A stretch of 64,000 bases of DNA from a virus. The notes under the pieces were generated by a model. The model did no database searches and was not told the origin of the DNA. It worked only from the letters and a program-made list of their open reading frames with translations. Positions 1-64,000 of this stretch are shown piece after piece. The DNA lies in IMG/VR virus record IMGVR_UViG_3300021197_001931, positions 1 to 64,000 of that record. One strand, 5' to 3'. How positions within the stretch are numbered: position 1 is the stretch's first letter; each line of letters starts with the position of its first letter. The position numbers and the translations under genes are program-made.

Positions 1-8
1 AATGTACC

Positions 9-638
9 ATGAAGTTTACAAAAGAGCAAGTTAAACAAATAATCAAAGAAGAAATAGAGAAGTATGTCTTTGAGGTGTCCGATCTTTTGGGTGATCCCTT
101 TTCGCCATCATATAAAAGTGCACTTGCAAGAGCTTATCCTGGGGGTGGTGCCACAAAAAAACCCAAAAAGTCTCCCGGTATCTCACCCCCTACAGGCGTG
201 CCAACAGAAAAAGGATACCCTTTAGGTTTTGTATCAGACCCAATGTACGACACTCCAGAAAGACAAGAAATAGAGAATATAAAATCAGAAATGGAGCGCC
301 AGTCGATTGTAAGTAAGCCAGGATGGGCTAAGGCTGAAACAATTGATGGTATTCAAGCATGGGCTGACACCCTAGGCCCTGACGAAATAAAAGAACTTGA
401 AACAATCTTCCCTGATGAAGAAGACATGGATTATCTTTTAAGGTTTGGAGCGATCCGCCCTAGAGACTTGGCTAAAACAGAATTATTAGATTTGCTAGAT
501 CCTGACAAGGTAGATCCTGACAAAGATCTAACTTCAGCGGTGCAAAAGGTAGAAGCCGCAGCAGAGTCTGGAGTTTCTCAAAAAATAAAAGATGTTTGGA
601 AAAAACTAGAAAAAAGCTTGTTAAAAACAAAAACTTAA
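9..638 (+). CDS. Hypothetical phage protein with N-terminal MKFTKEQVKQIIKEE motif (possible head-associated protein)
   Basis: 209-aa ORF; charged amphipathic N-terminus, Pro-rich middle, acidic C-terminal half. Confidence 0.7.
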   Translation: MKFTKEQVKQIIKEEIEKYVFEVSDLLGDPFSPSYKSALARAYPGGGATKKPKKSPGISPPTGVPTEKGYPLGFVSDPMYDTPERQEIENIKSEMERQSIVSKPGWAKAETIDGIQAWADTLGPDEIKELETIFPDEEDMDYLLRFGAIRPRDLAKTELLDLLDPDKVDPDKDLTSAVQKVEAAAESGVSQKIKDVWKKLEKSLLKTKT

Positions 639-648
639 TTAATTTAAC

Positions 649-668
649 CCCCTATTTTATAATAGGGG
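649..668 (+). promoter_or_regulatory. Perfect inverted repeat CCCCTATT-ttat-AATAGGGG overlapping a TATAAT box and the Shine-Dalgarno of ORF 678
   Basis: 8-bp stem seen directly; TATAAT at 658-663; GGGGAG SD overlaps the 3' arm. Confidence 0.45.
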
Positions 669-677
669 AGAATTTTT

Positions 678-929
678 ATGACAAAAGACCCACTGATAGA
701 AGAATTATATAAAGGCAAAGCTACAACTTACCCAAGCGTAGTTGTTTCTGGTAGCGGTGATGCCTGGTTTTTAAACCCAGAAACTAGGTCTATGGAGAGG
801 ATCTACAGAGGGTCAGTTGCAAAGAAAATCTCTTTGAGCACAGATAGCAAGGGACGACACCTTGTCCAAGTCGGAACAATATATATTCTTGTCCCGGAGG
901 AGGAGCTGTTCTCTGTAGGCGATAATTAA
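678..929 (+). CDS. Small hypothetical beta-rich protein
   Basis: 83 aa, GGGGAG SD, stop overlaps next start (TAATG). Confidence 0.7.
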   Translation: MTKDPLIEELYKGKATTYPSVVVSGSGDAWFLNPETRSMERIYRGSVAKKISLSTDSKGRHLVQVGTIYILVPEEELFSVGDN

Positions 930-1192
930 TGGAACCAAAACAAAATATTTTTGGAAACTCGAAGATAAACAAAATTAATACAGGCGACATAGTTCGATGG
1001 CATACTCTAAAAAGAGACGGAGAAAGAGAGTATATCGAAAATGTTGGCATAATTACTAAAGTATACATTGATTTCCGGGGGGGTAGAGATGTTGCAATGG
1101 CCAAGGTTATTCCGCTGGGTAGCGGCACTGATGCGGGAAAAGAAATAGAGATTTTTCTTGCATGTCTAAAAATAGTTTCAAGGACACAATAG
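929..1192 (+). CDS. Small SH3/KOW-like beta-barrel protein
   Basis: GDIVRW...GIITKV pattern; translationally coupled to the previous ORF. Confidence 0.6.
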   Translation: MEPKQNIFGNSKINKINTGDIVRWHTLKRDGEREYIENVGIITKVYIDFRGGRDVAMAKVIPLGSGTDAGKEIEIFLACLKIVSRTQ

Positions 1193-1413
1193 GCGTAAAA
1201 CAAGGAGATCTTGTTACTTACCGAGCTATAAAGGAGATAGTGTCTCGATATAGGGAAAAAAAGGTAGTTCCAAATGGAATAGGTATAGTGATCTTAATTG
1301 ATGATGAATTTGCAAAAGTTTATTGGATTCATGCAAAAAGCTACTTATGGGTTTTAGTAGATAAATTAAGCACTTTTAACAATTTAAAGGATTTGGAAAC
1401 TAGAAAACACTAA
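1162..1413 (+). CDS. Small SH3/KOW-like beta-barrel protein
   Basis: GDLVTY...GIGIVI...AKVYW pattern, similar to ORF 929. Confidence 0.6.
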   Translation: MSKNSFKDTIGVKQGDLVTYRAIKEIVSRYREKKVVPNGIGIVILIDDEFAKVYWIHAKSYLWVLVDKLSTFNNLKDLETRKH

Positions 1414-1416
1414 TTA
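1409..1416 (+). promoter_or_regulatory. ACTAATTA motif (putative phage late promoter)
   Basis: Member of the recurring ACTA[ATG]TTA set, directly upstream of ORF 1417. Confidence 0.45.
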
Positions 1417-2010
1417 ATGATAATGAAATGTAAAGTTAAAAATAGTTCGAATTTGGATATGTCTACAGCATTACCGTTGTTAAGAAGTTTGTATTCTCAT
1501 ATGCACACAGAGATGGGCTTTGATAAGCCAGCAGGCGTGCACTTCTATTCAGACCAGGACAATGCTCAAATGACCTTGGGAAAGACTGCCCATTACAGCC
1601 CGAATTCACACACCATCACAGTATACACCGATGGAAGGCACCTAAAAGACATTCTAAGGTCCATCGCCCACGAAATAGTACACCATGACCAAAACTGTAA
1701 CGGAGAGTTTGACAAGCCGTTTAAAACAGGCCCTGGATATGCCCAAAAGGATCTCCGCATGAGAGAATTGGAGAGGGATGCATACGAAAGAGGGAATATG
1801 ATGTTCAGGGACTGGGAAGATAAACAAAAGTGGAACTTGCACGAAAACAAAGAATATACAAAGGAGCTACCAAAAGTGTCTAAAGAAACACAAGATAAAA
1901 AAGTTATAAAAGGAAATGAAAAGCCTGTTGATAATAAGCCTGTCTCTAATGATGAGTGGTATCAAAACAATCTTTACAAATCCCTGATGAATCGGTGGAT
2001 TAAAAAATAA
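1417..2010 (+). CDS. Zn-dependent metallopeptidase-like protein (HEXXH)
   Basis: DILRSIAHEIVHHDQ zinc motif followed by ELERDAY; the true start may be the ATG at 1423. Confidence 0.7.
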   Translation: MIMKCKVKNSSNLDMSTALPLLRSLYSHMHTEMGFDKPAGVHFYSDQDNAQMTLGKTAHYSPNSHTITVYTDGRHLKDILRSIAHEIVHHDQNCNGEFDKPFKTGPGYAQKDLRMRELERDAYERGNMMFRDWEDKQKWNLHENKEYTKELPKVSKETQDKKVIKGNEKPVDNKPVSNDEWYQNNLYKSLMNRWIKK

Positions 2011-2030
2011 TATTTTAGGGGGGACCTAAT

Positions 2031-2237
2031 TTGCATGAAAAATGGGACCATGGGGTAACAACAAAAAACGATCAAGGAAGAAAAGTATACAAACGGTTTT
2101 ACACAAAAGATAAAGCTTTAAATTATATGTACTCTCTTCTATCCAAAGGAAAGTGGGCCGTTTATTGGGATGTAAGTCAATCACCCAATTTTTATTACTT
2201 TTCTGAAATTTTTAAAGGAAAAACATACAATGGATAA
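2031..2237 (+). CDS. Small hypothetical protein
   Basis: 68 aa, TTG start after GGGGGA SD; overlaps next gene. Confidence 0.5.
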   Translation: MHEKWDHGVTTKNDQGRKVYKRFYTKDKALNYMYSLLSKGKWAVYWDVSQSPNFYYFSEIFKGKTYNG

Positions 2238-2442
2238 AAAAGAGCAAATAAAAAAACTCTTGACTAAGATAACTGAATTAATTGAAGAAGTGCTCGATGA
2301 GAAGGATACGGTCGAAGAGATTAGCACGGGTGTCGGCCTTGGTGGAGCACCGGGTGGTCCCCTCGGAAGCTTAGGTATGCCACGAAAGAGAAGCACCCGC
2401 AGAAGGATTGTGCGACCTGACCCACCTAAACAAAAAAGATAA
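2230..2442 (+). CDS. Small hypothetical protein (EE motif, Gly-rich segment, basic tail)
   Basis: AAGGA SD; EEISTGVGLGGAPGGPLG followed by an Arg/Lys tail. Confidence 0.65.
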   Translation: MDKKEQIKKLLTKITELIEEVLDEKDTVEEISTGVGLGGAPGGPLGSLGMPRKRSTRRRIVRPDPPKQKR

Positions 2443-2462
2443 TTCTATCTTATTATTAAGTA

Positions 2463-2470
2463 ACTATTTA
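2463..2470 (+). promoter_or_regulatory. ACTATTTA motif (putative phage late promoter)
   Basis: Intergenic, 22 nt upstream of ATG 2493. Confidence 0.55.
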
Positions 2471-2492
2471 CATTAATACGGGAGTTTATACT

Positions 2493-3368
2493 ATGCCAGA
2501 TAAAGAACGAAGTCAAGAAGAAATTCTACTGAGAGAGAACATTCGAAAAGCAATCAGGGTTGTACTAGATCGCCGCTCTAAGGAAAGCGAGCGTGAGCGT
2601 TTAGAGGAACAAACACTTCGTAAGGTTATTCGTGGCATGGTCGCTGAGGCCAAGGAAAAGCAAATATATGACACCACAGGCGAAAATGACCTTAGCAAGT
2701 ACATGGATACTAACGCTAAAAACATTATAGACTCATATAGGGAACTACAAACTAGTGATACTCAAAAGTTAACTTTTATGGCAGTTTTAAAATTTGCAAT
2801 AATAAACTTATTTCAAGAACTTGATGTAAAACAAGACAGACTAGGTGTGGATAAGTTAGCAGAGGTTCTTAACACTTTGGGCGAAGAAATAGAGGTAGAC
2901 ATAAAAGATGAATTTGAGGGAGACCCTCTGCAGGAGCCAGAAGATCCGGAAGATACCCCGGAGGCAATTAGGTTTGCAAAAGAACTAGGATTTGAGATGC
3001 CAGAAAAGCTTGACACAAGAGGATTAAGCCAGGCCGTGGATGTTTTTAATGCAATGATAAAGAACCAAGTAACAGATGCTTACAATAAATATGGACCAGG
3101 ACAATCACAAGACGCAAGCCAATTTAAAAGTAAATTCTGGCCCACCTTGAACGATAAACTAAAGGCTGCACAAGCTTTGGATCCTAACAATGATCCGGAA
3201 GATCTGTTGTCTAGTATCTCTAAAGCAGAAGAAACTTTAGCTACTGAGCCAGAGGCAGCCGACACGGAGATTCCAGAAATTCCAGAAATCCCTGAAGAAG
3301 AACAGGAAGAAGAGGTAGTGGGATTAGAAGAGTTTGTTGATCTTGATGAATTATTATCTAATCTTTAA
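2493..3368 (+). CDS. Acidic hypothetical protein (possible internal head or scaffold-like protein)
   Basis: 291 aa; two LRxxIR helices at the N-terminus; very acidic C-terminus; GGGAG SD. Confidence 0.7.
   Translation: MPDKERSQEEILLRENIRKAIRVVLDRRSKESERERLEEQTLRKVIRGMVAEAKEKQIYDTTGENDLSKYMDTNAKNIIDSYRELQTSDTQKLTFMAVLKFAIINLFQELDVKQDRLGVDKLAEVLNTLGEEIEVDIKDEFEGDPLQEPEDPEDTPEAIRFAKELGFEMPEKLDTRGLSQAVDVFNAMIKNQVTDAYNKYGPGQSQDASQFKSKFWPTLNDKLKAAQALDPNNDPEDLLSSISKAEETLATEPEAADTEIPEIPEIPEEEQEEEVVGLEEFVDLDELLSNL
3267..3296 (+). repeat. In-frame 9-bp tandem repeat encoding EIPEIPEIPE
   Basis: GAGATTCCA GAAATTCCA GAAATCCCT GAA. Confidence 0.8.
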
Positions 3369-3415
3369 TTTATTTTAATCTAAAAATATATTTTCTTCTA
3401 TTGTATAATCTTTTT

Positions 3416-3736
3416 ATGAAAGAAGTTTATACTAATATAGGGGCTACAATTGGTCACCTAGTACAAGAGAAGAATGAAGCTTATGGAAGCTCATTTGAAA
3501 GATCACAAGAAATTTTAAAAATTCTTTATCCTAATGGAGTTCAACCTTCTCAGTATAAAGATATGTTAGCTATAACAAGAGTAGTAGATAAATTATTTAG
3601 AATAGCTAATAAGAAAGATGCATTTGGAGAAAACCCTTGGCAAGATATTGCAGGGTATGGCATATTAGGTACAGCCAATGAGTTGGAAGAAGAAGAAGAA
3701 ACTGTACGGGACCAACAAGAATTACAGTTTAGCTAG
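3416..3736 (+). CDS. Alpha-helical DUF1599/Nmad1-like (nucleotide-modification-associated, MazG-like) protein
   Basis: KNEAYGSSF...RVVDKLFRI...WQDIAGYGIL pattern; ATG at 3416 preferred over TTG at 3401. Confidence 0.55.
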   Translation: MKEVYTNIGATIGHLVQEKNEAYGSSFERSQEILKILYPNGVQPSQYKDMLAITRVVDKLFRIANKKDAFGENPWQDIAGYGILGTANELEEEEETVRDQQELQFS

Positions 3737-4043
3737 AAAACTCAGAAGAGAGGGCAGGACAACCGAAGAGTTTGAAATGATGTTAAATTCTATAAGCTTA
3801 GAAGAACTTATAGGATTGAAATTAGAACTAGCGTCAAGTGCAGTTGACAACAAATTGTTTGGGTTGGCCTTGTGGAATGGAATGCCCTTTATTGTTAGGG
3901 AGGCAGTCTTTAAATATGCGTTTTCTGCTAGCAGGACCAAGACAGAATGTATGAATTTTCTTGGGCTTAAACCTAAGAACTTTTTTGAAATATCAAAAAA
4001 TTATGAAGTTGAGAGTTTTTTCTCAAACGAAGAAGAAGACTAA
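3678..4043 (+). CDS. Putative DNA-binding protein with Fis-like C-terminal HTH
   Basis: AVFKYAFSASRTKTECMNFLGLKPKNFFEISKNY follows the Fis-type HTH spacing. Confidence 0.45.
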   Translation: MSWKKKKKLYGTNKNYSLARKLRREGRTTEEFEMMLNSISLEELIGLKLELASSAVDNKLFGLALWNGMPFIVREAVFKYAFSASRTKTECMNFLGLKPKNFFEISKNYEVESFFSNEEED

Positions 4044-4046
4044 TTA
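4039..4046 (+). promoter_or_regulatory. ACTAATTA motif 7 nt upstream of the tmRNA 5' end
   Basis: Spacing typical of a -10-type element. Confidence 0.55.
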
Positions 4047-4053
4047 AAATCAT

Positions 4054-4390
4054 GGGGATGAAATGGTTTCGACAGGATAAGGAAGTTGGATAGTGCAAGC
4101 AACCTAATAAAATCAATGGTTTAAAACTTAATTTTAAAAATCAATTGCCAATAACAGCAATTACTCTGAATTAGCTCTAGCAGCTTAATTCCTGGGCTTC
4201 CCTGAGCCCAGTGTCCAAGAGGGGAAAATTAAATTGGATCCCTACTTTGTAGGTGTGCCTCACCTTTGACCACGGGGAGGTGTTGGAATTAGTGGCGAAT
4301 TTGCTGATTTAAGTTAAATCAGATAAGCTTGTGAATGACTTGAAAAAATAATTATTGTGGACGTGGGTTCGACTCCCACCATCTCCACCA
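4054..4390 (+). ncRNA. ssrA: tmRNA; tag reading frame 4147-4188 encodes (A)ANNSNYSELALAA*
   Basis: 5' GGGGATG pairs with 3' CATCTCC-A-CCA including the G3:U alanine determinant; GGTTTCGAC 5' motif; T-arm GTGGGTTCGACTCCCAC; tag ends in ALAA-stop. Confidence 0.95.
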
Positions 4391-4405
4391 GAAAGGAAGA
4401 AAATT

Positions 4406-4537
4406 ATGTTAAATAGACTACGTGATGAAGTGAGCCATGTTTGTGGCGAATTAGTTCGTGGCGATCATCGTGCAGCATGGTGGGTCGTCTTGGCCGCCGA
4501 CGCTGTTGGTGTTCTTTTGCTTACGAACTTACTATAA
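4406..4537 (+). CDS. Small membrane-anchored protein (43 aa)
   Basis: AAGGA SD just after the tmRNA CCA; hydrophobic C-terminus AAWWVVLAADAVGVLLLTNLL. Confidence 0.55.
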   Translation: MLNRLRDEVSHVCGELVRGDHRAAWWVVLAADAVGVLLLTNLL

Positions 4538-4540
4538 AAT

Positions 4541-4548
4541 ACTAGTTA
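4541..4548 (+). promoter_or_regulatory. ACTAGTTA motif (putative phage late promoter)
   Basis: Intergenic, immediately before the HNH gene. Confidence 0.5.
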
Positions 4549-4551
4549 ATA

Positions 4552-5070
4552 ATGATGGAGCTAATGACTCTAAAACTAGATTCAGCTTACAAACCCGTTG
4601 GGATTGTTTCCTGGCGGGATGCACTTGTGTTAGTTATAACTGAAAAGGCTTATGCTGTTGAGTTGTATGAAACATATGTGCGTTCCGCCAGGCAAGTCTT
4701 TCAGCTTCCATCAGTAATAGCTTTAAAAAAATATATTAATATTGATTTTTTAAAACCAGTGTGTAGCAGAAAAAATATTATTCTTAGAGATAACAATATA
4801 TGCCAATATTGCAGTCAAGAGTTCTCATCTGATGACCTAACAATGGACCATATAAAACCTAAGTCCCAAGGGGGCCAAAAGTCTTGGAAGAATATTGTTG
4901 CAGCATGTAAGCCCTGTAACCAAAAAAAAGGTAACAGGACACCGGAACAGGCCGGCATGAGGCTGTTAAAGGAGCCTCAACCACTATCAGGACCAGGAAT
5001 GCTAAAAAGACGTTCAGATAATCTTCACGATCATTGGAAAAATTATCTTGACGTCTACTCAATACCGTAG
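4552..5070 (+). CDS. HNH endonuclease (McrA-like)
   Basis: RDNNICQYC...TMDHIKPKSQGG..SWKNIVAACKPCNQKKGNRTP. Confidence 0.9.
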   Translation: MMELMTLKLDSAYKPVGIVSWRDALVLVITEKAYAVELYETYVRSARQVFQLPSVIALKKYINIDFLKPVCSRKNIILRDNNICQYCSQEFSSDDLTMDHIKPKSQGGQKSWKNIVAACKPCNQKKGNRTPEQAGMRLLKEPQPLSGPGMLKRRSDNLHDHWKNYLDVYSIP

Positions 5071-5089
5071 TAGGTTGTTGTCAACTTTT

Positions 5090-5162
5090 GGGGCAGTAAC
5101 TCAGCGGTAAGAGTAGTGTTCTTATAAAGCACCGGTCGCGGGTTCGAATCCCGCCTGCCCAA
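5090..5162 (+). tRNA. tRNA-Ile (anticodon TAT); G1:A72 mismatch, CCA not encoded
   Basis: Cloverleaf: D-stem ACTC/GAGT, anticodon stem GTGTT/AGCAC with loop CT-TAT-AA (5123-5125), T-arm GCGGG-TTCGAAT-CCCGC. Confidence 0.85.
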
Positions 5163-5173
5163 TTAACAAGACA

Positions 5174-5347
5174 ATGTGGTTTAAAATAACAGCCGACTAC
5201 GGTAATATGGAGCGTCTGCAGTTTTGGCTCTGGGCTGAAAATAGGGGGGCGCTGGATGAACTCATCCTAGAAAAGCAAAATAAGAAAAAAAATATCAAAA
5301 AAGTTTATAAAGTTGAAGAGGGTCTTTCACCCCCCTTTGAAGATTAA
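5174..5347 (+). CDS. Small hypothetical protein (57 aa; not in the supplied ORF track)
   Basis: MWFKITADYGNMERLQFWLWAENRGALDELILEKQNKKKNIKKVYKVEEGLSPPFED*; fills the gap between two tRNAs and the stop abuts tRNA-Arg. Confidence 0.55.
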   Translation: MWFKITADYGNMERLQFWLWAENRGALDELILEKQNKKKNIKKVYKVEEGLSPPFED

Positions 5348-5424
5348 GCATCCTTAGCTCAGTTGGATAGAGCAACGGCCTTCTAAGCCGTAGGTCACAG
5401 GTTCGAGTCCTGTAGGATGTACCA
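5348..5424 (+). tRNA. tRNA-Arg (TCT), CCA encoded
   Basis: GCATCCT/AGGATGT acceptor stem; ACGGC-CT-TCT-AA-GCCGT anticodon arm. Confidence 0.95.
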
Positions 5425-5450
5425 TTTTATTTTTAGGAACCTATTTATAT

Positions 5451-6059
5451 ATGATGTACAAAAAAGATCTCCTATGGGAGAATAAAGCAGAGGCCGTAAG
5501 TGAAGCGGCCTCGAACTCAGAAAATAACAAAGTTGATATAGGAAGAAATAGAATTTACTTTTATTCTGAAGTGAATCGTCCTAAAAATCTTGCTTTAAAT
5601 AAGTCCATTGTTTCTCTGGGGAACACTTTGTATAACCGTGGCCAATCTCTTCAGATGGACCCTGGAAGAATCTATGTTCACATAAATTCATTTGGAGGAA
5701 GCGTATTTGCTGGCTTATCGTCTGTAGATTATATCCTCAATAGCAAAGTCCCGGTAACAACTATAATTGATGGATGTGCTGCGTCTGCCGCCACTATCAT
5801 GAGTGTAGTAGGCCACCATAGGATTATGCACAAACATTCTTTCATGCTAATCCACCAACTCTCCTCGGCCATGTGGGGAAAGTTTGAGGAAATGAAGGAT
5901 GATATGAAAAATAGTGAACTACTTATGGAGACTATTATAAGGATATATGAGGAGAGGACTCGCATCCCAAGAAGTGAATTAAAGGATCTACTTAAGAGAG
6001 ATCTATGGTGGGATGCGGATACTTGTCTAGAATATGGATTAGTTGACGAAATAATTTAA
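5451..6059 (+). CDS. clpP: ClpP-family serine protease
   Basis: INSFGGSVFAG, GCAASAA (Ser), MLIHQ (His), RDLWW (Asp), YGLVDEI; preceded by the motif variant CCTATTTA at 5440-5447. Confidence 0.9.
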   Translation: MMYKKDLLWENKAEAVSEAASNSENNKVDIGRNRIYFYSEVNRPKNLALNKSIVSLGNTLYNRGQSLQMDPGRIYVHINSFGGSVFAGLSSVDYILNSKVPVTTIIDGCAASAATIMSVVGHHRIMHKHSFMLIHQLSSAMWGKFEEMKDDMKNSELLMETIIRIYEERTRIPRSELKDLLKRDLWWDADTCLEYGLVDEII

Positions 6060-6089
6060 CAAACAGGTATGCAATCTATATAATCTTTA

Positions 6090-6208
6090 AGTCAGTTACA
6101 AAAGCTGACTAGAAGTTTTAAAGTCTCTAGCCAACCCCCCTAACCCCCTGCCCTGGCAAAGGACTTTTACTTCTCGCACAGGGAGGCATGGCGTCATTGA
6201 TGTCTCTT
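6090..6208. other. Structured intergenic element (three hairpins, C-rich loop); candidate ncRNA
   Basis: Pairings AGTCAG/CTGACT; AGAAGT/ACTTCT with AAAGTC/GACTTT and GCCA/TGGC; GGGAGGCAT/ATGTCTCTT. Confidence 0.45.
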
Positions 6209-6219
6209 CACTTTTCCGC

Positions 6220-6248
6220 TTGACAGCGGCTCCAATTAAACATATTAT
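6220..6248 (+). promoter_or_regulatory. Sigma70-type promoter TTGACA-N17-TATTAT upstream of the tRNA trio
   Basis: Consensus -35, 17-bp spacer, 5/6 match to -10, 10 nt upstream of tRNA-Leu. Confidence 0.8.
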
Positions 6249-6258
6249 ATTCCCATAA

Positions 6259-6341
6259 GCCGATGTGGTGGAATGGTAGACACGACGGATTCAAAATCCG
6301 TTGCCTGTAGGGGCGTGCGAGTTCGAGTCTCGCCATCGGTA
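6259..6341 (+). tRNA. tRNA-Leu (CAA), long variable arm
   Basis: GCCGATG/CATCGGT acceptor; ACGGA-TT-CAA-AA-TCCGT. Confidence 0.95.
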
Positions 6342-6350
6342 CTAAGTTGA

Positions 6351-6423
6351 TCCGATATAGCTCAGTTGGTAGAGCAAGCGGCTGTTAACCGCTAGGTCGT
6401 AGGTTCGAACCCTACTGTCGGAG
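6351..6423 (+). tRNA. tRNA-Asn (GTT)
   Basis: TCCGATA/TGTCGGA acceptor, G73; AGCGG-CT-GTT-AA-CCGCT. Confidence 0.95.
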
Positions 6424-6427
6424 TTAT

Positions 6428-6504
6428 GCCGCCTTAGCTCAGTTGGCCAGAGCAGCTGATTTGTAATCAGCAGGTCGTCGGTTCGAATCCGACAGGCGGC
6501 TCCA
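6428..6504 (+). tRNA. tRNA-Thr (TGT), CCA encoded
   Basis: GCCGCCT/AGGCGGC acceptor; GCTGA-TT-TGT-AA-TCAGC. Confidence 0.95.
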
Positions 6505-6516
6505 AGGAGAAATAAA

Positions 6517-6819
6517 TTGAGAGATTTTAGAAAAAGTGCAGTAGCAATTAAGAATATCAAAGAGGCAAAAGGTCGAGCCTGTCTCTATAAATTATCAGAT
6601 CCACTCATGGGATATGAATATGTTGTGGTATCAGCAGCTAAGGATTGTAAAGACAATTATGATAATATGACTGGAGAGACTTTTATTTTTGGTTCAGACG
6701 AACTAGGAAAAATTAAAAGCTTTCTTGAACTCCCTGGCTCTTATAAGGGGGGTCTAGATCACCAAAAGGCTCTAAATGATGCTGGTTATGATATTAACTT
6801 TTGTGAAAGTTTTAAGTGA
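6517..6819 (+). CDS. Hypothetical protein
   Basis: 100 aa, AAGGAG SD, TTG start, coupled to the next gene (GTGA overlap). Confidence 0.7.
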   Translation: MRDFRKSAVAIKNIKEAKGRACLYKLSDPLMGYEYVVVSAAKDCKDNYDNMTGETFIFGSDELGKIKSFLELPGSYKGGLDHQKALNDAGYDINFCESFK

Positions 6820-7343
6820 GAATAGAAACCAGAAGAGAGCGTTACGATAAAAAACTTAATCTAGCGCAAAAATTCCCAATTGAATTAGCGACAGTTAATT
6901 TTCACCATGATGTTAATTTGGCCTACCTTGTTAGGGCAGCAGCATGTTTTGGCATTCCAGTTATTAATGTTATAGGCTCAACGCCGCCAAGAAGGATTAT
7001 TAATCAATTAAGCGGTAGTACGTTAGACTATGTGCAGATAAGGCAGTTTTCAACTCCGTCTGATTTTATGGAGTATAAAAGGAAAAACAATATTAACCTT
7101 GTATCAGTCGAGCTAGAATCTGGCGCCAAGACACTTCAAGAGTATAGTTTTGATTTTTCATCAAAGATTTGTATAGTGGCGGGCCATGAAACATCTGGTA
7201 TTCCAAATGAGATATTATTTAATAGCGATATTGTCTATATACCAATGCCTGGTGTTGGCTTTTGTTTAAATACGTCGCAAGCTACAAATATTGTCTTGTA
7301 TGAGGCAGTCAATCAATGTCAAAAGTTTCTAACCCGCATTTAG
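6816..7343 (+). CDS. SPOUT (TrmH/TrmL/SpoU family) RNA 2'-O-methyltransferase
   Basis: NLAYLVRAAACFG, VAGHETSGI, IPMPGVGFCLNTSQA motifs. Confidence 0.88.
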   Translation: MRIETRRERYDKKLNLAQKFPIELATVNFHHDVNLAYLVRAAACFGIPVINVIGSTPPRRIINQLSGSTLDYVQIRQFSTPSDFMEYKRKNNINLVSVELESGAKTLQEYSFDFSSKICIVAGHETSGIPNEILFNSDIVYIPMPGVGFCLNTSQATNIVLYEAVNQCQKFLTRI

Positions 7344-7356
7344 CGGGTTTTCTTTT
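7331..7356 (+). terminator. Rho-independent terminator
   Basis: AACCCGC-attta-GCGGGTT followed by TTCTTTT. Confidence 0.75.
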
Positions 7357-7364
7357 GTCTGAAA

Positions 7365-7372
7365 ACTAGTTA
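7365..7372 (+). promoter_or_regulatory. ACTAGTTA motif (putative phage late promoter)
   Basis: Directly after the terminator and 19 nt before the PhoH ATG. Confidence 0.6.
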
Positions 7373-7391
7373 ATAATGCCTCGGAGGGCAA

Positions 7392-8705
7392 ATGGCTAAG
7401 AAAAAAATTTATGTGATCGACACTAGTGTCTATCTAACTGACGCTCAAGCGATCTACCAATTTGGCAATAACGATATTGTCATTCCACTTAAAGTTCTAG
7501 AAGAAATAGATAAACACAAAAAACGCCAAGATGGTGTTGGTTCTCATGCAAGAAAAATTATAAGAATTCTTGATGAGTTGAGGGCTAAAGGAAATCTACA
7601 AAAAGGTGTGAGAATAGAAAAAGGTAAGGGAATTCTTAGGGTTAAGGGTTACCACGCACTCACAGAACTGCCGTCAGACTTGAACCCAAATCTAGCTGAT
7701 AATATCATCATTGGAGCTGCCTTAACCGAGAGCATAGAGAATCCTAGTCGAAAGGTGATAGTTGTATCCAAAGACGTGAACATGCGCGTTATATGTGACT
7801 CTGTGGGCGTTGTTGCGGAGGATTTTAAAGCCGAGAAGGTTTTAGATAAAGACTCACAGCTATATTCTGGATTTGCTAGTGTTTTGGTGGACGATCAAAT
7901 AATCGACCAATTTTATAATGGAGAACCAATATCTTTGGATGAAGAGTTAGGGGCTTGCCCAAATGAATTCATCATGTTGGTTTCGAATGCAAACGAGAAG
8001 AAATCCGCTTTAGCTAGATACATAAACCCCCACGTTCCATTGGTTAGGGTGAACGAACTTAAAGATGGCGTGTGGGGAGTCCGTGCTAGAAACAAGGAAC
8101 AATCATTTGCTCTAGATATTTTAATGAACCCCGAGATTCCTATAATCTCATTAGTTGGCCGCGCAGGCTGTGGAAAAACCTTGTGTGCAATCGCTGCTGG
8201 TATGGAGCAATGCTTGGGCAGCAAGACATATAATAAACTTATTGTGTCTCGCCCCGTTCAACCTATGGGTAAAGATATAGGCTTCCTACCAGGTACTCTG
8301 GAGGAGAAGATGATGCCATGGCTAGCACCAATTAGGGATAATTTAGAATTTCTGATGGATGGAGACAAGGATACTTTAGATATGTATCTAGAGCGTGGCC
8401 TAATAGAGATTGAGGCTCTTACATATATTCGTGGAAGATCAATAGCAAGTGCCTTCATCATAATTGACGAAGCTCAGAATTTAACAAGCCACGAATTAAA
8501 GACTATAATTACTAGAGTTGGCGAAGGAACAAAAATAGTTTTAACAGGAGACATTGAACAAATAGACAACGCTTATATTGATCAATCGTCAAATGGGCTA
8601 ACATATGCGGTAGAAAAATTTAAAGCATATGATCTATCCGGCCACGTTACGTTAAAAAGGGGAGAGAGGTCAAAAGTTGCTAGCTTGGCAGCTAAAATCT
8701 TATAA
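7392..8705 (+). CDS. phoH: PIN-domain + PhoH ATPase (PhoH2/YlaK type)
   Basis: N-terminal VIDTSV...ADNII...SKDVNMR PIN motifs; GRAGCGKT Walker A; IGFLPG, RGRS, IIDEAQN. Confidence 0.92.
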   Translation: MAKKKIYVIDTSVYLTDAQAIYQFGNNDIVIPLKVLEEIDKHKKRQDGVGSHARKIIRILDELRAKGNLQKGVRIEKGKGILRVKGYHALTELPSDLNPNLADNIIIGAALTESIENPSRKVIVVSKDVNMRVICDSVGVVAEDFKAEKVLDKDSQLYSGFASVLVDDQIIDQFYNGEPISLDEELGACPNEFIMLVSNANEKKSALARYINPHVPLVRVNELKDGVWGVRARNKEQSFALDILMNPEIPIISLVGRAGCGKTLCAIAAGMEQCLGSKTYNKLIVSRPVQPMGKDIGFLPGTLEEKMMPWLAPIRDNLEFLMDGDKDTLDMYLERGLIEIEALTYIRGRSIASAFIIIDEAQNLTSHELKTIITRVGEGTKIVLTGDIEQIDNAYIDQSSNGLTYAVEKFKAYDLSGHVTLKRGERSKVASLAAKIL

Positions 8706-8706
8706 T

Positions 8707-8991
8707 ATGGAAGAACTAAACGCTGAAAAATTTGATGAATGGGATAATCCCGACCTTAGAAAAGTGGTCGAAGAAGACAACGAGTTAAAGTCGTGGCTTG
8801 TGGAGTATGTTGGGAACAAACATGAACCAGAGGACGGCAATGTCACTGTAGAAATGATTGTAGTAACATTGGCTGAAGAGTTTCCTGAGTTTACGCTAGC
8901 TGTTGCTGGAGAAAACTTCCTTAGAGGGTATCACCAGGCACTTTGCGATCTTGAGACGGAATCCAATGAAAATAAACATAACAAGGCGTAA
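8707..8991 (+). CDS. Conserved-looking acidic hypothetical protein
   Basis: VTVEMIV..LAEEFPEF..AVAGENFLRGY; ATG at 8707 follows the phoH stop. Confidence 0.7.
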   Translation: MEELNAEKFDEWDNPDLRKVVEEDNELKSWLVEYVGNKHEPEDGNVTVEMIVVTLAEEFPEFTLAVAGENFLRGYHQALCDLETESNENKHNKA

Positions 8992-9676
8992 CCTTAGTAT
9001 CTATATTAAGGAGAGTGCCACCCACAATTTATCAAGAAGAAAAGAATATTATTTTTTTGGGGACATTTTAGTTTTAGTAAAAGATCCTGTTCCACATGAC
9101 ATTGATTTGCACGCCTGCCTAAGAGAGGTGGAGGTTAGAATACCAAAACACTTAGTATATGGTTTGGATTCAATTTTTGTTGGTCAATTCCCTGAATTTG
9201 AAAAGCAGCAAATAAACGCTTTTTATAGAGATGGCGCCATATATATTACAAATGACCAAGAGACTGATGATGATTTTATTGATGATTTGGTGCACGAAAT
9301 AGCCCATTTAGCTGAAAAGACTTATGGAGCAGATATTTATGGAGATCAAAGTGTATCAAGAGAGTTTTTAGGAAAAAGGCAGAAGCTCTTTTATATGCTA
9401 AAAGAGGAAGGTTTTGATGTCTCCCCAAAAGACTTTATGAATCTTGACTATTCTTTTGAATTTGATATGTTTTTGCTTGAAAAAGTCGGATATCCGATGC
9501 TTACACAATTAACTGTTGGTTTGTTTTTAACTCCTTATGGAACAACAAGCTTGGCAGAATATTTTGCTGAGGCTTTTGAATTTTATGTTTTAAGGGATCA
9601 AAAAACAGTAAAGAGCATATCTCCCCTTTGTCATTTAAAAATAAAAGAACTATTGGAAATTAAAGATGCTTTCTGA
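8966..9676 (+). CDS. Zn-metallopeptidase-like protein (HEXXH plus EYFAE)
   Basis: DDLVHEIAH and SLAEYFAEAF; start uncertain (8903 or 8966). Confidence 0.65.
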   Translation: MKINITRRNLSIYIKESATHNLSRRKEYYFFGDILVLVKDPVPHDIDLHACLREVEVRIPKHLVYGLDSIFVGQFPEFEKQQINAFYRDGAIYITNDQETDDDFIDDLVHEIAHLAEKTYGADIYGDQSVSREFLGKRQKLFYMLKEEGFDVSPKDFMNLDYSFEFDMFLLEKVGYPMLTQLTVGLFLTPYGTTSLAEYFAEAFEFYVLRDQKTVKSISPLCHLKIKELLEIKDAF

Positions 9677-9962
9677 AAACTTAAACAAAATAAATGTTGC
9701 TATATCCGAGAATAATGATAATATAACTTGTACTGTAGAGATAACACCTTTAGGAAGATTTTGTAGAAAAAAAATCTATGTAGATACAAAAGACGTTGTT
9801 AACTATCTTTTACAACAAGGCCTACAATTTATTGAAACTAGTGAGCCACATAAAAGGTTAAAAAATTATAAAGAAGGTGTTTCAAACAAGGGAACTTGGG
9901 TTTTTTTGAAAAAAAAACCTCCCATAAAAAAAACAACTAGAAAAAGAACAAAAAAACAATAA
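9666..9962 (+). CDS. Hypothetical protein with basic C-terminal tail
   Basis: 98-aa ORF coupled to both neighbours. Confidence 0.65.
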   Translation: MLSENLNKINVAISENNDNITCTVEITPLGRFCRKKIYVDTKDVVNYLLQQGLQFIETSEPHKRLKNYKEGVSNKGTWVFLKKKPPIKKTTRKRTKKQ

Positions 9963-10733
9963 ATGCAACACATTTCCTTTTCCGAACTTAAAAACTGGGC
10001 TAAGTGTGCCTTTTATCACAAACTTGTAAATATCGACAAACTTAAAGGCTTTGTTGGTAGCGAACATACTGCGTTTGGCACAGCTTTACACGAAGTTTGT
10101 GAAAAAGGTGTTTTAGGCCAATTGACTAAGGGAGATGAAGCAAAATTATTTTTAGAAACATTTGAAAAAGAAATTGCCTCTCTAATCATAGATAAAGTTT
10201 CTCTTGAGCAAGAGCTTGTAACGCAAATGGAGGCCCAAGGAGTTAATTTGGCTCCATTGGCTGTGCCTGCTCTAACAAAGAAATTTGGAGATTACAAGGT
10301 CATATCAGCCGAGGAAAAGTTATATGAGCCAATTGAAGAGGTTGATTATTTTTTTAAGGGGTATATCGATCTGGTCATTAAGACATCGGATGACAAATAT
10401 CACATCATTGATTGGAAGACAACTTCGTGGGGCTGGGACGCACGCAGAAGGTCCGATCCAATGGTAACCTACCAATTAACACTGTATAAACACTATTTTT
10501 CTCAGAAGCACGGCTTGGACCCTAAAATGATTGAAACACATTTTGCTTTACTAAAAAGAACAGCCCAGAAAGATAGGGTGGAAATTTTTCGAGTTACAAG
10601 TGGGGCCAGAAAAACGCAAAACGCACTTAAATTGTTGAATCAAGCCTTGTATAATATAAAAAGAAAAAAGCACATTAAAAATAGACTTTCATGCAGCAGG
10701 TGTGAATTCTATAAAACTAAACACTGTGGATAG
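9963..10733 (+). CDS. PD-(D/E)XK exonuclease, RecB/Cas4-like with Fe-S cysteines
   Basis: HISFSEL..W..C, FGTALH, FKGYIDLV, IIDWKT, QLTLY, CSRCEF....C. Confidence 0.85.
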   Translation: MQHISFSELKNWAKCAFYHKLVNIDKLKGFVGSEHTAFGTALHEVCEKGVLGQLTKGDEAKLFLETFEKEIASLIIDKVSLEQELVTQMEAQGVNLAPLAVPALTKKFGDYKVISAEEKLYEPIEEVDYFFKGYIDLVIKTSDDKYHIIDWKTTSWGWDARRRSDPMVTYQLTLYKHYFSQKHGLDPKMIETHFALLKRTAQKDRVEIFRVTSGARKTQNALKLLNQALYNIKRKKHIKNRLSCSRCEFYKTKHCG

Positions 10734-10738
10734 AATAT

Positions 10739-12007
10739 ATGGATAATAATAAGTTAACCGTGATGGTTTTGTCAGACCATCCACTTTCCCCTTCAGGGGT
10801 AGGAACTCAAACAAGATATTTCATTGAAGCGATGCTTAAGACTGGTAAGTATCGCTTTATTTGTTTAGGTGGTGCAGTAAAGCACCAAAACTATACCCCA
10901 ATACAGGTTAATCCTTACCCGAATGATTGGGTAATATACCCTGTAGACGGATACGGAACCCAGGACATGATTCGTGGAATGATGATAAAGCACAAGCCTG
11001 ATATCTTGTGGTTTATGACTGACCCTCGTTTTTACGGATGGTTGTGGGAAATCGAGAATGAGGTAAGAGATGTTGTACCAATGGTGTACTATCATGTATG
11101 GGACAATTATCCATATCCATCATTTAATAATTCATGGTACAGGTCTAATGACGCGGTAGCAACAATTTCTAAAGTTACAAGTGACATAGTTAAAACTGTC
11201 TGCCCAGAAGTGGAGGAAACTTATATTCCACACATGATTAATACAAACATATTTAAGAAACAAGACGAGAACGCAGTTCTTAAATTTAAACAAGAGGCAC
11301 TAAAAGCAAGCGATACCTCTGACAAACTTTTGTTTTTTTGGAATAATCGAAACGCACGTAGAAAAATGTCTGGCTCTTTAATTTTTTGGTTTAAAGAATA
11401 TTTGGACCAAGTTGGGCACGATAAGGCGTTTTTGCTGATGCACACGGATCCTGTGGACCCTCACGGACAAGACTTGGTCGCAATTTTATCTGAGTTGGGC
11501 TTAAATCAGGGCCAAGTGTTGCTATCTAGGGAAAAAATTCCACCAGAGCAATTAGCTATGATTTACAATATGGCTGATTGCACTGTTAATATTTCAGATG
11601 CAGAGGGCTTTGGATTGGCAACATTTGAATCTTTAGCTTGTGAGACCCCTATTGTAGTAAATATGACCGGAGGACTACAAGAACAGGTCACTGATGGAGA
11701 AAGGTGGTTTGGTATAGGAATTGAACCTTCATCAAAGGCAGTTATTGGGTCTCAAGACGTTCCCTTTATTTACGAAGACCGTGTTTCAAAAGAGGACTTT
11801 GTACAAGCGTTAATTAAAATAACAAATATGACAAAAGAAGAGCGTGCCACTCTTGGCAGGCAGGGTAGAGAGCACATACTGAAAAATTACAGTATGGAGC
11901 AGTTCGCAAAAAGATGGGATGAAACTCTAACAAGAGTGCATGCTCGCTGTGGGTCTTGGGAAACAAGGAAAAATTATAATTCTTGGGAGTTTATGGAAGT
12001 AAAATGA
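10739..12007 (+). CDS. Glycosyltransferase, GT4 family
   Basis: SGVGTQ, NRNARRK, EGFGLATFESLAC (EX7E). Confidence 0.9.
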   Translation: MDNNKLTVMVLSDHPLSPSGVGTQTRYFIEAMLKTGKYRFICLGGAVKHQNYTPIQVNPYPNDWVIYPVDGYGTQDMIRGMMIKHKPDILWFMTDPRFYGWLWEIENEVRDVVPMVYYHVWDNYPYPSFNNSWYRSNDAVATISKVTSDIVKTVCPEVEETYIPHMINTNIFKKQDENAVLKFKQEALKASDTSDKLLFFWNNRNARRKMSGSLIFWFKEYLDQVGHDKAFLLMHTDPVDPHGQDLVAILSELGLNQGQVLLSREKIPPEQLAMIYNMADCTVNISDAEGFGLATFESLACETPIVVNMTGGLQEQVTDGERWFGIGIEPSSKAVIGSQDVPFIYEDRVSKEDFVQALIKITNMTKEERATLGRQGREHILKNYSMEQFAKRWDETLTRVHARCGSWETRKNYNSWEFMEVK

Positions 12008-13281
12008 AGAAAAAAATCATAGTAGTCGGTCCCGCTCTGTCGCAAACGGGATACGGAGAACAATGTAGATTTGCACTTAGGGCGCTGATGTCTAATCAGG
12101 AAGATTTTGATGTTTATCTGAAGCCCGTTCCTTGGGGAAAGAGTAGCTGGATACCTTTTGATAGCGAAGATCGCAACTGGATTGACATGTTAATTAGGAA
12201 AACTATGTTGTATGGTCAAAGTAACGGCCACTTTGATGCCAGCCTTCAAGTAACAATACCCAACGAGTGGGAAAAGGTAGCACCTATAAATATAGGTTAT
12301 ACCGCTGGGATAGAAACAACAAAGGTAAGTCCAGAGTGGATAGAAAAATCTAGATTAATGGATAGAATTATTACTATCTCTAATCATTCTAAAAATGTGT
12401 ATCTAGAAACATCTTATGACGCCAGAATGAGCGACTCAGATCAAGTATTTAAAGTTAGATGCGAAACTCCGATCGATGTTGTCCATTATGGAGTTAGAAA
12501 TCACAAACAAGAAGATATTAAAATTGATCTAGATTATGACTTTAACTTTTTAGTGGTAGCACAATGGGGACCTAGAAAGAATCTAGAAAATACTGTTAGA
12601 TGGTGGATTGAGGAATTTAAGGACGAAGAAGTTGGACTCGTAGTTAAGACCAGCTTATATAAAACTAGTATTATTGATAGAGAGCACACACTAGAAAGAA
12701 TGAAAAAGGTCATAGCAGATTATAAGGACACAAAGTGCAAAGTTTACCTTATCCATGGAAACATGACTGCTGAAGAATTAACAGGCCTCTATAGGCACCC
12801 AGATATAAAGTGCATGACCAGCCTCACGCATGGCGAGGGTTTTGGATTGCCATTATTTGAGGCAGCATACAACGAGTTGCCTGTAATAGCACCAGATTGG
12901 AGTGGCCATAAGGACTTTTTGTACGCACCCAAAAAACACAAAAAGAAGGGTAAAACGGTTACAAAAATAAAAGCTCACTTCGGAAAAGTTGAGTATGATA
13001 TAAAGCCAATTCAAAAGCAGGTTGTCTGGAAAGGTGTTCTACAGGAGGACTCAAGTTGGTGTTACGCAAAGAAAGAAAGCTACAAGTCTAGGCTTCGTGA
13101 TGTTTATTCAAATTACAATAGGTATAAAAATCAATCTAAATCTTTGAAAAAATCACTGATTAATAATTTTAATGAGCAAGACAAGTACAATGAGTTTTCT
13201 CATTCTGTTAAAACCGCCTGTGGATTATTGATTGATGATGAAGTGGATTCTATGTTTGAGTTTGCGATGCAGCAAAAATGA
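12004..13281 (+). CDS. Glycosyltransferase, GT4 family
   Basis: TGYGE, PRKN, HGEGFGLPLFEAA. Confidence 0.9.
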   Translation: MKKKIIVVGPALSQTGYGEQCRFALRALMSNQEDFDVYLKPVPWGKSSWIPFDSEDRNWIDMLIRKTMLYGQSNGHFDASLQVTIPNEWEKVAPINIGYTAGIETTKVSPEWIEKSRLMDRIITISNHSKNVYLETSYDARMSDSDQVFKVRCETPIDVVHYGVRNHKQEDIKIDLDYDFNFLVVAQWGPRKNLENTVRWWIEEFKDEEVGLVVKTSLYKTSIIDREHTLERMKKVIADYKDTKCKVYLIHGNMTAEELTGLYRHPDIKCMTSLTHGEGFGLPLFEAAYNELPVIAPDWSGHKDFLYAPKKHKKKGKTVTKIKAHFGKVEYDIKPIQKQVVWKGVLQEDSSWCYAKKESYKSRLRDVYSNYNRYKNQSKSLKKSLINNFNEQDKYNEFSHSVKTACGLLIDDEVDSMFEFAMQQK

Positions 13282-14876
13282 TAGTTTTTGTGGCAGATGC
13301 ATTTGTTGAACATTTTAATGGGGGCGCAGAACTTACTACTGAAAGTATAATCTCTTCGTGCTTACTGCCAAACGTAAAGGTGTTGTCTCAACAAATTACA
13401 GTTGAGTTGTTAAAGCAAAATAAAAATCATTTTTTTGTATTTGGAAATTTTCAAAATTTAAAATTTGATTGTATTCTATATGCTATTAAAAATTTGAATT
13501 ACTCAGTGCTTGAGTACGATTATAAATATTGTAGTTTTAGATCACCTGGTAAGCATGCGGCTGCCGATGGAATCTGTGATTGCCACCAGACAAAAAGGGG
13601 AAAACTAATATCTTTATTTTTAAATTCTGCTAACAAGTTATGGTGGATGTCTAAAAATCAAAAAAATCAATATATTGAAAAATTCCCCTTTTTAGGGGGC
13701 AACGTATTAAGCTCTGTTTTCTCAGACGAGACCTTAGATTTTATCCAATCTTTAGATATTTCCAAGAAACAAGAAAAGTGGGTTATTTTAGATTCAAAAT
13801 CTTGGATAAAAGGCGTTGAAGATGCAGTTAATTATGCTAAAGAGAACGATCTAGAATATGAGCTTGTTTGGGGGATTAGTCACAAAGAGTTGCTTAGAAA
13901 GTTAGCCCGCTCAAGGGGACTTATCTTCTTTCCAAAAGCTGGGGACACATGCCCAAGGATGGTTATAGAGGCAAAATTATTGAATTGTGATTTAATTTTA
14001 AACGAGAATGTTCAACATGTGGGCGAATCATGGTTTGAAACTAGAGATTCTTGTTTTAACTATCTTAGGGAGAGGACTTCTTCTTTTTGGAATTCTCTAG
14101 AGGAGGAAATAGGCTGTCTCCCCTCAAGCGAGTTCCAGTCTGACCAAAAATATATTTTTATAATTCCCTTCTTTAATGCGGCACCATTTTTGACAAAGTG
14201 CATAACAAGCATAAAGAGACAGAGGCATACAAAATTTAAATGTATTTTAATTGATGACATGTCAACTGATAATTCTAATGAAATTATTGATGATCTGATC
14301 TCAGGTGACCCCAGGTTTATTTTGAAAAGAAATGCACAAAAAGGATATGCCTTAAAAAATATTTATCACTCCCTGTTGGATGAAGAAATAGATGATGAGG
14401 ACGTCGTTATACTTTTAGATGGGGATGACTGGTTATCGTCAAGCAAAACTTTAAATGCTTTGAACGAGGCGTACAACGAAGACTGCTTGGTCACCTATGG
14501 TAGCTATATTATGCACCCTCACGGAATCCTTGGCCCCGAGCCATCCAGGTACCCGAAAGAGGTTGTAGACAACAATCTTTATAGACAAGATAAATGGAGA
14601 GCTTCGCATTTGAGAACATTCAAATATCATGTTTGGAATAGAATTGATGTTGATGACCTAAAAGATAAAGATGGTAATTTCTACAGCGTTTCTTACGACC
14701 AAGCTATAATGCTTCCGTTGCTTGAGATGGCTTCTGATAGGGTAAAATATGTTAATTCTGTTTTACATGTGTATAATAAAGAGAACCCTCTCAATGTTGA
14801 CAAAATAAAGCAAAAGCTACAATATGACACCGCCCAAGAGATAAGAAAAAAGAAAAAATATGAGAGAATAAAATAA
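13278..14876 (+). CDS. Bifunctional glycosyltransferase (GT-B-like N-terminus + GT2 C-terminus)
   Basis: GGAELT...DTCPRMVIEAKL; then IIPFFNA, IDDMSTD, LDGDDW. Confidence 0.85.
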   Translation: MIVFVADAFVEHFNGGAELTTESIISSCLLPNVKVLSQQITVELLKQNKNHFFVFGNFQNLKFDCILYAIKNLNYSVLEYDYKYCSFRSPGKHAAADGICDCHQTKRGKLISLFLNSANKLWWMSKNQKNQYIEKFPFLGGNVLSSVFSDETLDFIQSLDISKKQEKWVILDSKSWIKGVEDAVNYAKENDLEYELVWGISHKELLRKLARSRGLIFFPKAGDTCPRMVIEAKLLNCDLILNENVQHVGESWFETRDSCFNYLRERTSSFWNSLEEEIGCLPSSEFQSDQKYIFIIPFFNAAPFLTKCITSIKRQRHTKFKCILIDDMSTDNSNEIIDDLISGDPRFILKRNAQKGYALKNIYHSLLDEEIDDEDVVILLDGDDWLSSSKTLNALNEAYNEDCLVTYGSYIMHPHGILGPEPSRYPKEVVDNNLYRQDKWRASHLRTFKYHVWNRIDVDDLKDKDGNFYSVSYDQAIMLPLLEMASDRVKYVNSVLHVYNKENPLNVDKIKQKLQYDTAQEIRKKKKYERIK

Positions 14877-14878
14877 AA

Positions 14879-15853
14879 ATGATTAGAAACAACAAACTTA
14901 TTAATATTCTAATGTGTTCTAGACCAGGAGGCGACCGTGGTCCTGGGCTAACTTATGGCCACCACGTAAAGGCTTTGAACGAAGATGAAAAAGGCAGGTT
15001 TTACGTCAATGAATTGTGGAAAATTTCTGATCAAAATGAAATTAACAATTATGATGTTTTTTGGTTTTATGCAAAGGGTTTTGACCCCAGAACGTATTTG
15101 TTTTTAAAAGAAAATTATCCACATAAAAAGTTTGTTTTTGGCCCAAACATCCTTCTAGATAAGCCGGATGTTGGAGCTGCTGATCCGTGGGATGAATGGT
15201 TCTTAGGCAATGTTGAGTTTGATTTATACATTGATCAGGTAGAGTATTATAACAATCATGTTAAGAAGTTTATAAGACCAGACCTTGTACACAAAGCAGA
15301 TTATCTTGATAAATGTGTGACATTTGATATAGATCCATCAATTATAGAAAACAAAACAATTAAATATGATTGCCTGGTGTACTCTAAAAAAAGAAGATAT
15401 GATGATAACTATGAACAGTTTCATGGTGGCCTTATTGGTCTTTTGAATGAAAATAATATATCTTTTGTAGAATTAACTTATGGAGATTATAAAAGACAAG
15501 AATATTTTGATGCCCTCTTGGAGTCAAGGTGCTGTATAAACTTGAGTCTTGATGAGTGCCCCGGCATAGCAACTTATGAATCTATGTTCATGAATACTCC
15601 AATTATTGGCTCTCCGCACAATACTCCAAGCATTTTTGACACTAATTTTTGGGTGCATGATACTGATAAAATGACTGATAAATATATCAAGAGGAAAGAA
15701 GACGCACATATAAAGTATTACGAAAAGATATCCTCTTTTCTCAGTGGAGAAATAGACCTTCGAATTAGCCCAAGGGAATATATATTAAAACACGCTGGGT
15801 ACAAAAGATATGTTAACGATGCACACAAATTAATGATAAAATACTGTCTCTAG
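14879..15853 (+). CDS. Putative GT-B glycosyltransferase
   Basis: RGPG N-terminal loop; ECPGIATYESM (EX7E-like). Confidence 0.65.
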   Translation: MIRNNKLINILMCSRPGGDRGPGLTYGHHVKALNEDEKGRFYVNELWKISDQNEINNYDVFWFYAKGFDPRTYLFLKENYPHKKFVFGPNILLDKPDVGAADPWDEWFLGNVEFDLYIDQVEYYNNHVKKFIRPDLVHKADYLDKCVTFDIDPSIIENKTIKYDCLVYSKKRRYDDNYEQFHGGLIGLLNENNISFVELTYGDYKRQEYFDALLESRCCINLSLDECPGIATYESMFMNTPIIGSPHNTPSIFDTNFWVHDTDKMTDKYIKRKEDAHIKYYEKISSFLSGEIDLRISPREYILKHAGYKRYVNDAHKLMIKYCL

Positions 15854-15862
15854 GGAAATTAA

Positions 15863-16675
15863 ATGTTAGATAAAAAAACTTTTGAACAGAGAAAACAGGC
15901 CTTCGAAACTCTATTTCAAGAGAAAAAAAATGAGGGCAAATTTGATGATTGGGAGACTCAATTTTGGAATAGTCCCCATATTCGAGATAAGTCTTATGGT
16001 GTCTTATTTAATGAAAATATTAAAAGCCCTGTTAGGAACGCTGCAGCCTTGCTAATGATATCCATGATTGAAAAAATTTATCTTTTTGATTATGATGAAT
16101 ACTGCAAGATAAATGATGTTTTTGAAAAACTATTTTTGATGCCGTCAAATGTCCAACCTGAAAAGTACGAAATAATAAAAAAGTACCTAAATAAGGACAC
16201 TTTAATGTTTGAGTGGGGATCTGGGTATAGTACAATTCACTTTGCTAAAATTTGTAGATTTGTTTTTTCTGTTGAAAGCGATCCATTTTGGTTATCTAAG
16301 ATAAGTATGGTGTCCTCTATTCTCAACATTGACAATATTAGTATTGCAGGGTCTTTTATGCCACCCTATGGTCAGGGGCCCGAAAACACTACTTACCCCT
16401 CTGCAATAGAAGGCATATCACAAGCAACTGGCATTAAGTCTTTTGATGTTGTCTTAGTTGATGGAAGAATGAGGGAGAAGTGTTTAGAAAATGCCCTGCC
16501 TCTTTTACATGATGAATCGGTGGTTATCGTGGACGATTTTGATAGAGATTATCCAAAAGGCATCACCCAGAAGTATAGCAAAATTGTTAAAGATAATTAC
16601 GAAATAGTTGAAAGAACAGACTGCAGCACTGGCCTAGTTGTATTAAAAAAGATTGGAAATAAAAATGAGCTTTGA
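15863..16675 (+). CDS. Class I SAM-dependent methyltransferase
   Basis: FEWGSGYST, SVESD, FDVVLVDGRMR, VDD. Confidence 0.8.
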   Translation: MLDKKTFEQRKQAFETLFQEKKNEGKFDDWETQFWNSPHIRDKSYGVLFNENIKSPVRNAAALLMISMIEKIYLFDYDEYCKINDVFEKLFLMPSNVQPEKYEIIKKYLNKDTLMFEWGSGYSTIHFAKICRFVFSVESDPFWLSKISMVSSILNIDNISIAGSFMPPYGQGPENTTYPSAIEGISQATGIKSFDVVLVDGRMREKCLENALPLLHDESVVIVDDFDRDYPKGITQKYSKIVKDNYEIVERTDCSTGLVVLKKIGNKNEL

Positions 16676-17522
16676 ATTTAAGGTGCCAAATTACGAAGAA
16701 ATAATTTCACAACAAAAGTCATATGAATGGTATCATTTCTTGTGTGAATATTACGATGTAACTCCAGACCAAGCTTTGGAGCTTGGAACCAGAAAATTTG
16801 GTAGAAAGCCAACCCTTCCCGGTTCAAAAACCTGCGATCCGGTTTCTGATATGACTTTTGAGGATATTTGGGAACTTCAAGAAAGAGAGACCCCAGAACA
16901 GATATTCCAGTTCTACAAAGACCAAGGTGCTTGGAGTACGTTTAGGCAAACTGTTAGACACTTAGAGCTTGCTGGCATGCACAGATCCGTGTTAAAAATA
17001 ATGGCTTCTCCTGGCATACACCTTTGCGAATACGGGTGTGGCGTTGCTCCTTTTTCAACGACTCTTCTTTTAAACTGTGGCGAAGATTTCAATATTGATA
17101 TCTCTATTTCTGATGTTGTGGAATCAGAACACCTGTATTTTGCCGAGTGGAAATTGAAAAAGATTATTAAAGAAAGGGGACTTAAAAATGTCAACCTTTA
17201 TGTGAAACCTGTCACAGCAAACAGTCTCCCCGAATATCACAAGCCAATTGATAGGTTTATAATATTCGAAGTTTTGGAACATGTTCTTAGTCCTGTAGAA
17301 ACAATCACCAATGTAGTTAATCAGATGAACCCTGGGGCACTGTATTTAGAAAATTTTGTTAAACTCAATATGGAAGAAATGGATGACCCTGGCCCAGACC
17401 TAAAATCTGCAACTTCCGAAAGGGCAAAGTATTATAATCTAATTGAGAGCAACTTTAATCTTTTAACTTCAAACTCTGATGATATAGATCCTAACGGTAC
17501 TAGGATATGGCTTAAAGGGTAA
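16665..17522 (+). CDS. Class I SAM-dependent methyltransferase
   Basis: CEYGCGVA, FEVLEHV, MNPGALY. Confidence 0.8.
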   Translation: MSFEFKVPNYEEIISQQKSYEWYHFLCEYYDVTPDQALELGTRKFGRKPTLPGSKTCDPVSDMTFEDIWELQERETPEQIFQFYKDQGAWSTFRQTVRHLELAGMHRSVLKIMASPGIHLCEYGCGVAPFSTTLLLNCGEDFNIDISISDVVESEHLYFAEWKLKKIIKERGLKNVNLYVKPVTANSLPEYHKPIDRFIIFEVLEHVLSPVETITNVVNQMNPGALYLENFVKLNMEEMDDPGPDLKSATSERAKYYNLIESNFNLLTSNSDDIDPNGTRIWLKG

Positions 17523-17535
17523 GGGTAGTAAAATT

Positions 17536-18315
17536 ATGAGCAGTTACGATTGGACACATTATGCGTTTGGGGATGATTTAGTTAAAGATCGGTATCAACA
17601 ATTTTATGATAATTGGGAGGTATTAATTCAAAATGACCAAGAGTTAGCCCAGTTCTCGAAAGAGGTTGGAGAGATAAAGGACACCGTGGTTCCAGATAAT
17701 TATATGGAACTTTGGAATAAAATAAATTTACCAATTCAAGTACAGAAAGCCAATAATTATCGCCTCACCGAAGAGCATGCACTAAAATGCTTTGAGGGCT
17801 TACATAAAAGAGCTTTTTACTTAGTGAAGGTTGCAAAGTTTTTTAATGCGAAAAATATACTAGAGGTTGGCACTTCTCAAGGGTGGCAATATTTCTCATT
17901 TGCCGAGTATGCAAAAGGTGTCAAGGGCCACGTTTGGAGCTGTGATATAAGAGACGTTAGACATCAAGAATCAATCGAAAAATACGACAACAACACTACT
18001 TTTCATTATGGACGAAGTGAAACTTTGAAAGATATAGTTGGTGACAATAAGATAGATATGTTTTATATTGATGGCGCTCATGACAAGCTTTCTGTTTTAA
18101 GAGATGTTTATAATTTACAAGATGTGCAGGCAGATGAGTGTGTTTGGGTTTTTGATGATTTTGATCATCGATTTGGATGCTTTGATGACATAGAAAAACT
18201 TTGCACATATTACAATAGATGTAAAGTTTATAATGTTGGGGAGGCTGCGAGTGGAAACCCAAGCCACCAAGCAATAATATTTGGTAAAATTGATATAAGA
18301 ACAGATAATAGGTAG
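17536..18315 (+). CDS. Methyltransferase (Methyltransf_24-like)
   Basis: ILEVGTSQG, DMFYIDGAH, VFDD. Confidence 0.82.
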   Translation: MSSYDWTHYAFGDDLVKDRYQQFYDNWEVLIQNDQELAQFSKEVGEIKDTVVPDNYMELWNKINLPIQVQKANNYRLTEEHALKCFEGLHKRAFYLVKVAKFFNAKNILEVGTSQGWQYFSFAEYAKGVKGHVWSCDIRDVRHQESIEKYDNNTTFHYGRSETLKDIVGDNKIDMFYIDGAHDKLSVLRDVYNLQDVQADECVWVFDDFDHRFGCFDDIEKLCTYYNRCKVYNVGEAASGNPSHQAIIFGKIDIRTDNR

Positions 18316-18319
18316 CACA

Positions 18320-19165
18320 ATGGGATTAGGTGGATATTTAACTTGGACTGCTGTTGCAAGAGAGCTAGTTAAAAACAATAAAGCAAAAAAACTATTTCCA
18401 TCTGAAGTGCATGGGAATAAATATAAGGAAGTGAAGAGCCCAATATGGCTTAATAATCCATACTTGTCTACAGACAGACAAGAGCTTATAGAAAAGCAAG
18501 CCGCAGTCTTGCCTTTAAATAATCGAGAAATAAGTTATTGTAAATATGATGACGCTGTAAGGTGCGTTCAACGAGCCGATAAGCACTGCATTGAACAAAT
18601 GTGTGATTTCTATGGATTAAAAGATCCAGAAATAAAATGTGATTTATTTTTTTCTGACGAAGAACACAGAGATGTAGACAAAATAATCTCAGGCCTTAGT
18701 GAGAGGTTTATAACAATTGAACCACATTCAAAGAAATCATATACTCCAAATAAAGAATATTCTTTTGAAAAGTGGCAGAAAATAGTCAACGTGCTTTCAA
18801 AAGAGATACAAATTGTCCAGGTCGGCAACAAGGATATGCCAATTTTAGAAAATGTTGTTAATATGGTGGGATCAACTACCTTTAGGGAGTGTGCTGGAGT
18901 GATTGGAAGATCCGAATTGTTCCTAAGCACTGAGGGAGGTTTAGCTCATGCCAGCACAGCAGTGAATACAACAGCATTAATAGTTATGACAGGATACCAG
19001 TCTCCAGTTCTCTGGTCATACCCACAGAATATAAACGTTTATATAGGCAACCATGGCCCCTGTGGGTTTAAGATACTTTGCAAAGAATGCGTTCAAGATA
19101 TACACATGCACGATGAAAGCGAAATAGCTGAAAAAGCTATGGAATTTTTAAGGGGTTTGGAATGA
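18320..19165 (+). CDS. GT9-family (heptosyltransferase-like) glycosyltransferase
   Basis: MGLGG N-terminus, KEYSFEKW, FLSTEGGLAHASTAV. Confidence 0.75.
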   Translation: MGLGGYLTWTAVARELVKNNKAKKLFPSEVHGNKYKEVKSPIWLNNPYLSTDRQELIEKQAAVLPLNNREISYCKYDDAVRCVQRADKHCIEQMCDFYGLKDPEIKCDLFFSDEEHRDVDKIISGLSERFITIEPHSKKSYTPNKEYSFEKWQKIVNVLSKEIQIVQVGNKDMPILENVVNMVGSTTFRECAGVIGRSELFLSTEGGLAHASTAVNTTALIVMTGYQSPVLWSYPQNINVYIGNHGPCGFKILCKECVQDIHMHDESEIAEKAMEFLRGLE

Positions 19166-20040
19166 ACAAAAAGCCAGTAGTCCTCGCTTCTGACCACAAT
19201 GGTATCAGCCTTAAAAAAAGTCTTTCTACTTTTTTAAAACAAAAGGGTTATATTTGTTTAGATATTGGGCCATTTGATCATTCTAAAAAGGTAGACTATG
19301 TTGACTATGCAAACCAACTTTGCCAAATTATAGCTAATGGTGACGCTGATCGAGGAATTTTAATTTGTGGCACCGGAGTTGGAATGAGCATCGCTGCTAA
19401 TAGGTTTTCCGAGATTAGGGCGGCTTTGGTTCATAATGTTCTTACTGCTCCAAAATGTAGAGAGCACAATAATTCTAATGTTTTGTGCTTAGGATCTTGG
19501 GTAACCTCCGAAGCGGAGAGTGAAGAAATTCTTAGCCTATGGATGGATACGCCGTTTGGTGAAGGTCGCCATGTAAAAAGAATTGAAAAAATTTCCAAAA
19601 AGGGTGAGGATGAAATTGTTTTTGCAAATGGAGTTTTTGATATTCTTCATACTGGTCACCTTGAGCTTTTGCGATTTGCTAAAAGCTTGGGAGGTAAGCT
19701 TGTAGTTGGGATTAACTCAGACCGAGCAGTAAAGGCCCTCAAGGGGCCAACACGTCCCATAAATAACGAGAGTGATAGAAAGAAAATGCTAGAATCAATA
19801 GACTGCGTTGATGAAGTTGTTGTTTTTGATGATACAGACACCAAGTCTGTAATTGCCTCTGTGTGTCCTGATGTGCTTGTAAAAGGCGGGGAGTGGACTG
19901 CCGACCAAGTAAGGATCCGAGATGAGGTTCCTGGTAATATAAATATAAAAATCTACCCTCTTGTGGCCGATTATTCCACTACAAATGTTCTAAAAAAAAT
20001 AAAGACTATCGATGGGTGGCAGAAAAGTGGAAATTCTTAA
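19162..20040 (+). CDS. Fusion: RpiB/LacAB sugar-phosphate isomerase + HldC/RfaE-II type nucleotidyltransferase
   Basis: ASDHNG, VDYVDY, ICGTGVGMSIAANR, REHNNSN, FGEGRH; then NGVFDILHTGH, GINSD, KGPTRPIN, VKGG, YSTT. Confidence 0.9.
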   Translation: MNKKPVVLASDHNGISLKKSLSTFLKQKGYICLDIGPFDHSKKVDYVDYANQLCQIIANGDADRGILICGTGVGMSIAANRFSEIRAALVHNVLTAPKCREHNNSNVLCLGSWVTSEAESEEILSLWMDTPFGEGRHVKRIEKISKKGEDEIVFANGVFDILHTGHLELLRFAKSLGGKLVVGINSDRAVKALKGPTRPINNESDRKKMLESIDCVDEVVVFDDTDTKSVIASVCPDVLVKGGEWTADQVRIRDEVPGNINIKIYPLVADYSTTNVLKKIKTIDGWQKSGNS

Positions 20041-20968
20041 TAAAATATCTCAAAAACGAGTTTTGGTATTGGGCGATACCATTTTAGATAAAACGGTTAA
20101 ATGCCAAACAATAGGGCTTTCATTGGAATCTCCTACCCTGAAAACCAAAGAGGTGGGGAGGGAGATCGCACTTGGAGGCGCTGCCAATGTAGTCAAAAAT
20201 TTGTTGGCGTTAGGGTGTGAATGCACTTTCCTAACGGTTTTAGGTAATGATGAGTATCTTAAATATTATGAAGATTGGAAGTCCAAATCGTTACGATTGC
20301 GCCCCCTGATTACAAAAAGGCAAAATGTAGTAAAGAGCAGATATTGGGTAGAGCGCGGAAATGTAAGTTATAAATACTTGCAAATAAACAGGGGTGATAA
20401 AGATAAATTAAAAAAAAATGAATTTAAAAAATTGTATTCCATTTATGAAGAATGTATAAAAAATGTAGACGCCATTGTCTTAGTTGACTATAATAATGGC
20501 ATATTTTTAGATTCACAATATATAGAAAATCTTATTATTGCGGCTAAAAAGGTGGGAGTTCCAACCGTCTCTAGTTCTCAAATTTCAGATGGATGTAATC
20601 GATATCCTTACTTTAAAAACTCAACGTATATTTGCATGAACCAAGCTGAGGCTTCCTCTAATTTAAGAAATTTTTCTCCGAGTGATGATACAATAATACA
20701 ACTTGTCTCTATTTTAAATTCCAATGTTTGTGTAACTCTGGGAGACAAAGGGTCCATTTTTAGTGATGGTGTGGATATTTTTCGTGAACCACCAAGTAAA
20801 GTAAATGTGATGGATCCATGTGGCGCTGGTGATTCGTTTTTGGCCGCATTCTCTGCTTGCTTGGGGGACAATAATCTTAAATTTTGTAATAAATGGGCAT
20901 CACTTGCCACAACAAAGCTTGGGACAACATGTCCACAAGTGGAGGATCTAAATGAGCCATTCTGTTAA
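20012..20968 (+). CDS. PfkB-family sugar kinase, HldA/RfaE-I like
   Basis: VLGDTILD, GGAANV, VTLGDKG, DPCGAGDSF. Confidence 0.85.
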   Translation: MGGRKVEILNKISQKRVLVLGDTILDKTVKCQTIGLSLESPTLKTKEVGREIALGGAANVVKNLLALGCECTFLTVLGNDEYLKYYEDWKSKSLRLRPLITKRQNVVKSRYWVERGNVSYKYLQINRGDKDKLKKNEFKKLYSIYEECIKNVDAIVLVDYNNGIFLDSQYIENLIIAAKKVGVPTVSSSQISDGCNRYPYFKNSTYICMNQAEASSNLRNFSPSDDTIIQLVSILNSNVCVTLGDKGSIFSDGVDIFREPPSKVNVMDPCGAGDSFLAAFSACLGDNNLKFCNKWASLATTKLGTTCPQVEDLNEPFC

Positions 20969-21638
20969 AAAGATGGTCCTAGAGGCAAATCAGTGGATTG
21001 TGTCTACAGGACTTGTATCATTAACTTGGGGAAATGTAAGCGCATTATCTACAGATAGGCAAAGAGTAATTATCAAGCCTTCTGGTATTGATTTAAAAAC
21101 TGCTACTCCCGAAGACATGTCTGAGTTAAGCCTCTCCGAGAATTATATTTCTGGAAAAAAGCCATCAGTAGATACGCCAACTCACGTTTGTTTGTATCAT
21201 AATTTTAAAAACATTGGGTCCGTTGTACACACTCATTCAAAGTATGCTACAATATGGGCTCAAGCCTATAAAAATATTCCATGCTTTGGAACAACACATG
21301 CAGATTATTTTGATGGGTCAGTACCTTGCATAAGGCCACCAACACCTAAAAAAGTTAAAGATAATTATGAGACTTACACCGGATATTGTATAGTGGAATA
21401 CTTCGAGGACAAAAAGATAGACCCGTTAAGAGTGCCGGGTGCATTAATAGGAGGCCACGGTGTTTTTTGTTGGGGCGAAACTGTTGAAAAAGCTCTGGAA
21501 AATGCTTTTGTTTTAGAAAAGGTTGCAGAGATGGCGTATCACACTAGGCTGCTAGGGCATAAGCGATCTTTGCCAAAATATATTTTACGGAAACATTTTG
21601 ATAGAAAACACGGAGATAAAAAATATTATGGCCAATGA
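20952..21638 (+). CDS. araD: L-ribulose-5-phosphate 4-epimerase (class II aldolase family)
   Basis: TWGNVS, IKPSG, KPSVDTPTH, HTHS, GTTHADYF, HFDRKHG..YYGQ. Confidence 0.9.
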   Translation: MSHSVKKMVLEANQWIVSTGLVSLTWGNVSALSTDRQRVIIKPSGIDLKTATPEDMSELSLSENYISGKKPSVDTPTHVCLYHNFKNIGSVVHTHSKYATIWAQAYKNIPCFGTTHADYFDGSVPCIRPPTPKKVKDNYETYTGYCIVEYFEDKKIDPLRVPGALIGGHGVFCWGETVEKALENAFVLEKVAEMAYHTRLLGHKRSLPKYILRKHFDRKHGDKKYYGQ

Positions 21639-22038
21639 GGCAAAGTACGGTCGCCAAGAACTTCCTCCGGTGAGCGGGGTAATCAAGGATATCGATAAAT
21701 ATTGGGGCAATATAAAAACTCTTTTTGAAAATGATCAGTATACTGTGAAGAGGATTTATATGCGCGCTGGTACACAGAGTAGCATGGAGTACCATGTTAA
21801 CAAACAAGAAGCATATTACATAGAAACAGGTCGCCTTAAGGTTGGAACTCGAATTGGTAGGGCAAAAAATACCTCATTGATCTTAAACGAGGGAGATGTA
21901 TTCCACATTCCAGTAGGTTTTATGCATATGAGGATAGCCTTAGAAGACACAACAATCATTGAATTTTCTACACTAGATGATGATGCAGACTCTCATATTG
22001 TGGAAGATGGAAAAACATATAAACACATAGAGGAATAA
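21628..22038 (+). CDS. Cupin-domain protein (sugar isomerase/epimerase-like)
   Basis: KYWG, SMEYH..KQE, GDVFHIPVGFMH, IEFST. Confidence 0.8.
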   Translation: MANEAKYGRQELPPVSGVIKDIDKYWGNIKTLFENDQYTVKRIYMRAGTQSSMEYHVNKQEAYYIETGRLKVGTRIGRAKNTSLILNEGDVFHIPVGFMHMRIALEDTTIIEFSTLDDDADSHIVEDGKTYKHIEE

Positions 22039-22042
22039 TATA

Positions 22043-22711
22043 ATGAAGCTTTTTTTAGACACAGCAAATATTGAACAAATTGAAGACGCATTTAGAACTG
22101 GGGCCATCTCTGGTGTAACTACAAATCCGTCCTTGTTATCAAAGGAGCCAAAGGCTGACTTTTACGAACACATACAGAAGATCGCAGATCTATGCTCCTC
22201 TAGAGGCAATGGGTGCCCACTAAGTGTGGAAGTTTTTGCCAAGGAGCCTAGAGCAATGGTTGATCAGGCAATGAGGATTGTTAATACTTTGGATTATGAT
22301 AATGTAAATATTAAAATTCCTGTGGGCTACGAGGAACTAGCAGCTATCAATACTCTGTCCAAGGAAGGAGTTAGGGTTAACTGTACATGTTGCTTTACGA
22401 CGACACAAATGCAACTTGCCGCAGCCTCTGGTGCTAGGTATGTTTCCCTGTTTTATAACAGACTCATAGATGTGGGGGGAAATCCCCTGGAGGTGTTAAC
22501 AAGAACTCGTGAATTTATTGAACAAAACAATTTAAATTCAGAAATTATTGCAGGTAGCATTAGAAACTCTTATGATCTGGAAGATTGCTGGAATGCAGGG
22601 GCACATATTGTTACAGCCGGGAGCAATGTTGTAAAGAAGGCAATGGCACACGTTAAGACAGACGAGTCTGTTAATGGATTTCTATCTGATTTTGAAAAAT
22701 GGATAAAGTAA
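22043..22711 (+). CDS. talC: Transaldolase / fructose-6-phosphate aldolase (TalC/MipB type)
   Basis: LFLDTAN, GVTTNPSL, NIKIP (Schiff-base Lys), IIAGSIR. Confidence 0.9.
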   Translation: MKLFLDTANIEQIEDAFRTGAISGVTTNPSLLSKEPKADFYEHIQKIADLCSSRGNGCPLSVEVFAKEPRAMVDQAMRIVNTLDYDNVNIKIPVGYEELAAINTLSKEGVRVNCTCCFTTTQMQLAAASGARYVSLFYNRLIDVGGNPLEVLTRTREFIEQNNLNSEIIAGSIRNSYDLEDCWNAGAHIVTAGSNVVKKAMAHVKTDESVNGFLSDFEKWIK

Positions 22712-23028
22712 CTTACGTTTTTGACATAGATGGCACTATTTGCACGAATAGCGGGCCAAACTACGAGCTATCTTCGCCCTACCCAGATAGGATAAACAAG
22801 ATAAACGCACTTTATGATCAAGGGCATACAATTTTGTTTTTGACTGCTAGGGGCATGGGAAGACATAAGAATAATCAAATTAAAGCAATTAATAGTTTGT
22901 ATGAGTTAACCAAAGAACAGCTAGATTCATGGGGTGTAAAGTATCACGATCTATTTTTAGGAAAACCACAAGGTGATCTTTACATTGATGATAAAGGGAT
23001 TAACGATAAAAAGTTTTTTGATTGTTGA
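22699..23028 (+). CDS. Small HAD-superfamily phosphatase (capsule-biosynthesis phosphatase type)
   Basis: FDIDGTIC, LTARG, GKP, YIDDK. Confidence 0.85.
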   Translation: MDKVTYVFDIDGTICTNSGPNYELSSPYPDRINKINALYDQGHTILFLTARGMGRHKNNQIKAINSLYELTKEQLDSWGVKYHDLFLGKPQGDLYIDDKGINDKKFFDC

Positions 23029-23036
23029 GGAAGTAA

Positions 23037-23951
23037 ATGAAAATATATGTAAATAGGGAGCCGGTATATGGCCCTTGGGGCGGCGGTGCAAAAACAGTCA
23101 TAGCGCTTGTTGAATCGCTAAAATCAGCTGGGCATGAAGTTGTCTTTAGGTTATGTCACGACATAGACGTTATTTTTTGTATAGATCCGAGGCCAAATAA
23201 ATATGGAGAATGGTATCAACATTTCTTAAACTACAAAAACCAGTTCGGAACAAAAATAGTCCATAGAGTGGGAGATGTTGGAACTCATAGCAAACCAGAG
23301 CTAACGAGCCTGGTAAAGCAAACAGTTCAGTATTCAGACTTCTTAATATTCCCTAGCGAGTGGGCAAAAGAGTGGATTAATTTTCAAGGTAATAATTTTC
23401 AAGTAGTGCACAATTGCCCCATGAAACAGTTCCATCAGTTCAAAAACACAGCTGTTGAAATAGGTGATAAAGTAAAACTGGTTACGCACCACTGGTCTAC
23501 AAATCCGAAAAAGGGTTTTCACTTTTACAAACAACTGGAAAATTATATTCAAAAAACAAACAAATATGAATTTTCTTATATTGGAAGAAAACCAGACAGC
23601 TACAGCTTTACCAATTACATTCAACCAATAGGCGCTGAAAGGCTCGCTGCTGAGCTTCCTAAGCATCATATATACATCACTGCCTCTATAGAAGAAGCTG
23701 GCGCAAACCACGTCCTAGAGGCAATGGCATGCGGCCTTCCCGTGGTTTTTCACAAGGATGGCGGAAGTATTGTAAATTATTGCGAAGATTACGGGCTTAA
23801 ATTTTCAAGTTTTGATGAAATGATTCAAAAGATTGATCAAATGGCGCAGGAGTACAAGACGTATAAAGCAAAAGTATTATCTTATGATAACAACATTGAA
23901 CAAGTCAAGAACAAGTACCTTGAGATAATTTTAGAGGTTTCAAGACGATGA
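23037..23951 (+). CDS. Glycosyltransferase, GT4 family
   Basis: GPWGGG, NPKKG, EAGANHVLEAMACGLP. Confidence 0.88.
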   Translation: MKIYVNREPVYGPWGGGAKTVIALVESLKSAGHEVVFRLCHDIDVIFCIDPRPNKYGEWYQHFLNYKNQFGTKIVHRVGDVGTHSKPELTSLVKQTVQYSDFLIFPSEWAKEWINFQGNNFQVVHNCPMKQFHQFKNTAVEIGDKVKLVTHHWSTNPKKGFHFYKQLENYIQKTNKYEFSYIGRKPDSYSFTNYIQPIGAERLAAELPKHHIYITASIEEAGANHVLEAMACGLPVVFHKDGGSIVNYCEDYGLKFSSFDEMIQKIDQMAQEYKTYKAKVLSYDNNIEQVKNKYLEIILEVSRR

Positions 23952-24667
23952 GCGAAGAAAACAAAATAAACATTAGCATTGATGATGTTTCTCCTCACCC
24001 TCTTTCATCAACTAGGGTTCTTGATCAATGTTTTTCTCTTATAGAGAAGCACCCAAACATTAAATTTACACTGTTTATACCAACAGCTTATTGGCGTACA
24101 TCGGGAACGCCAAAGGCGATTACCGGAAAACCCATGTATATTCACGAAGATACACAGTTCTGTGATACTTTAAGGGGACTCTCAAAAGATCATTTTGAGA
24201 TAGGGTATCATGGTCATTATCATGGGATCCCGGAAAGCAGGAATAACAATGACGAGTTTAAACATTTAAATTATAATCAAGCCATACACAAAATAGATCT
24301 AATGAAGGCTTTTGCTGAATCAACAGGGTTGCCGTTTAAAAAATTATTCAGGCCACCGGCTTTTCAAATGTCTGCAGAGGCAATAAAAGCTTTTCGAGAC
24401 ACTGGGTTTGAGGTGTTGGCCTTAAATAATCTGAAGCAGTATCTTTCAACGTATGATGATGAACACAAGAAAAAAGATGATGTTGTATATGTAACAAGTT
24501 GTCCACCTTATTCTCCACTCAGCTTAACACCAAAAACTGAAATAGTGTATCATGCCTGCGAATGGTTAGAAAATTACTTAAGTGTTGGAAAATCTAACGA
24601 GCTGTCAACTTTTTTGAACGATAACCATGGCAACTTTGAGTTTTGTTTTCTAAAAGATTTAATATAA
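23948..24667 (+). CDS. Polysaccharide deacetylase / DUF2334-like (CE4 fold)
   Basis: ISIDDVSP, EIGYHGHYH, FRPP. Confidence 0.78.
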   Translation: MSEENKINISIDDVSPHPLSSTRVLDQCFSLIEKHPNIKFTLFIPTAYWRTSGTPKAITGKPMYIHEDTQFCDTLRGLSKDHFEIGYHGHYHGIPESRNNNDEFKHLNYNQAIHKIDLMKAFAESTGLPFKKLFRPPAFQMSAEAIKAFRDTGFEVLALNNLKQYLSTYDDEHKKKDDVVYVTSCPPYSPLSLTPKTEIVYHACEWLENYLSVGKSNELSTFLNDNHGNFEFCFLKDLI

Positions 24668-24680
24668 AAGGCAGGGCCCC

Positions 24681-25283
24681 ATGGGAAGAAGTGATCCATA
24701 TTTAAAACAGTTTTGGGGGAGCCATATAAAGCCCAGTGGGGACGTTGCCTTATTAGGGTTTACCGACAATAATAAATTTTATGGTGACTTATATGATTTA
24801 CAACTAAAAAATTGGGATATTAATTCTGATTGGGTTTTGCCAAGAAAATATGATACTATCATATGTACACGATGTGCTTACTTTTCAAAAGATCTCAGCT
24901 CTTTTTTTAAAAAATGCCACGACTCCTTAAAAGAAGGAGGCTCTCTTTACGTTGATTTTGGACTAGGAGACCACTGGAGATTTCAAGATTATAAAATTGG
25001 TTGGATTAAAAACGGTGAACAGGAGCATGCGTATGAAGAGGGTAATTTTTTATGGTCAACTGTTTGGGATGATCAATTCTTGCTAAGCCCCCATTACCAG
25101 AGGTTTTCATCATATGTCGAGAGATATGGATATACAGACGTGAAGAAAGCAATTTTTGAAGAAGTCCCAGAAGTGCTGCACCTTACAAAGTTATCGAATC
25201 TTTTTAATATTCAATTTAGCTTGCTATCTTTATGGCCAGACAGCCCACAGTTATATGTTTTGATAAAGGCAACGAAGGTTTAA
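24681..25283 (+). CDS. Divergent SAM-dependent methyltransferase-like protein
   Basis: YDTIICTR...SLKEGGSLYVD. Confidence 0.55.
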   Translation: MGRSDPYLKQFWGSHIKPSGDVALLGFTDNNKFYGDLYDLQLKNWDINSDWVLPRKYDTIICTRCAYFSKDLSSFFKKCHDSLKEGGSLYVDFGLGDHWRFQDYKIGWIKNGEQEHAYEEGNFLWSTVWDDQFLLSPHYQRFSSYVERYGYTDVKKAIFEEVPEVLHLTKLSNLFNIQFSLLSLWPDSPQLYVLIKATKV

Positions 25284-25285
25284 TT

Positions 25286-26245
25286 GTGAATTTTATTCTA
25301 GTTGAGATGACGTTCTTACGATATTATATACCTCTTATTGCAGAGGGTAACAAAAGGGGTATAAAATCAAAAGTTTTTGTTGGCCCAAGTCATAAGTACA
25401 ATTGTCCACTAAGATTCAAGGGAGTGTTACTTGAACTTTCAAGGGAATATAATTTTGAAATTATAGAAGCCTCTAAAGCAAAAGAATATAATGGATATTT
25501 TTTCTTAATTGAGGCAACGGCCATAGATCTATTGAACCCCAATCAGAAAAAAGTTTCTTTATCTTATACAACAACTTTTTCTTATCATGCTCACACGTAC
25601 AGAGACAAAGTTGATTACATAGTATATCCTAGTGAGTTTATGGTTGATTTTTACAACCTAAAAAGAACAGAAAAGGATTTATGTCTTGGAGTTCCAAAAT
25701 ACGATATTGTCTTGAATAAGGAAGAAATAAATAAAAAGTATAACTTAACTGACAACAAAAAGGCCCTTTTTATAGCGCCAAAATTAAGAGATCTTAATAA
25801 AATAGATCTATCAAGAATATACAAAATTTTTAAAAATGAAGGATACGATATTTTAGTAAAAACAAGAGGAAAAGACCCAATTCCCAATAATCTTAGAGGG
25901 GATCGATATTTTACAGACAATAGTTGGCACCCACACACTTCAATGGAGCTAATGGAAGCCTCCAATATAGTGGTAAACTTTAGTTCCTCTGTTATTAAAG
26001 AAATAGTCATGCTTAGAAGACCAGTGGTAAACTTTGACATTAAGCCATTTAAGATGTGTTTGCCATTCTTGTATGATTATGAATATTGTCGTAATCTTAA
26101 AAAAGATGCAAACGAACAGCAGATAAAAAATGCAATTAAAGAGTTGACGACAAGACCGTTAGATGATATATTTGATTTATCAATAAAAAGTCATTTATTT
26201 AGTGGCAATTCATCAAAAAGAATTTTAGATCGACTAGGATTATAG
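25286..26245 (+). CDS. GT-B fold protein (CDP-glycerol glycerophosphotransferase / sialyltransferase-like)
   Basis: LGVPKYD, NFSSSVIKE, GNSSKRILD; immediately upstream of neuA-neuB. Confidence 0.55.
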   Translation: MNFILVEMTFLRYYIPLIAEGNKRGIKSKVFVGPSHKYNCPLRFKGVLLELSREYNFEIIEASKAKEYNGYFFLIEATAIDLLNPNQKKVSLSYTTTFSYHAHTYRDKVDYIVYPSEFMVDFYNLKRTEKDLCLGVPKYDIVLNKEEINKKYNLTDNKKALFIAPKLRDLNKIDLSRIYKIFKNEGYDILVKTRGKDPIPNNLRGDRYFTDNSWHPHTSMELMEASNIVVNFSSSVIKEIVMLRRPVVNFDIKPFKMCLPFLYDYEYCRNLKKDANEQQIKNAIKELTTRPLDDIFDLSIKSHLFSGNSSKRILDRLGL

Positions 26246-26808
26246 TGAAAATAGTTGCAATTATACCTGCTAGGGGCGGAAGCAAAAGATTAAAAAGAAA
26301 AAACATATACCCAATATGGGGAAAGCCAATGCTATATTGGTCAATTTTAGCTTGTAAGCAATCAAATTATGATATTGATGTTTGGGTTAGCACTGAAGAT
26401 ACAGAAATTGCAAATATTGCTAAACAATACGGAGCAAAAGTGGTGACTAGAGACGATTCTTTAGCTGATGATAAGACTTTTAAACAAGCAGTCATACGAG
26501 ATGCTGCTAGTAAAATTAATAACTTAGAGGGTAAAAAAGATATTTATATATCACTACAAGCAAATTCGCCAAACATACATTCTGAAAACATAGACGATGC
26601 TATCGATGTTCTCCTAAAACACAATAGAAAAGAAATTATTAGTGTTGATGAGAATTTAATGCAAAACGCAGCCTTCCGAGTTTTTAGAGGCGATTATGTT
26701 TTTCAAGAGGATTTGAGCACATGTTGTGGTGTTTTCGTTTGCCCACTAGAGGATGTTCATACCTTGGATGATGTAAAACAAATAGAGAAAAAAAGGAGAA
26801 GAACGTGA
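26245..26808 (+). CDS. neuA: CMP-nonulosonate (acylneuraminate) cytidylyltransferase
   Basis: IIPARGGSKRLKRKN, GKPM, VSTED, LQANSP, DVHTLDD. Confidence 0.88.
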   Translation: MKIVAIIPARGGSKRLKRKNIYPIWGKPMLYWSILACKQSNYDIDVWVSTEDTEIANIAKQYGAKVVTRDDSLADDKTFKQAVIRDAASKINNLEGKKDIYISLQANSPNIHSENIDDAIDVLLKHNRKEIISVDENLMQNAAFRVFRGDYVFQEDLSTCCGVFVCPLEDVHTLDDVKQIEKKRRRT

Positions 26809-27518
26809 CAGATATTTATATAATCAGCGAACTGTGTGGCCAATGGGGTGGATCTATCCGAAGAACGGAGCAGATGATACTACAATCAAAACTTGCTGGT
26901 GCCGATGCTGTAAAAGTTCAACTATACGACACATATCGAATGCCGGGAGAGAATCGTCAAATTTGGGAGTACCTCTCGATGACCAAGGAGCAGTTCCTAC
27001 ATCTTAAAGATTTTTCCGATTCTCTAAATATAGACTTTTTTGCATCTGCTTTTCATCCTGATAGGTTCCAGTGGATTTTGGACGCAGGATTGCAAACAAA
27101 TAAAATTGCAAGTATGCTGGTAAATCATGACCCTACCCTTTGCAGGGAAATGATTGACAGCGGCATGTTAACATACTGCTCTCTCGGACGCTGGGATGGA
27201 GAGGGTTACCCCTTTGAACAAGAGAATGTAAAATATTTTCACTGTGTATCAAAGTATCCACATACAATTGATGAGGCACTAGCATTAATGCCTGATAGAT
27301 TTGATGATCGTCTAGTCGGATACAGCGACCACACAGACAGCATTGAGGCTTGTGTTGAGGCTGTTAAACGAGGGGCAAAGATACTAGAAAAACATTTTAC
27401 AATAGACAAGGGCCTCCAGAGCAAGACCGAGGGGGCACACACTTGTTCTATGGTTATGGAAGAGTTAGCAGAGTTAAGAAATTTGTGTGATAAACACACG
27501 GGAGGAAATAATGGGTAA
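26805..27518 (+). CDS. neuB: Divergent, short nonulosonate synthase (NeuB family)
   Basis: GADAVKVQ, KIAS, HCVSKYP, GYSDHT, ILEKHFT; 237 aa, no C-terminal SAF domain. Confidence 0.85.
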   Translation: MTDIYIISELCGQWGGSIRRTEQMILQSKLAGADAVKVQLYDTYRMPGENRQIWEYLSMTKEQFLHLKDFSDSLNIDFFASAFHPDRFQWILDAGLQTNKIASMLVNHDPTLCREMIDSGMLTYCSLGRWDGEGYPFEQENVKYFHCVSKYPHTIDEALALMPDRFDDRLVGYSDHTDSIEACVEAVKRGAKILEKHFTIDKGLQSKTEGAHTCSMVMEELAELRNLCDKHTGGNNG

Positions 27519-28710
27519 TAAAGTTTTTGTACTAGGTGGAGATGGCTTTTGTGGTTGGCCCACATCCTTACACCTTTCTAATAATGGATATGATGTTGTT
27601 ATAGTTGACAATCTTTCTAGAAGAAATATTGATAATGAACTTTTTTGTCAATCGTTAACTCCAATAAGCAATATTGAAACTAGAATTAATGCGTGGAAAG
27701 AAATAACTGGTAAAACAATTTCTTTTTATAATATAAATATAGCAACAGAGTACGACAATTTTCTCTCACTTTTGAAGCATGAGCGTCCGGATACGTTGGT
27801 ACACTTTGCAGAACAACGTGCTGCTCCTTATTCTATGAAGTCTGCAAAGAATAAGAGATACACAGTCAATAACAACCTTAATTCAACTCACAATGTACTT
27901 TGCTCTATTGTCGAATCAGGATTGGATGTGGCCCTTGTTCACCTTGGTACCATGGGCGTATATGGTTATAGCTCTGTGGGTCTAACAATCCCGGAGGGGT
28001 ACTTGGATGTTAAGGTTGATGCACCAGACGGAGAAAAAGAATTAAACATTATGTATCCTGCTAATCCAGGTAGTGTTTATCACATGACAAAAACGCAAGA
28101 CGCACTGTTTTTTAATTATTATAATAAAAACGATAAATTGAGAATTACTGACCTACACCAAGGAATTGTTTGGGGCACGAATACAAACGAGACCATGCTT
28201 GATGAAAGGCTAATTAATAGATTCGACTACGATGGGGACTATGGCACCGTTCTAAACAGGTTCTTGGTTCAAGCCGCAGTTGGGCACCCCCTTACAGTGC
28301 ACGGCACAGGTGGGCAAACTAGGGCATTTATACACATCTCAGACACGGTTAGGTGTATTGAGCTTGCGATTAAAAATCCACCCAATAAAGAGGATAAAGT
28401 TAAGATCTTCAATCAAACCACCGAAACACATAGGATTATTGATTTAGCTCGTAGAGTCTCTAAGTTTACGGGAGCTGAAATCAAGTTTTACAAGAATCCT
28501 AGAAATGAAGCAGTTAGAAACGATTTGAAAGTTTGTAATGATAACTTCTTATCTCTAGGCCTTAACCCAACAACACTAGAAAACGGATTACTAAGAGAGG
28601 TTGAGGAGATCGCCTCTAAATATAAAGATAGGTGCGATTTGGATAAAATTGTGAGCACCTCAGCCTGGGACAAAAATAAGAAAATAGGATTGTTAGATAA
28701 TCAAGAGTAA
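27511..28710 (+). CDS. sqdB: UDP-sulfoquinovose synthase
   Basis: GGDGFCGWPT, HFAEQRAAPYSM, HLGTMGVYG, PGSVYHMTK, TDLHQGIVWG, RFDYDGDYGTVLNRF, GHPLTVHGTGGQTR. Confidence 0.93.
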   Translation: MGNKVFVLGGDGFCGWPTSLHLSNNGYDVVIVDNLSRRNIDNELFCQSLTPISNIETRINAWKEITGKTISFYNINIATEYDNFLSLLKHERPDTLVHFAEQRAAPYSMKSAKNKRYTVNNNLNSTHNVLCSIVESGLDVALVHLGTMGVYGYSSVGLTIPEGYLDVKVDAPDGEKELNIMYPANPGSVYHMTKTQDALFFNYYNKNDKLRITDLHQGIVWGTNTNETMLDERLINRFDYDGDYGTVLNRFLVQAAVGHPLTVHGTGGQTRAFIHISDTVRCIELAIKNPPNKEDKVKIFNQTTETHRIIDLARRVSKFTGAEIKFYKNPRNEAVRNDLKVCNDNFLSLGLNPTTLENGLLREVEEIASKYKDRCDLDKIVSTSAWDKNKKIGLLDNQE

Positions 28711-28722
28711 TATAAAAAAGGA

Positions 28723-30027
28723 TTGTCAGTGCTAGGAAACAGCATATATGATTTTGTAAAGCAAATTTTTCCAATTTGTAGGAGTATAATGGGAGATGGC
28801 AACCGTCAGACCCTATCGTTAATACGGGAGCACATTCCTATTCAAATACATGAAGTCCCTACTGGATACACAGCGTATGATTGGGAGGTTCCAAAAGAAT
28901 GGAAGATAAAGGATGCTTATGTTTTAAGCCCTGGTGGTGAGAAAATAATAGACTTTAAGAAAAACAATCTTCACGTTGTAAATTATTCAATACCAGTTGA
29001 TATGGAAATTGATCTCTCTGAGTTACAAGAGCATTTGCATTCTACTGCAAAGTTACCAGACGCAATTCCCTACGTTACCTCGTATTATGATAGAAAATGG
29101 GGATTTTGCTTATCAGAAACACAAAGGAAAAGCCTAGTAGATGGAAAATATAAGGTTTATATTGATAGCGATCATGTAGACGGCTCCCTATCGTATGGAG
29201 AACTTATAATACCTGGTGAGACAGATGAGGAAATATTTTTAACATCTTATATATGTCACCCTTCTATGGCGAACAATGAGTGTTCTGGCCCTGCAGTCTT
29301 AACATTCTTGGCAAAATGGTTGATGAATAGAAATAACAAGTATACCTACAGGATTGTGTTCGCCCCAGAAACAATAGGAGCCATTATCTACATAAGCAAG
29401 AATTATGATGCTTTAACAAACAACGTTATTGCTGGTTTTAATTTAAGTTGTGTGGGAGACAATAGAGGATACTCTTTCATGCCATCCAGGCTTGGAAATA
29501 CCTTAGCAGATAAAACTGTTCAACATGTCTTAGAGAACTATGTTGAGTCATACACAAAGCATTCATTTTTATACAAGGGCTCAGATGAGAGGCAGTATTG
29601 TCATCCAAAAGTTGATCTTCCGCTGGTTTCGATCATGAGGTCAAAATACGGAACATTTCCAGAGTACCATACATCAAAAGATGATCTAAACTTTGTCAGC
29701 CCAGAGGGCCTAGCTGGTGGTTTTAGTATTGCGAAGAAATGCTTAGAAGCCTTAGAAATTAATGTTAAATACGAGAATTGTATAACTTGTGAACCAAAAA
29801 TGAGCAAGAGAGATCTACGTCCAAAAGATTGGCACAATAGACACTCTGGAGGAAAGGAAGATATGAGGAAGAATGTTAGAGATATGATGAACGTCATGTT
29901 TTATTGTGACGGGGATCACGATCTAATTGACTTATCCAATAAAATTGAAATACCGTTTCATAAGTGCCAAGAATATATTAAATTATTACGAAATAATGGT
30001 ATTATTAGGGAAATGGATGAAGAATAA
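28723..30027 (+). CDS. DUF4910/DUF2172 aminopeptidase-like (M28 fold) protein with C-terminal winged HTH
   Basis: PICRSIMG, DWEVPKEW, AIPYVTSYY, CHPSMANNECSGP, PETIG, GSDERQY, EYHTSKD. Confidence 0.85.
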   Translation: MSVLGNSIYDFVKQIFPICRSIMGDGNRQTLSLIREHIPIQIHEVPTGYTAYDWEVPKEWKIKDAYVLSPGGEKIIDFKKNNLHVVNYSIPVDMEIDLSELQEHLHSTAKLPDAIPYVTSYYDRKWGFCLSETQRKSLVDGKYKVYIDSDHVDGSLSYGELIIPGETDEEIFLTSYICHPSMANNECSGPAVLTFLAKWLMNRNNKYTYRIVFAPETIGAIIYISKNYDALTNNVIAGFNLSCVGDNRGYSFMPSRLGNTLADKTVQHVLENYVESYTKHSFLYKGSDERQYCHPKVDLPLVSIMRSKYGTFPEYHTSKDDLNFVSPEGLAGGFSIAKKCLEALEINVKYENCITCEPKMSKRDLRPKDWHNRHSGGKEDMRKNVRDMMNVMFYCDGDHDLIDLSNKIEIPFHKCQEYIKLLRNNGIIREMDEE

Positions 30028-30799
30028 AGTGAAGCTTATTACAATTATAAAAAATAGATTAGAACATTTTCTAAAAACGTTTCCATTTATGGTTTCCCAA
30101 TATGGAGTTGATTATGAGCTTTTTATAGTTGATTACCACTCCAATGACGGGCTACAAGAAGCTATAAAAGAACAAATAGGCTTTAGAAAAGACTCGTTTT
30201 CTCCTTATTTAAAAAAGATAGTTTCCATAAACCTACTAGAAGACTTGAAGTTTAGCACCAAAAAGTCAAAAAACTTAGGCGCCTCTTATTGTAGTAGAGA
30301 CGATGTCCTAGCGTTTACAGATGTAGACGTTCTTCTTAGTATGGATTATTTGCTGCACTGGTCGGCAAAAATTGAAAAAGGATCCACGTTTGTTACCACG
30401 AGACGCAAGGATACAGCGGCAAGTAATCCAAAAAGAATAAGACCAGAAATAAATTATGGGAATTTTATTGTTCATGCGGAAGATTATTTTAATATTTGCG
30501 GCATGGATGAAAGCAGACTACATTGGGGCGGAGCAGATGATGATATATTTCATAGATTAAAATTATATGGCCTCGATGAAATAAACCCCTATGGCGCATT
30601 TGATGCCAAACAATATTCTATATTACATGGAGATGAATTAAGGCTCTCCTCTTTAGAGGATACGAATCGATATAATAGTGACACAATATTTAAAGATATT
30701 TTTTCCAACAAAGACAGGCATAGATCCAAGGAAAGCAGTTTTTTAAATTTTGACTATTCAAGCAATAAATCAGAAAAAGTAATTTTGTATGAAAAATAA
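30017..30799 (+). CDS. GT-A fold glycosyltransferase (GT2/GT7-like)
   Basis: IVDYHSND, KNLG, FTDVD, GMDE...WGGADDD. Confidence 0.78.
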   Translation: MKNKVKLITIIKNRLEHFLKTFPFMVSQYGVDYELFIVDYHSNDGLQEAIKEQIGFRKDSFSPYLKKIVSINLLEDLKFSTKKSKNLGASYCSRDDVLAFTDVDVLLSMDYLLHWSAKIEKGSTFVTTRRKDTAASNPKRIRPEINYGNFIVHAEDYFNICGMDESRLHWGGADDDIFHRLKLYGLDEINPYGAFDAKQYSILHGDELRLSSLEDTNRYNSDTIFKDIFSNKDRHRSKESSFLNFDYSSNKSEKVILYEK

Positions 30800-31415
30800 A
30801 TCACCAGACGTGTCTGTAATTATAACAAATTATAACTATGGAAAATATGTAACTAGGGCAGTGCGCAGTTGCCTTGCGCAGAAACACATAAACGTTGAAG
30901 TAGTTGTTGTTGATGATTGTAGCGATGACAATTCATTAGAAACATTGTCCACTTTTAAAGATGATATAAATCTGATAGTTAATAAGAAAAATGTGGGCGT
31001 GGCTGAGTCGTCAAATGTAGGAATAAGGGCGGCAAAAGCTCAATTTGTAATAAGGGTAGACGCAGATGACTTTATAAATTCAGATACGTGCTACATTATG
31101 AAAAGATATTTAGTAGATAACCATGATGCCTTTTGTGTCTCATGTGATTATATTTTAGTTGATGATCATGAGAATTTAATTGAAAGAAAATATGCTGAAA
31201 AAGATAATATTTCTTGTGGTATCATGTATAGGAGAGATCTGCTCATTGAGTCTGGCGGATATAATTCTGATATGCGCCATAAAGAAGAAGAAGAACTGAG
31301 AAAAAGACTAGGAAGTTTTTACAAAATACACCACCTCAGAATGCCATTCTACAGATATAGAATGCACAATACTAACAAAACAAAACAACCGGAGTATAAA
31401 GAATGGAAAATATAG
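30789..31415 (+). CDS. Glycosyltransferase, GT2 family
   Basis: VSVIITNYN, VDDCSDD, RVDADD. Confidence 0.9.
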   Translation: MKNKSPDVSVIITNYNYGKYVTRAVRSCLAQKHINVEVVVVDDCSDDNSLETLSTFKDDINLIVNKKNVGVAESSNVGIRAAKAQFVIRVDADDFINSDTCYIMKRYLVDNHDAFCVSCDYILVDDHENLIERKYAEKDNISCGIMYRRDLLIESGGYNSDMRHKEEEELRKRLGSFYKIHHLRMPFYRYRMHNTNKTKQPEYKEWKI

Positions 31416-32257
31416 GTATCATCGGGAACGGCTTTGTTGGGTCTGCTATAGCCCATGGGTTCTCATTGCATGGAAATATTAGGATTTATGACCTAGACCC
31501 AATTAAGTCAACACACTCTATAGCAGAGGTTGTAAATGGCTCTAAGTTTATTTTTGTCTCTGTTCCTACGCCTATGAAAAACGTATTAGGCGGGGACATT
31601 GATACTTCCATTATGTACTCCGTCTTTGATGAAATATCAGAAATTAACGATAGAGACGATAATATTTTTATTGTCAAATCCACAATTGTTCCGGGTACCA
31701 TGGAAAAATTAATAGAAAGATATCCGCTATTAAATATAATTCATAGTCCTGAATTCTTAACTGAACGAAGCGCCAGACTTGATTTTATTAATGCGTCTAG
31801 AATTATTTTAGGCGGGGATCCACCCCTCTTAGACGAGGTGGAGGGTCTTCTAAGGGAAAGATTCCCATACATACAAGTAATTAAAACCGATGTAACAACA
31901 GCCCAATTTATAAAGTATATGGCAAATTGTTTCTTTGCAACAAAAGTTTCATTTATGAATGAAATGAAGCAAGCAGCAAACGTGCTAAACGTTGACTGGG
32001 ATGATGCGATGCGAGGCCTTATAACTGATGGAAGAATAGGCAATTCTCATCTAGATGTTCCAGGACATGACGGATATAACGGCTTTGGAGGCAAGTGCTT
32101 TCCTAAAGATTTAAATGCTTTTATCGGATTGTTTAAACAAGTGGGTGTTGATCCAAAAGTTATGACGTCTGTTTGGGACAAAAATTTAGAAGTTCGACAA
32201 GAGTACGATTGGAGAAGCATCGAGGGCGCCGTATCTAAAGGAGAAGAAAATGAGTAG
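31403..32257 (+). CDS. ugd: UDP-glucose/GDP-mannose 6-dehydrogenase (short form)
   Basis: GIIGNGFVG, VPTP, KST, PEFL, KYMAN, GFGGKCFPKD. Confidence 0.9.
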   Translation: MENIGIIGNGFVGSAIAHGFSLHGNIRIYDLDPIKSTHSIAEVVNGSKFIFVSVPTPMKNVLGGDIDTSIMYSVFDEISEINDRDDNIFIVKSTIVPGTMEKLIERYPLLNIIHSPEFLTERSARLDFINASRIILGGDPPLLDEVEGLLRERFPYIQVIKTDVTTAQFIKYMANCFFATKVSFMNEMKQAANVLNVDWDDAMRGLITDGRIGNSHLDVPGHDGYNGFGGKCFPKDLNAFIGLFKQVGVDPKVMTSVWDKNLEVRQEYDWRSIEGAVSKGEENE

Positions 32258-33125
32258 ATGTTTGGTTACGGGACACCGTGGATACATAGGCTCCAAAGTA
32301 TATGCAGCCTTGCAGGACAGAGGCCACGAAGTAATGGGCATAGACTTGCAGGATGGGCATGATATATTAATCCGCCTAAAACCAGATACTGATGGAAAAT
32401 TTCATCCGCACTGGGCGTCGTTTAAACCAGAATATATATTTCATTTTGCAGCTATTCCAAGAGTTGTATACAGCATCGAGCAACCAGTCCATGTAATAGA
32501 GAACAACCTATTAAGCAGCCTCTATATTCTAGAGTTTGCAAGACATGTTGGAGCCAAACGAGTTATTTATTCTAGCTCTTCATCCGTAAGAGGGAATGGA
32601 AACGGGCCTGAAAGCCCTTACGCTGCGTCAAAATATATGCCTGAAAGCATGTGCAATGTTTGGTCTTCTTTATACGGCATAGATACTGTGTGCCTTAGAT
32701 ACTTTAACGTATATTCGCCGTGTCAAAACGCATCAGGTCCGTATGCCACTGCAATAGCAAATTTTATGGAGTTTATACGCCAAGATAGGGATCCATACAT
32801 TACGGGAGACGGAGAGCAGACCCGAGATATGGCGCACCTTGAAGATGTTGTCTCTGCAAATATATTTTGTATGAATCACGAAGGACCATTTGGTGGATCT
32901 TTTTTTGATGTTGGTACGGGAGACAATATTTCACTAAACGATATTAAAAAAATTGTTCTAGAATATTTTCCGGATACTAATTTTAAATATGTTGAAGACC
33001 GCCCAGGCGACGTTATGCACACAAAGGCAAATATTCAACCCCTTCGTGATCTTGGATGGCGTCCAAGAAATCAGATAAACAGTGGAATAAGAAGCTGTTT
33101 TAAATCTTTAAAAGATAATTTATAA
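32250..33125 (+). CDS. NAD-dependent nucleotide-sugar epimerase/dehydratase
   Basis: VTGHRGYIG, SSSS, PYAASK, RYFNVY, GDGEQTRD. Confidence 0.9.
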   Translation: MSRCLVTGHRGYIGSKVYAALQDRGHEVMGIDLQDGHDILIRLKPDTDGKFHPHWASFKPEYIFHFAAIPRVVYSIEQPVHVIENNLLSSLYILEFARHVGAKRVIYSSSSSVRGNGNGPESPYAASKYMPESMCNVWSSLYGIDTVCLRYFNVYSPCQNASGPYATAIANFMEFIRQDRDPYITGDGEQTRDMAHLEDVVSANIFCMNHEGPFGGSFFDVGTGDNISLNDIKKIVLEYFPDTNFKYVEDRPGDVMHTKANIQPLRDLGWRPRNQINSGIRSCFKSLKDNL

Positions 33126-33143
33126 AAAAGAAAGGTAAATAAA

Positions 33144-33332
33144 ATGCCAAGAGCAACAAAAAAGGATAATAATATGGAAAACAAGTACACTTCACTTAGT
33201 AAGAGAATTAGCACCATGGCCGATAAGATTGCATCTCTAGAGAACGATCTGTCAATGACTCAAAAGCTTATTCGAGAAGATATGAAAAAAATAATTGATT
33301 TAGTAAGGGAGAATAGAAATGCAAGTCTTTAA
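33144..33332 (+). CDS. Small coiled-coil protein
   Basis: 62 aa, AAGGT SD, heptad pattern. Confidence 0.6.
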   Translation: MPRATKKDNNMENKYTSLSKRISTMADKIASLENDLSMTQKLIREDMKKIIDLVRENRNASL

Positions 33333-33534
33333 TCTTTCCGATCAAGCACTGGGAGCAGTTATGATGGCTTTGCAAAAGTCCCTAATGGAGCAGTCTGACA
33401 TTGTTCCTGTTTTAAAGGAAATGAATTTTGTTCCGACTGATAGCGGCTTGGTTGTAAATAATCCTCCGTTGGTTAAGTATGAGGCAGACGGAATGGCCCT
33501 CTATGATGAAGTAGAAGATTCAGATAGTGAATAG
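33319..33534 (+). CDS. Small hypothetical protein
   Basis: LSDQALGAVMMALQKSLMEQSDIVP; GGAG SD. Confidence 0.7.
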   Translation: MQVFNLSDQALGAVMMALQKSLMEQSDIVPVLKEMNFVPTDSGLVVNNPPLVKYEADGMALYDEVEDSDSE

Positions 33535-33798
33535 ATGCCAACTTATACATATAAGTGCATAGAGTGTGACCACATATTTGATGAATTTCATTTAATGAGT
33601 GAGACAATAGACAAATGTGTTAAATGCGATTCAGAGCATGTTACTAAGGTTCTGCCTAAAAGTATGAATATGGTATCTAGATCCAATCCCTCTAAGCCTA
33701 AAGTTGGCAACATAGTTAATGATTATATTAAAGATGTAAAACAAGAATTAAAAGAGCAAAAAGAACAATTGTCTTCAAAAGAGTATAAAATTAAATGA
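33535..33798 (+). CDS. FmdB-family zinc-ribbon protein
   Basis: MPTYTYKCIECDH...CVKCDS. Confidence 0.85.
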   Translation: MPTYTYKCIECDHIFDEFHLMSETIDKCVKCDSEHVTKVLPKSMNMVSRSNPSKPKVGNIVNDYIKDVKQELKEQKEQLSSKEYKIK

Positions 33799-34109
33799 TA
33801 ACACTGTCCATAATACTTTTTATATCTCTTGGAATTAACGTTCTTTTAGTCTGGTATTGTCGAAGACTAACCAGGCAGTTTGTGTTTTTTACCAAGAATG
33901 TTATTGAGTTAGAGAATAAGTTAAATCTTTTTGATACTCATTTGAATAGCGTCTATCAGCTTGAGATGTTTTATGGGGACGATACTCTAGATTCTTTAAT
34001 TAAACATTCAAAAGATCTAGTTAGTTCTATGAAACAATTTAATGATAGTTTTATTTTAGAAGATGAAGAGGGTTCCGAAGAAGAACAAAATTTTGAGGAA
34101 CAAGAGTAG
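33795..34109 (+). CDS. Single-pass membrane protein with coiled coil
   Basis: Hydrophobic N-terminal 20 aa; LEMFYGDDTL motif. Confidence 0.7.
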   Translation: MITLSIILFISLGINVLLVWYCRRLTRQFVFFTKNVIELENKLNLFDTHLNSVYQLEMFYGDDTLDSLIKHSKDLVSSMKQFNDSFILEDEEGSEEEQNFEEQE

Positions 34110-34811
34110 ATGGCAGCTAGAAAAGGTCGTAAAAGATCAAAAAATAAGCAATACTATTTTACCAAAGAGCACGAAAACGCAATAGTTCAATATGCCAACA
34201 CAAGAGATGTTCGTAAGAGAACAGAGCTATATATTGAATATATAGAGCCAGCCTTTAGTGAAATGGTTGATAAAGTAGTTTTTACTTATAAGTTTACATC
34301 TTTACCAAACATAGACGCCTTGAGAGAGGAATGTAAGGTTTGGCTAACGACAATACTTGATAAATATGACCCGTCCAAGGGGTCAAAGGCATTTTCATAC
34401 TTTTCAGTAATAACGAAAAATTGGTTCATACATAAAGTAAAAAAAACAACTGCCCGTTCTAGAAGAGAGACAGATCTTGAAGATATAACAGGTGATATAG
34501 AGCAAAGATACCTGTCATCATACAACCCCTATCACCACGATAGAGAGGATAAGGAATTTTGGCATTTTTTGTGGAAAGAGATAGACACCTGGGACAGCAT
34601 ATCTTTAAAAGAAAATGAAAAAAAAGTTTTAGAAGCTGTAAAGATAATACTTTCAAGCCCAGACGAAATTGAAATTTTTAATAAAAAGGCTATTTATTTA
34701 TACCTTCGTGAAATAACCGGCCTCAATACAAAACAAGTCGTAAATAATTTAAATAAGATGCGTATTAAGTACCGTGTTTTCAAAGGTAAATGGAATCGCG
34801 GGGACATTTAA
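34110..34811 (+). CDS. Phage RNA polymerase sigma factor, T4 gp55-like (late)
   Basis: YYFTKEHENAI, KYDPSKGSKAFSYFSVITKN resembles sigma region 2 of gp55-like proteins. Confidence 0.72.
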   Translation: MAARKGRKRSKNKQYYFTKEHENAIVQYANTRDVRKRTELYIEYIEPAFSEMVDKVVFTYKFTSLPNIDALREECKVWLTTILDKYDPSKGSKAFSYFSVITKNWFIHKVKKTTARSRRETDLEDITGDIEQRYLSSYNPYHHDREDKEFWHFLWKEIDTWDSISLKENEKKVLEAVKIILSSPDEIEIFNKKAIYLYLREITGLNTKQVVNNLNKMRIKYRVFKGKWNRGDI

Positions 34812-35101
34812 TGAGAGACTTAAACGCATATCTTGCTGAAGCTATAGAAAATATTAGAAAAGACCGAGAAGTAACAAAAGAACTGCTTGACGATGTAATG
34901 CAATACATGTCTAAGGACGAGAATAGTCACAAAGAAGTTGGACAAACAGCAGCTAAATATGTTGAAACGCTTCAAAGATCAAACGAGCAGTTGGTAAAAG
35001 TCAGCACTATTATACATAAGCGAGAGAGCGCCGTAGGCCACCTTGGCCTATCTGATAAAGATAAGGATGATCTATTTGACTTGATTAAGGAATCACAGTA
35101 A
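34811..35101 (+). CDS. Helical hypothetical protein
   Basis: AKYVETLQRSNEQLVK; coupled on both sides by TAATG overlaps. Confidence 0.7.
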   Translation: MRDLNAYLAEAIENIRKDREVTKELLDDVMQYMSKDENSHKEVGQTAAKYVETLQRSNEQLVKVSTIIHKRESAVGHLGLSDKDKDDLFDLIKESQ

Positions 35102-36504
35102 TGGCAGACGAATCTATAACTGTTGTATCTTTAGATGAAGAGCATAATGATAAGAGGTCAAACCCATATAGATCGACTGCTGACCCACTTGCCCTTGCCT
35201 CTGGCGAAGATATGCCACATAAGATTATTAAGGAATCGGCATTAGAAAACCAGAGAAAAAACTACTTTGAAGACACAAAAACGTTCCAAGCCACTGTATT
35301 AAGAGTAAATGGTGATAGATCTACCGTAAAAAGAAGGGCCGTTTTCTCAGGGACAGGAGAAAATGAAAGGGATTTCATATCAGTTCAAGCAAGAATACCA
35401 GTATTGCACAAGATGATCCCAAAACCCAAAATGATCCCACCTTCCAGCGAAGATGCTATAAAAAATAAGGGCATAATAGAGATGCACCCAACTTTTGTAG
35501 CTAGGTCTGAGGGAGAATTGTCAACTATAGGCGAGGGCGATGTAATATTGGTTCAATTCAACAAAGGCCCTGGGCACGGGATGCAGATTGATGGGCACAT
35601 TTTAAAAATTTATCAGAAGGCAACCATAAGAGGTGACTCTGAAAACGGGGAAGACTCAGAACAATTAGCAAGAGTTTTTGTTTCTGATACTGAAAATGCA
35701 ACCATGGGCGAAATACTCTCATCAGAGAGAACCAGGCTTAATGCTCCAGGGCAGGCCTCAGAAGAGCCCGCATCTATATTTACTTGGGACCAATTAGGAA
35801 CAATTGTAGAAAAGGGTGGCCTGGAAAAAATTCTAAACTACCTTTCAAGCAAAGAAAGTTTAAACAACTTTAATGCTGTAAATCGTGGCCGAGGCGGAGA
35901 CTCTCCTGGGGATGCGCGTGATTATATTATTGAAAATCCTCAGAATTTAACAGAGATGAACATTTCTAAAGTCATTGAGCTTCAAAAGGGAGGGTCTTAT
36001 ACACAGAATGTTGATATGACCCCAGTCCGCGCGACTGGAGTAACCCCTAGTGAAAGACCAGGGTTTCTTGCTGTTGGTGCGTATCAGATGATACCCGAAA
36101 CTTTAAAAAGAATTAAAAATAGGGCCGGCTGCCCTACAAATACGATTTTTAATGAAAACACTCAGAAAAGACTATGTGCCGATTTATTGCTTTCAGATAA
36201 TAAAAACTTAGGAAATTATTTACTAAGTAAATACGATAATTCAGAAAGAGCTGCTCAAGTTGTAGCATATATTTGGGCCTCCATACCATTGCAATATTAC
36301 TACGAAGAAACTGGTTGTAATAGAGGAGACAGCGCATATTGTAGAGATAGCGCTGGTAACAGGGCCTCATCGTCAACTAGTCCAGAAGAGGTAATATCAA
36401 TAATTCAAAGTGCTAGACAAGACATGCAACCTCTTTTAGAGGAGCTGGGAATATCAAGAGAAACAGAAGAAGCTGCTAGCGAACCCACGGAAACGGCGGA
36501 GTAA
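35101..36504 (+). CDS. Baseplate hub-like protein with C-terminal lysozyme-like (lambda/GH104-type) domain
   Basis: N-terminal beta region (VQARIP...GDVILVQF); C-terminal KES..NFNAVN, LTEMNI, AVGAYQMIPETL, FNENTQ, IWASIP. Confidence 0.7.
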   Translation: MADESITVVSLDEEHNDKRSNPYRSTADPLALASGEDMPHKIIKESALENQRKNYFEDTKTFQATVLRVNGDRSTVKRRAVFSGTGENERDFISVQARIPVLHKMIPKPKMIPPSSEDAIKNKGIIEMHPTFVARSEGELSTIGEGDVILVQFNKGPGHGMQIDGHILKIYQKATIRGDSENGEDSEQLARVFVSDTENATMGEILSSERTRLNAPGQASEEPASIFTWDQLGTIVEKGGLEKILNYLSSKESLNNFNAVNRGRGGDSPGDARDYIIENPQNLTEMNISKVIELQKGGSYTQNVDMTPVRATGVTPSERPGFLAVGAYQMIPETLKRIKNRAGCPTNTIFNENTQKRLCADLLLSDNKNLGNYLLSKYDNSERAAQVVAYIWASIPLQYYYEETGCNRGDSAYCRDSAGNRASSSTSPEEVISIIQSARQDMQPLLEELGISRETEEAASEPTETAE

Positions 36505-36506
36505 AA

Positions 36507-37463
36507 ATGAGTAACGACAAAAGAAAATCAAGAGATTTTTCTGGGCTAGACCCAAAAGAGCAAAAAATGTGGGCCGCAGGGCTCACAGGGGATGAGAATG
36601 CTAGAACATCTGGTGTTGGCAACAGTCCCTTAAAAGAGGCAGTTCCAAATTATCAACGTGGGTTGTTTGGTGGCTGTGAAACTAAAATATCTGGAAAAAA
36701 CAATACATGGATCATTTTAGGTCGAGATAGGCCACATGATTCCATGTCTGGATATGGAGGTAAAGCGAACACCCAAGCCGGTGCGATTGACATTGTTGTC
36801 GGTAGGATGGGAAACCTAAAAGAGACCCCCAAAGGGGGTATTAGGGTAGATCCTAATTTCTTTGCTGATTCAGCTAGAATTTACATCAGTCAGAAGGCAG
36901 ACATTGACGATTATTTTAAATTAGTTGGAGATACACAGCACGAGGGAATGTCAGGAATCGGTATTAAGGCAGATGGCGTCAGAATAATTGGAAGAAGGGG
37001 TGTTAAAATAGTTTCCGGTGCTGGTAAAAATAAAGCATTAGGCAAAGAGCTTGACTCTTTGGGGCGCCCGCTGGAGAGCAAGGAAGGTATTGAATTAATA
37101 GGGGCAAATGATGTTGGCGCAAACCCTTTAGAGCCCTTAGTGAAAGCCTACAGGCTTGCGGATACGTTGAAGATTTTAGTAGATGAAATTATGGATTTAA
37201 GAGGTATTGTCGATGCGCTCTCTGCAAAGCAAACAAAGATAAACCAGGTTATAGGGGCACATACGCATCAAGTTGCAGGTGTCCAGGCCACCCCTTCAGG
37301 AGAGTTGGCATCATTCACATCTATATATGAAGCGCAAAAAATGGACCAAGTGAATAGCAAATTATATAAACTTGGCATCAAGATGGGAAATAATTTTGTT
37401 ACTAATCGTTTAGAACCAACGGGCAATAAATGGTTTGGAAGTATGTTTAACAAAACTAACTAG
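36507..37463 (+). CDS. Baseplate spike protein (gp5 C-terminal / gpV-like)
   Basis: Beta-repeat segments (WIILGRDRP, ARIYISQ, IKADGVRIIGR) and an HTH (His-x-His) apex motif. Confidence 0.65.
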   Translation: MSNDKRKSRDFSGLDPKEQKMWAAGLTGDENARTSGVGNSPLKEAVPNYQRGLFGGCETKISGKNNTWIILGRDRPHDSMSGYGGKANTQAGAIDIVVGRMGNLKETPKGGIRVDPNFFADSARIYISQKADIDDYFKLVGDTQHEGMSGIGIKADGVRIIGRRGVKIVSGAGKNKALGKELDSLGRPLESKEGIELIGANDVGANPLEPLVKAYRLADTLKILVDEIMDLRGIVDALSAKQTKINQVIGAHTHQVAGVQATPSGELASFTSIYEAQKMDQVNSKLYKLGIKMGNNFVTNRLEPTGNKWFGSMFNKTN

Positions 37464-37475
37464 GGAATTGGCATT

Positions 37476-40400
37476 ATGACAGTTGAAGTAGGCAGTTATA
37501 TCAAGAGAGTGAGGTGGTTGCAAGAGATCATTGAGCCTCTTTTTGCTAGCACATACATTAGAAGATTTTTTGAAGACTTAGGTACTGGTGATCCCCTACA
37601 GTCAAATCGGGCAGATGGTTATGTAAACGGCGAGGTTATTGTTTATGGTGACGGTGGCCGTGATCCATACGATCCTTATTTTCAAAATGAAGATTTAGAG
37701 TTTATAAATCCAGAGGATGGGCCAACATTTAGGGTCTATTCAGAGTGGCGCATAAGGTTTTTAAGCGAATGGAGCGACTCAGAACTTATCTCCTGGCTTG
37801 CAAATACCATGTCCCCAAGAATATTTCAAGCTCTTACTTATCTTACTAACGTCTATGGTCCGCTAGATAAGTACGATGAAATGCTGGGGAATAATTGGGG
37901 CACAGCGACAATGGCGGCTATGAGAGACTATTCCTCTGGAGTTAACACAAATTTTTTCGATAACCTAGGCATCCGCCACACCACTCTTGGCCCAGCAGCC
38001 CCGGACATAGACGTACAAATTATTAATGCTTCAAAAGTCGTAAGGACGCTTTTGATATTTGATGATGGGTATGGTTGCGTCTCTAGAGAGGAGAGGCAGA
38101 ACCCAGAACTATATTCATATCCAGATAAAATGCCTGTTAAATTCTCTACGACTTATTTCACATCGAGATTTAAGGCATTAGGGTATCCTCCACATGGAGA
38201 GCCAGCAGGAGTATTTTCTTATTCAACCCGTGTTGGGATAGAGAATCACCCAGATCGCCGAGATGGCGCGTGCCCATTTCCGATAAATCCAGCGTACTTT
38301 ACTGCATGGACTGAAAATGCATTCCCACAGGAGGAGGAGGTAGAGGTCACAGAATACAGTTCAATTGGAACTGAGCATGGTAGCTATGATTATACAACTT
38401 ATCGATACCCTGGCGTTAGAGAGATAGCATGTCCGATACTCCCGGATCCAACGTTTCTTGGAGCAGGGGAGGCAGGAATTCCTCCAACTCTACAGGCTAG
38501 GCACCCATGTCCTGAAACAGATTTAACAGAGGAGTTTATAAGAGAACCAGTATGCACGCCAGATAGTAGTTTTTTGGAACCAGAATGGACAGCGGAGATG
38601 CGTTCTTTTTTGAATTCCAGAGTTTGTGAATATTATGTTCCTGTCCAAACCCCATATGGGTGCCCAGGAGGGGATGGACTGGCAGAATATGCAAGAGAAT
38701 TTTCTGAACAAGCCGTTCAAAGTTTACTTGACTTTTTGAACAAGGAAGCTACCGAGCAACAGACAAATATACTAGTAAATTTTGTTTTAGAAGAATTATA
38801 CTATGACTTTGATAAAGCTCCAAATGTTGATCTTAAGTTATTATACAGGTGGCCGTTTGCTCTGGTTAAAGCACTAAAGCTTGATGACAGAAATTCCCCC
38901 TCAATTAACGAATCTCCAAATGCGGGAAGCGATGTGGAATTTTCTTCTTCAAGCTTACTTTCAGATCTTGATACATTAAAATTAATTTTAGAAATTATAG
39001 GACCACAACAGGTAGATCTCTGGTCATCAGAGAAAGCGAAAATTATAATTACTGGTACAGCGAGAGAGGCAGACATCTTACAAGAGTCGCGCAACATACT
39101 AACCCTTAAGACTGCAATAACTGACTTTTTAAATTCAAATAATTACGTTTTCCCACCAGCAGTGGTTGAACAGGCTGCAGGGTCTCAATTCCCCATACCA
39201 GATAGTGGCGTAGCGGCTGACAGTCTAAAGATCGTTTATGACGAACAATATAATTTTGTATCTATTTTTGTGCGTGGTGATGGCTCTGATTATTTACAAT
39301 TAAATGAGAGGCTTTTGCCAGAAGACAGCGCTCTTCGAAATCAGACAATGGTGTCCTACTTGGCAAACTTAAATGACATAATCCTTGATTACAATAATAG
39401 CCAAGAGTTGCAGTTACTACCATTCTTACAAAAATATCATCAACCTGCTGTTCGTATTTCGTATCAATCGGGAATCTCAGAGCCCACACTTCTTCCAGAC
39501 AATTGCTCAGGTGGAGTTCTTGAAGATGTTACCAATTCGATATTAGATAGCTTAGTTGATTCTGCAAATGAGTTTGTTGGCAAGTTTGCTAGTAATTTGT
39601 GTATGACATCTGAACAAGTGGCACAAAAGGAGCGCGATTATCTTTCATCTCTGGAGAGTCTTAAAGATATTGTAAGCGAGCAGAATTTAAAAAATGTTTT
39701 TCTACAAGATCCGCTCATAGCGAATATTGATAGGCTCATAAAATCAATCAACAATAGTGAGGATGTGGTTAAAGCTGCTTGGGCAAACTTGTTTGATAAA
39801 ATGACCGCATGTGGCTTATTTAATCTTGTAACAAAAACAATAGAAACAATTGCAAAAGTAGACTTCTGTGGGCTATCGCCAGAGGCCATCTTGACAGTAG
39901 CTATAAAATCATCTTTAAAAAATATAGACACGGGCGTATTGCGAAGAATATATGAAGGACTGCCAGAAAATACAAAAAATGAGTTACTTGATAACTACTC
40001 AGAAAGATTTAGACAGTTTATTGAGGATAGTGGATATAATGGATCAACTGCATTCCCATGGGATCTAGAGGAGCAAAACAGGCAAGCAGAGAGAGACTCC
40101 AGAGAAAACAGAATAATATATGATGGTTCTTTGTTTACTTCTCCATCACTGGAGCAAACACAATCTAGGTACGTAAATTCTTATAGGGCCGGATATCGTG
40201 CTGGCTTAGAGTATGACCCACTTTCGGAGGACGAGGAGGAAATAGATTTATCATCCGGACAGTTTGATGAAGGATCTTTTTGGGCTGGGTATGTAGCTGC
40301 CAGAGGAGATGTAGAGCTAGGAATACCAGGAGACCCAAACTCAATTGTTCCTCCTCGCAGATCGGATGTATTAACTGATGCTGAGAGATTAGAAACTAAT

Positions 40401-43400
40401 TCTCCAAATGTAAACTCTAGCGCCTTTGGCAGGTTGGCTGGTGGGCTTGTTGCCGATACATTTAAGATTTCAATTGAAATATTTGTGGAGACATTGGGGG
40501 ACTTATTGAGCTTTGATGAGCTGCTAGAACAGACTGGCGACTTGCCTGTTGTCGGTGCATTAATTAAATCAGTTCCAGAAATAGCAAAATGTGCTGTTGA
40601 TATAAAGTTAATATCTAATGGGCAAGAACTTAACGTAGGATCAATACAAAATAATCTACAAAATGGTTTTAAAGGAGACATATGTGATATTATAGGAGGA
40701 TTAAAATCTTTGACATTGCCAGATATTGAGGCAAAGCTTAATTCTTCTTTGAATACCAGGACGCTAAAGGCGGCTTTTCTAAATGCTCTTTTGCCTGTTA
40801 TTAGAAATTTATTAATAAAGATTTTATTAAATACTTTGTTGAAAATCATAAGTAAAACAACTGGAGTTTTAAAGGGCGCTCTATGTGAGGCTGCAAAAAG
40901 CAATATCTCATCGGCTATCGAGGGATCCATAGCTGGAAATGTAGCAACACAGGTGTACATTCCCCCAGGGAATATAGGCAACTTGTTTGCTGAGGCCTTC
41001 TGCGGACCCTCTACCACCCCAGAGCAGGCAGCTGACCAGGCCTTCTCAACCATCTCTTCTTTGGTTGAGGGCGGCACTCCTGATTCTTCTTGCTCTTTGA
41101 TAGATTCATTATCTAGACGCCTTAGAATGGATCAATTGCTAGACCTACTACAAGGAGACGCTAGTGAAAGCGTAGTTCAGGTTGTATTAAGTATATCAAG
41201 GAATGATTGCCCTGAATTTTCAGATTTCTTATTTGATGAAGCATCAGTAAGATCATTTTTTGTAAACCTCTCAACTTCGTTTACTGATGAATTCCTAAAC
41301 GAAACTAGAGATAGTTTGGAAACTTTTGGGGCAAACCGAGGAGATATAGTTACGACTTGTGATATTGATCCTGATATATCTGGACTAGAGCAGGCGCTTC
41401 GAGAAGAGTGTGGAGATAACATATCAGAGGAACAGATACAGCAACAGATAGAATCATTTAGAAGGAGGGTGGAACAAACAGTAGATGATTTGACCTCCAT
41501 AATGTCAAGTGGCTTTGATAGTTCCATGGAAGACACAATTCAAAATACCTTAGCAAGTGTAGTACCTAAAGACGACCCTACAAATGTAATTTTGGTAAAA
41601 CAGGTTGTTGATAGTATGTTTGACCCTCTATATTCATCTTACTCAAGAGGATTACTGGCGCCGGTAGCTCCAAATGGGAATTGTGGGTATCTAAACGCAG
41701 TCTTATCTAATAAGAAGGCAGTGCCACTAAAAGGCCAGTTTACCGCATTTCGAGCACTTTCATCTCTAGCCTTTGGACCAATGTCTGCCATGTTACCAGG
41801 CGGGGGAGGTGCAGCAGAGGAGATTATTAGCAGTTTAAGGATGGATTTTTTTGGACCGGACACTGGAGAAAGGCCCACTGAAAAACCAGGGACAATTGGC
41901 TCTCAGCTATTAGATGTTTTTAATAATGGAGAATATTTTTCATTTTCTTCTGATTTTTCAAACGATTATATCGAATTAACTTATGATGGCCCAATAGAAT
42001 TACCAATATTTAATTTAAATTATAATTTTATTACAAATGAAGCGTCTTTAACAAGATATAGTGCTCTTGGGATTGAGAGAAACCAGGACAGCACGACCCT
42101 GGGACCGGGGTCTATGAGACTTGTGGCCCCAGAATCAGATGAAACTTTTGGGGAAGTGCAGGAATATCTAAATAATAATTCATCCGGAATATCCCCAATC
42201 GAGCTTGCTAGGCCATTTTTTCCATCTTTAGCAAGTTCGCCGACTCCACTTACAATAGGTTCATCGGTTATACTACATAACTTGTCTTCAACTGGCGTTG
42301 TTGATCCTCTTTCGCCTGGTTTGTATGGTACGAATTTTTCAAGTATAGCAGTGAATGTAGCTTCTTTTATAAAAACACTTAGAGCCAGAGTGCTCCTATC
42401 TTTAGCAAAATCAATAACGTATAATTCTAATGCGTTTGCATATGGAGAATACATATTTGATGAAGTATCGGATACACAACTTATTCCATCCGTTGACCCA
42501 GCCCTCACTGAAAGGGGTTATGATGTATTTTATCTAGATGATGGAAATATAGTAGTGGTGCCACCAAGGAAAGGAGGGTGGCTTGAATTAAAAGACATTC
42601 TTTTGCCCGAGAGGCAAAGTGAATATTGCTGTCCTGACAGGAGAGACTTGCTAGATGTTCAATCAATTAAGAGCGCGGCTTTAAGCTCTTTTGAATCTTT
42701 GTCTGAGGATCCAAGATTAAACGAAAACCCACGAACAGTAAGGGAGGCTCCGTATGCACATATTTTAGGCAGGACCACTGCTGCTTGTATGGAGGGTGTC
42801 GTTGTAGCAACCATAAGAACACATATAATCGAATGCATGTTGAATGGCTATGCAAGTTTCAGTAAGTATAAGACAAATATCCCATCTGCTTATTCTGATT
42901 TACTAGCAGATTATGTTAGCAAAAAAATGAGGGGCGGCCTTAGAACGCAGCGCCCCACCCCGCAGTTCCCAGCATCTCAGGGCACCGACCTTTATGGATA
43001 CTGGAATGAATTTCTTGAACAAGCTGTTCAGGTGTATATAAATCGTGCGAATTCTGGACGAATAACAATAACAGCGGCGGCAGACGCCGCACTTAGATCG
43101 ATAAGTAGCTTTTCTGCGCAATATAGATACCCCCAAAGAGGAGACCTCAGAGAAGCCCGAACATCTAGGCCTGGGATTACTCTTAAAAAATTGAGAAGAG
43201 ATGAGAATATAAAGGCAATTCAACAAACTGAAGACGAGGCAATTGTTATTTTAAGACATTTAGTAAAGGAAGAATTTAATAGAATATCTCAAACAATAGA
43301 TGAAATCTTCCCAACTCCTGGGGGCGGTTGGGTCTCCAACATTGGTATAGATTTTCTTAAAAATGGCTATTACATAGAAAATAGAAATGTTTTTGATATT

Positions 43401-44738
43401 CCAATGTTTGACGAAGATATCTTAGATGGCCTTCGAAACCCTGATTTGTCATTTGAGGAGAAGGGGCACTTTATTCTGCAGTCTTATGTGAGGCCGGTAT
43501 TGGTTGGAGATCCCACAGGGTTATCTGGCCCAGAAAGAGACTTCTATGAGAGAATGCAATCTCGAACTTCAACAGCCTCTCTTTTTGGTCTTCGTGAGAT
43601 GAGGGAATATATCCAAGAAGATGCATCTGCCTCTCTACTGTCGGCATACCCACAGATAAACTCTATATTTTCGTCTTTTAAATATGGACTTAGGCTTGTT
43701 TATGTTTTAGGAGATCAGGAAGTATCTGATTTTGAGTCTTCGGGGGGAGGTTTAGTCAGGCTCCTTGATCAATCGGATCCAATCACAAGGCTGTTCAGAC
43801 ACCCATCCGATGGGTCAGATAATAGATACTCCATTCCAATGGTTTCTTCTGAATTTATTGAAATTGAATTTGAGGGAGAAAGTTTTAACGATTTTGTTAG
43901 CGCTGCCTCAATCACTTCTTTGCAACTGCAGTCTATAGATAGGGCTGAGGAGTTTAATTGGCCTCTATTGGTAGAGTTAATGTTGAACACCTCACAATAT
44001 AAATCAATTTTTGAATATGCCGTCCCAGTTAACACAATGCAATCTTTAAACACAATTTATAATATAGAATCCTTTTTATATTCCATAGGTCGCGATGATG
44101 GGTGGGCTGCCAATACTTTAGTTTTGCCCGAATTACCTCTTGGGCCTCCCGTTGCGATACCTTTAGCAAACTTTAATAATTGGAACAAGAAAGCCTTTCC
44201 ACAAATGAAGCGAAAACTGAAGAGGATGTTCAATTTGCTTTATAGGTCAAATGATTTTACTTATGATCCCTTCGCAAACATTAATAGCCAACAAGATGAA
44301 ATTAGCGAGGAATCCAGAAACGCAAATGCAGATTCTTGGACTGATGGCCTGACACCGGAAACAAGGTCTAGAATTATATTTGAGAATCCACTTTGTTTTA
44401 GCCCCTCAGACAGAGAGGGGGATACTTCGTCTAGCGATAGTGGGGACACCTCCAGCGACGACGGAGGCTCGCCATCTGGCCCAAGAAGGAGAGATACTAC
44501 GGGAGACCACCTTGGCGGGAGGGGAGAGAGAGCCGTAGACGCGCGAACATATGTTTGTGTTACATACTACAATACTAGGTTAGAAGGTACATACTATCAA
44601 ATAATGACACTATCAGAAGCAGAAGCTCTCGCTGCCGAGGATAGGGATACTATAGTTGGTGTAAGTTGGGTCGATGCTCCTGGTGCTACTGGTCCTGCGG
44701 GCCCCTCTCGAACTAATTTGTGTGAGGACATATCATAG
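37476..44738 (+). CDS. Very large (2420 aa) virion/baseplate-region protein, function unknown
   Basis: Uninterrupted ORF between the spike and gp25; acidic, many Cys. Confidence 0.75.
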   Translation: MTVEVGSYIKRVRWLQEIIEPLFASTYIRRFFEDLGTGDPLQSNRADGYVNGEVIVYGDGGRDPYDPYFQNEDLEFINPEDGPTFRVYSEWRIRFLSEWSDSELISWLANTMSPRIFQALTYLTNVYGPLDKYDEMLGNNWGTATMAAMRDYSSGVNTNFFDNLGIRHTTLGPAAPDIDVQIINASKVVRTLLIFDDGYGCVSREERQNPELYSYPDKMPVKFSTTYFTSRFKALGYPPHGEPAGVFSYSTRVGIENHPDRRDGACPFPINPAYFTAWTENAFPQEEEVEVTEYSSIGTEHGSYDYTTYRYPGVREIACPILPDPTFLGAGEAGIPPTLQARHPCPETDLTEEFIREPVCTPDSSFLEPEWTAEMRSFLNSRVCEYYVPVQTPYGCPGGDGLAEYAREFSEQAVQSLLDFLNKEATEQQTNILVNFVLEELYYDFDKAPNVDLKLLYRWPFALVKALKLDDRNSPSINESPNAGSDVEFSSSSLLSDLDTLKLILEIIGPQQVDLWSSEKAKIIITGTAREADILQESRNILTLKTAITDFLNSNNYVFPPAVVEQAAGSQFPIPDSGVAADSLKIVYDEQYNFVSIFVRGDGSDYLQLNERLLPEDSALRNQTMVSYLANLNDIILDYNNSQELQLLPFLQKYHQPAVRISYQSGISEPTLLPDNCSGGVLEDVTNSILDSLVDSANEFVGKFASNLCMTSEQVAQKERDYLSSLESLKDIVSEQNLKNVFLQDPLIANIDRLIKSINNSEDVVKAAWANLFDKMTACGLFNLVTKTIETIAKVDFCGLSPEAILTVAIKSSLKNIDTGVLRRIYEGLPENTKNELLDNYSERFRQFIEDSGYNGSTAFPWDLEEQNRQAERDSRENRIIYDGSLFTSPSLEQTQSRYVNSYRAGYRAGLEYDPLSEDEEEIDLSSGQFDEGSFWAGYVAARGDVELGIPGDPNSIVPPRRSDVLTDAERLETNSPNVNSSAFGRLAGGLVADTFKISIEIFVETLGDLLSFDELLEQTGDLPVVGALIKSVPEIAKCAVDIKLISNGQELNVGSIQNNLQNGFKGDICDIIGGLKSLTLPDIEAKLNSSLNTRTLKAAFLNALLPVIRNLLIKILLNTLLKIISKTTGVLKGALCEAAKSNISSAIEGSIAGNVATQVYIPPGNIGNLFAEAFCGPSTTPEQAADQAFSTISSLVEGGTPDSSCSLIDSLSRRLRMDQLLDLLQGDASESVVQVVLSISRNDCPEFSDFLFDEASVRSFFVNLSTSFTDEFLNETRDSLETFGANRGDIVTTCDIDPDISGLEQALREECGDNISEEQIQQQIESFRRRVEQTVDDLTSIMSSGFDSSMEDTIQNTLASVVPKDDPTNVILVKQVVDSMFDPLYSSYSRGLLAPVAPNGNCGYLNAVLSNKKAVPLKGQFTAFRALSSLAFGPMSAMLPGGGGAAEEIISSLRMDFFGPDTGERPTEKPGTIGSQLLDVFNNGEYFSFSSDFSNDYIELTYDGPIELPIFNLNYNFITNEASLTRYSALGIERNQDSTTLGPGSMRLVAPESDETFGEVQEYLNNNSSGISPIELARPFFPSLASSPTPLTIGSSVILHNLSSTGVVDPLSPGLYGTNFSSIAVNVASFIKTLRARVLLSLAKSITYNSNAFAYGEYIFDEVSDTQLIPSVDPALTERGYDVFYLDDGNIVVVPPRKGGWLELKDILLPERQSEYCCPDRRDLLDVQSIKSAALSSFESLSEDPRLNENPRTVREAPYAHILGRTTAACMEGVVVATIRTHIIECMLNGYASFSKYKTNIPSAYSDLLADYVSKKMRGGLRTQRPTPQFPASQGTDLYGYWNEFLEQAVQVYINRANSGRITITAAADAALRSISSFSAQYRYPQRGDLREARTSRPGITLKKLRRDENIKAIQQTEDEAIVILRHLVKEEFNRISQTIDEIFPTPGGGWVSNIGIDFLKNGYYIENRNVFDIPMFDEDILDGLRNPDLSFEEKGHFILQSYVRPVLVGDPTGLSGPERDFYERMQSRTSTASLFGLREMREYIQEDASASLLSAYPQINSIFSSFKYGLRLVYVLGDQEVSDFESSGGGLVRLLDQSDPITRLFRHPSDGSDNRYSIPMVSSEFIEIEFEGESFNDFVSAASITSLQLQSIDRAEEFNWPLLVELMLNTSQYKSIFEYAVPVNTMQSLNTIYNIESFLYSIGRDDGWAANTLVLPELPLGPPVAIPLANFNNWNKKAFPQMKRKLKRMFNLLYRSNDFTYDPFANINSQQDEISEESRNANADSWTDGLTPETRSRIIFENPLCFSPSDREGDTSSSDSGDTSSDDGGSPSGPRRRDTTGDHLGGRGERAVDARTYVCVTYYNTRLEGTYYQIMTLSEAEALAAEDRDTIVGVSWVDAPGATGPAGPSRTNLCEDIS

Positions 44739-44774
44739 ACTAGCGCACATTATGAAAAAGAAACTCCGACAGCC

Positions 44775-44782
44775 ACTAATTA
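44775..44782 (+). promoter_or_regulatory. ACTAATTA motif (putative late promoter)
   Basis: Intergenic, 18 nt upstream of the gp25-like ATG. Confidence 0.6.
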
Positions 44783-44800
44783 AAGAAAGAGGGATACTTT

Positions 44801-45184
44801 ATGTCGGGAATCGCTGTACAACTACCACTTATAAGAGACCAAGAAGACGGGTTTGGATTATTAAAAAACTATGATGATGTAGTCGCCCAAAACCTTAAAA
44901 TGCTGATATTAACAGTCCCTGGGGAAAGGATAATGGATCCTGATTTTGGTGTTGGCGCTAGAAGATATCTTTTTGAACAGCTCACTGAGGAAACTTTTCA
45001 ACTTTTTAAGAGTAGGTTGTTGCAACAACAACAAAAGTATTTGCCATATTTAGTTATAAAAAATGTTGAATTTGTCTCCTCACTTAGTAATAAAGAGGTT
45101 GATGAAAATACTTTACAAATTAAAATTTCTTACTTTAACAAAGTTTTCAAGAGTTCGGGAATTCTTTCCTTGCCATTAACCTAA
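44801..45184 (+). CDS. Baseplate wedge protein, gp25/GPW-like
   Basis: QNLKMLILTVPGERIMDPDFGVG...YLFE. Confidence 0.9.
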   Translation: MSGIAVQLPLIRDQEDGFGLLKNYDDVVAQNLKMLILTVPGERIMDPDFGVGARRYLFEQLTEETFQLFKSRLLQQQQKYLPYLVIKNVEFVSSLSNKEVDENTLQIKISYFNKVFKSSGILSLPLT

Positions 45185-45191
45185 GAAAACA

Positions 45192-45199
45192 ACTATTTA
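45192..45199 (+). promoter_or_regulatory. ACTATTTA motif (putative late promoter)
   Basis: Intergenic, upstream of the gp6-like gene. Confidence 0.6.
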
Positions 45200-45221
45200 T
45201 ATTAATAACCGAGGGCTTTTG

Positions 45222-47018
45222 ATGACAAAAAATAAGGTGCCGATTAAATACACCAGCCGAGACTTTGAATCGATTAGAAGAGATTTGATCGATTACGCAA
45301 AGAGATATTATTCTGAAACGTTTAGAGACTTTAGTGATGCTTCGTTTGGGTCTCTAATGATAGATAGCGTTGCCTACATAGGCGATATCTTGTCTTTTTA
45401 CTTAGATTACCAGGTTAACGAAACGTTTCTAAACTCTGCCATCGAATACAACAACGTTATCAACATAGGCGAGCAAATGGGGTATAAATTTAAAGGCCCT
45501 GCATCCTCATACGGGGTGTGTGCGTTCTATGTAAAGATCCCCTCAAACACATCAGGAATTGGACCAGATACTTCCTATGTTCCAATATTAAAGAAGGGTG
45601 CCACTGTTTCCTCTACTGGAGGGGCGACCTTCATACTACTTGAGGATGTTGATTTTAATAACCCAACAAATGAAATTGTCAGCCTAGAACAAAATACAAC
45701 GACTAATCAAACAACTTTTTGGGGTATCCAGGCGTTTGGAAGTGTTGTCTCTGGAGAGTTGGGAACAGAAACTATAAATGTGGGCTCTTTTGAAAGATTT
45801 AAGAAGCTAGATTTAAAAGCTCTTGATATAGTTGAAATAATATCTGTAACAGATTCGGAAGGTAATGTTTACTACGAAGTCCCATTCTTGTCGCAAAACG
45901 TAATACACAGAGGTATTCCAAATCGTAATCAGGCAGATAATACTGCGCCCGCATCTATTATCAAGCCTTTTGTTGTTCCTAGGAGATTTGTTATAAAAAG
46001 AACATCTAGGAGGACTTCTCTCCAGTTTGGATATGGCTCTGAAGACGAGACCAACGAAGCATCTGTTGCAGAACCAACAAACGTTGTATTGCAAAAGATA
46101 GGAAAGAACTACATTAATGATACATCTTTTGATCCATCCAAGCTTTTAGATTCAGATAAATTTGGAGTTTCTCCGTCTAATACAACTTTAAGAATTAACT
46201 TTAGAAGAAATACAATCACAAATGCAAATGCATCAGCAGGATCAGTGACAAACATTGTTAGTTCAAGGGTGATCTTTCAAAATCCCACCTCTTTAAACAC
46301 AAACTCTAGATCCTCTGTTGCAAACTCTTTAGCAGTGACCAATTTAAAGCCAATATCTGGCGAATCATCAAACCCTGGATTAGATGAGCTTAGGCAACAA
46401 ATAATGGATAATTTTTCCGCTCAAGATAGAATAGTTACCGAGCAAGATTACAAAGCCTTTATATACACAATGCCAGGAAGGTTCGGGTCAATAACAAGAT
46501 GTGCTATCTATAGAGACACTGATGCGTTTAGAAGAAATTTGAATTTGTATGTCATTTCTTCTGATAAGGATGATTATCTTGTAGAGACAAATTCACAAGT
46601 AAAAGAAAATTTAAAAACTTGGATAGGCCAAAGTAAGATGATCAATGATACTATTGACATTTTGGATGCAAAGGTAGTTAATGTCCAATTAAGGTACACC
46701 CTCCTATCCTATAGCATTAGAGATTCACTAGAGCTTATTGTCAAAGCAAATAGCGCCCTCAAAAAAAGATTTTCTAGAAAATTTGACATAGGGGAAAACT
46801 TCGATTTAGATGAGGTAAGGAAAATTCTCACAAAACTACCAGGAGTTGATGGTGTAAGGAATGTTAGGCTGGTAAATAAGTTTGGTGGTGCGTATTCAAA
46901 CATTTCTTACAACACGGCTGAATATACTGATGCAGAAAACAGATTTGTTGAAGTGCCAAAGAATGTAGTATTGGAAATTAAATACTTAGATACCGATATA
47001 ATAGGAACGTTGAAATAA
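45222..47018 (+). CDS. Baseplate wedge protein, T4 gp6 / baseplate J-like
   Basis: YTSRDFESIR, DFSDASFG, AYIGDILSFYLDYQVNETF, AQDRIVTEQDY. Confidence 0.9.
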   Translation: MTKNKVPIKYTSRDFESIRRDLIDYAKRYYSETFRDFSDASFGSLMIDSVAYIGDILSFYLDYQVNETFLNSAIEYNNVINIGEQMGYKFKGPASSYGVCAFYVKIPSNTSGIGPDTSYVPILKKGATVSSTGGATFILLEDVDFNNPTNEIVSLEQNTTTNQTTFWGIQAFGSVVSGELGTETINVGSFERFKKLDLKALDIVEIISVTDSEGNVYYEVPFLSQNVIHRGIPNRNQADNTAPASIIKPFVVPRRFVIKRTSRRTSLQFGYGSEDETNEASVAEPTNVVLQKIGKNYINDTSFDPSKLLDSDKFGVSPSNTTLRINFRRNTITNANASAGSVTNIVSSRVIFQNPTSLNTNSRSSVANSLAVTNLKPISGESSNPGLDELRQQIMDNFSAQDRIVTEQDYKAFIYTMPGRFGSITRCAIYRDTDAFRRNLNLYVISSDKDDYLVETNSQVKENLKTWIGQSKMINDTIDILDAKVVNVQLRYTLLSYSIRDSLELIVKANSALKKRFSRKFDIGENFDLDEVRKILTKLPGVDGVRNVRLVNKFGGAYSNISYNTAEYTDAENRFVEVPKNVVLEIKYLDTDIIGTLK

Positions 47019-48667
47019 TGGCTATCAAAAGATATGTCGCTGCTAGCGACACAACTATTACAAATGCTTTTAAATCCAACTTGAGAACAAGAGGCACTGG
47101 TTCAAACATGGGTCGTGCCGATAGTCTTGAGGTGTTTTCCATTTATGGACAGGAGAGTTCTGGGTCTTCCGAATTATCTAGAGTTTTAGTGCATTTTGAC
47201 ACTGACGCCATATCAACAGATAGAACAAACGGGACAATACCTGTATCTGGCAGTGTTAGCTTTCATTTAAAAATGACAAATGCCGTGACCCCTTTTACCG
47301 TTCCTCGTAATTTTACGCTTGTTGCTGCCGCTGTTTCTGGGGCTAGTACCAGCATTCATGCCTCTATCGATTTTAATTGGCAAGAGGGTCACGGTATAGA
47401 TATGGACGGGTATACCGATATAACTCGTAATGGCGAAGGGTCCAACTGGATAAATATGGGCTCTAGCAGCACTTTAGGAGTTGTAAAGTGGGGAAATCAG
47501 GCCTCACCCACGGTGGGGGGCATTTATATTGATAATGCTAAATCTACATTTAAGCAATCTTTTGATACTGGTGTAGAAAACCTTGAAATTGATATCACTA
47601 CTTTAGTAGAACAGTGGGTAAACAGTGATGGAAACGTCTTAGGGACTATACCGAACTATGGACTTGGATTGCGATTATCAGCCTCGCAAGAAGCATATAT
47701 TGCAACGGCAGATGCAGCAACAAATGTTCCCGCCAATGATGGCGGTTCAAAAAGATCATATTACACAAAAAAATTCTTTGCAAGAAGTTCTGAGTTCTTT
47801 TACAGGCGCCCTATTATAGAGGCAAGATGGGACTCCGCAACGAAAGATGATAGAGGAAACTTTTATTATAGCAGTTCTTTGGCAACCGCTGATGAAAATT
47901 TAAATACTCTTTACTTGTATAACTATTTTAGAGGCCAGCTTAGAAATATACCAGAAATACAGGGAGGTAAAATATATGTCTCTATATTCTCTGGTTCGAT
48001 GTCAGACGAAGGCTCCGGTAGAGAGGCTCTGCATCTAGTTGCTGATGGAACCCATGTGTTGGCTGCCTCGCCTACTGTTGTTACGGGAGGTCATGTTTCT
48101 ACCGGCATATACTCTGCATCTTTTGCAATAACTGGGTCAAAACCTAAAGCACTAGAGACTTTGTATGATGTCTGGTTCAAGGGCGGAGTTGGCGAAATAA
48201 ACAATGCTTTGGATGCAACGGTGCAGTATCAAACTGGCACAATAGAGCCAAAAAGACTAATGCTGCATCCAGAGAATCCGTCCACCGCTTTTGTTTCAAA
48301 AATAACAAACTTAAGGCCATCATATTCAAATCTAGAGACCGCTAGATTTAGAGTTTTCACGAGACAAAAGAATTGGTATCCATCTATTTATACTAAGGCA
48401 GTTGCCACTGTGCCGCCATTTATAATAGAAAGTGGCTCATATTCAGTTACAAGAGTTGTTGACAATTATAGAGCTATTAGTTTTGGAACAGGTAGTGCTT
48501 TACATACTCAGATGTCCTTTGATGTTTCGGGCAGTTATTTTGACTTGGATATGAGTATGTTGGAGCCAGGCTATGCTTACAAGATCAAGCTTGCTTTCTA
48601 CAATGGTTCTATCGGCGGCTGGCAAGAACAAACGCAAGAATTTAAATTCAGAGTTGAAGAAGGTTAG
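47018..48667 (+). CDS. Virion structural protein (baseplate-associated), rich in [S/T]GS
   Basis: Beta-rich, coupled to gp6; YTKKFFAR...PIIEARW. Confidence 0.7.
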   Translation: MAIKRYVAASDTTITNAFKSNLRTRGTGSNMGRADSLEVFSIYGQESSGSSELSRVLVHFDTDAISTDRTNGTIPVSGSVSFHLKMTNAVTPFTVPRNFTLVAAAVSGASTSIHASIDFNWQEGHGIDMDGYTDITRNGEGSNWINMGSSSTLGVVKWGNQASPTVGGIYIDNAKSTFKQSFDTGVENLEIDITTLVEQWVNSDGNVLGTIPNYGLGLRLSASQEAYIATADAATNVPANDGGSKRSYYTKKFFARSSEFFYRRPIIEARWDSATKDDRGNFYYSSSLATADENLNTLYLYNYFRGQLRNIPEIQGGKIYVSIFSGSMSDEGSGREALHLVADGTHVLAASPTVVTGGHVSTGIYSASFAITGSKPKALETLYDVWFKGGVGEINNALDATVQYQTGTIEPKRLMLHPENPSTAFVSKITNLRPSYSNLETARFRVFTRQKNWYPSIYTKAVATVPPFIIESGSYSVTRVVDNYRAISFGTGSALHTQMSFDVSGSYFDLDMSMLEPGYAYKIKLAFYNGSIGGWQEQTQEFKFRVEEG

Positions 48668-48669
48668 AG

Positions 48670-51600
48670 ATGAGCAGTAGTGATCAATTTAATTCAGGAC
48701 CTAAAACAATCTCAGCAAAAAGCATGGCAGATCTTGGGACTGATGCTGAATCTGCAGAAAATATCATAGCAAAAAAGAATAGGTTAAAAGTCTTTTTACC
48801 TCCAATTGATTATTCCACTGCTTCAAACTTTGCTGTTTATGGATCGGCTGAAAAATATTACACGGACGCAGTAAAAAGAGTTTATTTAGAGTATCCGTAT
48901 GATGGGTCCGAGAAGGAAATAAATGAATATATTTTAAGTTCCTCATTTCTTGATCAATACATTTTTAATAAAAGATATCCGAGAACAAATGGGTTCGCTA
49001 GATTTGCTACAAAAAACTCATGGGGGTCTCTTGTTGACTCATCCGGGGACTACGGAGCACCAGCTACAAGCTCATATGAATATATAACATTTTATGGTGG
49101 ACCAAACACATCTTACAACACCAATGAATCAATCGCCAGCGCGTTCTCTTCATCTCATAATCAAAACAATATTTTTGATTTATCAAAAAAGAGAGGGTCA
49201 AACCTTGCTTTAAATCCGACTAGTGGCTCTACAGTTGAGTTCTGGTTAAATAAGTCTGCGTTTTTGCCGGCATTGACTAAAAAAGAGGTCATCTTAGATA
49301 TATGGAATGGAAATGGTGTTCGCGCCGATTCTAGCTATGGCCGCTTTATGATAGAAATTAGTGCTAGTGGTCACGCTTCTCAAGACGCTACTGGTCGCGG
49401 CGGTCTAAATCCTTTTCGTTTAACATATCTGTCTGGCACAACTGGTATAAGTAATCAAGTAATTGGTTCTACTTCCTTGACCACATCTTCGATAGCAGAT
49501 AACACATGGGCGCATTACGCTATTACTGTTGTTTCATCTTCTGATGAAGGGTTGAACGCCAAATTGTATATAAATGGCGAATTAGATGATTCTAGGGATT
49601 ATGCAGCAATTGGGACCATGAATGAAGTAACTGGCGCATTTAGAGCCAATATCGGTTCTCTTATGTATGAGCCACCAATTGGAACTGATGCACCAAACAT
49701 AGGTTGGGGCAAACTTTCCGCCGATTTAGATGAATTCAGATATTGGAAGATAGAGCGGTCTGCCAAAGACATAGGGAGGAACTGGTTTACACAAGTGCGC
49801 GGAGGCACTAACACAGACGACGCGAACGTTGATCTTGGAGTATATTTTAAATTCAATGAGGGTGTTACTGGAGAAGACTCAGCAGATTCAACCGTTTTAG
49901 ATTATTCCGGTAGGATATCAAATGGTTCGTGGACTGGGTATGATAGCCAATCAAGAAATAGTGGGTCTGCAATTGTCCTATCTAGAGCAGCTTCGTCTGA
50001 ATTCAAGGATCCAATCATATATTCCAGCCATCCGGACGTGGAGTCTATTTTATCTGAATTGAAACTAGAGGGTAGGGTATATGATCAGGAAAACAACTCT
50101 TCAATAATAAACTCTATGCCAGCATGGATCGTTGAGAGTGACACAAATGGTGATTTACAAAATTTGGTGCAAATTGTAGCAAGCTATTTTGATAGGCTGC
50201 AGAACCAAATTAGAGAATTGCCAAGAATAAAAAATATAAGTTATTTAAGCTCTAGCTACGCCTCCCCCGCGTTTGCTTCAGAGTTGGTTAACAGCACGGG
50301 AATGTTTGCGTCTGAGATGTTTATTGATTCTAACATAATAGAAGAAATAATGTCTCGTGATGAAGATAGGAATTTTGATTTAGATTTTGATGAGATAAGA
50401 AATAGAATCTATCAAAACATTTATAATAACCTTATTTACATAAACAAGACAAAAGGGACAGAAAAGGCATTTAGGAATCTTATTCATTGTTATGGGGTAG
50501 ATGAAAGCCTCATAAGAATGAACATGTATGGGGACGAAGTAACATATGAACTAAAAGACAATTTTAGATCATCTGTTGTAGCGAAGAATTTAGTAGATTT
50601 CACCGGGCCAGGAAAAAACCAGGGAACCATTTTCCAAATGAGTGCCTCAAATAATAGTGATAGCGTCTCATTTATAACTGGTTCGGGAGCTACTGGTAAA
50701 GAAGACTTCATTGGCTTTACTTTGGAAAGTGAGATTCTTTTCCCTACGACCCCTGGTATCTGTGAGACAACAGCTAGCATAGGAAACCCAATAGTAACAT
50801 CGTCGTTGTTTGGAATGCATGGGGCAAATGGATATACTCCCGCTGACACTACTTGGCCCGAAAATGATTATGCTGATATTAGAGTTGTAGCCATTAGGCC
50901 TGGTGGGGATTTTAATGAAGATGACGCATATTTTATGGTTACCTCATCATTTGCGGGTCTCCCTACTTTAACAACCGACACTTACAAAGATGTCTACAAC
51001 AATAATAAATGGAATTTTGCTATAAGGATTATAAATGACAAGTATCCTTTAGGCGACGTTGTTACAGGGGTCTCAGGAAGTGATACAGGATATAAGTTGG
51101 AGTTTTATGGGGTCAACCAAACACTTGATGTCACAGAAGACGAATTTTATATAACTGGAGATATTAGCACACAAGATGCCGTAAATGTTTTAAGAAGCGA
51201 CAAGAGGGTTTTTGCTGGCGCCCACAGGACTAATTTTACAGGCTCAATACTCCAGTTTAGTGACGTAAAACTATCCAGTGTTAGGTACTGGGCCAATCAA
51301 ATCTCAAATGATGTTATAAAGGCACATGCTAGAGATACAAGTAATTACGGAACATTTTTCCCACATAGGAATGCGTTTTTAAACCAGTCGACAGCTATTG
51401 GGACATATATACCAGAAATAGAAACGTTAGCCCTTAATTGGAGCTTTGATAACCTGACAGGCTCAAGCCCCACTGGTAGACTAGAGGTGCTTGATAGTTC
51501 TTCTGGTTCACTAGAATTACAAGATAGGTATGGTTGGCTTGGAAAAGTAGTGAAAGCCCAACATACTGCAGTTGGGTTTGGTTTCCCATTTGATGATAAA

Positions 51601-54600
51601 AAAGTCATAAATAGAGAGTTTATCCATACAGCAAAACAATCATTACCAGAAAATGTGCAGTCATCAGAGATGGTTAACATATTGTCTCGTGATGATGAGG
51701 TTTTCACGAGAGACCAGAGGCCAGTAAATTATTATTTCTCTATTGAAAAAAGTATGTATCAGGTAATTTCTGACGAAATATTAAATACGTTTGCAACAAT
51801 AGTTGAATTCAACAACCTAATAGGAGACCCTGTTAACAGATACCGTCAAGATTATAAAATACTTGAAAAAGCTAGGAGTCTTTATTTTGAAGATGTGGAA
51901 AATGTTCCAAGTTTAGATAAATTCATTGATTTTTACAAATGGATTGATTCTTCTTTATCAAATTTCTTGTACCAGCTAATTCCCGCATCTGCTAAGTCGT
52001 CAAACCAAATTAGAACATTGATTGAAAGCCATATATTAGAGAGAAATAAATATTGGACTAAATTTCCAACGCTAGAGAAAAAGGTCCCTGGAGGGCCGTC
52101 TGGGCTAGTAACTGCAGCAGCATCATTGGGGGGAGGAACTAGCGATAGCCCATATCGTTCTCGCGATGGAGCGAATGCTGTACTCGACAGCGCCCCAATA
52201 CCATATGTTGAAACTAAACATGCGTCATATTGGAAAAAGAGAGCATCAAGAACTGAATCGCCGCTAGCGACTGGAATTACAGGCGTTGATAATGATAAGC
52301 AAACAATCTTAAATGCTTTACAGTCTGGGTACGATCGAGATATTAGTAGACCTTTTGTATTAAATAAAAAAGTTGATAAAACTTTTCATGGTGGTACAAA
52401 CTATCCGAAGATAAAAAAGAAAGATATTATTTTTAACGCAACATCCCCAGATGGGCCCCAAGCGACGTCTGGAGTTCCCCTAAATGTAATGCTTGTTAAC
52501 GATACTGAAGTTCAAAATTTTGAAAACATAGACGACATTTTAGATCCAAATAAGAAGAAATTTTATTCCTTCACCTGTAGAATACGCAGGGAAGACGAGA
52601 CTGGCCTACAATATGTAAACAATAACACATATACCTCGGTTCTAAAGGGAGACATAGCAGCCCCATTTAGATTAGTTAGTGGATCAATTACAACAGGATA
52701 TAACAAGTTAATAGCTGAAAACTTTAAAACTGGAACGATACTAACAAATTTGCACGAGGATACGTTTGTAACTAATGAGAGATCTTTACAGGGACCGTTT
52801 ACAGATGCACATGTTGGTGGCCATCAATCTAGGCACATAGACATAAACCGCTTCGATCCGCTGAAAGCTACAATAGACAAAATTGATAATCAGGAAACTC
52901 GACCGGAGGCATGGAGAATCCTAATAGGCACCGAATATGGGACTGATACGACTATGTTGGGTATAACAGGCCCAGACTACCCATATCCTGTGGGCCCGTA
53001 TCCGTATACTTTATTTAAAAAGGCGTCAAGATACAGAAACGTTGGTGCAAAAAGACCAGTAAACATTAGAAACATAAATTATACGACTGCGTCAAATGTA
53101 GTGGGCAATTACTCAAATAATTATGAAATATTTCAAACTGCTGGTAGAAGCATTAACAATAAATATTTTGTGGCCAATGAGGGTATCTCTTTGCCGACCT
53201 CCCCGCTTGATCTAAAAGCTGCACTTCCGCAAACAAACACTTTGTCCACCTTGCTTGGGTTAAAATTTGGATACACATCTTTGGGTAACTACTTTGGAGT
53301 CAAGCTGGCGTCCGATGGGGCTCTAGATGTCAGCAACAGGTATGAAATTTTAGGAAATTTTGATACGATTATGCGAACAGGGTCGGCTACAAAATCTATA
53401 TTTGTAAATAGGTTTTCCGCCCCAGGAGGCCCAGAAGTAAATACCGTAAGCTATTTAGATATCGCAGCGGCAGAAAAGTCAGCTTACAACGCTTTACCAT
53501 TTAGAAATCTATCCGTTCTTACCTCTGGTAGCGGTGAGGCAGCCGCAATACGAGCAGACAATTTAAATAGAAGAATTGGATTAAGAACTCTGCTGAAAGA
53601 GCATGCAGGTTCTTTCGGAACCGGGCTAAATGCAACAATCCCCACCGATGAATATGCATCAGTTCCTTCTTGGCACAAAGTAAATAGAAATCCTGTAAGG
53701 AGGATAGAGATCAATGGGGATAAGAGTCCATCAGACAATTCTTATGTGACCGGCACAATTTATGATAATGGGTTTATATCTCATGCAATACCGAGAGGTG
53801 ATCACCAGTATTCCTGGATATCTGCTTCAGCAGCTCCTTTTGAGAGAATCTATGGGCACGCTTATGGAGATAGCGTTATTTCAAGTTCTGTGGGAGGATT
53901 CCAGCAAGCCATATTGTTTTTGTCGCAAAGCCACAATACTGTTAGTGCTACGTCTGGTAAGCCAATAGTTGTAGATTTTGTTGGCTTAAACACTCTAATT
54001 GTTGAAAATATAGACGTAGAAAACAATATCGCAAGTGGAAGCTCTGGAAAAGGCCGATTGGGTGATTATATAAACATAGACTTTAAAGATGATAACTTGT
54101 CTACTACGTTTGCAGCTGGTGAGGTTTTAAACGCTTTATTGCTGCATAGGAATGGCCCATATGGAGTTAACACATGGACACAAATACGAGGGGGAGATAA
54201 AAAGCTAACCAGATTGTTGAGAAATAGAAACATAATTTCACACTTTAACAAAACAGAGTATGAGTACCCCTTAAAAACAGATAATATAAGGCCAAAGCAG
54301 CTAAGGGGAAAGCTGTTTAACTTTACCGAAGCTCCACTACAGAAAAAGTTTAATTCATTATCACATAATGTTTCTATAAAAACAACTACATCTGATGGTA
54401 GAGAAATAACCAAGAATGCTTCATTTGAAACAAGTTATGGAAACGCATTAAGCTACTTTAATAATGCTGAGTTGGATAATCTACTTGCTGATCAAACTGA
54501 GCAAATTAGTGTTCCCGCCTATGATAAAATAATAAATCTATACACTGGCGATCAAACTAATAACCCAGATAGTCCAATTGAAAAGTTTAACTCACTAACA

Positions 54601-57468
54601 TATAAAGAGAGAGTTTACCCATCTTCTATAAACGTTTTTTCCGCTAGTGTTAGAGTGAGGCAGGACTATAGCAATACTTTTTGGAGAAATGACAGAACCG
54701 GAAGAGCACGCTCAAATGTCTTCAGTTTTGGCAAAACTATATCAGACATTAGCATGTGGTCTCTAGACGCAGATACGGATTGGGCAACAAGGCAACCAAA
54801 TACTAGAGTTGGAACTAGCGGTGGCCCCGGTGTCTTGCAGAACAACTACTCACAGATACACAACGGCGATACAACTAAAATATTTGGATCGGTTCAGTAC
54901 GCAAGAAGGCACACGTTAGAAAATGTTCGATCTGTCGTTGGACCAGAGGGCTTGGATATACCCGCAACTGGAACCTATTATACGTCTCCCCTAGGATATA
55001 GGAGATCACACGATGAAGATAGGTTTGGAGGCCAAGCTCTATGGGAGGCCGCATCTCAAGCTGGAAAAACCCCATGGTATAATTCATATGATGACTATGT
55101 TCAAGAAATGAGACTAGCTGGTAAAGAATATTCAATTGTTCCAGAGTTTAGAATAAGCGACCACATAGAGTTGTACTACAAGGCAGATAATAGTAATTTC
55201 TTAGCTGATAGGCTTGATCTATTGAAAATAGAAGGAGGAGATAGCAACAAAAATAATAGTTCAAAACGCGATTTCTTTAAAACATATACAAACTCTGACT
55301 TTTTGAAATATTTTGGCGTTGTTCGCGATGACCTTAAAGATACTGGTTCTCCATCATCCATAAAACTCACATGCGGAGCTTTGTTAAAATTCCTTCCTTA
55401 TAATGGGTTTTATCCATCAGAACGAACGGTGGAAATTGCTTCAATGTTTTCTTCATCATATGGAAATTATCTAAACCTTGATCGAAAAGCTGGCATGGCA
55501 CCAGAAACGGCGTTTAGAACTTTTAACGCCCCAATGTTCGCTCCTGGTGTTATGTACAATACTATTAAGAGTGGAATAGCGGTAGACTACCCAGTGATGA
55601 CCTCTAGTTTCGATACACATGGTCTGGCATCGGCTGAGGATTCTTGTAGTTACATATCAGGAACGAACGGACTTGGGCTTTTTGGATATAGAGTTCCGTT
55701 TGAGTCCCTGGTGGAACCAGAGTCTTATTTATCTGATGTTGATCTTTTTGATATGGAAACACACCCAAGTGCAGCACTTAGTGTTACTGCTTCTTGGGCA
55801 GGTCAGGGCGGAAACTTGTATAAGATGATGGCCAGCAACTTCTTAGCAGAAAGTATAGATTTCTTCTTACCAGAGGGTAAATTAACAACTATAAGTTCAA
55901 AACCAGAGGATCAGTGGGAGTCTGCTGAAAAAGGAAGAGTGTATGCTGCGAGAGTTAAGATGCGCAAGACATATAATAAGTCTACGATAAGAACAGGATC
56001 GCAGGGATACTACAATCCACTAACTCCTGCGTCTCTATGGAGGCAGGCTGATTACCATGAGACATTCACTATGTACAGCCGTCCTAGCGCATTTGGGCCC
56101 CCCGTGGGTGGAGGAACACAAGGAACAGCTATTTACGGCTCTACCAACGGATTTAATCCTTGCTTTACTCCGCCTTACTATTATGGTGAATGTTGGGCTG
56201 ACATATTCTGGACAGCTGATAAAGCTGGAAATATTACTGCAGAGGATATCACAAATTCAAACAGTTTGGCGATCTCCTATATTAGAATTGGAAATGACTG
56301 GGCTCTGTCAAACGCCACAGGTAAGGGCACTGTGGGAGTGTCTTCAAGGAATACCTTACTTCATTCTGATAATATTGAGTCGAACTCAATGCAGTTAGAT
56401 GCGTCGTTAAATTTGCTAGCAAAAGCTGAGACTAAGAAAATAATTTATGACGCCAATACAGGGAAACCAACAATAGCGGAAGACGGTGGACAGGCAGTGT
56501 TAACTGTCCAAACAAAGTTTGAAACGCCTATGCTTAATTTTGCAGAAGTATCTGTCACCAATCCAACGCACGGAAGCGCCAGTATACCCAGGGGCATGTG
56601 GCACCAATACGCTCAGCCACCTTCATCGCCAGACATAGGGGTATTTTTGTCTATAAATGATGTACCAGATAACTATATTGAAAATGCATTAGGTGGCGTC
56701 CCCGCTTCCACTGGCTCATTAATCGATTTGCTTGGATTTAAGACAGAGGAACAAAGGCTTGGAGAGGTTTCGGAGACCAAAAAAATAAGTGAAGCTATCG
56801 TTGCGATACCATATATTGAAAAGGGTGGTGAAAGAAAGTTTTTTGAAATTTCTAGAAAAGTAGTAGACGAGGCGTTGCTAGACAACCCGACAGTTTCAAA
56901 TAGCGTAAAGCAGATGGTGGATTCTATGCAAAAATATATATTGCCACCAAAGCTTGACTTTGTAGAAAACCCTGATGCCGTCGACCCGTTTGCGATGTAC
57001 ATATTTGAATTTGAACATGTACTAGACCGGGATGATTTAGTTGATATTTGGCAAGGACTGCCACCAAAAATAGGACAGGCCTTTGATTCGGAGTCGACTC
57101 AGTTTACTTCTGGTAAAGGGCCACACACTTCTCAAATTATAAAAGAAGTTGAGATATCTCACCCATTGCTAGTTGGGGAATTATTAAATAAAGACAATAT
57201 ACCCAGCAAACTAAGATGGATGGTCTTTAAGATCAAGAAAAAAGCGCAAAAGAATTATTTTGACAAAGTCATAAAAGATCATGCAAGCAATGGGGGAAGA
57301 TTTGATAGTTCTAAATTAACCAATGTTGGTAGAATAAATTCTAGCAAAGGCTCTAGTCCAAAGTATACCTACAATTGGCCTTATGATTTCTTTTCTTTAG
57401 TAGAACTAGTTAAACTAGACGCAGAAATAGAGATATCAAACGACTTAGACAGCCAGGAAAAATCATAA
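48670..57468 (+). CDS. Giant (2932 aa) baseplate/tail protein with LamG (concanavalin A-like) domain(s) and a wedge-like segment
   Basis: TVEFWL...WAHYAIT...KLYINGEL...LDEFRYW (LamG); NNLIYINKTKGTEKAFRNLIHCYG (wedge gp7-like KGT motif). Confidence 0.78.
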   Translation: MSSSDQFNSGPKTISAKSMADLGTDAESAENIIAKKNRLKVFLPPIDYSTASNFAVYGSAEKYYTDAVKRVYLEYPYDGSEKEINEYILSSSFLDQYIFNKRYPRTNGFARFATKNSWGSLVDSSGDYGAPATSSYEYITFYGGPNTSYNTNESIASAFSSSHNQNNIFDLSKKRGSNLALNPTSGSTVEFWLNKSAFLPALTKKEVILDIWNGNGVRADSSYGRFMIEISASGHASQDATGRGGLNPFRLTYLSGTTGISNQVIGSTSLTTSSIADNTWAHYAITVVSSSDEGLNAKLYINGELDDSRDYAAIGTMNEVTGAFRANIGSLMYEPPIGTDAPNIGWGKLSADLDEFRYWKIERSAKDIGRNWFTQVRGGTNTDDANVDLGVYFKFNEGVTGEDSADSTVLDYSGRISNGSWTGYDSQSRNSGSAIVLSRAASSEFKDPIIYSSHPDVESILSELKLEGRVYDQENNSSIINSMPAWIVESDTNGDLQNLVQIVASYFDRLQNQIRELPRIKNISYLSSSYASPAFASELVNSTGMFASEMFIDSNIIEEIMSRDEDRNFDLDFDEIRNRIYQNIYNNLIYINKTKGTEKAFRNLIHCYGVDESLIRMNMYGDEVTYELKDNFRSSVVAKNLVDFTGPGKNQGTIFQMSASNNSDSVSFITGSGATGKEDFIGFTLESEILFPTTPGICETTASIGNPIVTSSLFGMHGANGYTPADTTWPENDYADIRVVAIRPGGDFNEDDAYFMVTSSFAGLPTLTTDTYKDVYNNNKWNFAIRIINDKYPLGDVVTGVSGSDTGYKLEFYGVNQTLDVTEDEFYITGDISTQDAVNVLRSDKRVFAGAHRTNFTGSILQFSDVKLSSVRYWANQISNDVIKAHARDTSNYGTFFPHRNAFLNQSTAIGTYIPEIETLALNWSFDNLTGSSPTGRLEVLDSSSGSLELQDRYGWLGKVVKAQHTAVGFGFPFDDKKVINREFIHTAKQSLPENVQSSEMVNILSRDDEVFTRDQRPVNYYFSIEKSMYQVISDEILNTFATIVEFNNLIGDPVNRYRQDYKILEKARSLYFEDVENVPSLDKFIDFYKWIDSSLSNFLYQLIPASAKSSNQIRTLIESHILERNKYWTKFPTLEKKVPGGPSGLVTAAASLGGGTSDSPYRSRDGANAVLDSAPIPYVETKHASYWKKRASRTESPLATGITGVDNDKQTILNALQSGYDRDISRPFVLNKKVDKTFHGGTNYPKIKKKDIIFNATSPDGPQATSGVPLNVMLVNDTEVQNFENIDDILDPNKKKFYSFTCRIRREDETGLQYVNNNTYTSVLKGDIAAPFRLVSGSITTGYNKLIAENFKTGTILTNLHEDTFVTNERSLQGPFTDAHVGGHQSRHIDINRFDPLKATIDKIDNQETRPEAWRILIGTEYGTDTTMLGITGPDYPYPVGPYPYTLFKKASRYRNVGAKRPVNIRNINYTTASNVVGNYSNNYEIFQTAGRSINNKYFVANEGISLPTSPLDLKAALPQTNTLSTLLGLKFGYTSLGNYFGVKLASDGALDVSNRYEILGNFDTIMRTGSATKSIFVNRFSAPGGPEVNTVSYLDIAAAEKSAYNALPFRNLSVLTSGSGEAAAIRADNLNRRIGLRTLLKEHAGSFGTGLNATIPTDEYASVPSWHKVNRNPVRRIEINGDKSPSDNSYVTGTIYDNGFISHAIPRGDHQYSWISASAAPFERIYGHAYGDSVISSSVGGFQQAILFLSQSHNTVSATSGKPIVVDFVGLNTLIVENIDVENNIASGSSGKGRLGDYINIDFKDDNLSTTFAAGEVLNALLLHRNGPYGVNTWTQIRGGDKKLTRLLRNRNIISHFNKTEYEYPLKTDNIRPKQLRGKLFNFTEAPLQKKFNSLSHNVSIKTTTSDGREITKNASFETSYGNALSYFNNAELDNLLADQTEQISVPAYDKIINLYTGDQTNNPDSPIEKFNSLTYKERVYPSSINVFSASVRVRQDYSNTFWRNDRTGRARSNVFSFGKTISDISMWSLDADTDWATRQPNTRVGTSGGPGVLQNNYSQIHNGDTTKIFGSVQYARRHTLENVRSVVGPEGLDIPATGTYYTSPLGYRRSHDEDRFGGQALWEAASQAGKTPWYNSYDDYVQEMRLAGKEYSIVPEFRISDHIELYYKADNSNFLADRLDLLKIEGGDSNKNNSSKRDFFKTYTNSDFLKYFGVVRDDLKDTGSPSSIKLTCGALLKFLPYNGFYPSERTVEIASMFSSSYGNYLNLDRKAGMAPETAFRTFNAPMFAPGVMYNTIKSGIAVDYPVMTSSFDTHGLASAEDSCSYISGTNGLGLFGYRVPFESLVEPESYLSDVDLFDMETHPSAALSVTASWAGQGGNLYKMMASNFLAESIDFFLPEGKLTTISSKPEDQWESAEKGRVYAARVKMRKTYNKSTIRTGSQGYYNPLTPASLWRQADYHETFTMYSRPSAFGPPVGGGTQGTAIYGSTNGFNPCFTPPYYYGECWADIFWTADKAGNITAEDITNSNSLAISYIRIGNDWALSNATGKGTVGVSSRNTLLHSDNIESNSMQLDASLNLLAKAETKKIIYDANTGKPTIAEDGGQAVLTVQTKFETPMLNFAEVSVTNPTHGSASIPRGMWHQYAQPPSSPDIGVFLSINDVPDNYIENALGGVPASTGSLIDLLGFKTEEQRLGEVSETKKISEAIVAIPYIEKGGERKFFEISRKVVDEALLDNPTVSNSVKQMVDSMQKYILPPKLDFVENPDAVDPFAMYIFEFEHVLDRDDLVDIWQGLPPKIGQAFDSESTQFTSGKGPHTSQIIKEVEISHPLLVGELLNKDNIPSKLRWMVFKIKKKAQKNYFDKVIKDHASNGGRFDSSKLTNVGRINSSKGSSPKYTYNWPYDFFSLVELVKLDAEIEISNDLDSQEKS

Positions 57469-57471
57469 AAA

Positions 57472-58482
57472 ATGACGTTTTTTAATAAAAAACAAGAAGT
57501 TATAGACCTTGAGTTGACGCCATTTGGAGAACAACTTCTTTCGGAGGGGTCTTTTGAGCCTGTTTATTACGCTTTTTTTGATGATGATGTTTTATACGAT
57601 GCCGGTGGAGCTGCAAATGCCGGGGAAGTACAAAATGAAATAGAGGCTAGAATACAGGATAACACTCCTAGTAGGAAAGCGCAATACATATATAAGGGCG
57701 TTGAAACAAATGTTGACACAATAGTAGCAGCTAATAGGATTGCGGCAGCTTTTTTCCCAGAGATAAGGCAACAAGAATTGGTTCTATTCCCACCGCTAAT
57801 AGATGGTGACTACTCTCTCATTGAGCCACTTGGATCTATGGAGATTGGTAGCGAGAATGCTCCATCTTGGGATATTAGAGTCTTAAAGGGAGAACTTTCG
57901 GGAGCCATTAACTATCTAACTAGTTCAGCCGACAATGGAGAAAATTCTAAAGTTCAAAGAATACCTCAACTAGATTTTGATGTGTCATACAAAGTAGCAA
58001 TTGGATGGGGTCCTGCACCTGGAGATAGAAATATAATCGGGGGCCCATATAATGATGGAACTTATCTATACTTACCAGAAGGCATCCCTGAATTAATTTT
58101 TAGTGTCGATGAAAAAAATGCTTCTAATGAGACTGAGTATGATATTGAAGTATATGAAGTAAATACTGTAGGTAAACAAAGAATTTTGACACCAAAACTA
58201 TTTCGAGAAAAGATTCCAATTGTAGTTGATGGATTGCTATTAGATAATGAAGAGAGAGCCGCTATACTTCGTGATGAAAGGCCACCAACTGAGGACATGG
58301 TAAGATACTATTTTAATATAGATACGGATCTGGATATTCCGGAAGAGCAAATATGTGAACTAATTCAGCATCTTAAGACACGAGGGGTTCAGGTTGATGA
58401 CATACCATACGACTGCCCAGAAATACTGCCTGTTGGTAGGTTTAATATTTACGAGTCTGACGCATCGGGAGAAGAATGTTAA
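57472..58482 (+). CDS. Virion structural protein (putative)
   Basis: MTFFNKKQEVIDLELTPFG...YYAFFDDDVLYD; located in the structural operon. Confidence 0.65.
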   Translation: MTFFNKKQEVIDLELTPFGEQLLSEGSFEPVYYAFFDDDVLYDAGGAANAGEVQNEIEARIQDNTPSRKAQYIYKGVETNVDTIVAANRIAAAFFPEIRQQELVLFPPLIDGDYSLIEPLGSMEIGSENAPSWDIRVLKGELSGAINYLTSSADNGENSKVQRIPQLDFDVSYKVAIGWGPAPGDRNIIGGPYNDGTYLYLPEGIPELIFSVDEKNASNETEYDIEVYEVNTVGKQRILTPKLFREKIPIVVDGLLLDNEERAAILRDERPPTEDMVRYYFNIDTDLDIPEEQICELIQHLKTRGVQVDDIPYDCPEILPVGRFNIYESDASGEEC

Positions 58483-61400
58483 ATGTTAAAAATTAATGAA
58501 CAAAGCGTAAAAAGCGGACTTGCCCCAAATGTTTATATTCGTAAAATAAAAATATCTGAGGCTCCAGGCTCTTTTACAAAAACAAATAATTTAACAGACA
58601 ATACAAGGAAACCTACTCCTGTTCTGAATAGAATTGATGGATCATTGTCCTATGGTGCTCCAAATAATCAGGAAGATGAAGAATTACAAGGTACTCCACT
58701 TAATGTGCACATTGATTTGTCAGTTGTTGCTATAGATAATAAAAATAATAAAAAACTTAATTGGATAGATGACAGCCGTGCCAGGTCCCCCATGATTATC
58801 AAGGTGGTTCAAAGTTCCAATGTAAAACTAACGCAAGACTTGCTGTCAAATGGCGGCAGAAAGTTTTTTGACCAAAACAATGGGGAGGTTTTTAATAAGT
58901 ATAATAAGTTTATTGATTATCAAATCCAAGAGATTTCTTTATCATCGCGCGCTAATGAGGAGCCCGGCATTGTAAAGCAAAAGAACGCATTATCAAAAAG
59001 TAACATCCTTAGTCTAGTTAAGAGTGTTAAATTTGACGTTCAAAAGAATCCTAAACATTTGACATATTTTGTATTGTGCCAGATAGGAGATTCTCCCAAT
59101 GCAAGCCCACTCATACCACACAGTCCGGTGATTGTTGAAAATGTCATAAGAAATTCAAACATTGTGAAAGAGGCGTTTAAATTTATTGACCCCAGCAATG
59201 GAGCTATTTGGGCATCCTCGGTTCACTACCATGAACCAACTGGCTGGATGGAGGGGTCTTTTCACACAAACAAGCCTCACAAGAAGCTGATCAAGAGACC
59301 AGAAAAAAACACAAAAATAATTTATCAGCCAATTGTTGACAAGTTTAGCAACTTAGATATTAATTTGTCTAGTAATACCATTGACACTCCAATTAATTAT
59401 TTTTCTGATCTTTATATTACAAGAGATAAAGATGGAAACGCCTTATTTGGATTTAATTTTGATCATCTAAATTTTATGATAAATAATTCCAATTTTAATA
59501 ATCTATTTAAAAATTCTGATTCAAAGGTTGTGTCAGAGCTGCTGGCGGCTTCTCCAATTATTGATTTATCAATAAATAGAGATAGAGTTCGCACACACAT
59601 GGCAAGCAATCGATTACAGACACCGGCCAAAAGAATTGTGGACTTTAATGTAGAGGAGGGGCCCGATGTAATTGCTTCATCATACGATGATTTAGGAACT
59701 CTAAAGCCGAACGTCAAGTATTATTTTGAAGGAGAAAAGTCTTACAATAACGCCAGACTAGTCTTCAGTGGAGATGAGGTCCCAGATGGCTTTAAGCCAT
59801 ATGGTGAAATACAAGAGGTCCCTATAAGCAATAATCACTTTAGAATGTTTTCGGGAAGGGACCTATCTGTATCTGAGAAAACAGACGGGATATATCAATA
59901 CTCTGTTTCCATGCAGATAAAGGATGGAACAAAACAATTTATTCAAAACAAGCTAGCCGAGCTTCATTTTTCTATAAGTAATGTCGAGGATTATCTAGGA
60001 AGGGCATCATTTTCAAAAAACTACAATTATGGCACGGACAAATTCGAACAATCTTTTATCTCATCAGAGTTTGATTCAAGTAAATATTTGATACTGCCTG
60101 CCAATTCTTTACAAGATATTTATTCCGGGATACAAAAGACGAAGGGGCCCACGACCGTTCAGGATTGGTTTTCAGCAATAGTAAAATATATAGAGATATT
60201 GGACTTAATTTTCGATGTAGGCGATAATGACAAAGTTTCTTTAACAAATGTTTTATATTCCATGGTTAGCCCAACTACGGCGACTTTAGATAGTATTCAA
60301 GAGTTTATAAATGTATTGAAACTACTTTATAGTAAAATTGAGCACGCAATAGTTGATCCCTATGGCTCCCACTCTAAAGACAGAAGTTCAATATCTGGCG
60401 GGGGATCATATCCAATCTATAAAACTTCCTACAATTTTGTAGATTTGTATGATTCAAATGTAGTTAAAAATTCTGGAGTTGATTATTTGGGAGCCCAGCC
60501 GTCGCGCGGCTTTGCATCTGTCTCTAGGCAAGAGTTTGTCTCTAGAATACAAAGAGAATACGAAAGAATAGCAAATGATACAATGTCTGAGAGTGAAATA
60601 AAAAAGAATTTTAAATTTTTAACGGACAAAAATGTTAAAGCATTGTTTGGCAGTGATACTAAGGGCTCAGATATTGCCCCTGCTTTTATTGATCTAGATG
60701 GCAAAAGAGTTAACCTTTTGTCACAAAACGTAGATTCTTTAGATTATGTATCTGCAACGGCGGTTGCTCAAAACTTGTTGTTTGATAACGCTGCAGGATC
60801 CTTGTTCGTTGGCACTTCGGACGAAGTTTTAAGTGTTTTGGATCAGGTTGGAAAGGGAAGCTCGGCTAAACGCACCAAAGCAATAAAAGATATACAAAAC
60901 AAAACAAGCAAAACCCTGGGCTTTTCAGTAAAAGACGCCAATATGAAAAACCAAATTAATGCTGGAACAGTAAGCTCGGAAAAATACTTAGGAACAAATA
61001 ATAAATTTACAAGCACAAAACCCGCAGCAGACATAATATCTGTTAAGTTAGAAAAGACAGACCAAGAGACAGCAATTTCTGTTGTCAACAGGGTCCTGGA
61101 AATTTTAAATGTTTCTCCCAATTTACAATCATTTGTTGACAAAAATGATTCAACTAATATTTCATTTGACTTGAGTAAGGAAAATAACTTTCTTTCCAAG
61201 AATATAATACCATCCAAACAAAGTGACGATTTAAAAAAATCTGCAGAGCAAATTAATGATTTCATTAAAAATGAAATACCACATCAACAGAAGCTATTAA
61301 CATTAAAAAAAGATAGGCTATATAATGACTCAGCCGCAAAGGCATCAAGCGATGACGATGTAAAGTCAGACGGATTTATATACAATTTTGGAATGTTAAG

Positions 61401-61968
61401 AAGAGTAGAATATTTGAGTGGCTTTAAAAATAACTCAATTAAAGATGAAATTTGGAAAAAGCTGACATTTCAAAATATAGCCTCTACCGCAGGCACCTTA
61501 TTGTGTAGAATAAAAAAATATGATGAGCCTCTTTTAAATATAGGAAGTTACGAGCTTGTTAACAGCCTCCCAGTTTATAATGAGTATTTTACAATTACTT
61601 TAAATGGAGATAGCGCTGGTATGAATAGTAGACAGGCCGCAACTCAAACTGGCCTAAGTTATACCGATAACACACAGTTGTTATATAATGGAACACAGAG
61701 GGGGGTCATTGACGAATTATTGCGACTAACGTCTCTGGAATTTAACACAAACGGGGAGGTACAATATCTTATGACACAAATCCCCAGGGCTCCCACTAGT
61801 GCGTTTAGGAGAACAACAGGTATTGGAAAAGCTAAGAATATAACAAATCAATCTTCTCAAGTTGAACAAAGAGCAGACGCACCTAGATCGGGGGCTAGTG
61901 GTGCACCTGTTTCAAGATCCTCAACAAGGGGACGTAGAATAACCAGATCTTCAGGAGGGTCTTATTAA
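58483..61968 (+). CDS. Large hypothetical virion protein (1161 aa)
   Basis: Uninterrupted ORF coupled to both neighbours; Arg/Ser/Gly-rich tail. Confidence 0.7.
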   Translation: MLKINEQSVKSGLAPNVYIRKIKISEAPGSFTKTNNLTDNTRKPTPVLNRIDGSLSYGAPNNQEDEELQGTPLNVHIDLSVVAIDNKNNKKLNWIDDSRARSPMIIKVVQSSNVKLTQDLLSNGGRKFFDQNNGEVFNKYNKFIDYQIQEISLSSRANEEPGIVKQKNALSKSNILSLVKSVKFDVQKNPKHLTYFVLCQIGDSPNASPLIPHSPVIVENVIRNSNIVKEAFKFIDPSNGAIWASSVHYHEPTGWMEGSFHTNKPHKKLIKRPEKNTKIIYQPIVDKFSNLDINLSSNTIDTPINYFSDLYITRDKDGNALFGFNFDHLNFMINNSNFNNLFKNSDSKVVSELLAASPIIDLSINRDRVRTHMASNRLQTPAKRIVDFNVEEGPDVIASSYDDLGTLKPNVKYYFEGEKSYNNARLVFSGDEVPDGFKPYGEIQEVPISNNHFRMFSGRDLSVSEKTDGIYQYSVSMQIKDGTKQFIQNKLAELHFSISNVEDYLGRASFSKNYNYGTDKFEQSFISSEFDSSKYLILPANSLQDIYSGIQKTKGPTTVQDWFSAIVKYIEILDLIFDVGDNDKVSLTNVLYSMVSPTTATLDSIQEFINVLKLLYSKIEHAIVDPYGSHSKDRSSISGGGSYPIYKTSYNFVDLYDSNVVKNSGVDYLGAQPSRGFASVSRQEFVSRIQREYERIANDTMSESEIKKNFKFLTDKNVKALFGSDTKGSDIAPAFIDLDGKRVNLLSQNVDSLDYVSATAVAQNLLFDNAAGSLFVGTSDEVLSVLDQVGKGSSAKRTKAIKDIQNKTSKTLGFSVKDANMKNQINAGTVSSEKYLGTNNKFTSTKPAADIISVKLEKTDQETAISVVNRVLEILNVSPNLQSFVDKNDSTNISFDLSKENNFLSKNIIPSKQSDDLKKSAEQINDFIKNEIPHQQKLLTLKKDRLYNDSAAKASSDDDVKSDGFIYNFGMLRRVEYLSGFKNNSIKDEIWKKLTFQNIASTAGTLLCRIKKYDEPLLNIGSYELVNSLPVYNEYFTITLNGDSAGMNSRQAATQTGLSYTDNTQLLYNGTQRGVIDELLRLTSLEFNTNGEVQYLMTQIPRAPTSAFRRTTGIGKAKNITNQSSQVEQRADAPRSGASGAPVSRSSTRGRRITRSSGGSY

Positions 61969-64000
61969 TGTCTACAATACCTCCATCAGGACCAGGTCCG
62001 TATCCACCACCAGGCGGGGGCTCTGGGCCCACTTTGCCCGACCTAGGTCCATCCGCAACGGAGCCATCGATTGCTGGTGATTTTCCGGGATTAAGAAATG
62101 GCTCAGAGCATGCAAAAAATGTTATTGTTGTTGACAAAGAGAACGCCTCTTTGTCTCTAAGTCCAAATACAGACCCAATTAGAAGAGACTCGCTCGCCCA
62201 TTGGGCCACCTTTGAAGAGAGTGGTTTACCGAATCAAACATTAGCTTGGATCAGAGATGGAAGACATGATAGCCTAGTAGAGTCTGCAAGAATAAACAAT
62301 ATTGAATATAGAACGTCAACTGATGATGGTGTGCCATCTGAACTTTTTCCATATGGCGTTAGAGAAGAGACGATAAGAATTACGTATAAAGATAATTTCT
62401 TAGGTGACGACCCAGAAGCTTTTCTTAGCTATCTTTTAGCAAATGGATTCGCCAACGTTGGTAGAGAATATTTTGACCACGCTTTAGAATATTTTGAAGC
62501 GTTTACGCCAGAACAAAACCAAGCTCTTTATGGGGATACAAGCGGGATGTCCCACCAATTGACTTCCCAGGTCGCGTTTGATTACAATTTTTATACAAAA
62601 TTATACGAAGAGAATGTAGGCAGATATACGATACCTGAGACAATATATCCCCATATATACACTTTTTATTTAGAAAAAGAAAGGGCACTAGAGGGAGGAG
62701 ATAGTCCATTTTACGGCGATATAGTCGATGCTTCTTACCTTGACCCCAGAATTGATCAGGAAGGGTATAGTGAACAGTGGATATACCATGATTTTATCAC
62801 ACTAAATAGGCCAATAGAAGAGCAGCGCATTTTTATAAATTTAATAAGAGAAACATCGGTTAGCTCTGAAAAAATTGGAGAAATAGATAGGGGAGAATAT
62901 TTTGATGTTTGGGCAGATAGATATCCAAATGCCCTGGCAGGCTCTGTTGAAACAGCAGCTGGCTCAACGCTGATTCGAATCGGAATAGACAAACTTACAG
63001 ACAAGTATAAAAATGTAATTATACCTTTGACCACTGAGGATAGAATTCATTCAAGCTACAATTCGTATAAAGAGTTGTTCCCTATGTTTGCAGATATACA
63101 ATTTTCACAAACGTCTCCGAACAAAGTGGTTCAAAGCCTAACAGACACACCAGATGATGATGCTAATTTTTCAATTTTTAATAATTTAATGAGAGATGTT
63201 ATTTCTGATTTTATAGCCCTAAGCAGAGTTGGCGGGATAAACGTATTTTCAACAGTTAAGAATTTTGCAGAAAACCACGAACAAGCATACCCAGACTCAC
63301 TAGGTAACCCTTCTCTTTTGCCTACTGCTGGAAACGCAACTAGAAGAGTTTTTAATTTGGGAGATTGGGCTCTCGGAGAAGAATCCATTGATTACAACGA
63401 ATCAGATTACATATTTTTACAAAATTTTGCTTCTGAAGAAGCTGAAACAACATTATCTGATCTGATTACAATAAGAAGAAATTCTGATGTCTTAGTTGAG
63501 GATTTTGTTTTAGCAGACATCCTGCCTAATTTAAGAAATACATTACTTAATGCGTACAACAATCACCGGAGAACTTATAGAGACATATTGTCTGGAAATA
63601 GGGCCTACTCTGAAGATGTGTTTTTTAAAGTTAGCAAATTTGCTATTTCGCCAAGCGGAGTCCGCTCTTCGACGCCCATTCAAAGTTTTTATCTTGTGAA
63701 TGACGAGCATAATAGAAGTGTGGTTAATCTTATAGATACGCAGTTAAAGTATGGCGAAACATATGAATATGAAATTAACACATGTAGGCTGGTGTATGGG
63801 ACCAAGACACGAATAACATCTGCTAGATATTTTAGACCTGATAGTTTTAGAATACGAACAGATGGGGAGCCTGGCTTTATGGTTTCTGGCGTGTTTAGGC
63901 CCGTTGTTGCTGGTGAAGTTTCTTTTATAGATGAAGCAACCACGCCAACAACCCCACCAATCGGCCCAGGCGGAGGCCCTGGCTCAGGGGGGACACCCCC
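61968..64000 (+). CDS. Large hypothetical virion protein, truncated by the window end (not in the ORF track)
   Basis: TAATG-coupled start MSTIPPSGPGPYPPPGGG...; the same frame reads ...DEATTPTTPPIGPGGGPGSGGTP at the window end; internal frame spot-checked only. Confidence 0.75.
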   Translation, partial: MSTIPPSGPGPYPPPGGGSGPTLPDLGPSATEPSIAGDFPGLRNGSEHAKNVIVVDKENASLSLSPNTDPIRRDSLAHWATFEESGLPNQTLAWIRDGRHDSLVESARINNIEYRTSTDDGVPSELFPYGVREETIRITYKDNFLGDDPEAFLSYLLANGFANVGREYFDHALEYFEAFTPEQNQALYGDTSGMSHQLTSQVAFDYNFYTKLYEENVGRYTIPETIYPHIYTFYLEKERALEGGDSPFYGDIVDASYLDPRIDQEGYSEQWIYHDFITLNRPIEEQRIFINLIRETSVSSEKIGEIDRGEYFDVWADRYPNALAGSVETAAGSTLIRIGIDKLTDKYKNVIIPLTTEDRIHSSYNSYKELFPMFADIQFSQTSPNKVVQSLTDTPDDDANFSIFNNLMRDVISDFIALSRVGGINVFSTVKNFAENHEQAYPDSLGNPSLLPTAGNATRRVFNLGDWALGEESIDYNESDYIFLQNFASEEAETTLSDLITIRRNSDVLVEDFVLADILPNLRNTLLNAYNNHRRTYRDILSGNRAYSEDVFFKVSKFAISPSGVRSSTPIQSFYLVNDEHNRSVVNLIDTQLKYGETYEYEINTCRLVYGTKTRITSARYFRPDSFRIRTDGEPGFMVSGVFRPVVAGEVSFIDEATTPTTPPIGPGGGPGSGGTP

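Follow-up and report, generated by a model that had tools for sequence, protein, structure and literature searches.

The question raised by this locus is which acceptor a marine T4-like phage glycosylates. The window, the whole 64,000-nucleotide stretch that was analysed, belongs to a 161,719-bp record (~162 kb; IMGVR_UViG_3300021197_001931) that is 72% complete by CheckV, so absences from the record as a whole are provisional. It carries 26 co-directional ORFs on the + strand at positions 10739-33125 (~22 kb) with intergenic spacing of -101 to +13 nt, and the preliminary description of 26 tightly coupled genes was borne out by ORF calls and domain searches. Its surroundings are early and DNA-metabolism genes and not the structural module, a point against a virion acceptor; all PF00534 and PF00535 matches of the record fall inside the island. 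The best reading, with about an even chance of being correct, is a phage-autonomous glycan-assembly island whose acceptor is the virion proteins. The genes and their flanks are:

Left flank, 9963..10733, + strand: PD-(D/E)XK exonuclease (PF12705, E 4e-17)
g1, 10739..12007, + strand: anchor GT4 with an EX7E motif (PF00534, E 1e-11)
g2, 11983..13281, + strand: second anchor, GT4-like GT-B with an EX7E motif (PF00534, E 1e-7)
g3, 13278..14876, + strand: compact GT-B domain fused to GT2 (GT2: PF00535, E 3e-18)
g4, 14879..15853, + strand: probable GT-B glycosyltransferase, a lead only (ESM-atlas neighbours)
g5, 15863..16675, + strand: methyltransferase-like, weak (phmmer to 3cvo, a methyltransferase-like protein, E 2e-4)
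g6, 16653..17522, + strand: class I methyltransferase, weak (PF13847, E 1.6e-4, under gathering score)
g7, 17536..18315, + strand: methyltransferase, firm (PF13578, E 4e-13, 50.6 bits, cut-off 26.3)
g8, 18320..19165, + strand: GT9, heptosyltransferase family, 281 aa (PF01075, 28.6 bits, cut-off 22)
g9, 19162..20040, + strand: RpiB-type sugar-phosphate isomerase fused to HldE-domain-II-like nucleotidyltransferase (PF02502, E 8e-49; PF01467, E 8e-22)
g10, 20012..20968, + strand: PfkB kinase, HldE-domain-I-like (PF00294, E 9e-25; TIGR02198, 128 bits, below cut-off 345)
g11, 20952..21638, + strand: class II aldolase-fold, AraD-like ketose-phosphate 4-epimerase (NF006047, 283.8 bits, above cut-off 257)
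g12, 21598..22038, + strand: cupin, PMI-like isomerase candidate (PF00190, PF01050)
g13, 22043..22711, + strand: FSA/TalC-type transaldolase or aldolase (PF00923, E 1e-44; TIGR00875, 169 bits, below cut-off 246)
g14, 22699..23028, + strand: small HAD-IIIA phosphatase (TIGR01689, capsule biosynthesis phosphatase, E 2e-9)
g15, 23037..23951, + strand: GT4-like glycosyltransferase (PF13692, 33.5 bits; PF00534, 29.4 bits; both above cut-off)
g16, 23948..24667, + strand: DUF2334/CE4-like deacetylase (PF10096, 46.7 bits, cut-off 26)
g17, 24681..25283, + strand: methyltransferase, weak (PF08242, E 3e-3)
g18, 25232..26245, + strand: TagF-like (Glyphos_transf) GT-B transferase (PF04464, 29.5 bits, cut-off 22.1)
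g19, 26245..26808, + strand: short CMP-sugar synthetase, PseF/KdsB-like (PF02348, E 6e-27)
g20, 26805..27518, + strand: short NeuB-family PEP-condensing synthase (PF03102, E 3e-28; TIGR03569, 97 bits, below cut-off 400)
g21, 27487..28710, + strand: UDP-sulfoquinovose synthase-like SDR (NF041015, E 5e-97 full length, 325 bits, below cut-off 575)
g22, 28723..30027, + strand: DUF4910/DUF2172/HTH_47 aminopeptidase-like protein (PF16254, E 1e-101)
g23, 29927..30799, + strand: GT2/GT-A glycosyltransferase (PF02709, PF10111, PF00535)
g24, 30789..31415, + strand: GT2 glycosyltransferase (PF00535, E 1e-26)
g25, 31403..32257, + strand: nucleotide-sugar 6-dehydrogenase without C-terminal UDP-binding domain (TIGR03026, 169 bits, below cut-off 190)
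g26, 32250..33125, + strand: generic NDP-sugar epimerase/dehydratase, SDR (PF01370, E 1e-42)
Right flank, 34110..34811, + strand: putative gp55-like late sigma factor, weak (phrog_234, E 6e-4)

Glycosyltransferases (GTs) were identified via Pfam, NCBIfam, fold and atlas searches. Nine genes with ten GT domains were found (seven genes firm, two leads), in line with the approximately nine claimed beforehand. The ESM-atlas neighbours of g4 at 0.97-0.98 are viral GT1-type clusters; Pfam and PDB sequence searches with g4 gave no match and hhalign gave no relationship to the GT-B domain of g3 (g3N), while a PDB sequence search with g8 returned no useful match. The claimed deacetylase is g16, and among the four claimed methyltransferases g7 is firm and g5, g6 and g17 are weak. 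The "late sigma factor" placed just downstream is likewise a weak call; this gene is kept in relatives (61% identical in contig L004, 28% to immuto gp118).

The body of the island, from the C-terminal part of g3 to g26, would supply activated sugars, more transferases and tailoring enzymes. Enzymes for the four sugar classes proposed earlier were recovered; the predicted products are a GmhA-independent heptose- or octose-like NDP-sugar, a CMP-nonulosonate, UDP-sulfoquinovose and perhaps a uronic acid, whose UDP-sugar dehydrogenase is truncated. Judged by domain matches, g9-g14 would together form a heptose-like pathway in which GmhA is absent, with scores mostly under equivalog cut-offs (145.7 bits for g9 against TIGR02199, cut-off 181.5) and with g14 in a possible GmhB-like role. 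This module recurs in one relative (L014) at 48-81% identity, directly after g3N (g9 67%, g12 81%). The CMP-sugar genes directly follow g18 on its 3' side; g19 covers model positions 1-133 of 222 of TIGR03584 (104 bits, below cut-off 206), and g20 is a TIM barrel only, with the SAF domain absent. The match of g25 to TIGR03026 spans model positions 64-299 of 413, and g26 scores 99 bits against GalE, 93 bits against heptose epimerase and 89 bits against TviC, each below cut-off. The shortened g19, g20 and g25 may be inactive. The description of the product as "strongly anionic, methylated" is not supported as stated; it was drawn from enzyme classes, and two of these enzymes are truncated.

The new finding is that the island joins a constant head to an exchangeable body. 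The GT4-type g1 and g2 make up the head, together with g3N in a marine subclade. In g3, residues 1-~290 are the clade-conserved g3N and residues ~292-420 are a cassette-type GT2; counterparts of g3N are stand-alone ~285-aa proteins in five relatives (L002, L003, L004, L008 and L014) at 26-28% identity. Cassette swapping had been predicted and was observed among nine viral contigs, which share flanks, g1, g2 and g3N (flanks and g1 50-63% identical) and in which the genes 3' of g2/g3N are non-homologous. One of them, L004, has both flanks around a body of just ~9.5 kb, and the cassettes of relatives encode other chemistries (PseB, NeuB, NeuC, DegT, PIG-L, GT10, ATP-grasp). The bodies were apparently exchanged as modules by recombination. 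High cassette turnover between close relatives is typical of exposed surface structures. An assembly chimera, in which a bacterial polysaccharide locus was mis-joined to phage DNA, could be suspected of a metagenomic assembly in which g21 is 70% identical to a gene of Paraliobacillus (Bacillota). However, this is extremely improbable because the composition of the island matches the genome: five island windows correlate with the rest at a tetranucleotide r of 0.90-0.94, and their GC of 0.355-0.375 also agrees. Furthermore, gene overlaps span both junctions, g3 itself fuses a clade-conserved domain to a cassette GT2, and the same locus architecture is found in nine independent viral contigs and three cultured phages. 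The bacterial surroundings of the g21 homologue are rich in multi-pass membrane proteins, which the island lacks.

The g1/g2 pair characterizes a very large aquatic T4-like phage clade related to immuto and RM378. Orthologues occur in phages that infect Flavobacterium, Microcystis or Rhodothermus, as well as in the nine uncultured contigs. g1 is 54-62% identical in these contigs, 31% to immuto gp181 and 24% to RM378 p013; g2 is 30% identical to immuto gp180 and matches RM378 p014 with an hhalign probability of 92%, and relatives of g2 form at least 6759 clusters in metagenomes. The left-flank exonuclease lies directly 5' of the pair in every relative, including immuto, Mel-JY01 and RM378 (50-57% identical in L002-L009 and L014, 28% in immuto). 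Retention of the pair in phages with hosts of three phyla favours a phage-intrinsic acceptor. Among solved or predicted folds, g1 and g2 come nearest to GT4s that chloroviruses and mimivirus-like viruses encode; chlorovirus B736L is the best solved relative of g1 by sequence (3oy2, E 2e-9) and the top fold match of g2 (E 2e-15, model pLDDT 89). B736L itself has no known function or acceptor (PMC9614988).

The absence of Wzx, Wzy, a transporter and a priming transferase from the cluster, as previously described, was confirmed. None of the 26 island proteins has a membrane segment (no 19-residue window reaching Kyte-Doolittle 1.6), and neither an ORF with at least four TM-like segments nor the priming transferase PF02397 was found in the 72% complete record. 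The cassettes of relatives contain no ORF with more than one TM-like segment, and a single segment is present in just four ORFs, from three loci. The complete immuto genome encodes only three proteins with at least four hydrophobic segments: the holin, a 381-aa protein close to the lysis genes, and the tape measure. Since all island enzymes are soluble, cytoplasmic assembly of the glycan would proceed one sugar at a time, on an acceptor with no need for a lipid carrier or export. The further argument that soluble GTs speak against a host lipid-linked acceptor is not supported as stated. GTs working on undecaprenyl-linked intermediates are soluble or peripheral too, and peripheral GTs require no TM segment, so the host priming enzyme, flippase and ligase may still be used.

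Remodelling of the host envelope is a tentative alternative, though a rather doubtful one, in which the island would provide nucleotide sugars and GTs to extend a host undecaprenyl-linked unit and host priming transferase, flippase and ligase would export the product. The surface of the infected cell would thereby be altered, blocking superinfection or keeping progeny from adsorbing to debris. GT2, GT4, GT9 and TagF-like proteins are families of O-antigen, core and teichoic-acid synthesis, and the incompleteness of the record leaves room for this reading. It is also the published reading of comparable marine myophage islands, namely the LPS-like islands of pelagimyophages and cyanomyophages whose gene content includes rfaE and UDP-glucose dehydrogenase (PMC7029224) and a 22-gene cluster found in S-SCSM2R, P-SSM2 and S-SCSM1 (PMC12801897), both interpreted as host O-chain modification. 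However, none of the cyanomyophage or pelagimyophage records gave a tblastn match to g1, and those islands are therefore comparable in kind to this one, not homologous. Neither the island nor the record nor the cassettes of relatives yielded a priming transferase, a flippase, a polymerase, a ligase or an ABC exporter, and the pair is kept in phages that infect Bacteroidota, Cyanobacteria or Rhodothermus, hosts with different envelope acceptors. In RM378 the pair stands alone, without a cassette, and is followed by RNR.

Another cytoplasmic acceptor (a non-structural protein of host or phage, a small molecule or a lipid), or a purely metabolic role for part of the island, is improbable. Examples would be a sulfoquinovosyl lipid made by g21 and a GT4, or talC-type carbon rerouting. 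The usual role of SQD1-type enzymes is to supply sulfolipid synthesis, talC is common among the metabolic genes of phages, three sugar genes are shortened, and the nearest solved folds of g2 also include the small-molecule GTs BshA, GlgM and tetrahydrobiopterin GT. However, nine GT genes and four tailoring methyltransferases (three weak) imply an oligosaccharide and not a single transfer, the FSA/TalC gene travels in a six-gene module with a kinase, phosphatase and nucleotidyltransferase, and the cassette turnover resembles that of exposed structures.

Counts of the motif [ST]-G-S, chosen post hoc, were compared with expectation from composition, and 71 were observed against 34.8 expected in this genome, concentrated in baseplate, sheath and adaptor proteins; the 24 island enzymes scored contain one (in g1). 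The structural half of immuto has 76 against 20.9 expected and its non-structural half 4 against 4.8, and RM378 has 41 against 17.3. In phages that carry the pair, outer virion proteins hold more of the motif than expected, an excess to which repetitive fibre proteins may contribute and which the sole negative control, the T4 structural region, does not show (4 observed, 11 expected).

This excess would be left unexplained by DNA hypermodification, a quite unlikely reading in which a modified base of the phage DNA would receive sugars from the GTs as a defence against restriction and CRISPR, as in T4 alpha/beta-GT and MT/5mYOX-dependent glycan clusters. Ten GT domains and four sugar pathways are, to our knowledge, beyond any known DNA glycan. 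In favour of this reading, phage DNA glycans with up to three sugars, heptose, Kdo and hexuronic acid among them, have been reconstituted, in one case from a cluster in which a HAD/kinase enzyme and a cytidylyltransferase act with a GT-B (Pyle et al., bioRxiv 10.1101/2023.12.21.572611). The position of the pair after a nuclease and among replication genes is consistent with a DNA acceptor, as are sub-threshold matches of g1 and g2 to PF20706, "GT4 in conflict systems". The predicted model of g3N (GT-B fold, pLDDT 75) has T4 DNA alpha-glucosyltransferase among its top fold matches together with protein O-GTs, and these matches therefore do not identify the acceptor. However, the record (72% complete) yielded no dCMP/dUMP hydroxymethylase (PF00303), no C5-methyltransferase (PF00145) and, in a search without positive control, no Tet/JBP (PF12851). 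Virion DNA digests of immuto, which has the pair orthologues and a 12-gene cassette, contained only dA, dC, dT and fdPreQ1 and no glycosylated base (PMC10516641).

The virion, the acceptor first proposed, is the best-supported reading through pair conservation across phyla, the motif excess and the immuto DNA, all of which bear on it indirectly. The most likely acceptor would be those virion proteins of the phage that face outward, perhaps at Ser/Thr-Gly-Ser sites, on which g1 and g2 would lay the first sugars and the cassette would build a strain-specific outer glycan. If this is true, the benefit may be shielding or altered surface chemistry of the virus particle. Distant g1-like GTs also occur in siphovirus S-CBS4, where the head module encloses one together with a methyltransferase, and in TJE1, just upstream of the terminase gene.

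The record is linear, 161,719 bp long and 72% complete (CheckV), and the window is its first 64 kb. The island at window positions 10739-33125 features 26 + strand ORFs, g1 to g26, with an intergenic spacing of -101 to +13 nt, and no ORF with any gene support was found on the opposite strand of this interval. The island lies between an exonuclease gene and the late-sigma/baseplate genes, the first baseplate-like gene being some 2 kb away. Searches against Pfam, NCBIfam, PDB sequences, folds and the atlas confirmed the gene inventory of the preliminary description, with the cautions that the sugar-pathway matches are mostly at family level and under equivalog cut-offs and that three enzymes are shortened.

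Genes of the island in order, with predicted products (GT, glycosyltransferase)
g1, g2, + strand: GT4 pair, the anchors
g3, + strand: compact GT-B domain (N-terminal half, g3N) fused to a GT2 domain
g4, + strand: no family assignment; an atlas lead points to viral GT1-type clusters
g5, g6, g7, g17, + strand: methyltransferase-like; g7 alone exceeds a curated cut-off
g8, + strand: GT9, above the Pfam cut-off, directly upstream of g9-g14
g9, + strand: RpiB-type isomerase fused to an HldE-domain-II-like nucleotidyltransferase (TIGR02199, 146 bits vs a cut-off of 181.5)
g10, + strand: HldE-domain-I-like kinase (TIGR02198, 128 bits vs a cut-off of 345)
g11, + strand: AraD-like 4-epimerase
g12, + strand: PMI-like cupin
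g13, + strand: FSA/TalC
g14, + strand: small HAD phosphatase, weak match
g15, + strand: GT4-like
g16, + strand: DUF2334/CE4-like deacetylase
g18, + strand: TagF-like transferase
g19, 26245-27518 (shared with g20), + strand: CMP-sugar synthetase, 187 aa, much shorter than curated models
g20, 26245-27518 (shared with g19), + strand: NeuB, 237 aa, lacking the SAF domain, much shorter than curated models
g21, 27487-28710, + strand: UDP-sulfoquinovose-synthase-like, E 5e-97 over its full length
g22, + strand: DUF4910 aminopeptidase-like
g23, g24, + strand: GT2
g25, 31403-32257, + strand: nucleotide-sugar dehydrogenase ending after the central domain (model positions 64-299 of 413)
g26, + strand: generic SDR epimerase

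Every GT1- and GT2-family match in the record falls inside the island. PDB sequence searches with g2, g4, g8 and g18 returned nothing useful. For g4 and for gp179 of the Flavobacterium phage immuto, hhalign shows no relation to the g3N family. The gene described downstream as a late sigma factor is a weak call only (phrog_234, E 6e-4), and scans for sigma-70 promoters, terminators and the T4 late promoter (TATAAATA) gave no clear excess. Upstream, window 8903-9676 encodes a 257-aa protein between PhoH and the exonuclease that is kept in all relatives (35-46% identity) and has a sub-threshold match to an ATLF zinc-metalloprotease-like domain (E 4e-4).

An assembly chimera, in which a bacterial polysaccharide locus has been joined to phage DNA, is extremely improbable and was dropped on grounds of composition, gene overlap and recurring architecture. 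The island does not stand out from the genome in its GC or tetranucleotide profile, with r of 0.90-0.94 to the genome mean vs an average of 0.84 for other windows, and start and stop codons overlap at both island junctions. Additionally, g3 combines a clade-conserved domain and a cassette-type domain in one gene, and the same architecture is found again in independent contigs. Outside the window, positions 90001-95000 and 155001-160000 of the record (G000) are compositional outliers with a GC of 0.49-0.50 and a tetranucleotide r of 0.34-0.36 vs about 0.9 elsewhere; the neighbouring windows are partly affected, and a search of 84001-103000 yielded no tRNA genes.

The island as a whole had no megablast match among 50,697 phage records, and tblastn with g1 and g2 found matches only in immuto, Mel-JY01 (a Microcystis phage), RM378 (a Rhodothermus phage), one jumbo phage and three distant records. 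Among cultured phages immuto is the closest relative (33% identity in a gp6-like baseplate wedge); behind its PD-(D/E)XK nuclease come full-length orthologues of g1 (gp181, 31%) and g2 (gp180, 30%) and about 12 further sugar genes. Mel-JY01 has the same nuclease, then the GT pair with one intervening gene and a 6-kb cassette. In RM378 the GT pair stands alone before ribonucleotide reductase, and its p014 aligns with the g2 family at an hhalign probability of 92% over 368 columns. Nine IMG/VR contigs have PhoH, the nuclease, g1 (54-62%) and g2 (38-51%) in common, usually with a stand-alone homologue of g3N of about 285 aa, and their genes beyond this point have no counterpart in the island. One contig (L004) has both flanks and a body of just about 9.5 kb. 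Another (L014) carries g9-g14 at 48-81% identity directly after its g3N homologue and has neither g3C-g8 nor anything past g14; because the unit recurs there, g9-g14 is treated as one module. The relatives' 64 cassette ORFs include PseB-like, NeuB, NeuC-like, DegT aminotransferase, PIG-L, GT10 fucosyltransferase, ATP-grasp and UGDH proteins, so that the cassette swapping predicted across related phages is borne out by the nine contigs, by L004 and L014 and by this content. A search of metagenome contigs with g16 found no relative. In metagenomes the g2 family forms at least 6759 clusters at 90% identity, including many marine ones and some with a GT2 fusion, and one relative (P0001) shows 93% identity.

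The island is a genuine feature that exceeds its described relatives in size and chemical richness. It is a hallmark locus of a very large clade of aquatic T4-like phages, and the combination of a conserved GT anchor with what is probably a recombining cassette is a new structural insight. In many relatives, g2 orthologues of 655-676 aa carry a C-terminal GT2 fusion (contigs L005 4455-6485, L007 11197-13206, P0009, P0010 and others). The GT2 domain is thus fused to g3N here and to g2 in many relatives, the same parts being joined differently across the clade.

Alignments show that g1 and g2 retain the GT4 EX7E motif. By sequence, the solved structure closest to g1 is that of B736L from chlorovirus NY-2A (E 2e-9), and the same protein is the best fold match of g2 (E 2e-15, model pLDDT 89), four orders of magnitude ahead of the next. 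B736L binds GDP-mannose (PMC9614988), and because its acceptor is unknown the likeness is a resemblance, not a functional assignment. It is followed by the soluble-acceptor GT4s BshA, GlgM, SdgB and GtfA, and the nearest predicted viral structures are GTs of mimivirus-like giant viruses and uncultured tailed phages. The g3N model is a compact GT-B fold (pLDDT 75) that matches TarM, T4 DNA alpha-glucosyltransferase, SenB and the protein O-GTs GtfC, Gtf3 and SdgB; these generic matches span DNA- and protein-acting GTs, and the fold was dropped as a pointer to the acceptor. Near-threshold matches to PF20706 ('Family 4 glycosyltransferase in conflict systems') are given by g1, g2 and many database homologues of g2, and a literature search on PF20706 and GT4-conflict found no mention.

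The island was also described as having no membrane or export parts, which a Kyte-Doolittle scan and a search for the priming transferase Bac_transf (PF02397) support. No 19-residue window in the 26 island proteins reaches 1.6. In the whole record no ORF has four or more TM-like segments, the maximum being three in proteins of 79 and 107 aa, which excludes a WecA-type priming transferase. PF02397 is absent from the 72%-complete record, and the same search was positive in 10 of 14 control genomes. The relatives' cassettes (64 ORFs) hold no multi-pass membrane protein, and a single TM-like segment occurs in just four ORFs. Since the record is incomplete, the hydrophobicity scan was repeated on the complete immuto genome, where four or more hydrophobic segments occur only in the holin, a 381-aa protein by the lysis genes and the tape-measure protein. 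The flippase, polymerase and ABC-2 permease required by a Wzx/Wzy- or ABC-type locus were not found in the island, the 72%-complete record or the relatives' cassettes. The island resembles bacterial O-antigen and capsule loci in having conserved flanks around a modular, hypervariable set of GT, sugar-pathway and tailoring genes. However, it has no priming transferase, Wzx/Wzy, ABC transporter or ligase, and it does not qualify as an O-antigen or capsule locus.

The sugar-activation genes fall into several predicted pathways. The g9-g14 module resembles the ADP-heptose pathway in that homologues of its kinase, nucleotidyltransferase, HAD phosphatase and GT9 enzyme are neighbours. It differs in having no GmhA and in featuring RpiB, AraD-like, cupin and FSA/TalC proteins instead, with all matches under equivalog cut-offs; none of the 26 proteins has a SIS domain, and PF13580 (GmhA/SIS isomerase) is absent from the 72%-complete record. 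The simplest reading of these enzyme families is a five-step route. The aldolase/transaldolase would make or supply a seven- or eight-carbon ketose phosphate, which the epimerase and the isomerase would turn into an aldose. Phosphate would then be added at the anomeric position, the distal phosphate would be taken off, and activation would give an NDP-sugar for the GT9 enzyme g8. The route may yield another seven- or eight-carbon sugar instead of ADP-heptose.

The genes g18-g20 would make and transfer a CMP-nonulosonate, and as the island holds no amino-sugar enzymes their substrate would be host-derived or neutral; g19 and g20 are either minimal active forms or decaying genes. Given a sulfite donor, g21 would make UDP-sulfoquinovose. 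It shares 70% identity over 392 residues with a gene of Paraliobacillus sp. PM-2 (Bacillota; L017 7965-9188), which sits among multi-pass membrane proteins; this suggests that the one gene was acquired horizontally not long ago. A search of viral contigs found no relative of g21. The genes g25 and g26 would point to a uronic acid or its epimer, g25 having no UDP-binding domain. This domain is truly missing, because the next gene starts 8 nt before the g25 stop codon; a relative's full-length dehydrogenase (L003 14199-15350) has 383 aa. A glycan that is anionic and methylated, as first described, is plausible from the gene content.

The best-supported acceptor is the virion proteins, a reading given about an even chance. 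The anchor pair is kept in phages of Bacteroidota, Cyanobacteria and Rhodothermus-lineage hosts, and across such hosts a phage-intrinsic acceptor is expected and not a host-specific lipid-linked intermediate. The motif [ST]-G-S occurs 71 times in this genome vs 34.8 expected from composition, and the excess lies in the baseplate, sheath and adaptor proteins and in structural proteins close to them; the 24 island enzymes that were scored hold a single occurrence, in g1. In immuto there are 76 occurrences in the structural half vs 20.9 expected (26 vs 5.9 in the tail spike gp101) and 4 in the non-structural half vs 4.8 expected. RM378 has 41 vs 17.3 expected, concentrated in one block. The excess is thus found on outer virion proteins of pair-bearing phages and not in the structural region of T4 (4 vs 11 expected), although T4 is the sole negative control and the motif was chosen post hoc. 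Distant g1-like GTs further favor a virion acceptor: in siphovirus S-CBS4 they are found within the head module along with a methyltransferase, and in TJE1 just upstream of the terminase. The placement of the island among early-type genes counts against it.

Transfer to the host envelope is unlikely. It gains from the fact that GTs with lipid-linked acceptors are likewise soluble, and marine T4-like phage 'LPS' islands have been read as modifying the host O-chain (PMC7029224, PMC12801897); the distribution of the anchor pair speaks against it. Another cytoplasmic acceptor is improbable.

Glycosylation of DNA is a very improbable reading. Phage DNA glycans can hold heptose, Kdo and uronic acids (Pyle et al. 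2023/2024, MT/5mYOX-dependent clusters), which weakens the case for virion proteins, and the island resembles DNA-glycan clusters (T4 alpha/beta-GT; MT/5mYOX) in its soluble GT-A and GT-B enzymes and dedicated sugar-activation genes. Those clusters, however, need a hydroxymethyl-pyrimidine writer and make one to three sugars. The known writers (PF00303, PF00145 and PF12851, the last searched without a positive control) were not found in the 72%-complete record, and the island does not qualify as a DNA-glycan cluster. LC-UV-MS/MS of immuto virion DNA gave dA, dC, dT and fdPreQ1 only and hence no sugar (PMC10516641). Both results also count in favor of virion proteins as the acceptor. Isoelectric points of the enzymes were uninformative as an indicator of DNA binding. 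The immuto gp224 (L030 26884-28155), annotated as 'thymidylate synthase', is 423 aa and long for ThyA; the present record has no PF00303 match and is without the QueC and TGT/DpdA 7-deazaguanine genes that immuto has.

With virion proteins as the acceptor, a fuller and tentative reading is that phages of the GT4-pair clade decorate Ser/Thr-Gly-Ser sites on the baseplate, sheath, neck and fibre proteins of their own virions with complex glycans. The outer glycan would be set by the recombining cassette, here with a GmhA-independent higher-carbon sugar, nonulosonate and sulfoquinovose, and such a coat would be the phage counterpart of bacterial O-antigen diversity. To our knowledge, none of these three sugars has been reported on a bacteriophage particle, and a literature search found no paper tying sulfoquinovose or nonulosonic acids to phage virions.

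Mycobacteriophage virions are glycosylated by phage-encoded GTs (Freeman et al. 2023, Cell Host Microbe, as cited in PMC12619734 and PMC13313380). That system, too, relies on GTs and methyltransferases which the phage encodes and which are soluble, act in the cytoplasm and need no export machinery. It comprises one to a few GT genes adjoining the capsid/tail genes of small siphoviruses, draws on host nucleotide sugars and targets C-terminal extensions of capsid and tail-tube proteins. The present system has 26 genes with its own sugar pathways in a T4-like myovirus. The mycobacteriophage glycans described there sit on virion proteins as a shield, whereas the glycan of the island is predicted. 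In giant viruses, the N-glycans of chlorovirus Vp54 and the fibril glycans of Megavirinae (PMC9614988) are made by clusters that share virus-encoded nucleotide-sugar pathways, soluble GTs, methyltransferases and clade-specific content with the island, and which include the GT4 B736L/A546L. Those viruses infect eukaryotes, and the homology found here is limited to the GT4 fold family. In its workings the island thus appears closest to the giant-virus clusters, although its carrier is a bacteriophage, and genetically it resembles the virus-autonomous glycosylation systems.

Cyanomyophage and pelagimyophage islands likewise hold large and hypervariable sets of genes for GTs and sugar-nucleotide synthesis (rfaE-like, UGDH, KdsA/B, epimerases). 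Pelagimyophage host-recognition clusters hold 63 of 162 LPS-related proteins (PMC7029224), and S-SCSM2R has 22 such genes including 13 GTs, with similar sets in P-SSM2 and S-SCSM1 (PMC12801897). Whereas those islands are scattered or placed in the tail-fibre region, the present one has a fixed site after the PD-(D/E)XK nuclease and is anchored by the GT pair. The two kinds of island are not homologous, as g1 and g2 had no tblastn match in any cyanomyophage or pelagimyophage.

A hypervariable phage-made sugar coat is an attractive hypothesis and the best supported one. If the glycan is on the virion, abundant aquatic phages would bear a hypervariable self-made coat, which would bear on evasion of recognition, sticking to particles and mucus, survival in seawater and grazing, and marine phage 'LPS genes' would be recast as virion genes instead of host-manipulation genes. 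The acceptor question can be tested directly in the cultured relative immuto, which has orthologues of both anchors and a 12-gene cassette. Soluble enzymes for rare activated sugars are also packed compactly in the island, which offers a predicted heptose- or octose-like route independent of GmhA, possibly minimal forms of NeuB and CMP-synthetase, and a predicted phage UDP-sulfoquinovose synthase. In RM378, a UDP-galactopyranose mutase homologue (L027 44414-45565, record positions 112985-114136) is located far from the cassette-less GT pair and may supply sugars to that system from a distance.

What the first reader, a model, noticed from the sequence alone, without database searches (positions are those of the whole stretch)
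18320..23028. Higher-carbon sugar pathway without GmhA, built on an RpiB-nucleotidyltransferase fusion
Seen, contiguous: GT9, [RpiB isomerase::HldC-type nucleotidyltransferase], HldA-type kinase, AraD epimerase, cupin, transaldolase, HAD phosphatase. Established: canonical ADP-heptose synthesis uses the SIS-fold isomerase GmhA, HldE (kinase fused to nucleotidyltransferase), GmhB and HldD. The lincomycin octose route uses the same logic starting from a transaldolase (LmbR, then isomerase, kinase, phosphatase, nucleotidyltransferase). Here GmhA is absent from the window, an RpiB-fold isomerase takes its place and is fused to the last enzyme, and two extra stereo-editing enzymes are present. Inference: the transaldolase makes a C7 or C8 ketose phosphate, AraD/cupin alter its stereochemistry, RpiB converts it to the aldose, and kinase/phosphatase/NTase give an NDP-heptose or NDP-octose of non-standard configuration for the GT9. 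These genes would usually be mis-called pentose-phosphate auxiliary metabolic genes.
Basis: partly seen in the sequence, partly recalled or inferred. Interest (0 to 1): 0.85.

Follow-up and report, generated by a model that had tools for sequence, protein, structure and literature searches.

The report
GmhA-free activated higher-sugar cassette in phage
An uncultured 160-kb marine phage carries a tightly packed seven-gene cassette, shared with many phages, tiny archaea, CPR bacteria and soil bacteria, that most likely builds an ADP-activated seven- or eight-carbon sugar by a heptose-like route whose first enzyme is a cupin rather than GmhA; no paper I found describes it.

Summary
Window 18320-23028 holds seven overlapping + strand genes: GT9, RpiB::HldC-like nucleotidyltransferase, HldA-like PfkB kinase, AraD, cupin, transaldolase and a small HAD phosphatase. 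No SIS/GmhA domain occurs in the 161.7-kb record.

- The cupin resembles mannose-6-phosphate isomerase, and it, not RpiB, is the better candidate to replace GmhA.
- Of 80 viral loci found with a sister cupin, 62 hold only nucleotidyltransferase, kinase, HAD and cupin. These are the four activities of the ADP-heptose route, with no RpiB, transaldolase, AraD or SIS nearby.
- RpiB, transaldolase and AraD travel together as an add-on. All three keep their canonical catalytic and phosphate-binding residues.
- The phosphatase belongs to the 1xpj/AfhF-type family, not to GmhB.

My reading is that the add-on builds a ketose phosphate the host does not supply. I favour ribose-5-P plus a C3 unit giving octulose-8-P, as LmbR does. 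The core then isomerises, phosphorylates, dephosphorylates and adenylylates it for the adjacent GT9. The product (C8, C7 or a pentose) cannot be settled by sequence.

This scan has flagged the same cassette before on other DNA. It is uncharacterised and is a new variant of a known kind.

The parts
18320..19165 (+). GT9-family glycosyltransferase (281 aa), presumed user of the activated sugar
   Evidence: PF01075 at 28.6 bits, gathering score 22. A GT9 lies within about 5 kb of the cassette in 5 of 5 cellular genomes tested, and it is the only GT9 in the Pacearchaeota and Parcubacteria genomes. Orthologues at 49-51% identity sit upstream of the fusion gene in L010 and L118.
19162..20040 (+). 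Fusion protein (292 aa): RpiB sugar-phosphate isomerase (residues about 1-146) joined to an HldC-type nucleotidyltransferase (about 147-292)
   Evidence: TIGR01120 at 150.9 bits, cut-off 138.65; rfaE_dom_II at 145.7 bits, cut-off 181.5. Best solved structures are C. thermocellum RpiB 3he8 and B. pseudomallei HldC 5x9q. D11, H12, C69, T71, H102, N103, R136, H137 and R140 are invariant in 23 family members. More than 120 clusters at 55-95% identity exist in metagenomes.
20012..20968 (+). PfkB-family sugar-phosphate kinase, HldA-like (318 aa)
   Evidence: PF00294 at 88 bits. Best NCBIfam match is rfaE_dom_I at 128 bits, far below its cut-off of 345; ribokinase scores 58. Best solved structure is HldA 4e84 at 42 bits.
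20952..21638 (+). AraD-type class II aldolase-fold 4-epimerase (228 aa)
   Evidence: NF006047 at 283.8 bits, cut-off 257. About 50% identical to E. coli AraD (1jdi). N28, K42, S44, G45, S74, D76, H95, H97, T116, D120, H171 and Y229 are kept; only S75 is changed, to V.
21628..22038 (+). Mono-cupin, PMI-like; proposed ketose-P to aldose-P isomerase (136 aa from ATG 21628; the mechanical ORF starts at TTG 21598)
   Evidence: PF01050 at 26.7 bits (gathering score 23.6) and Cupin_1 at 40 bits. Conserved KYWG...EYH..K.E.Y...G.MH...DS.VEDG motifs. AF2 model with pLDDT 87 has a cupin fold. hhalign probability 99.4% to the cupin of the four-gene module. Start codon read.
22043..22711 (+). TalC-type transaldolase (222 aa)
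   Evidence: PF00923 at 153 bits. Closest solved structures are T. acidophilum and B. subtilis transaldolases at about 130 bits, against about 79 for FSA. The Glu, Lys, Phe and Arg residues of transaldolases are kept, not the Gln and Tyr of FSA.
22699..23028 (+). Small cap-less HAD phosphatase (109 aa), 1xpj/TIGR01689 type
   Evidence: TIGR01689 at 37.7 bits. PDB 9iqw at 51.5 bits and 1xpj at 34.7 bits. No GmhB model matched.

Best explanation
The seven genes form one self-sufficient cassette for an ADP-heptose-like activated higher sugar that does not use GmhA.

Core, four activities:
- A PMI-like cupin converts a ketose phosphate of 3S configuration to the manno-configured aldose phosphate. 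This is GmhA's job.
- The HldA-like PfkB kinase phosphorylates O-1.
- The small HAD removes the distal phosphate. This is GmhB's job, done by another HAD family.
- The HldC-like domain of the fusion makes the NDP-sugar, probably ADP-sugar.
- The neighbouring GT9 transfers it.

Add-on, three enzymes. RpiB, transaldolase and AraD build a ketose phosphate that the host does not supply.
- Favoured route (about 0.35): RpiB gives ribose-5-P. Transaldolase adds a C3 unit from fructose-6-P to give octulose-8-P, as LmbR does in lincomycin biosynthesis. The product would then be an ADP-octose.
- AraD, acting on xylulose-5-P to give L-ribulose-5-P, would alter the configuration of the side chain in the cassettes that carry it.
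- A modified heptose is the alternative product.

Shown: gene content, family assignments, residue conservation, synteny and co-occurrence. Inferred: every substrate, the order of steps and the product.
For: 1. Conserved cassette. RpiB::NTase, PfkB, (AraD), cupin, TAL and HAD occur in 52 IMG/VR contigs and in DPANN, CPR, Acidobacteriaceae, SAR11 and Prochlorococcus-associated contigs.

2. Four-gene module. Of the 80 best viral loci found with the sister cupin, 62 have nucleotidyltransferase, PfkB, HAD and cupin, and no RpiB, TAL, AraD or SIS within 10 kb. The two cupins are homologous (hhalign probability 99.4%). The cultured cyanophage S-SM2 has this unfused set.

3. Cupin. PF01050 and GMP_PMI matches, plus a motif-by-motif parallel to type II PMI as I recall its consensus. 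JGI names the bicupin homologues 'mannose-6-phosphate isomerase-like'.

4. No GmhA. There is no SIS_2 in the phage record or in the Pacearchaeota and Parcubacteria genomes that carry the cassette.

5. Add-on travels together. In the cupin2 set, RpiB and TAL are both absent in 75 loci, both present in 3, and RpiB alone in 2. TAL is present in 50 of 52 fusion loci; the other two are cut by contig ends.

6. Both modules in one contig. Some contigs carry the extended cassette and the minimal module side by side (L093, L094, L096), which implies different products.

7. Canonical enzymes. RpiB, AraD and TAL keep their canonical active sites.

8. GT9 adjacency in 5 of 5 genomes.

9. The record holds no Rpe and no transketolase, so this is not a general pentose-phosphate boost.

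10. Precedents. The isomerase, kinase, phosphatase, nucleotidyltransferase logic is known for heptose (PMC11573728) and for phage UDP-arabinofuranose (PMC13326640).
Against: - No enzyme has been assayed.
- The PF01050 match is marginal: 26.7 bits here and 22.8-22.9 bits in two homologues.
- Fold searches do not separate isomerases from epimerases. The top match is the CapF cupin, a C3-epimerase, at Z 15.6, against PMI at 14.3 and lyxose isomerase at 14.0.
- The kinase and nucleotidyltransferase score below the HldA and HldC equivalog cut-offs.
- AraD's role is unresolved. No fusion-protein column tracks its presence, and AraD-less cassettes are interleaved with AraD-bearing ones.
- A SAR11 version has a divergent GmhA-like SIS gene in the same operon.
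- Ribose-5-P is abundant in cells, so the need for a dedicated RpiB is not self-evident.
- Octoses are almost unknown in glycans.
Confidence: 0.55

Rival explanations
1. First reader's scheme. The RpiB domain is the GmhA substitute. Transaldolase makes a C7 or C8 ketose phosphate, AraD (C4) and the cupin (for example as a C3-epimerase) edit its stereochemistry, and RpiB converts it to an aldose (allo-type, 2R,3R). Kinase, HAD and nucleotidyltransferase then activate it.
For: - Fusing an isomerase to the nucleotidyltransferase parallels the known GmhA/kinase/nucleotidyltransferase tridomain enzymes (PMC11573728).
- As I recall, RpiB-family enzymes prefer 3R ketoses, which a 3-epimerase acting on a transaldolase product would provide.
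- The best structural match of the cupin is the C3-epimerase domain of CapF (Z 15.6, rmsd 1.9).
Against: - The four-gene module has a cupin but no RpiB or SIS in 62 of 80 loci. Under this scheme that module would lack any aldose-ketose isomerase.
- The RpiB domain passes the RpiB equivalog cut-off and keeps the ribose-5-P phosphate-binding residues.
- AraD keeps the pentulose-5-P phosphate pocket.
- The cupin's only function-specific sequence match is to PMI.
Confidence: 0.15
2. [quoted passage not shown] The cupin replaces GmhA on host sedoheptulose-7-P. RpiB, transaldolase and AraD only push pentose-phosphate flux towards sedoheptulose-7-P, in the manner of auxiliary metabolic genes.
For: - HldA-like, HldC-like and GT9 homology.
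- The transaldolase is canonical.
- From my own knowledge, cyanophages carry talC as an auxiliary metabolic gene.
- Most cassette-bearing genomes have transketolase (18 of 22), so erythrose-4-P and sedoheptulose-7-P should be available.
Against: - AraD's product, L-ribulose-5-P, is a dead end for making sedoheptulose-7-P.
- The phage has no Rpe or transketolase.
- Contigs carrying both the extended cassette and the minimal module would then make the same sugar twice.
- The triad is kept in strict synteny in archaea, CPR and Acidobacteria, not only in phages.
- Transaldolase has been replaced by a different transaldolase subfamily in L023 yet stays in the operon.
Confidence: 0.15
3. The product is an NDP-pentofuranose. 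AraD makes L-ribulose-5-P from xylulose-5-P. The cupin (or RpiB) isomerises it to L-ribose-5-P, or isomerises xylulose-5-P to D-lyxose-5-P where AraD is absent. Kinase, HAD and nucleotidyltransferase then act as in the phage UDP-arabinofuranose route. RpiB and transaldolase feed the pentose pool.
For: - AraD and RpiB look fully canonical for C5 substrates.
- The HAD belongs to the 1xpj/TIGR01689 family. That family is linked to pentofuranose-5-P phosphatases, and the phage AfhF analogues match 1xpj structurally (PMC13326640).
- From my own knowledge, PMI-type cupins convert L-ribulose to L-ribose.
Against: - The kinase, the nucleotidyltransferase and the tightly linked GT9 all resemble heptose enzymes most.
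- AraD is missing from several complete cassettes.
- Transaldolase and RpiB would be mere helpers while the needed Rpe is absent.
- From my own knowledge, L-ribose and D-lyxose glycans are essentially unknown.
Confidence: 0.1
4. The genes are unrelated pentose-phosphate auxiliary metabolic genes and LPS genes that merely lie side by side.
For: Each gene on its own has a plausible housekeeping annotation.
Against: The same order, the overlapping reading frames and the RpiB::NTase fusion recur across phages, archaea and bacteria.
Confidence: 0.02

Closest known systems
ADP-L-glycero-beta-D-manno-heptose pathway (GmhA; HldE or HldA+HldC; GmhB; HldD) with GT9 heptosyltransferases
   Same: The same four-step logic: ketose-P isomerase, anomeric kinase, distal phosphatase, nucleotidyltransferase. 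The kinase and nucleotidyltransferase are homologous to HldA and HldC, and a GT9 is adjacent.
   Different: There is no SIS-fold GmhA; a cupin is proposed in its place. The phosphatase is of the 1xpj/TIGR01689 type, not GmhB. No HldD was identified. RpiB, AraD and transaldolase are added, and RpiB is fused to the nucleotidyltransferase. That architecture is not among the three HENase types listed in PMC11573728.
Lincosamide octose route (LmbR transaldolase, LmbN isomerase, LmbP kinase, LmbK phosphatase, LmbO nucleotidyltransferase), as I recall it; the held papers were listed but not read
   Same: A transaldolase is embedded in an isomerase/kinase/phosphatase/nucleotidyltransferase pathway. 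C5 plus C3 giving octulose-8-P would explain why RpiB and transaldolase travel together.
   Different: As I recall them, the isomerase (SIS), kinase (GHMP) and nucleotidyltransferase (GDP-forming) of the Lmb route belong to other families. That route serves an antibiotic, not a glycan with GT9. Use of ribose-5-P as acceptor by this transaldolase is untested.
Phage UDP-D-arabinofuranose pathway (SIS arabinose-5-P isomerase, AfhE kinase/pyrophosphorylase, AfhF HAD phosphatase), PMC13326640
   Same: A phage-encoded route with the same logic of isomerase, 1-kinase, distal phosphatase and nucleotidyltransferase, starting from a pentose-phosphate-pathway intermediate. Its small HAD has the same structural type (1xpj).
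   Different: The isomerase, kinase and nucleotidyltransferase belong to other families. The product there decorates DNA, whereas here a GT9 and a large glycan island suggest a protein or lipid glycan.
Unfused kinase/nucleotidyltransferase/HAD/cupin gene set of cyanomyovirus S-SM2 (SSM2_200, 203, 207, 210, 211)
   Same: Homologous kinase, HldC-like nucleotidyltransferase, small HADs (43-53% identity) and cupin (36%) in a cultured phage.
   Different: There is no RpiB fusion and no transaldolase in that cluster. It is annotated as heptose/LPS genes, with the HADs called 'phosphoheptose isomerase' and the cupin 'cysteine dioxygenase'. It is uncharacterised biochemically as far as I could find.

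Membership tests
ADP-heptose pathway | SIS-fold sedoheptulose-7-P isomerase GmhA | tested here: not met
   There is no PF13580 or PF01380 match at E<=1 in the 161.7-kb record, and none by tblastn in 52 related viral loci (a weak test). The record is estimated 72% complete and the host is unknown.
ADP-heptose pathway | HldA / HldE domain I heptose-7-P kinase | tested here: inconclusive
   rfaE_dom_I is the best family at 128 bits, but its cut-off is 345. HldA 4e84 is the best solved structure at only 42 bits.
ADP-heptose pathway | HldC / HldE domain II heptose-1-P adenylyltransferase | tested here: inconclusive
   rfaE_dom_II scores 145.7 bits against a cut-off of 181.5. Best solved structure is HldC 5x9q at 102 bits. 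The STT motif is present, with Tyr rather than Arg at position 5 (motif from PMC11573728).
ADP-heptose pathway | GmhB-type HAD-IIIA 7-phosphatase | tested here: not met
   The 109-aa HAD matches TIGR01689 (37.7 bits), 9iqw and 1xpj. No GmhB model is listed.
ADP-heptose pathway | HldD ADP-heptose 6-epimerase | not tested
   There is no SDR inside the cassette. The SDRs at 27487-28710 and 32250-33125 were not tested against HldD models.
GT9 heptosyltransferases | Pfam PF01075 match above the gathering score | tested here: met
   28.6 bits against 22. The protein is short (281 aa), and only weak hits to named heptosyltransferases were found. Donor specificity cannot be tested here.
RpiB (ribose-5-phosphate isomerase B) | Equivalog score, plus the catalytic Cys/Thr, Asp/His and Arg-His-Arg phosphate site | tested here: met
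   TIGR01120 at 150.9 bits against 138.65. About 48% identity to 3he8. D11, H12, D45, C69, T71, H102, N103, R136, H137 and R140 are invariant. Residues shown essential in LdRpiB (C69, H102, D45; PMC4783025 abstract) are present. The true substrate cannot be tested here.
AraD (L-ribulose-5-phosphate 4-epimerase) | Subfamily score, Zn ligands, Asp120/Tyr229 acid-base pair, phosphate pocket | tested here: met
   NF006047 at 283.8 bits against 257. The TIGR00760 equivalog scores 264.5, below its cut-off of 389. All listed residues are kept except S75, changed to V. Residue roles are recalled from the AraD structural literature.
Type II phosphomannose isomerase cupin (PF01050) | Profile match and cupin metal motifs | tested here: inconclusive
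   The window protein scores 26.7 bits against a gathering score of 23.6, but two homologues score only 22.8-22.9. The E/H-x-H, E and H ligand positions are conserved. The fold search lists PMI, lyxose isomerase and the CapF epimerase within 1.6 Z of each other.
Transaldolase (as against fructose-6-P aldolase) | Schiff-base Lys with Glu and Phe (transaldolase) rather than Gln and Tyr (FSA) | tested here: met
   The alignment to T. acidophilum transaldolase 3s0c shows SVEV (Glu), IKIP (Lys), S-L-F-x-x-R (Phe, Arg) and SIR. The score is 130 bits against 79 for FSA. Residue roles are recalled from the literature.
Lincosamide octose pathway | Transaldolase that uses ribose-5-P as acceptor; SIS isomerase, GHMP kinase, GDP-forming nucleotidyltransferase | not testable with these tools
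   A transaldolase is present, but its acceptor preference cannot be read from sequence. As I recall the Lmb enzymes, the other cassette enzymes belong to different families, so the cassette is an analogue, not a member.

The most novel reading that the evidence does not exclude
Marine phages, CPR bacteria, DPANN archaea and some soil bacteria share an undescribed C5 + C3 route to ADP-activated eight-carbon sugars (manno-octoses with variable side-chain configuration). A PMI-like cupin takes GmhA's role. Octoses would then be a widespread, overlooked component of viral and microbial surface glycans.
Probability: 0.3. Interest if true: 0.85.

Novelty: new variant of a known kind. Interest (0 to 1): 0.7.

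Why it matters
If the reading holds, three things follow.

- **A second start to the pathway.** The textbook ADP-heptose pathway would have a widespread alternative entry step, a cupin in place of GmhA. That matters for genome annotation. These genes are now named RpiB, FAD synthase, phosphoheptose isomerase or cysteine dioxygenase, and they would be counted as pentose-phosphate auxiliary genes.
- **A missed set of producers.** Surveys of NDP-heptose producers that require a GmhA homologue, such as the cross-kingdom HBE survey summarised in PMC11461863, would miss this whole class.
- **A new sugar donor.** The extended cassette may make a sugar not known from glycans, in phages that carry very large glycan islands. 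This bears on virion or host-surface glycosylation in the ocean.

The enzymes are small and soluble, so the question is directly testable.

Tried and rejected
- **Genome scan with the single protein.** A genome-contig scan found no relatives. The alignment-based scan was needed.
- **Fold searches of the cupin model.** Foldseek and VIA-align gave only generic cupin matches, with an epimerase, PMI and lyxose isomerase within about 1.6 Z. They do not decide isomerase against epimerase.
- **Fused forms of the cupin.** A search among longer proteins found only bicupins of 257-299 aa in the best 120 hits, and no fusions to other enzymes.
- **RpiB specificity and AraD.** I looked for alignment columns in the fusion protein that separate AraD-bearing cassettes (45) from AraD-less ones (11). 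None was found. The nearest AraD-bearing relatives of AraD-less cassettes are 44-82% identical per enzyme, too far apart to say whether downstream enzymes adapted.
- **Transketolase absence as an argument against erythrose-4-P.** Only 4 of 22 cassette-bearing genomes lack it. All four are small MAGs of unknown completeness, so the evidence is weak.
- **Literature.** Searches for the RpiB/nucleotidyltransferase fusion, for a cupin-type sedoheptulose-7-P isomerase and for PDB entry 9IQW found nothing relevant.
- **RpiB acting on L-ribose.** I recalled but could not confirm in the held papers that C. thermocellum RpiB acts on L-ribose. Only the reference was found.
- **Failed script.** One script call returned no answer and was repeated.

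Full report
**Observation**

The window is the first 64 kb of a 161,719-base IMG/VR virus record that CheckV estimates as 72% complete. Every long ORF lies on the + strand. Between 18320 and 23028 there are seven ORFs that overlap or abut. Pfam and NCBIfam assign them as follows.

| Coordinates | Assignment | Score |
|---|---|---|
| 18320-19165 | GT9 glycosyltransferase | PF01075, 28.6 bits (gathering score 22) |
| 19162-20040 | RpiB (residues 6-146) fused to an HldC-like nucleotidyltransferase (145-281) | TIGR01120 150.9 bits (cut-off 138.65); rfaE_dom_II 145.7 bits (below 181.5) |
| 20012-20968 | PfkB kinase | best family rfaE_dom_I, 128 bits (cut-off 345) |
| 20952-21638 | AraD | NF006047, 283.8 bits (cut-off 257) |
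| 21598-22038 | cupin | Cupin_1 40 bits; PF01050 26.7 bits (gathering score 23.6) |
| 22043-22711 | TalC/FSA-family transaldolase | PF00923, 153 bits |
| 22699-23028 | 109-aa HAD | best family TIGR01689, 'capsule biosynthesis phosphatase', 37.7 bits |

The cupin most likely starts at ATG 21628, which overlaps the AraD stop codon by 11 bases. No SIS or SIS_2 domain is found anywhere in the record.

**It is a conserved cassette, not an accident**

- The RpiB::nucleotidyltransferase fusion has more than 120 cluster representatives at 55-95% identity in public metagenomes. Sources name them 'ribose 5-phosphate isomerase B', 'FAD synthase' or 'rfaE nucleotidyltransferase domain'.
- Neighbourhoods of three of these, about 20 GTDB genomes and 52 IMG/VR contigs were compared by tblastn with the window's proteins. 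The order fusion, PfkB, (AraD), cupin, transaldolase, HAD recurs almost everywhere.
- Hosts of the cassette include Woesearchaeota and Pacearchaeota, Saccharibacteria and Parcubacteria, Acidobacteriaceae (on contigs of about 1 Mb), SAR11 single-cell genomes and Prochlorococcus-associated contigs.
- Variants include NTase-RpiB-NTase and RpiB-NTase-NTase forms (P0015 in L004; L006), bicupins of 257-299 aa, and a transaldolase of a different subfamily in L023.
- A GT9 lies within about 5 kb of the cassette in 5 of 5 cellular genomes tested. It is the only GT9 in the Pacearchaeota and Parcubacteria genomes.

**Which enzyme replaces GmhA**

A sister cupin ('cupin2') is 34% identical to the window's cupin, with hhalign probability 99.4%. 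It is very common in viral contigs, with at least 552 confirmed stretches.

Of the 80 best cupin2 loci, 62 contain nucleotidyltransferase, PfkB kinase, small HAD and cupin2. They have no RpiB, transaldolase, AraD or SIS within 10 kb. That module holds exactly the four activities of the GmhA/HldA/GmhB/HldC route, so the cupin is left as the only candidate isomerase.

The cultured cyanomyovirus S-SM2 carries this unfused set. Its two HADs are annotated 'phosphoheptose isomerase' and its cupin 'cysteine dioxygenase'.

In sequence, both cupins parallel the type II phosphomannose isomerase domain as I recall its consensus. K-Y/G-W-G corresponds to R-P-W-G. The H-x-H/E-x-H...E metal motif, the G-x-x-H motif and the acidic C-terminal D-S-x-V-E-D-G segment also correspond. 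JGI names the bicupin homologues 'mannose-6-phosphate isomerase-like'.

From established carbohydrate chemistry, a PMI-type enzyme makes 2S,3S (manno) aldoses from 3S ketoses. That is the conversion GmhA performs on sedoheptulose-7-P.

The structural evidence is neutral. The AF2 model (pLDDT 87) is a cupin. Its best matches include the CapF C3-epimerase domain (Z 15.6), a PMI (14.3) and D-lyxose isomerase (14.0).

In the Pacearchaeota and Parcubacteria genomes that carry the cassette there is no SIS_2 domain at all. The cassette therefore appears to work without GmhA.

**What RpiB, transaldolase and AraD do**

The three travel together.
- In the cupin2 set, RpiB and transaldolase are both absent in 75 loci, both present in 3, and RpiB is present alone in 2. 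By hand, the hypergeometric P is about 1e-4, not corrected for relatedness.
- In the fusion-selected set, transaldolase is present in 50 of 52 loci. The two exceptions are cut by contig ends.

Each looks canonical.
- **RpiB.** The domain is about 48% identical to C. thermocellum RpiB. D11, H12, D45, C69, T71, H102, N103, R136, H137 and R140 are invariant across the family. These include the residues found essential in Leishmania RpiB (PMC4783025).
- **AraD.** It is about 50% identical to E. coli AraD. It keeps the Zn ligands, Asp120, Tyr229 and all but one residue of the phosphate pocket (S75 is changed to V). That argues for a pentulose-5-P substrate rather than a C7 or C8 ketose.
- **Transaldolase.** It keeps the Glu, Lys, Phe and Arg set of true transaldolases rather than the Gln and Tyr of fructose-6-P aldolase.

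The record has no ribulose-phosphate 3-epimerase and no transketolase. The three genes are therefore not a general pentose-phosphate booster.

Several contigs carry the extended cassette and the minimal module side by side (L093, L094, L096). That implies two different products.

The simplest chemistry giving RpiB and transaldolase committed roles runs as follows: ribulose-5-P to ribose-5-P, then ribose-5-P plus a C3 unit from fructose-6-P to octulose-8-P (3S,4R), then the cupin to a manno-configured octose-8-P. This is the logic I recall for LmbR/LmbN in lincomycin biosynthesis, carried out with unrelated enzymes. It is inference. I put it at about 0.35, against about 0.2 for a heptose product within the same framework.

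**AraD's place is unresolved**

- AraD-like genes, in a canonical and a more divergent form, occur in most cassettes. They are truly absent from L104, L107/L108, L119 and from several cellular versions.
- No column of the fusion protein separates AraD-bearing cassettes from AraD-less ones.
- AraD-less cassettes are interleaved with AraD-bearing ones. Per-enzyme identity to the nearest AraD-bearing relative ranges from 44% to 82%, highest for the cupin.
- My best guess is that AraD converts xylulose-5-P to L-ribulose-5-P. RpiB, which I recall accepts both D- and L-ribose but could not confirm in the held papers, or the cupin would then take it on, giving a side-chain epimer.

**The phosphatase and the nucleotide**

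The HAD is not GmhB-like. Its closest solved relatives are 9iqw ('capsule biosynthesis protein', 51.5 bits) and 1xpj (34.7 bits). 1xpj is the structural match reported for the analogues of AfhF, the phosphatase of the phage UDP-arabinofuranose pathway (PMC13326640). [quoted passage not shown]

The nucleotidyltransferase domain carries the STT motif with Tyr, not Arg, at the fifth position. By the rule given in PMC11573728, that predicts ATP rather than broad NTP use. This too is inference.

**Rivals**

- **Ordinary ADP-heptose with flux helpers (about 0.15).** It does not explain AraD or the contigs with two modules.
- **An NDP-pentofuranose (about 0.1).** It fits the canonical AraD, the canonical RpiB and the HAD type. 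It does not fit the triple heptose signal of kinase, nucleotidyltransferase and GT9.
- **A complication for all readings.** One SAR11 genome has a very divergent GmhA-like SIS gene (63-64 bits against cut-offs of 209-276) in the same operon.

**Context**

The cassette sits in an island of about 22 kb (10739-33125) with:
- several GT4 and GT2 glycosyltransferases and several methyltransferases;
- a glycerophosphotransferase-like gene;
- a CMP-sugar synthetase and a NeuB-family synthase;
- a UDP-glucose dehydrogenase and SDR enzymes.

No exporter was recognised among the ORFs scanned. What the glycan decorates is unknown.

**Novelty**

I found no paper describing the RpiB/nucleotidyltransferase fusion or a cupin-type heptose or octose isomerase. 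The three HENase architectures listed in PMC11573728 do not include it.

This scan has flagged the same cassette at least seven times on other DNA, with similar readings. My cupin hypothesis was noted before I saw those entries. The co-occurrence counts, the residue checks and the S-SM2 link were tested here.

I rate it a new variant of a known kind, with interest 0.7.

Noticed in passing
window 7392-8705: A 437-aa protein joins an N-terminal PIN domain (92 bits) to a PhoH-like ATPase (172 bits). It lies just upstream of the glycan island.
   Followed up: no
window 10739-33125: An island of about 22 kb surrounds the cassette. It holds several GT4 and GT2 glycosyltransferases, several methyltransferases, DUF2334, a glycerophosphotransferase-like gene, a CMP-sugar cytidylyltransferase plus a NeuB-family synthase (26245-27518), a DUF4910/DUF2172/HTH_47 protein, a UDP-glucose dehydrogenase and two SDRs. 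No exporter was recognised among the ORFs scanned.
   Followed up: partly
window 37476-44738 and 48670-57468: Two giant ORFs of 2420 and 2932 aa, and a third of 1161 aa at 58483-61968, are presumably virion proteins. They were not analysed.
   Followed up: no
L139 (Synechococcus phage S-SM2, NC_015279, 152124-159725): In this cultured cyanophage the two small HAD phosphatases (SSM2_207, SSM2_210) are annotated 'phosphoheptose isomerase' and the cupin (SSM2_211) 'cysteine dioxygenase'. Together with SSM2_200 (kinase) and SSM2_203 (nucleotidyltransferase) they form the minimal four-activity module.
   Followed up: partly
L023 5676-6260 (SAR11 single-cell genome): A very divergent GmhA-like SIS protein (TIGR00441 at 62.9 bits, cut-off 209) lies in the same operon as a GT9, a Staphylococcus-type transaldolase and the rest of the cassette. 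That version therefore has three isomerase-type genes.
   Followed up: partly
L004 8001-9410; L006 7698-9008: Three-domain variants of the fusion exist: NTase-RpiB-NTase (469 aa, P0015) and RpiB-NTase-NTase (P0002, 464 aa). Many loci also carry a second stand-alone HldC-like nucleotidyltransferase.
   Followed up: no
L096 13679-15164; also L093, L094: A second nucleotidyltransferase, PfkB and cupin2 trio lies directly downstream of the extended cassette in the same phage contig. It may share the HAD gene that sits between the two.
   Followed up: partly
L001 1020-2740: A split transketolase-like pair (Transketolase_N, then Transket_pyr/C) lies in the same glycan cluster as the cassette, on a 162-kb contig binned as Deltaproteobacteria. 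By its size and content it may be a related phage.
   Followed up: no

Follow-up and report, generated by a model that had tools for sequence, protein, structure and literature searches.

A dispersed [ST]-G-S tripeptide, a candidate O-glycosylation acceptor, is enriched in outward-facing virion proteins of a marine T4-like phage

The window analysed here is a stretch of 64,000 nucleotides from a marine T4-like ("Far-T4") phage genome which is ~72% complete (IMG/VR record IMGVR_UViG_3300021197_001931, positions 1 to 64,000), and all genes given with coordinates below lie on its plus strand. A gp6-like baseplate wedge gene (45219..47018; PHROG 219, baseplate wedge subunit, E 2e-17) is followed directly by the gene of a 549-aa baseplate-region protein (47018..48667) and then by that of a giant 2932-aa baseplate/fibre-region protein (48670..57468), neither of which was assigned a family by Pfam or PHROGs; tblastn likewise found nothing in cultured phages that matches the 549-aa protein. 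Synteny in relatives is anchored by the gp6-like gene, in the order gp6-like, 549-aa and giant protein. Another giant protein of 2420 aa (37476..44738) had no PHROG family match, and no ortholog by BLAST in the genomes G001 and G004, in Flavobacterium phage immuto, Microcystis phage Mel-JY01 and Rhodothermus phage RM378, which are cultured members of the lineage, or in T4 and cyanophage S-BM3. A soluble glycan cluster opens with two family-4 (GT-B) glycosyltransferase genes matching Pfam PF00534, GT4a (10739..12007) and its divergent paralog GT4b (11983..13281), and continues in a variable remainder (13278..33125).

The 549-aa protein carries eight [ST]-G-S tripeptides (47096-47104, 47159-47167, 47246-47254, 47990-47998, 48131-48139, 48431-48439, 48488-48496 and 48527-48535) where 1.10 are expected, and the 2932-aa protein carries 14 where 3.87 are expected (each 9 nt, starting at 49222, 49960, 50677, 51073, 51238, 51457, 51502, 52678, 53377, 53524, 54034, 55342, 55993 and 56710), close to the 8 and about 13 sites, against about 1 and 3 expected, of the initial annotation. 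The many SAS, SSS, TAS and TSS tripeptides it described were also borne out, the broad class [ST][GAS]S reaching 12 versus 3.4 expected and 36 versus 12.4, respectively. All motif expectations are calculated from the composition of each single protein, and the enrichment survives shuffling of the residues (P ~1e-5 for each protein, 100,000 shuffles). With both proteins pooled, SGS and TGS head the over-representation ranking of all 8000 tripeptides, and TGS is the highest-ranked tripeptide genome-wide. The sites are dispersed singly amid ordinary flanking sequence and, because their codons vary (>40 distinct 9-base codon strings across 71 genomic [ST]GS sites), the signal is at the protein level; a DNA-level repeat, already discounted at first reading, and a methylation-type motif are thereby rejected. 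A preceding hydrophobic residue, initially called usual, was overstated for these two proteins, where it occurs at 9 of 22 sites against a background of 31%. The gp6-like wedge protein is motif-free (0 versus 0.56 expected), with zero or one site in its orthologs from five relatives. The 2420-aa protein, our contrast case, does lack [ST]GS as first described, but 0 versus 2.41 expected is not significant alone (P=0.087) and its broad class is normal (7 versus 8.3, i.e. a normal [ST][AS]S count), so we make no claim of depletion. The giant proteins at the same position in G001 and G004 have 0 versus 1.57 and 0 versus 1.11 sites and, as the 2420-aa protein has no BLAST ortholog there, their equivalence is one of position.

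The motif is not restricted to the two baseplate proteins in which it was first seen, as enrichment extends to approximately nine further virion proteins encoded beyond the window, among them the tail sheath with its outer domains. [ST]GS occurs in outward-facing virion proteins at four to eight times the chance level, with 60 sites versus 12.2 expected in the eleven enriched virion proteins of the genome, whereas the rest of the proteome has 13 versus 25.7; we do not claim active avoidance in non-virion proteins, because T4, which lacks such a system, has a similar ratio (0.68). Large virion-region proteins of 1161, 1134 and 736 aa have no motif at all. The motif carriers are mostly unrelated in sequence: an all-against-all BLAST of the proteome linked only the carriers at 66393 and 67545, those at 86605 and 87634, and 84512 through a C-terminal domain that it shares with two motif-free proteins. 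A shared repeated domain was rejected as the source of the motif, since BLAST joins only these three small paralog groups. Across the whole proteomes of five lineage genomes, position 1 favours only S or T, position 2 favours G (followed by A and S) and position 3 favours S (followed by T), and [ST]GN is depleted in the enriched proteins of this genome (2 versus 8.0 expected).

The excess recurs in G001, G004, immuto, RM378 and Mel-JY01. Orthologs of the 2932-aa protein have 23 sites versus 4.87 expected in G001 (3221 aa) and 35 versus 7.0 in G004 (4246 aa). Among proteins of the cultured members, a 1053-aa tail spike has 26 sites and a 373-aa protein 12; the sheath of immuto (host Flavobacterium sp. 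LMO8) is encoded at 147026-149155. Every one of the 120 orthologs of the 549-aa protein in the database shows enrichment, with 5-11 sites each versus ~1 expected (1000 versus 132 in total), and a motif-poor lineage sought among 80 IMG/VR orthologs was not found, 80 of 80 having at least four sites. In the tail sheath, site positions vary among orthologs, yet all 32 sites from six lineage members are confined to variable domains on the N-terminal side of the conserved core; the equivalent N-terminal domains of T4 gp18 face outward.

GT4a and GT4b, which score 45.1 and 31.8 bits against PF00534 (gathering cut-off 26.4), are 22.6% identical over 186 residues, their genes overlap and the pair is kept in relatives. 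Both have the EX7E motif, which reads EGFGL...FE here and in the orthologs from G001, G004 and immuto, and GT4b of Mel-JY01 (EGYGRPIAE) is still E-x7-E, whilst in RM378 GT4b is degenerate (E-x7-N), the second Glu being gone; RM378 is motif-enriched though its GT4b has this substitution. By sequence, the best solved relative of GT4a is chlorovirus NY-2A B736L (3oy2, E 2e-9). An AlphaFold2 model of GT4b (pLDDT 89, pTM 0.87) has a GT-B fold; all 500 of its fold matches counted have E <=0.001 and those listed are GT-B proteins, mostly GT4. The best is again B736L (E 8e-16), and the top ten include two protein Ser-O-GlcNAc transferases, SdgB and GtfA, both GT4 enzymes, of which the PDB names the first as acting on Ser-Asp peptides and the second as an O-GlcNAc transferase. 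The rest of the cluster, by Pfam, comprises further transferases (GT2 four times, a third GT4, and a GT9 at 28.6 bits, cut-off 22, with heptose-type genes at 18320-21638), sugar genes (an RpiB-cytidylyltransferase fusion, PfkB kinase, class II aldolase, transaldolase, CMP-sugar synthetase, NeuB, two epimerases and UDP-glucose dehydrogenase), one deacetylase-like and one TagF-like protein, and methyltransferases; neither a flippase nor a polymerase or oligosaccharyltransferase turned up in it. Gene content of the cluster varies and differs in immuto, Mel-JY01 and the 484-kb phage LR756508.

The initial annotation had suggested testing whether motif identity co-varies with the first GT4 genes, here 10739 and 11983, and motif enrichment does co-occur with this pair in every near-complete relative tested. 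Orthologs of GT4a were found in G001-G005, immuto, Mel-JY01, RM378 and LR756508, and GT4b in nine of nine near-complete motif-rich genomes plus immuto and Mel-JY01, the last two keeping the same order of PD-(D/E)XK nuclease, GT4a and GT4b as here. GT4b is absent from LR756508, LR756511, Xoo-sp13, T4 and S-BM3. Weak GT4 matches in Tetrasphaera phage TJE1, Synechococcus phage S-CBS4 and Streptomyces phages were too distant to be orthologs. Enrichment in relatives lacking the transferases would have spoken against the proposal; T4, with neither GT4, shows no excess (19 sites versus 27.9 expected, 0.7-fold), Xoo-sp13 is at 1.15-fold overall (its sheath has 4 versus 0.72), and S-BM3, without these GT4s, has a mild 1.7-fold excess that is unspecific, SGT being equally enriched. 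A general property of T4-like virions was rejected on the T4 and Xoo-sp13 values. In trees of TerL, portal, MCP and sheath, LR756508 clusters with immuto and Mel-JY01, and it retains GT4a, a CMP-sugar synthetase and a GT29-like gene, but lacks GT4b; its two full-length sheath homologs have no sites (0 versus 0.58 and 0 versus 0.38) and its orthologous virion set has a non-significant 6 versus 2.96, compared with 4.2-6.0-fold in five relatives, whilst downstream of gp6 the ratio is ~3-fold on tiny counts. On T4 and LR756508 this check, set by the initial annotation itself, came out in favour of the proposal. The presence of GT4b tracks motif enrichment, with joint absence in the nested LR756508, a single loss event, and in T4; the other positives are not independent because they all belong to one clade. 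LR756511 was unusable as a clean negative: neither GT4a nor GT4b is present, but other GT1-family genes lie close to its capsid gene. At 80 loci around LR756508-like gp6 genes, the 46 with at least 1200 aa downstream all had at least 2.6-fold excess there; absence of GT4b from these contigs is uninformative because most are fragments.

We propose that [ST]-G-S, or more loosely [ST]-[GAS]-[ST], is a candidate O-glycosylation acceptor on outward-facing virion proteins, a reading on which we are evenly divided. The motif would be modified on folded proteins within the infected cell, where GT4b, alone or with GT4a, would recognise it on strand ends and loops of beta-rich domains and place the first sugar on Ser or Thr; variable enzymes of the cluster would then lengthen the glycan, and the outcome would be a strain-specific sugar coat over baseplate, fibres, sheath and capsid. 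Tentatively, we extend this to Far-T4 phages at large, in which the conserved GT4a/GT4b pair would read [ST]-G-S and the fast-evolving cluster would then build the strain-specific coat; the motif would be the first defined acceptor for glycosylation of a phage virion. We know of no O-glycosylation sequon that reads [ST]-G-S, and the literature searched held no chemical or proteomic evidence, nor a paper, on glycosylation in any lineage member. A glycosylation sequon had been suggested from the outset: its enrichment, its location in outer virion proteins and its co-occurrence with the GT4 pair all fit, although the fixed sites of the 549-aa protein also fit a structural role. The accompanying idea that cluster and sequon together form a complete system is too simple, because LR756508 still has GT4a and other glycan genes; as it keeps these without the motif, a glycan system can exist without the tag.

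The main rival to glycosylation, in our view unlikely, is a purely structural and unmodified motif. It would be a strand-end, tight-turn or beta-bulge element, favoured in the beta-sandwich decoration domains of the lineage's outer virion proteins, in which two hydroxyls flank a small residue that faces inward. In the 549-aa family the sites fall mostly in fixed alignment columns, with S472, S474, T491 and S493 among the invariant ones, so by sequence they resemble a structural motif, and such a role may also explain them. The AlphaFold2 model of the 549-aa protein, of intermediate confidence (mean pLDDT 65.8), is all-beta and resembles tandem Ig/FN3-like sandwiches, with a fold search returning generic Ig/FN3-like sandwiches only, and it places the motif sites at predicted strand ends and loops. 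Further in keeping with a structural element, 52% of sites in the genome's enriched proteins, taken together, follow a hydrophobic residue (background 31%), the motif is missing from helical or enzymatic proteins, and the mild S-BM3 excess lies in giant beta-rich proteins of a phage without these GT4s. Several observations run against it. The modelled sites stand before strands, after strands and in hairpins, giving several turn geometries rather than a single one, the carriers are mostly without sequence kinship, the beta-rich virion proteins of T4 have no motif excess, and in LR756508 neither the outer domains of the homologous sheath nor the homologous baseplate proteins have a clear one. 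In the giant protein and the sheath, moreover, sites turn over between orthologs while density is maintained: of 61 motif columns in the 2932-aa orthologs, 52 are occupied in a single genome only, and SGS, SAS, SSS and TGT swap at aligned positions.

Recognition of the motif by something other than a glycosyltransferase, through phosphorylation, glycerophosphorylation, acylation or the docking of a chaperone or decoration protein, we judge distinctly improbable. The glycan cluster would then serve another target such as the host envelope or DNA, which would suit the retention of GT4a and glycan genes by the motif-poor LR756508, and the cluster does hold a TagF-like glycerophosphotransferase and several methyltransferases; phage glycosyltransferase clusters are moreover documented as DNA hypermodifiers (bioRxiv 10.1101/2023.12.21.572611, as cited in PMC12619734). 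However, GT4b tracks the motif, whereas no kinase or other candidate writer was found that does so, and the cluster lacks the export machinery that an envelope target would need. In this ~72% complete genome we likewise found no Tet/JBP or ThyA-type hydroxymethylase gene, hence a DNA target is without support in it and was rejected. Virtually negligible is a chance or compositional artefact of Ser/Gly/Thr-rich low-complexity sequence or post hoc choice, for although the motif was picked after the sequence had been viewed and the enriched proteins are somewhat S/T/G-rich, the expectations already allow for each protein's composition, the shuffles and tripeptide ranks agree, permuted forms of the motif such as S[ST]G show no enrichment (10 versus 12.2), and the singly dispersed sites recur in independent genomes; these tests refute it.

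Phage virion glycosylation has so far been established for mycobacteriophages only. If the glycosylation reading holds, sugar-coated virions would be common in nature, through a motif-directed system in a globally abundant lineage, and modified sites could be predicted from sequence by means of the motif. The reading would also explain why these phages have glycan clusters (22 kb here) without export genes, and would bear on host recognition, particle stability, grazing and adsorption losses, and phage surface engineering. Should the structural explanation be right instead, the motif would still be a useful marker of outer decoration domains in Far-T4 phages. The Far-T4 are an abundant aquatic lineage, marine and freshwater, with thousands of metagenome members.

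In mycobacteriophages, phage-encoded glycosyltransferases glycosylate virions (Freeman et al. 2023, as cited in PMC12619734), and the glycans, shown chemically, are carried by capsid and tail-tube subunits at their C-termini according to the same account. The proposal here is alike in that soluble phage-encoded transferases would decorate their own structural proteins in the cytoplasm to yield a glycan coat. Set against that account, it differs in its candidate sites, identified from sequence as tripeptides scattered over baseplate, fibre, sheath and capsid-extension proteins, and in a far larger glycan cluster (22 kb) in a T4-like myovirus lineage. A closer enzymatic likeness is to GtfA/GtfB, cytoplasmic GT4 Ser-O-glycosyltransferases of Gram-positive bacteria which act on serine-rich repeat adhesins (PMC6973325, PMC5207161), and to SdgB, which acts on Ser-Asp repeats (PDB 7vfn; GtfA is PDB 4pqg). 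All are GT4 enzymes with a GT-B fold, GtfA/GtfB resemble the two adjacent paralogous GT4 genes here, and the targets of GtfA/GtfB and SdgB are short Ser motifs with a small middle residue, met in the cytoplasm, to which the [ST]GS candidate is similar. The fold likeness of GT4b to SdgB and GtfA is, however, generic for GT4 (TM ~0.48), the beta-meander insertion DUF1975, located in the N-terminal domain of GtfA/GtfB, had no Pfam match in GT4a or GT4b at E up to 0.001, and GT4a/GT4b are 422-432 aa compared with 501 residues for GtfA and 490 for SdgB (matched chains). Unlike the dead partner of a pair, GT4b keeps EX7E in most members, and unlike the long, low-complexity Ser-rich acceptors of GtfA/GtfB, the motifs here are single and dispersed in folded beta domains.

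The bacterial autotransporter heptosyltransferases of the TibC/TibA and Aah/AIDA-I systems O-glycosylate a beta-rich surface protein at many loop serines in the cytoplasm (PMC4358343), and the window likewise has a GT9-type heptosyltransferase-like gene with a heptose-type pathway. TibC, however, binds iron and works as a dodecamer on a passenger domain of beta-helix type, and the motif-tracking enzymes here are GT4, not GT9. The best-known capsid glycans of chloroviruses are N-linked at atypical sites. These viruses encode their capsid glycosylation machinery (reviewed in PMC9614988 and PMC7019647), comparable to the soluble, virus-encoded machinery proposed here for the phage's own structural proteins. 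Although chloroviruses, unlike this phage, infect eukaryotic algae, it is the putative glycosyltransferase B736L of the PBCV-type virus NY-2A that is the closest solved relative of GT4a by sequence and of GT4b by fold.

Immediately downstream of a gp6-like baseplate wedge gene (PHROG 219), two neighbouring genes encode a 549-aa protein (47018-48667) and a giant 2932-aa protein (48670-57468), neither of which matched any Pfam or PHROG family, and both exhibit an excess of the tripeptide Ser/Thr-Gly-Ser ([ST]GS). The over-representation claimed in the initial annotation was upheld, with 8 motifs vs. 1.10 expected from its own composition in the 549-aa protein and 14 vs. 3.87 in the giant, counts reached with a frequency of ~1e-5 in 100,000 shuffles of each protein. 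The broader class [ST][GAS]S gave 12 vs. ~3.3 and 36 vs. 12.4, respectively. As a guard against post-hoc choice of motif we scanned all 8000 tripeptides; SGS ranked first and TGS second in the two proteins combined, and TGS was the top tripeptide of the whole proteome. The sites are dispersed and single. They are encoded by >40 different codon strings, therefore the signal lies at the protein level. A hydrophobic residue, said earlier usually to precede the motif, does so at only 9 of 22 sites.

Both proteins first singled out as motif-rich are thus enriched, however the motif extends to further virion proteins, all outside the window: two proteins at 66393-67523 (5 vs. 0.6 expected) and 67545-68774 (5 vs. 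0.62), one at 84024-84497 (3 vs. 0.3), a PHROG ‘baseplate protein’ at 84512-86605 (10 vs. 1.94), proteins at 86605-87456 and 87634-88500 (three motifs each), the tail sheath at 98925-101864 (5 vs. 1.34), and the N-terminal extension of the capsid protein and a head-tail adaptor-like protein (two each). Together the eleven enriched proteins hold 60 motifs vs. 12.2 expected, whilst 13 further proteins ≥500 aa long, including the terminase, portal, SbcC-like, 2420-, 1161- and 1134-aa proteins, hold 1 vs. 10.3. By these sequence counts, [ST]GS marks a subset of virion proteins genome-wide. BLAST homology among the enriched proteins was limited to the 66393/67545 and 86605/87634 pairs and the C-terminal domain of the 84512 protein, the last common to two motif-free proteins, so the spread of the motif does not stem from inheritance of a single repeated domain. 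The protein at 89279-91489, which carries the same PHROG 20556 C-terminal ‘baseplate protein’ domain as that at 84512-86605, has no motif vs. 1.85 expected. The motif is specific in its residues: across five genomes of the lineage, position 1 favours S or T alone, position 2 G (weakly A and S) and position 3 S (weakly T), and [ST]GN is depleted in the enriched proteins of the phage under study (G000).

The 2420-aa protein (37476-44738), encoded between hub/lysozyme-like genes and the wedge gene, had been reported as essentially motif-free; the zero is confirmed, but taken by itself falls short of significance (2.4 expected, P=0.087). The protein matched no PHROG family, and its C-terminal tail is acidic and Ser/Asp-rich. 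Giants without [ST]GS occupy the same position in the IMG/VR relatives G001 (2576 aa) and G004 (2047 aa), and BLAST of the 2420-aa protein against them found no homology; it could serve as a tape-measure-like protein or as an internal one.

G000 is a single contig of 161,719 bp, the window being its initial 64 kb, with all genes on the + strand, ~38% GC and a CheckV completeness estimate of ~72%. Its capsid, portal, terminase and sheath are distant T4-type; judged by the capsid protein, the named phages nearest to it are Flavobacterium phage immuto, Microcystis phage Mel-JY01 and Rhodothermus phage RM378. It belongs to the ‘Far-T4’ group, which was reported from virome data (PMC4360716).

AF2 modelled the 549-aa protein (pLDDT 65.8) as an all-beta fold whose Foldseek matches are exclusively tandem Ig/FN3-like sandwiches; the motifs occupy strand ends, a hairpin or low-confidence conserved loops, with no single recurring geometry. 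As an indirect check on where the motif sits on the particle, the sheaths of six lineage members were compared, and 32/32 sites precede the conserved C-terminal core. The outer surface of the T4 sheath protein gp18 is formed by its N-terminal domains.

The family of the 549-aa protein comprises >4000 metagenomic proteins, and among its best 120 matches (53-100% identity) all carry 5-11 sites each vs. ~1.0 expected (1000 vs. 132 in total). These sites occupy fixed alignment columns: the motif occurs at query positions 27, 77, 325, 472, 491 and 504 in 78-119 of the 120 sequences, six more columns, read as SGA, TGG or TGT in the query, carry it in 29-65 sequences, and S472, S474, T491 and S493 do not vary across an alignment of 59 sequences. 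Such fixation would fit a purely structural role for the motif. Homologous outer domains can, however, occur without it, and elsewhere the sites move whilst their density stays. When the giant protein was aligned with its orthologues from G001 and G004 (~40% identity, genomes ~50%-related), 61 columns held the motif in one or more of the sequences and 52 of these were private to a single genome, yet all three proteins kept a 3.6- to 5-fold excess; SGS, SAS, SSS, TGT and TAS swap at well-aligned positions, and sheath orthologues show similar turnover. There are therefore two regimes, fixed sites in the 549-aa family and shifting sites of maintained density in the giant and sheath.

That unrelated proteins share the motif speaks for a trans-acting factor that would read [ST]GS on virion proteins, and the chance that the motif is an O-glycosylation acceptor is, in our view, evenly balanced. 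The glycan genes at 10739-33125 comprise three GT4, four GT2 and one GT9, sugar-nucleotide enzymes (among them an RpiB-cytidylyltransferase fusion, PfkB kinase, aldolases, NeuB, CMP-sugar synthetase, epimerases and UDP-glucose dehydrogenase), a deacetylase-like protein, a TagF-like protein and methyltransferases; the cluster was found to lack a flippase, a polymerase and an oligosaccharyltransferase. DNA as its target is unsupported, as neither a Tet/JBP nor a ThyA-type enzyme turned up in a search of G000 (~72% complete). The cluster opens with GT4a (10739-12007) and GT4b (11983-13281), distant paralogues which both keep the E-x7-E motif. By sequence, GT4a comes closest among solved structures to B736L, a putative glycosyltransferase of chlorovirus NY-2A (3oy2, E 2e-9), which is also the best match of the confident GT4b model (pLDDT 89); GT4b’s ten best fold matches include SdgB and GtfA, GT4 enzymes that O-glycosylate serines of proteins, a likeness generic for GT4. 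GT4a itself reads SGS at residues 211-213 (11369-11377), directly after a conserved RRK phosphate-binding stretch (RRKMSGS), a position not conserved in G004 (SGT) or immuto (PGD). Within the cluster, the RpiB-type isomerase-cytidylyltransferase-like fusion (19162-20040) adjoins the GT9, PfkB kinase, class II aldolase and transaldolase genes, a group which looks like an unusual higher-carbon sugar pathway, and a protein at 28723-30027 combines DUF4910/DUF2172 with a winged-helix HTH_47 domain (E 1e-101). Just upstream of the cluster is a PIN domain fused to a PhoH-like ATPase (PF13638 and PF02562, 7392-8705). A 257-aa protein (8903-9676) has a sub-threshold match of only ~30 residues to the anthrax lethal factor domain PF07737 (20.5 bits vs. 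a cut-off of 27.4).

The first five long IMG/VR relatives to be tested all conserve the GT4a/GT4b pair, as do G001 and G004. Immuto and Mel-JY01 share the order PD-(D/E)XK nuclease, GT4a, GT4b, followed by a different glycan gene set, whilst in RM378 GT4a precedes a very divergent GT4b (HMM E 2e-9) reading E-x7-N. Counts of [ST]GS over whole proteomes were 73 vs. 37.8 expected in G000, 78 vs. 33.3 in G001, 133 vs. 50.0 in G004 and 117 vs. 47.6 in immuto, all with both genes, 52 vs. 19.3 in RM378, and 140 vs. 56.4, partly from low-complexity repeats, in Mel-JY01, which has both genes, GT4a in two reading frames. With neither gene, T4 had 19 vs. 27.9, Xoo-sp13 77 vs. 67.2 and S-BM3 91 vs. 54.3, SGT being equally enriched in the last. 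SGS and TGS were within the top seven tripeptides in G001, G004, immuto and RM378; in Mel-JY01 SGS was 4th and TGS only 20th. Every additional near-complete, motif-rich genome that was searched had GT4b, whilst contigs ≤70% complete were uninformative on its presence.

LR756508, an uncultured 484 kb phage and the most telling case, groups with immuto and Mel-JY01, with G000, G001 and G004 as sister, in TerL, portal, capsid and sheath trees (support 85/87, 92/97, 99/98 and 99, respectively), and parsimony assigns both GT4b and the motif to its ancestor. The nuclease and GT4a (HMM E 3.5e-85) are retained in LR756508, along with a CMP-sugar synthetase and a GT29-like gene; searches for GT4b by BLAST, GT4b profile and six frames found none. 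Its two sheath paralogues, full-length homologues of the G000 sheath (E 2e-85), hold no motif (vs. 0.58 and 0.38 expected), its homologues of the 549-aa and giant proteins hold 0 and 2, and its orthologous set holds 6 vs. 2.96 expected, against a 4.2- to 6.0-fold excess in five relatives; genome-wide, SGS ranks 137th. The proposed covariation of the motif with the first GT4 genes is thus supported, with an excess alongside the pair and no clear excess in T4 or LR756508, through one loss event, and GT4b is the best candidate reader. The acceptor reading is unproven, because the evidence is correlative, with its one loss event in one clade, the invariant sites of the 549-aa family suit a structural role, LR756508 has glycan genes without the tag, the RM378 GT4b looks catalytically impaired from its sequence, and we know of no sequon resembling [ST]GS. 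From the RM378 case GT4b might, speculatively, be a recognition partner for GT4a.

The CMP-sugar synthetase of LR756508 adjoins its GT29 sialyltransferase-like gene (LR756508.1, 308060-309877), both downstream of GT4a; GT29 is a family typical of eukaryotes. The Mel-JY01 GT4a orthologue is annotated as two ORFs of 190 and 302 aa (PP395634.1, 83441-84932), to be explained by a frameshift, a split gene or an error in sequencing, and virion proteins of this phage are motif-rich despite it. In structural regions of immuto (NC_055915.1), GSF, HAE, SHA and YSH are also strongly over-represented (HAE 10 vs. 0.98), which suggests a repeated fibre motif.
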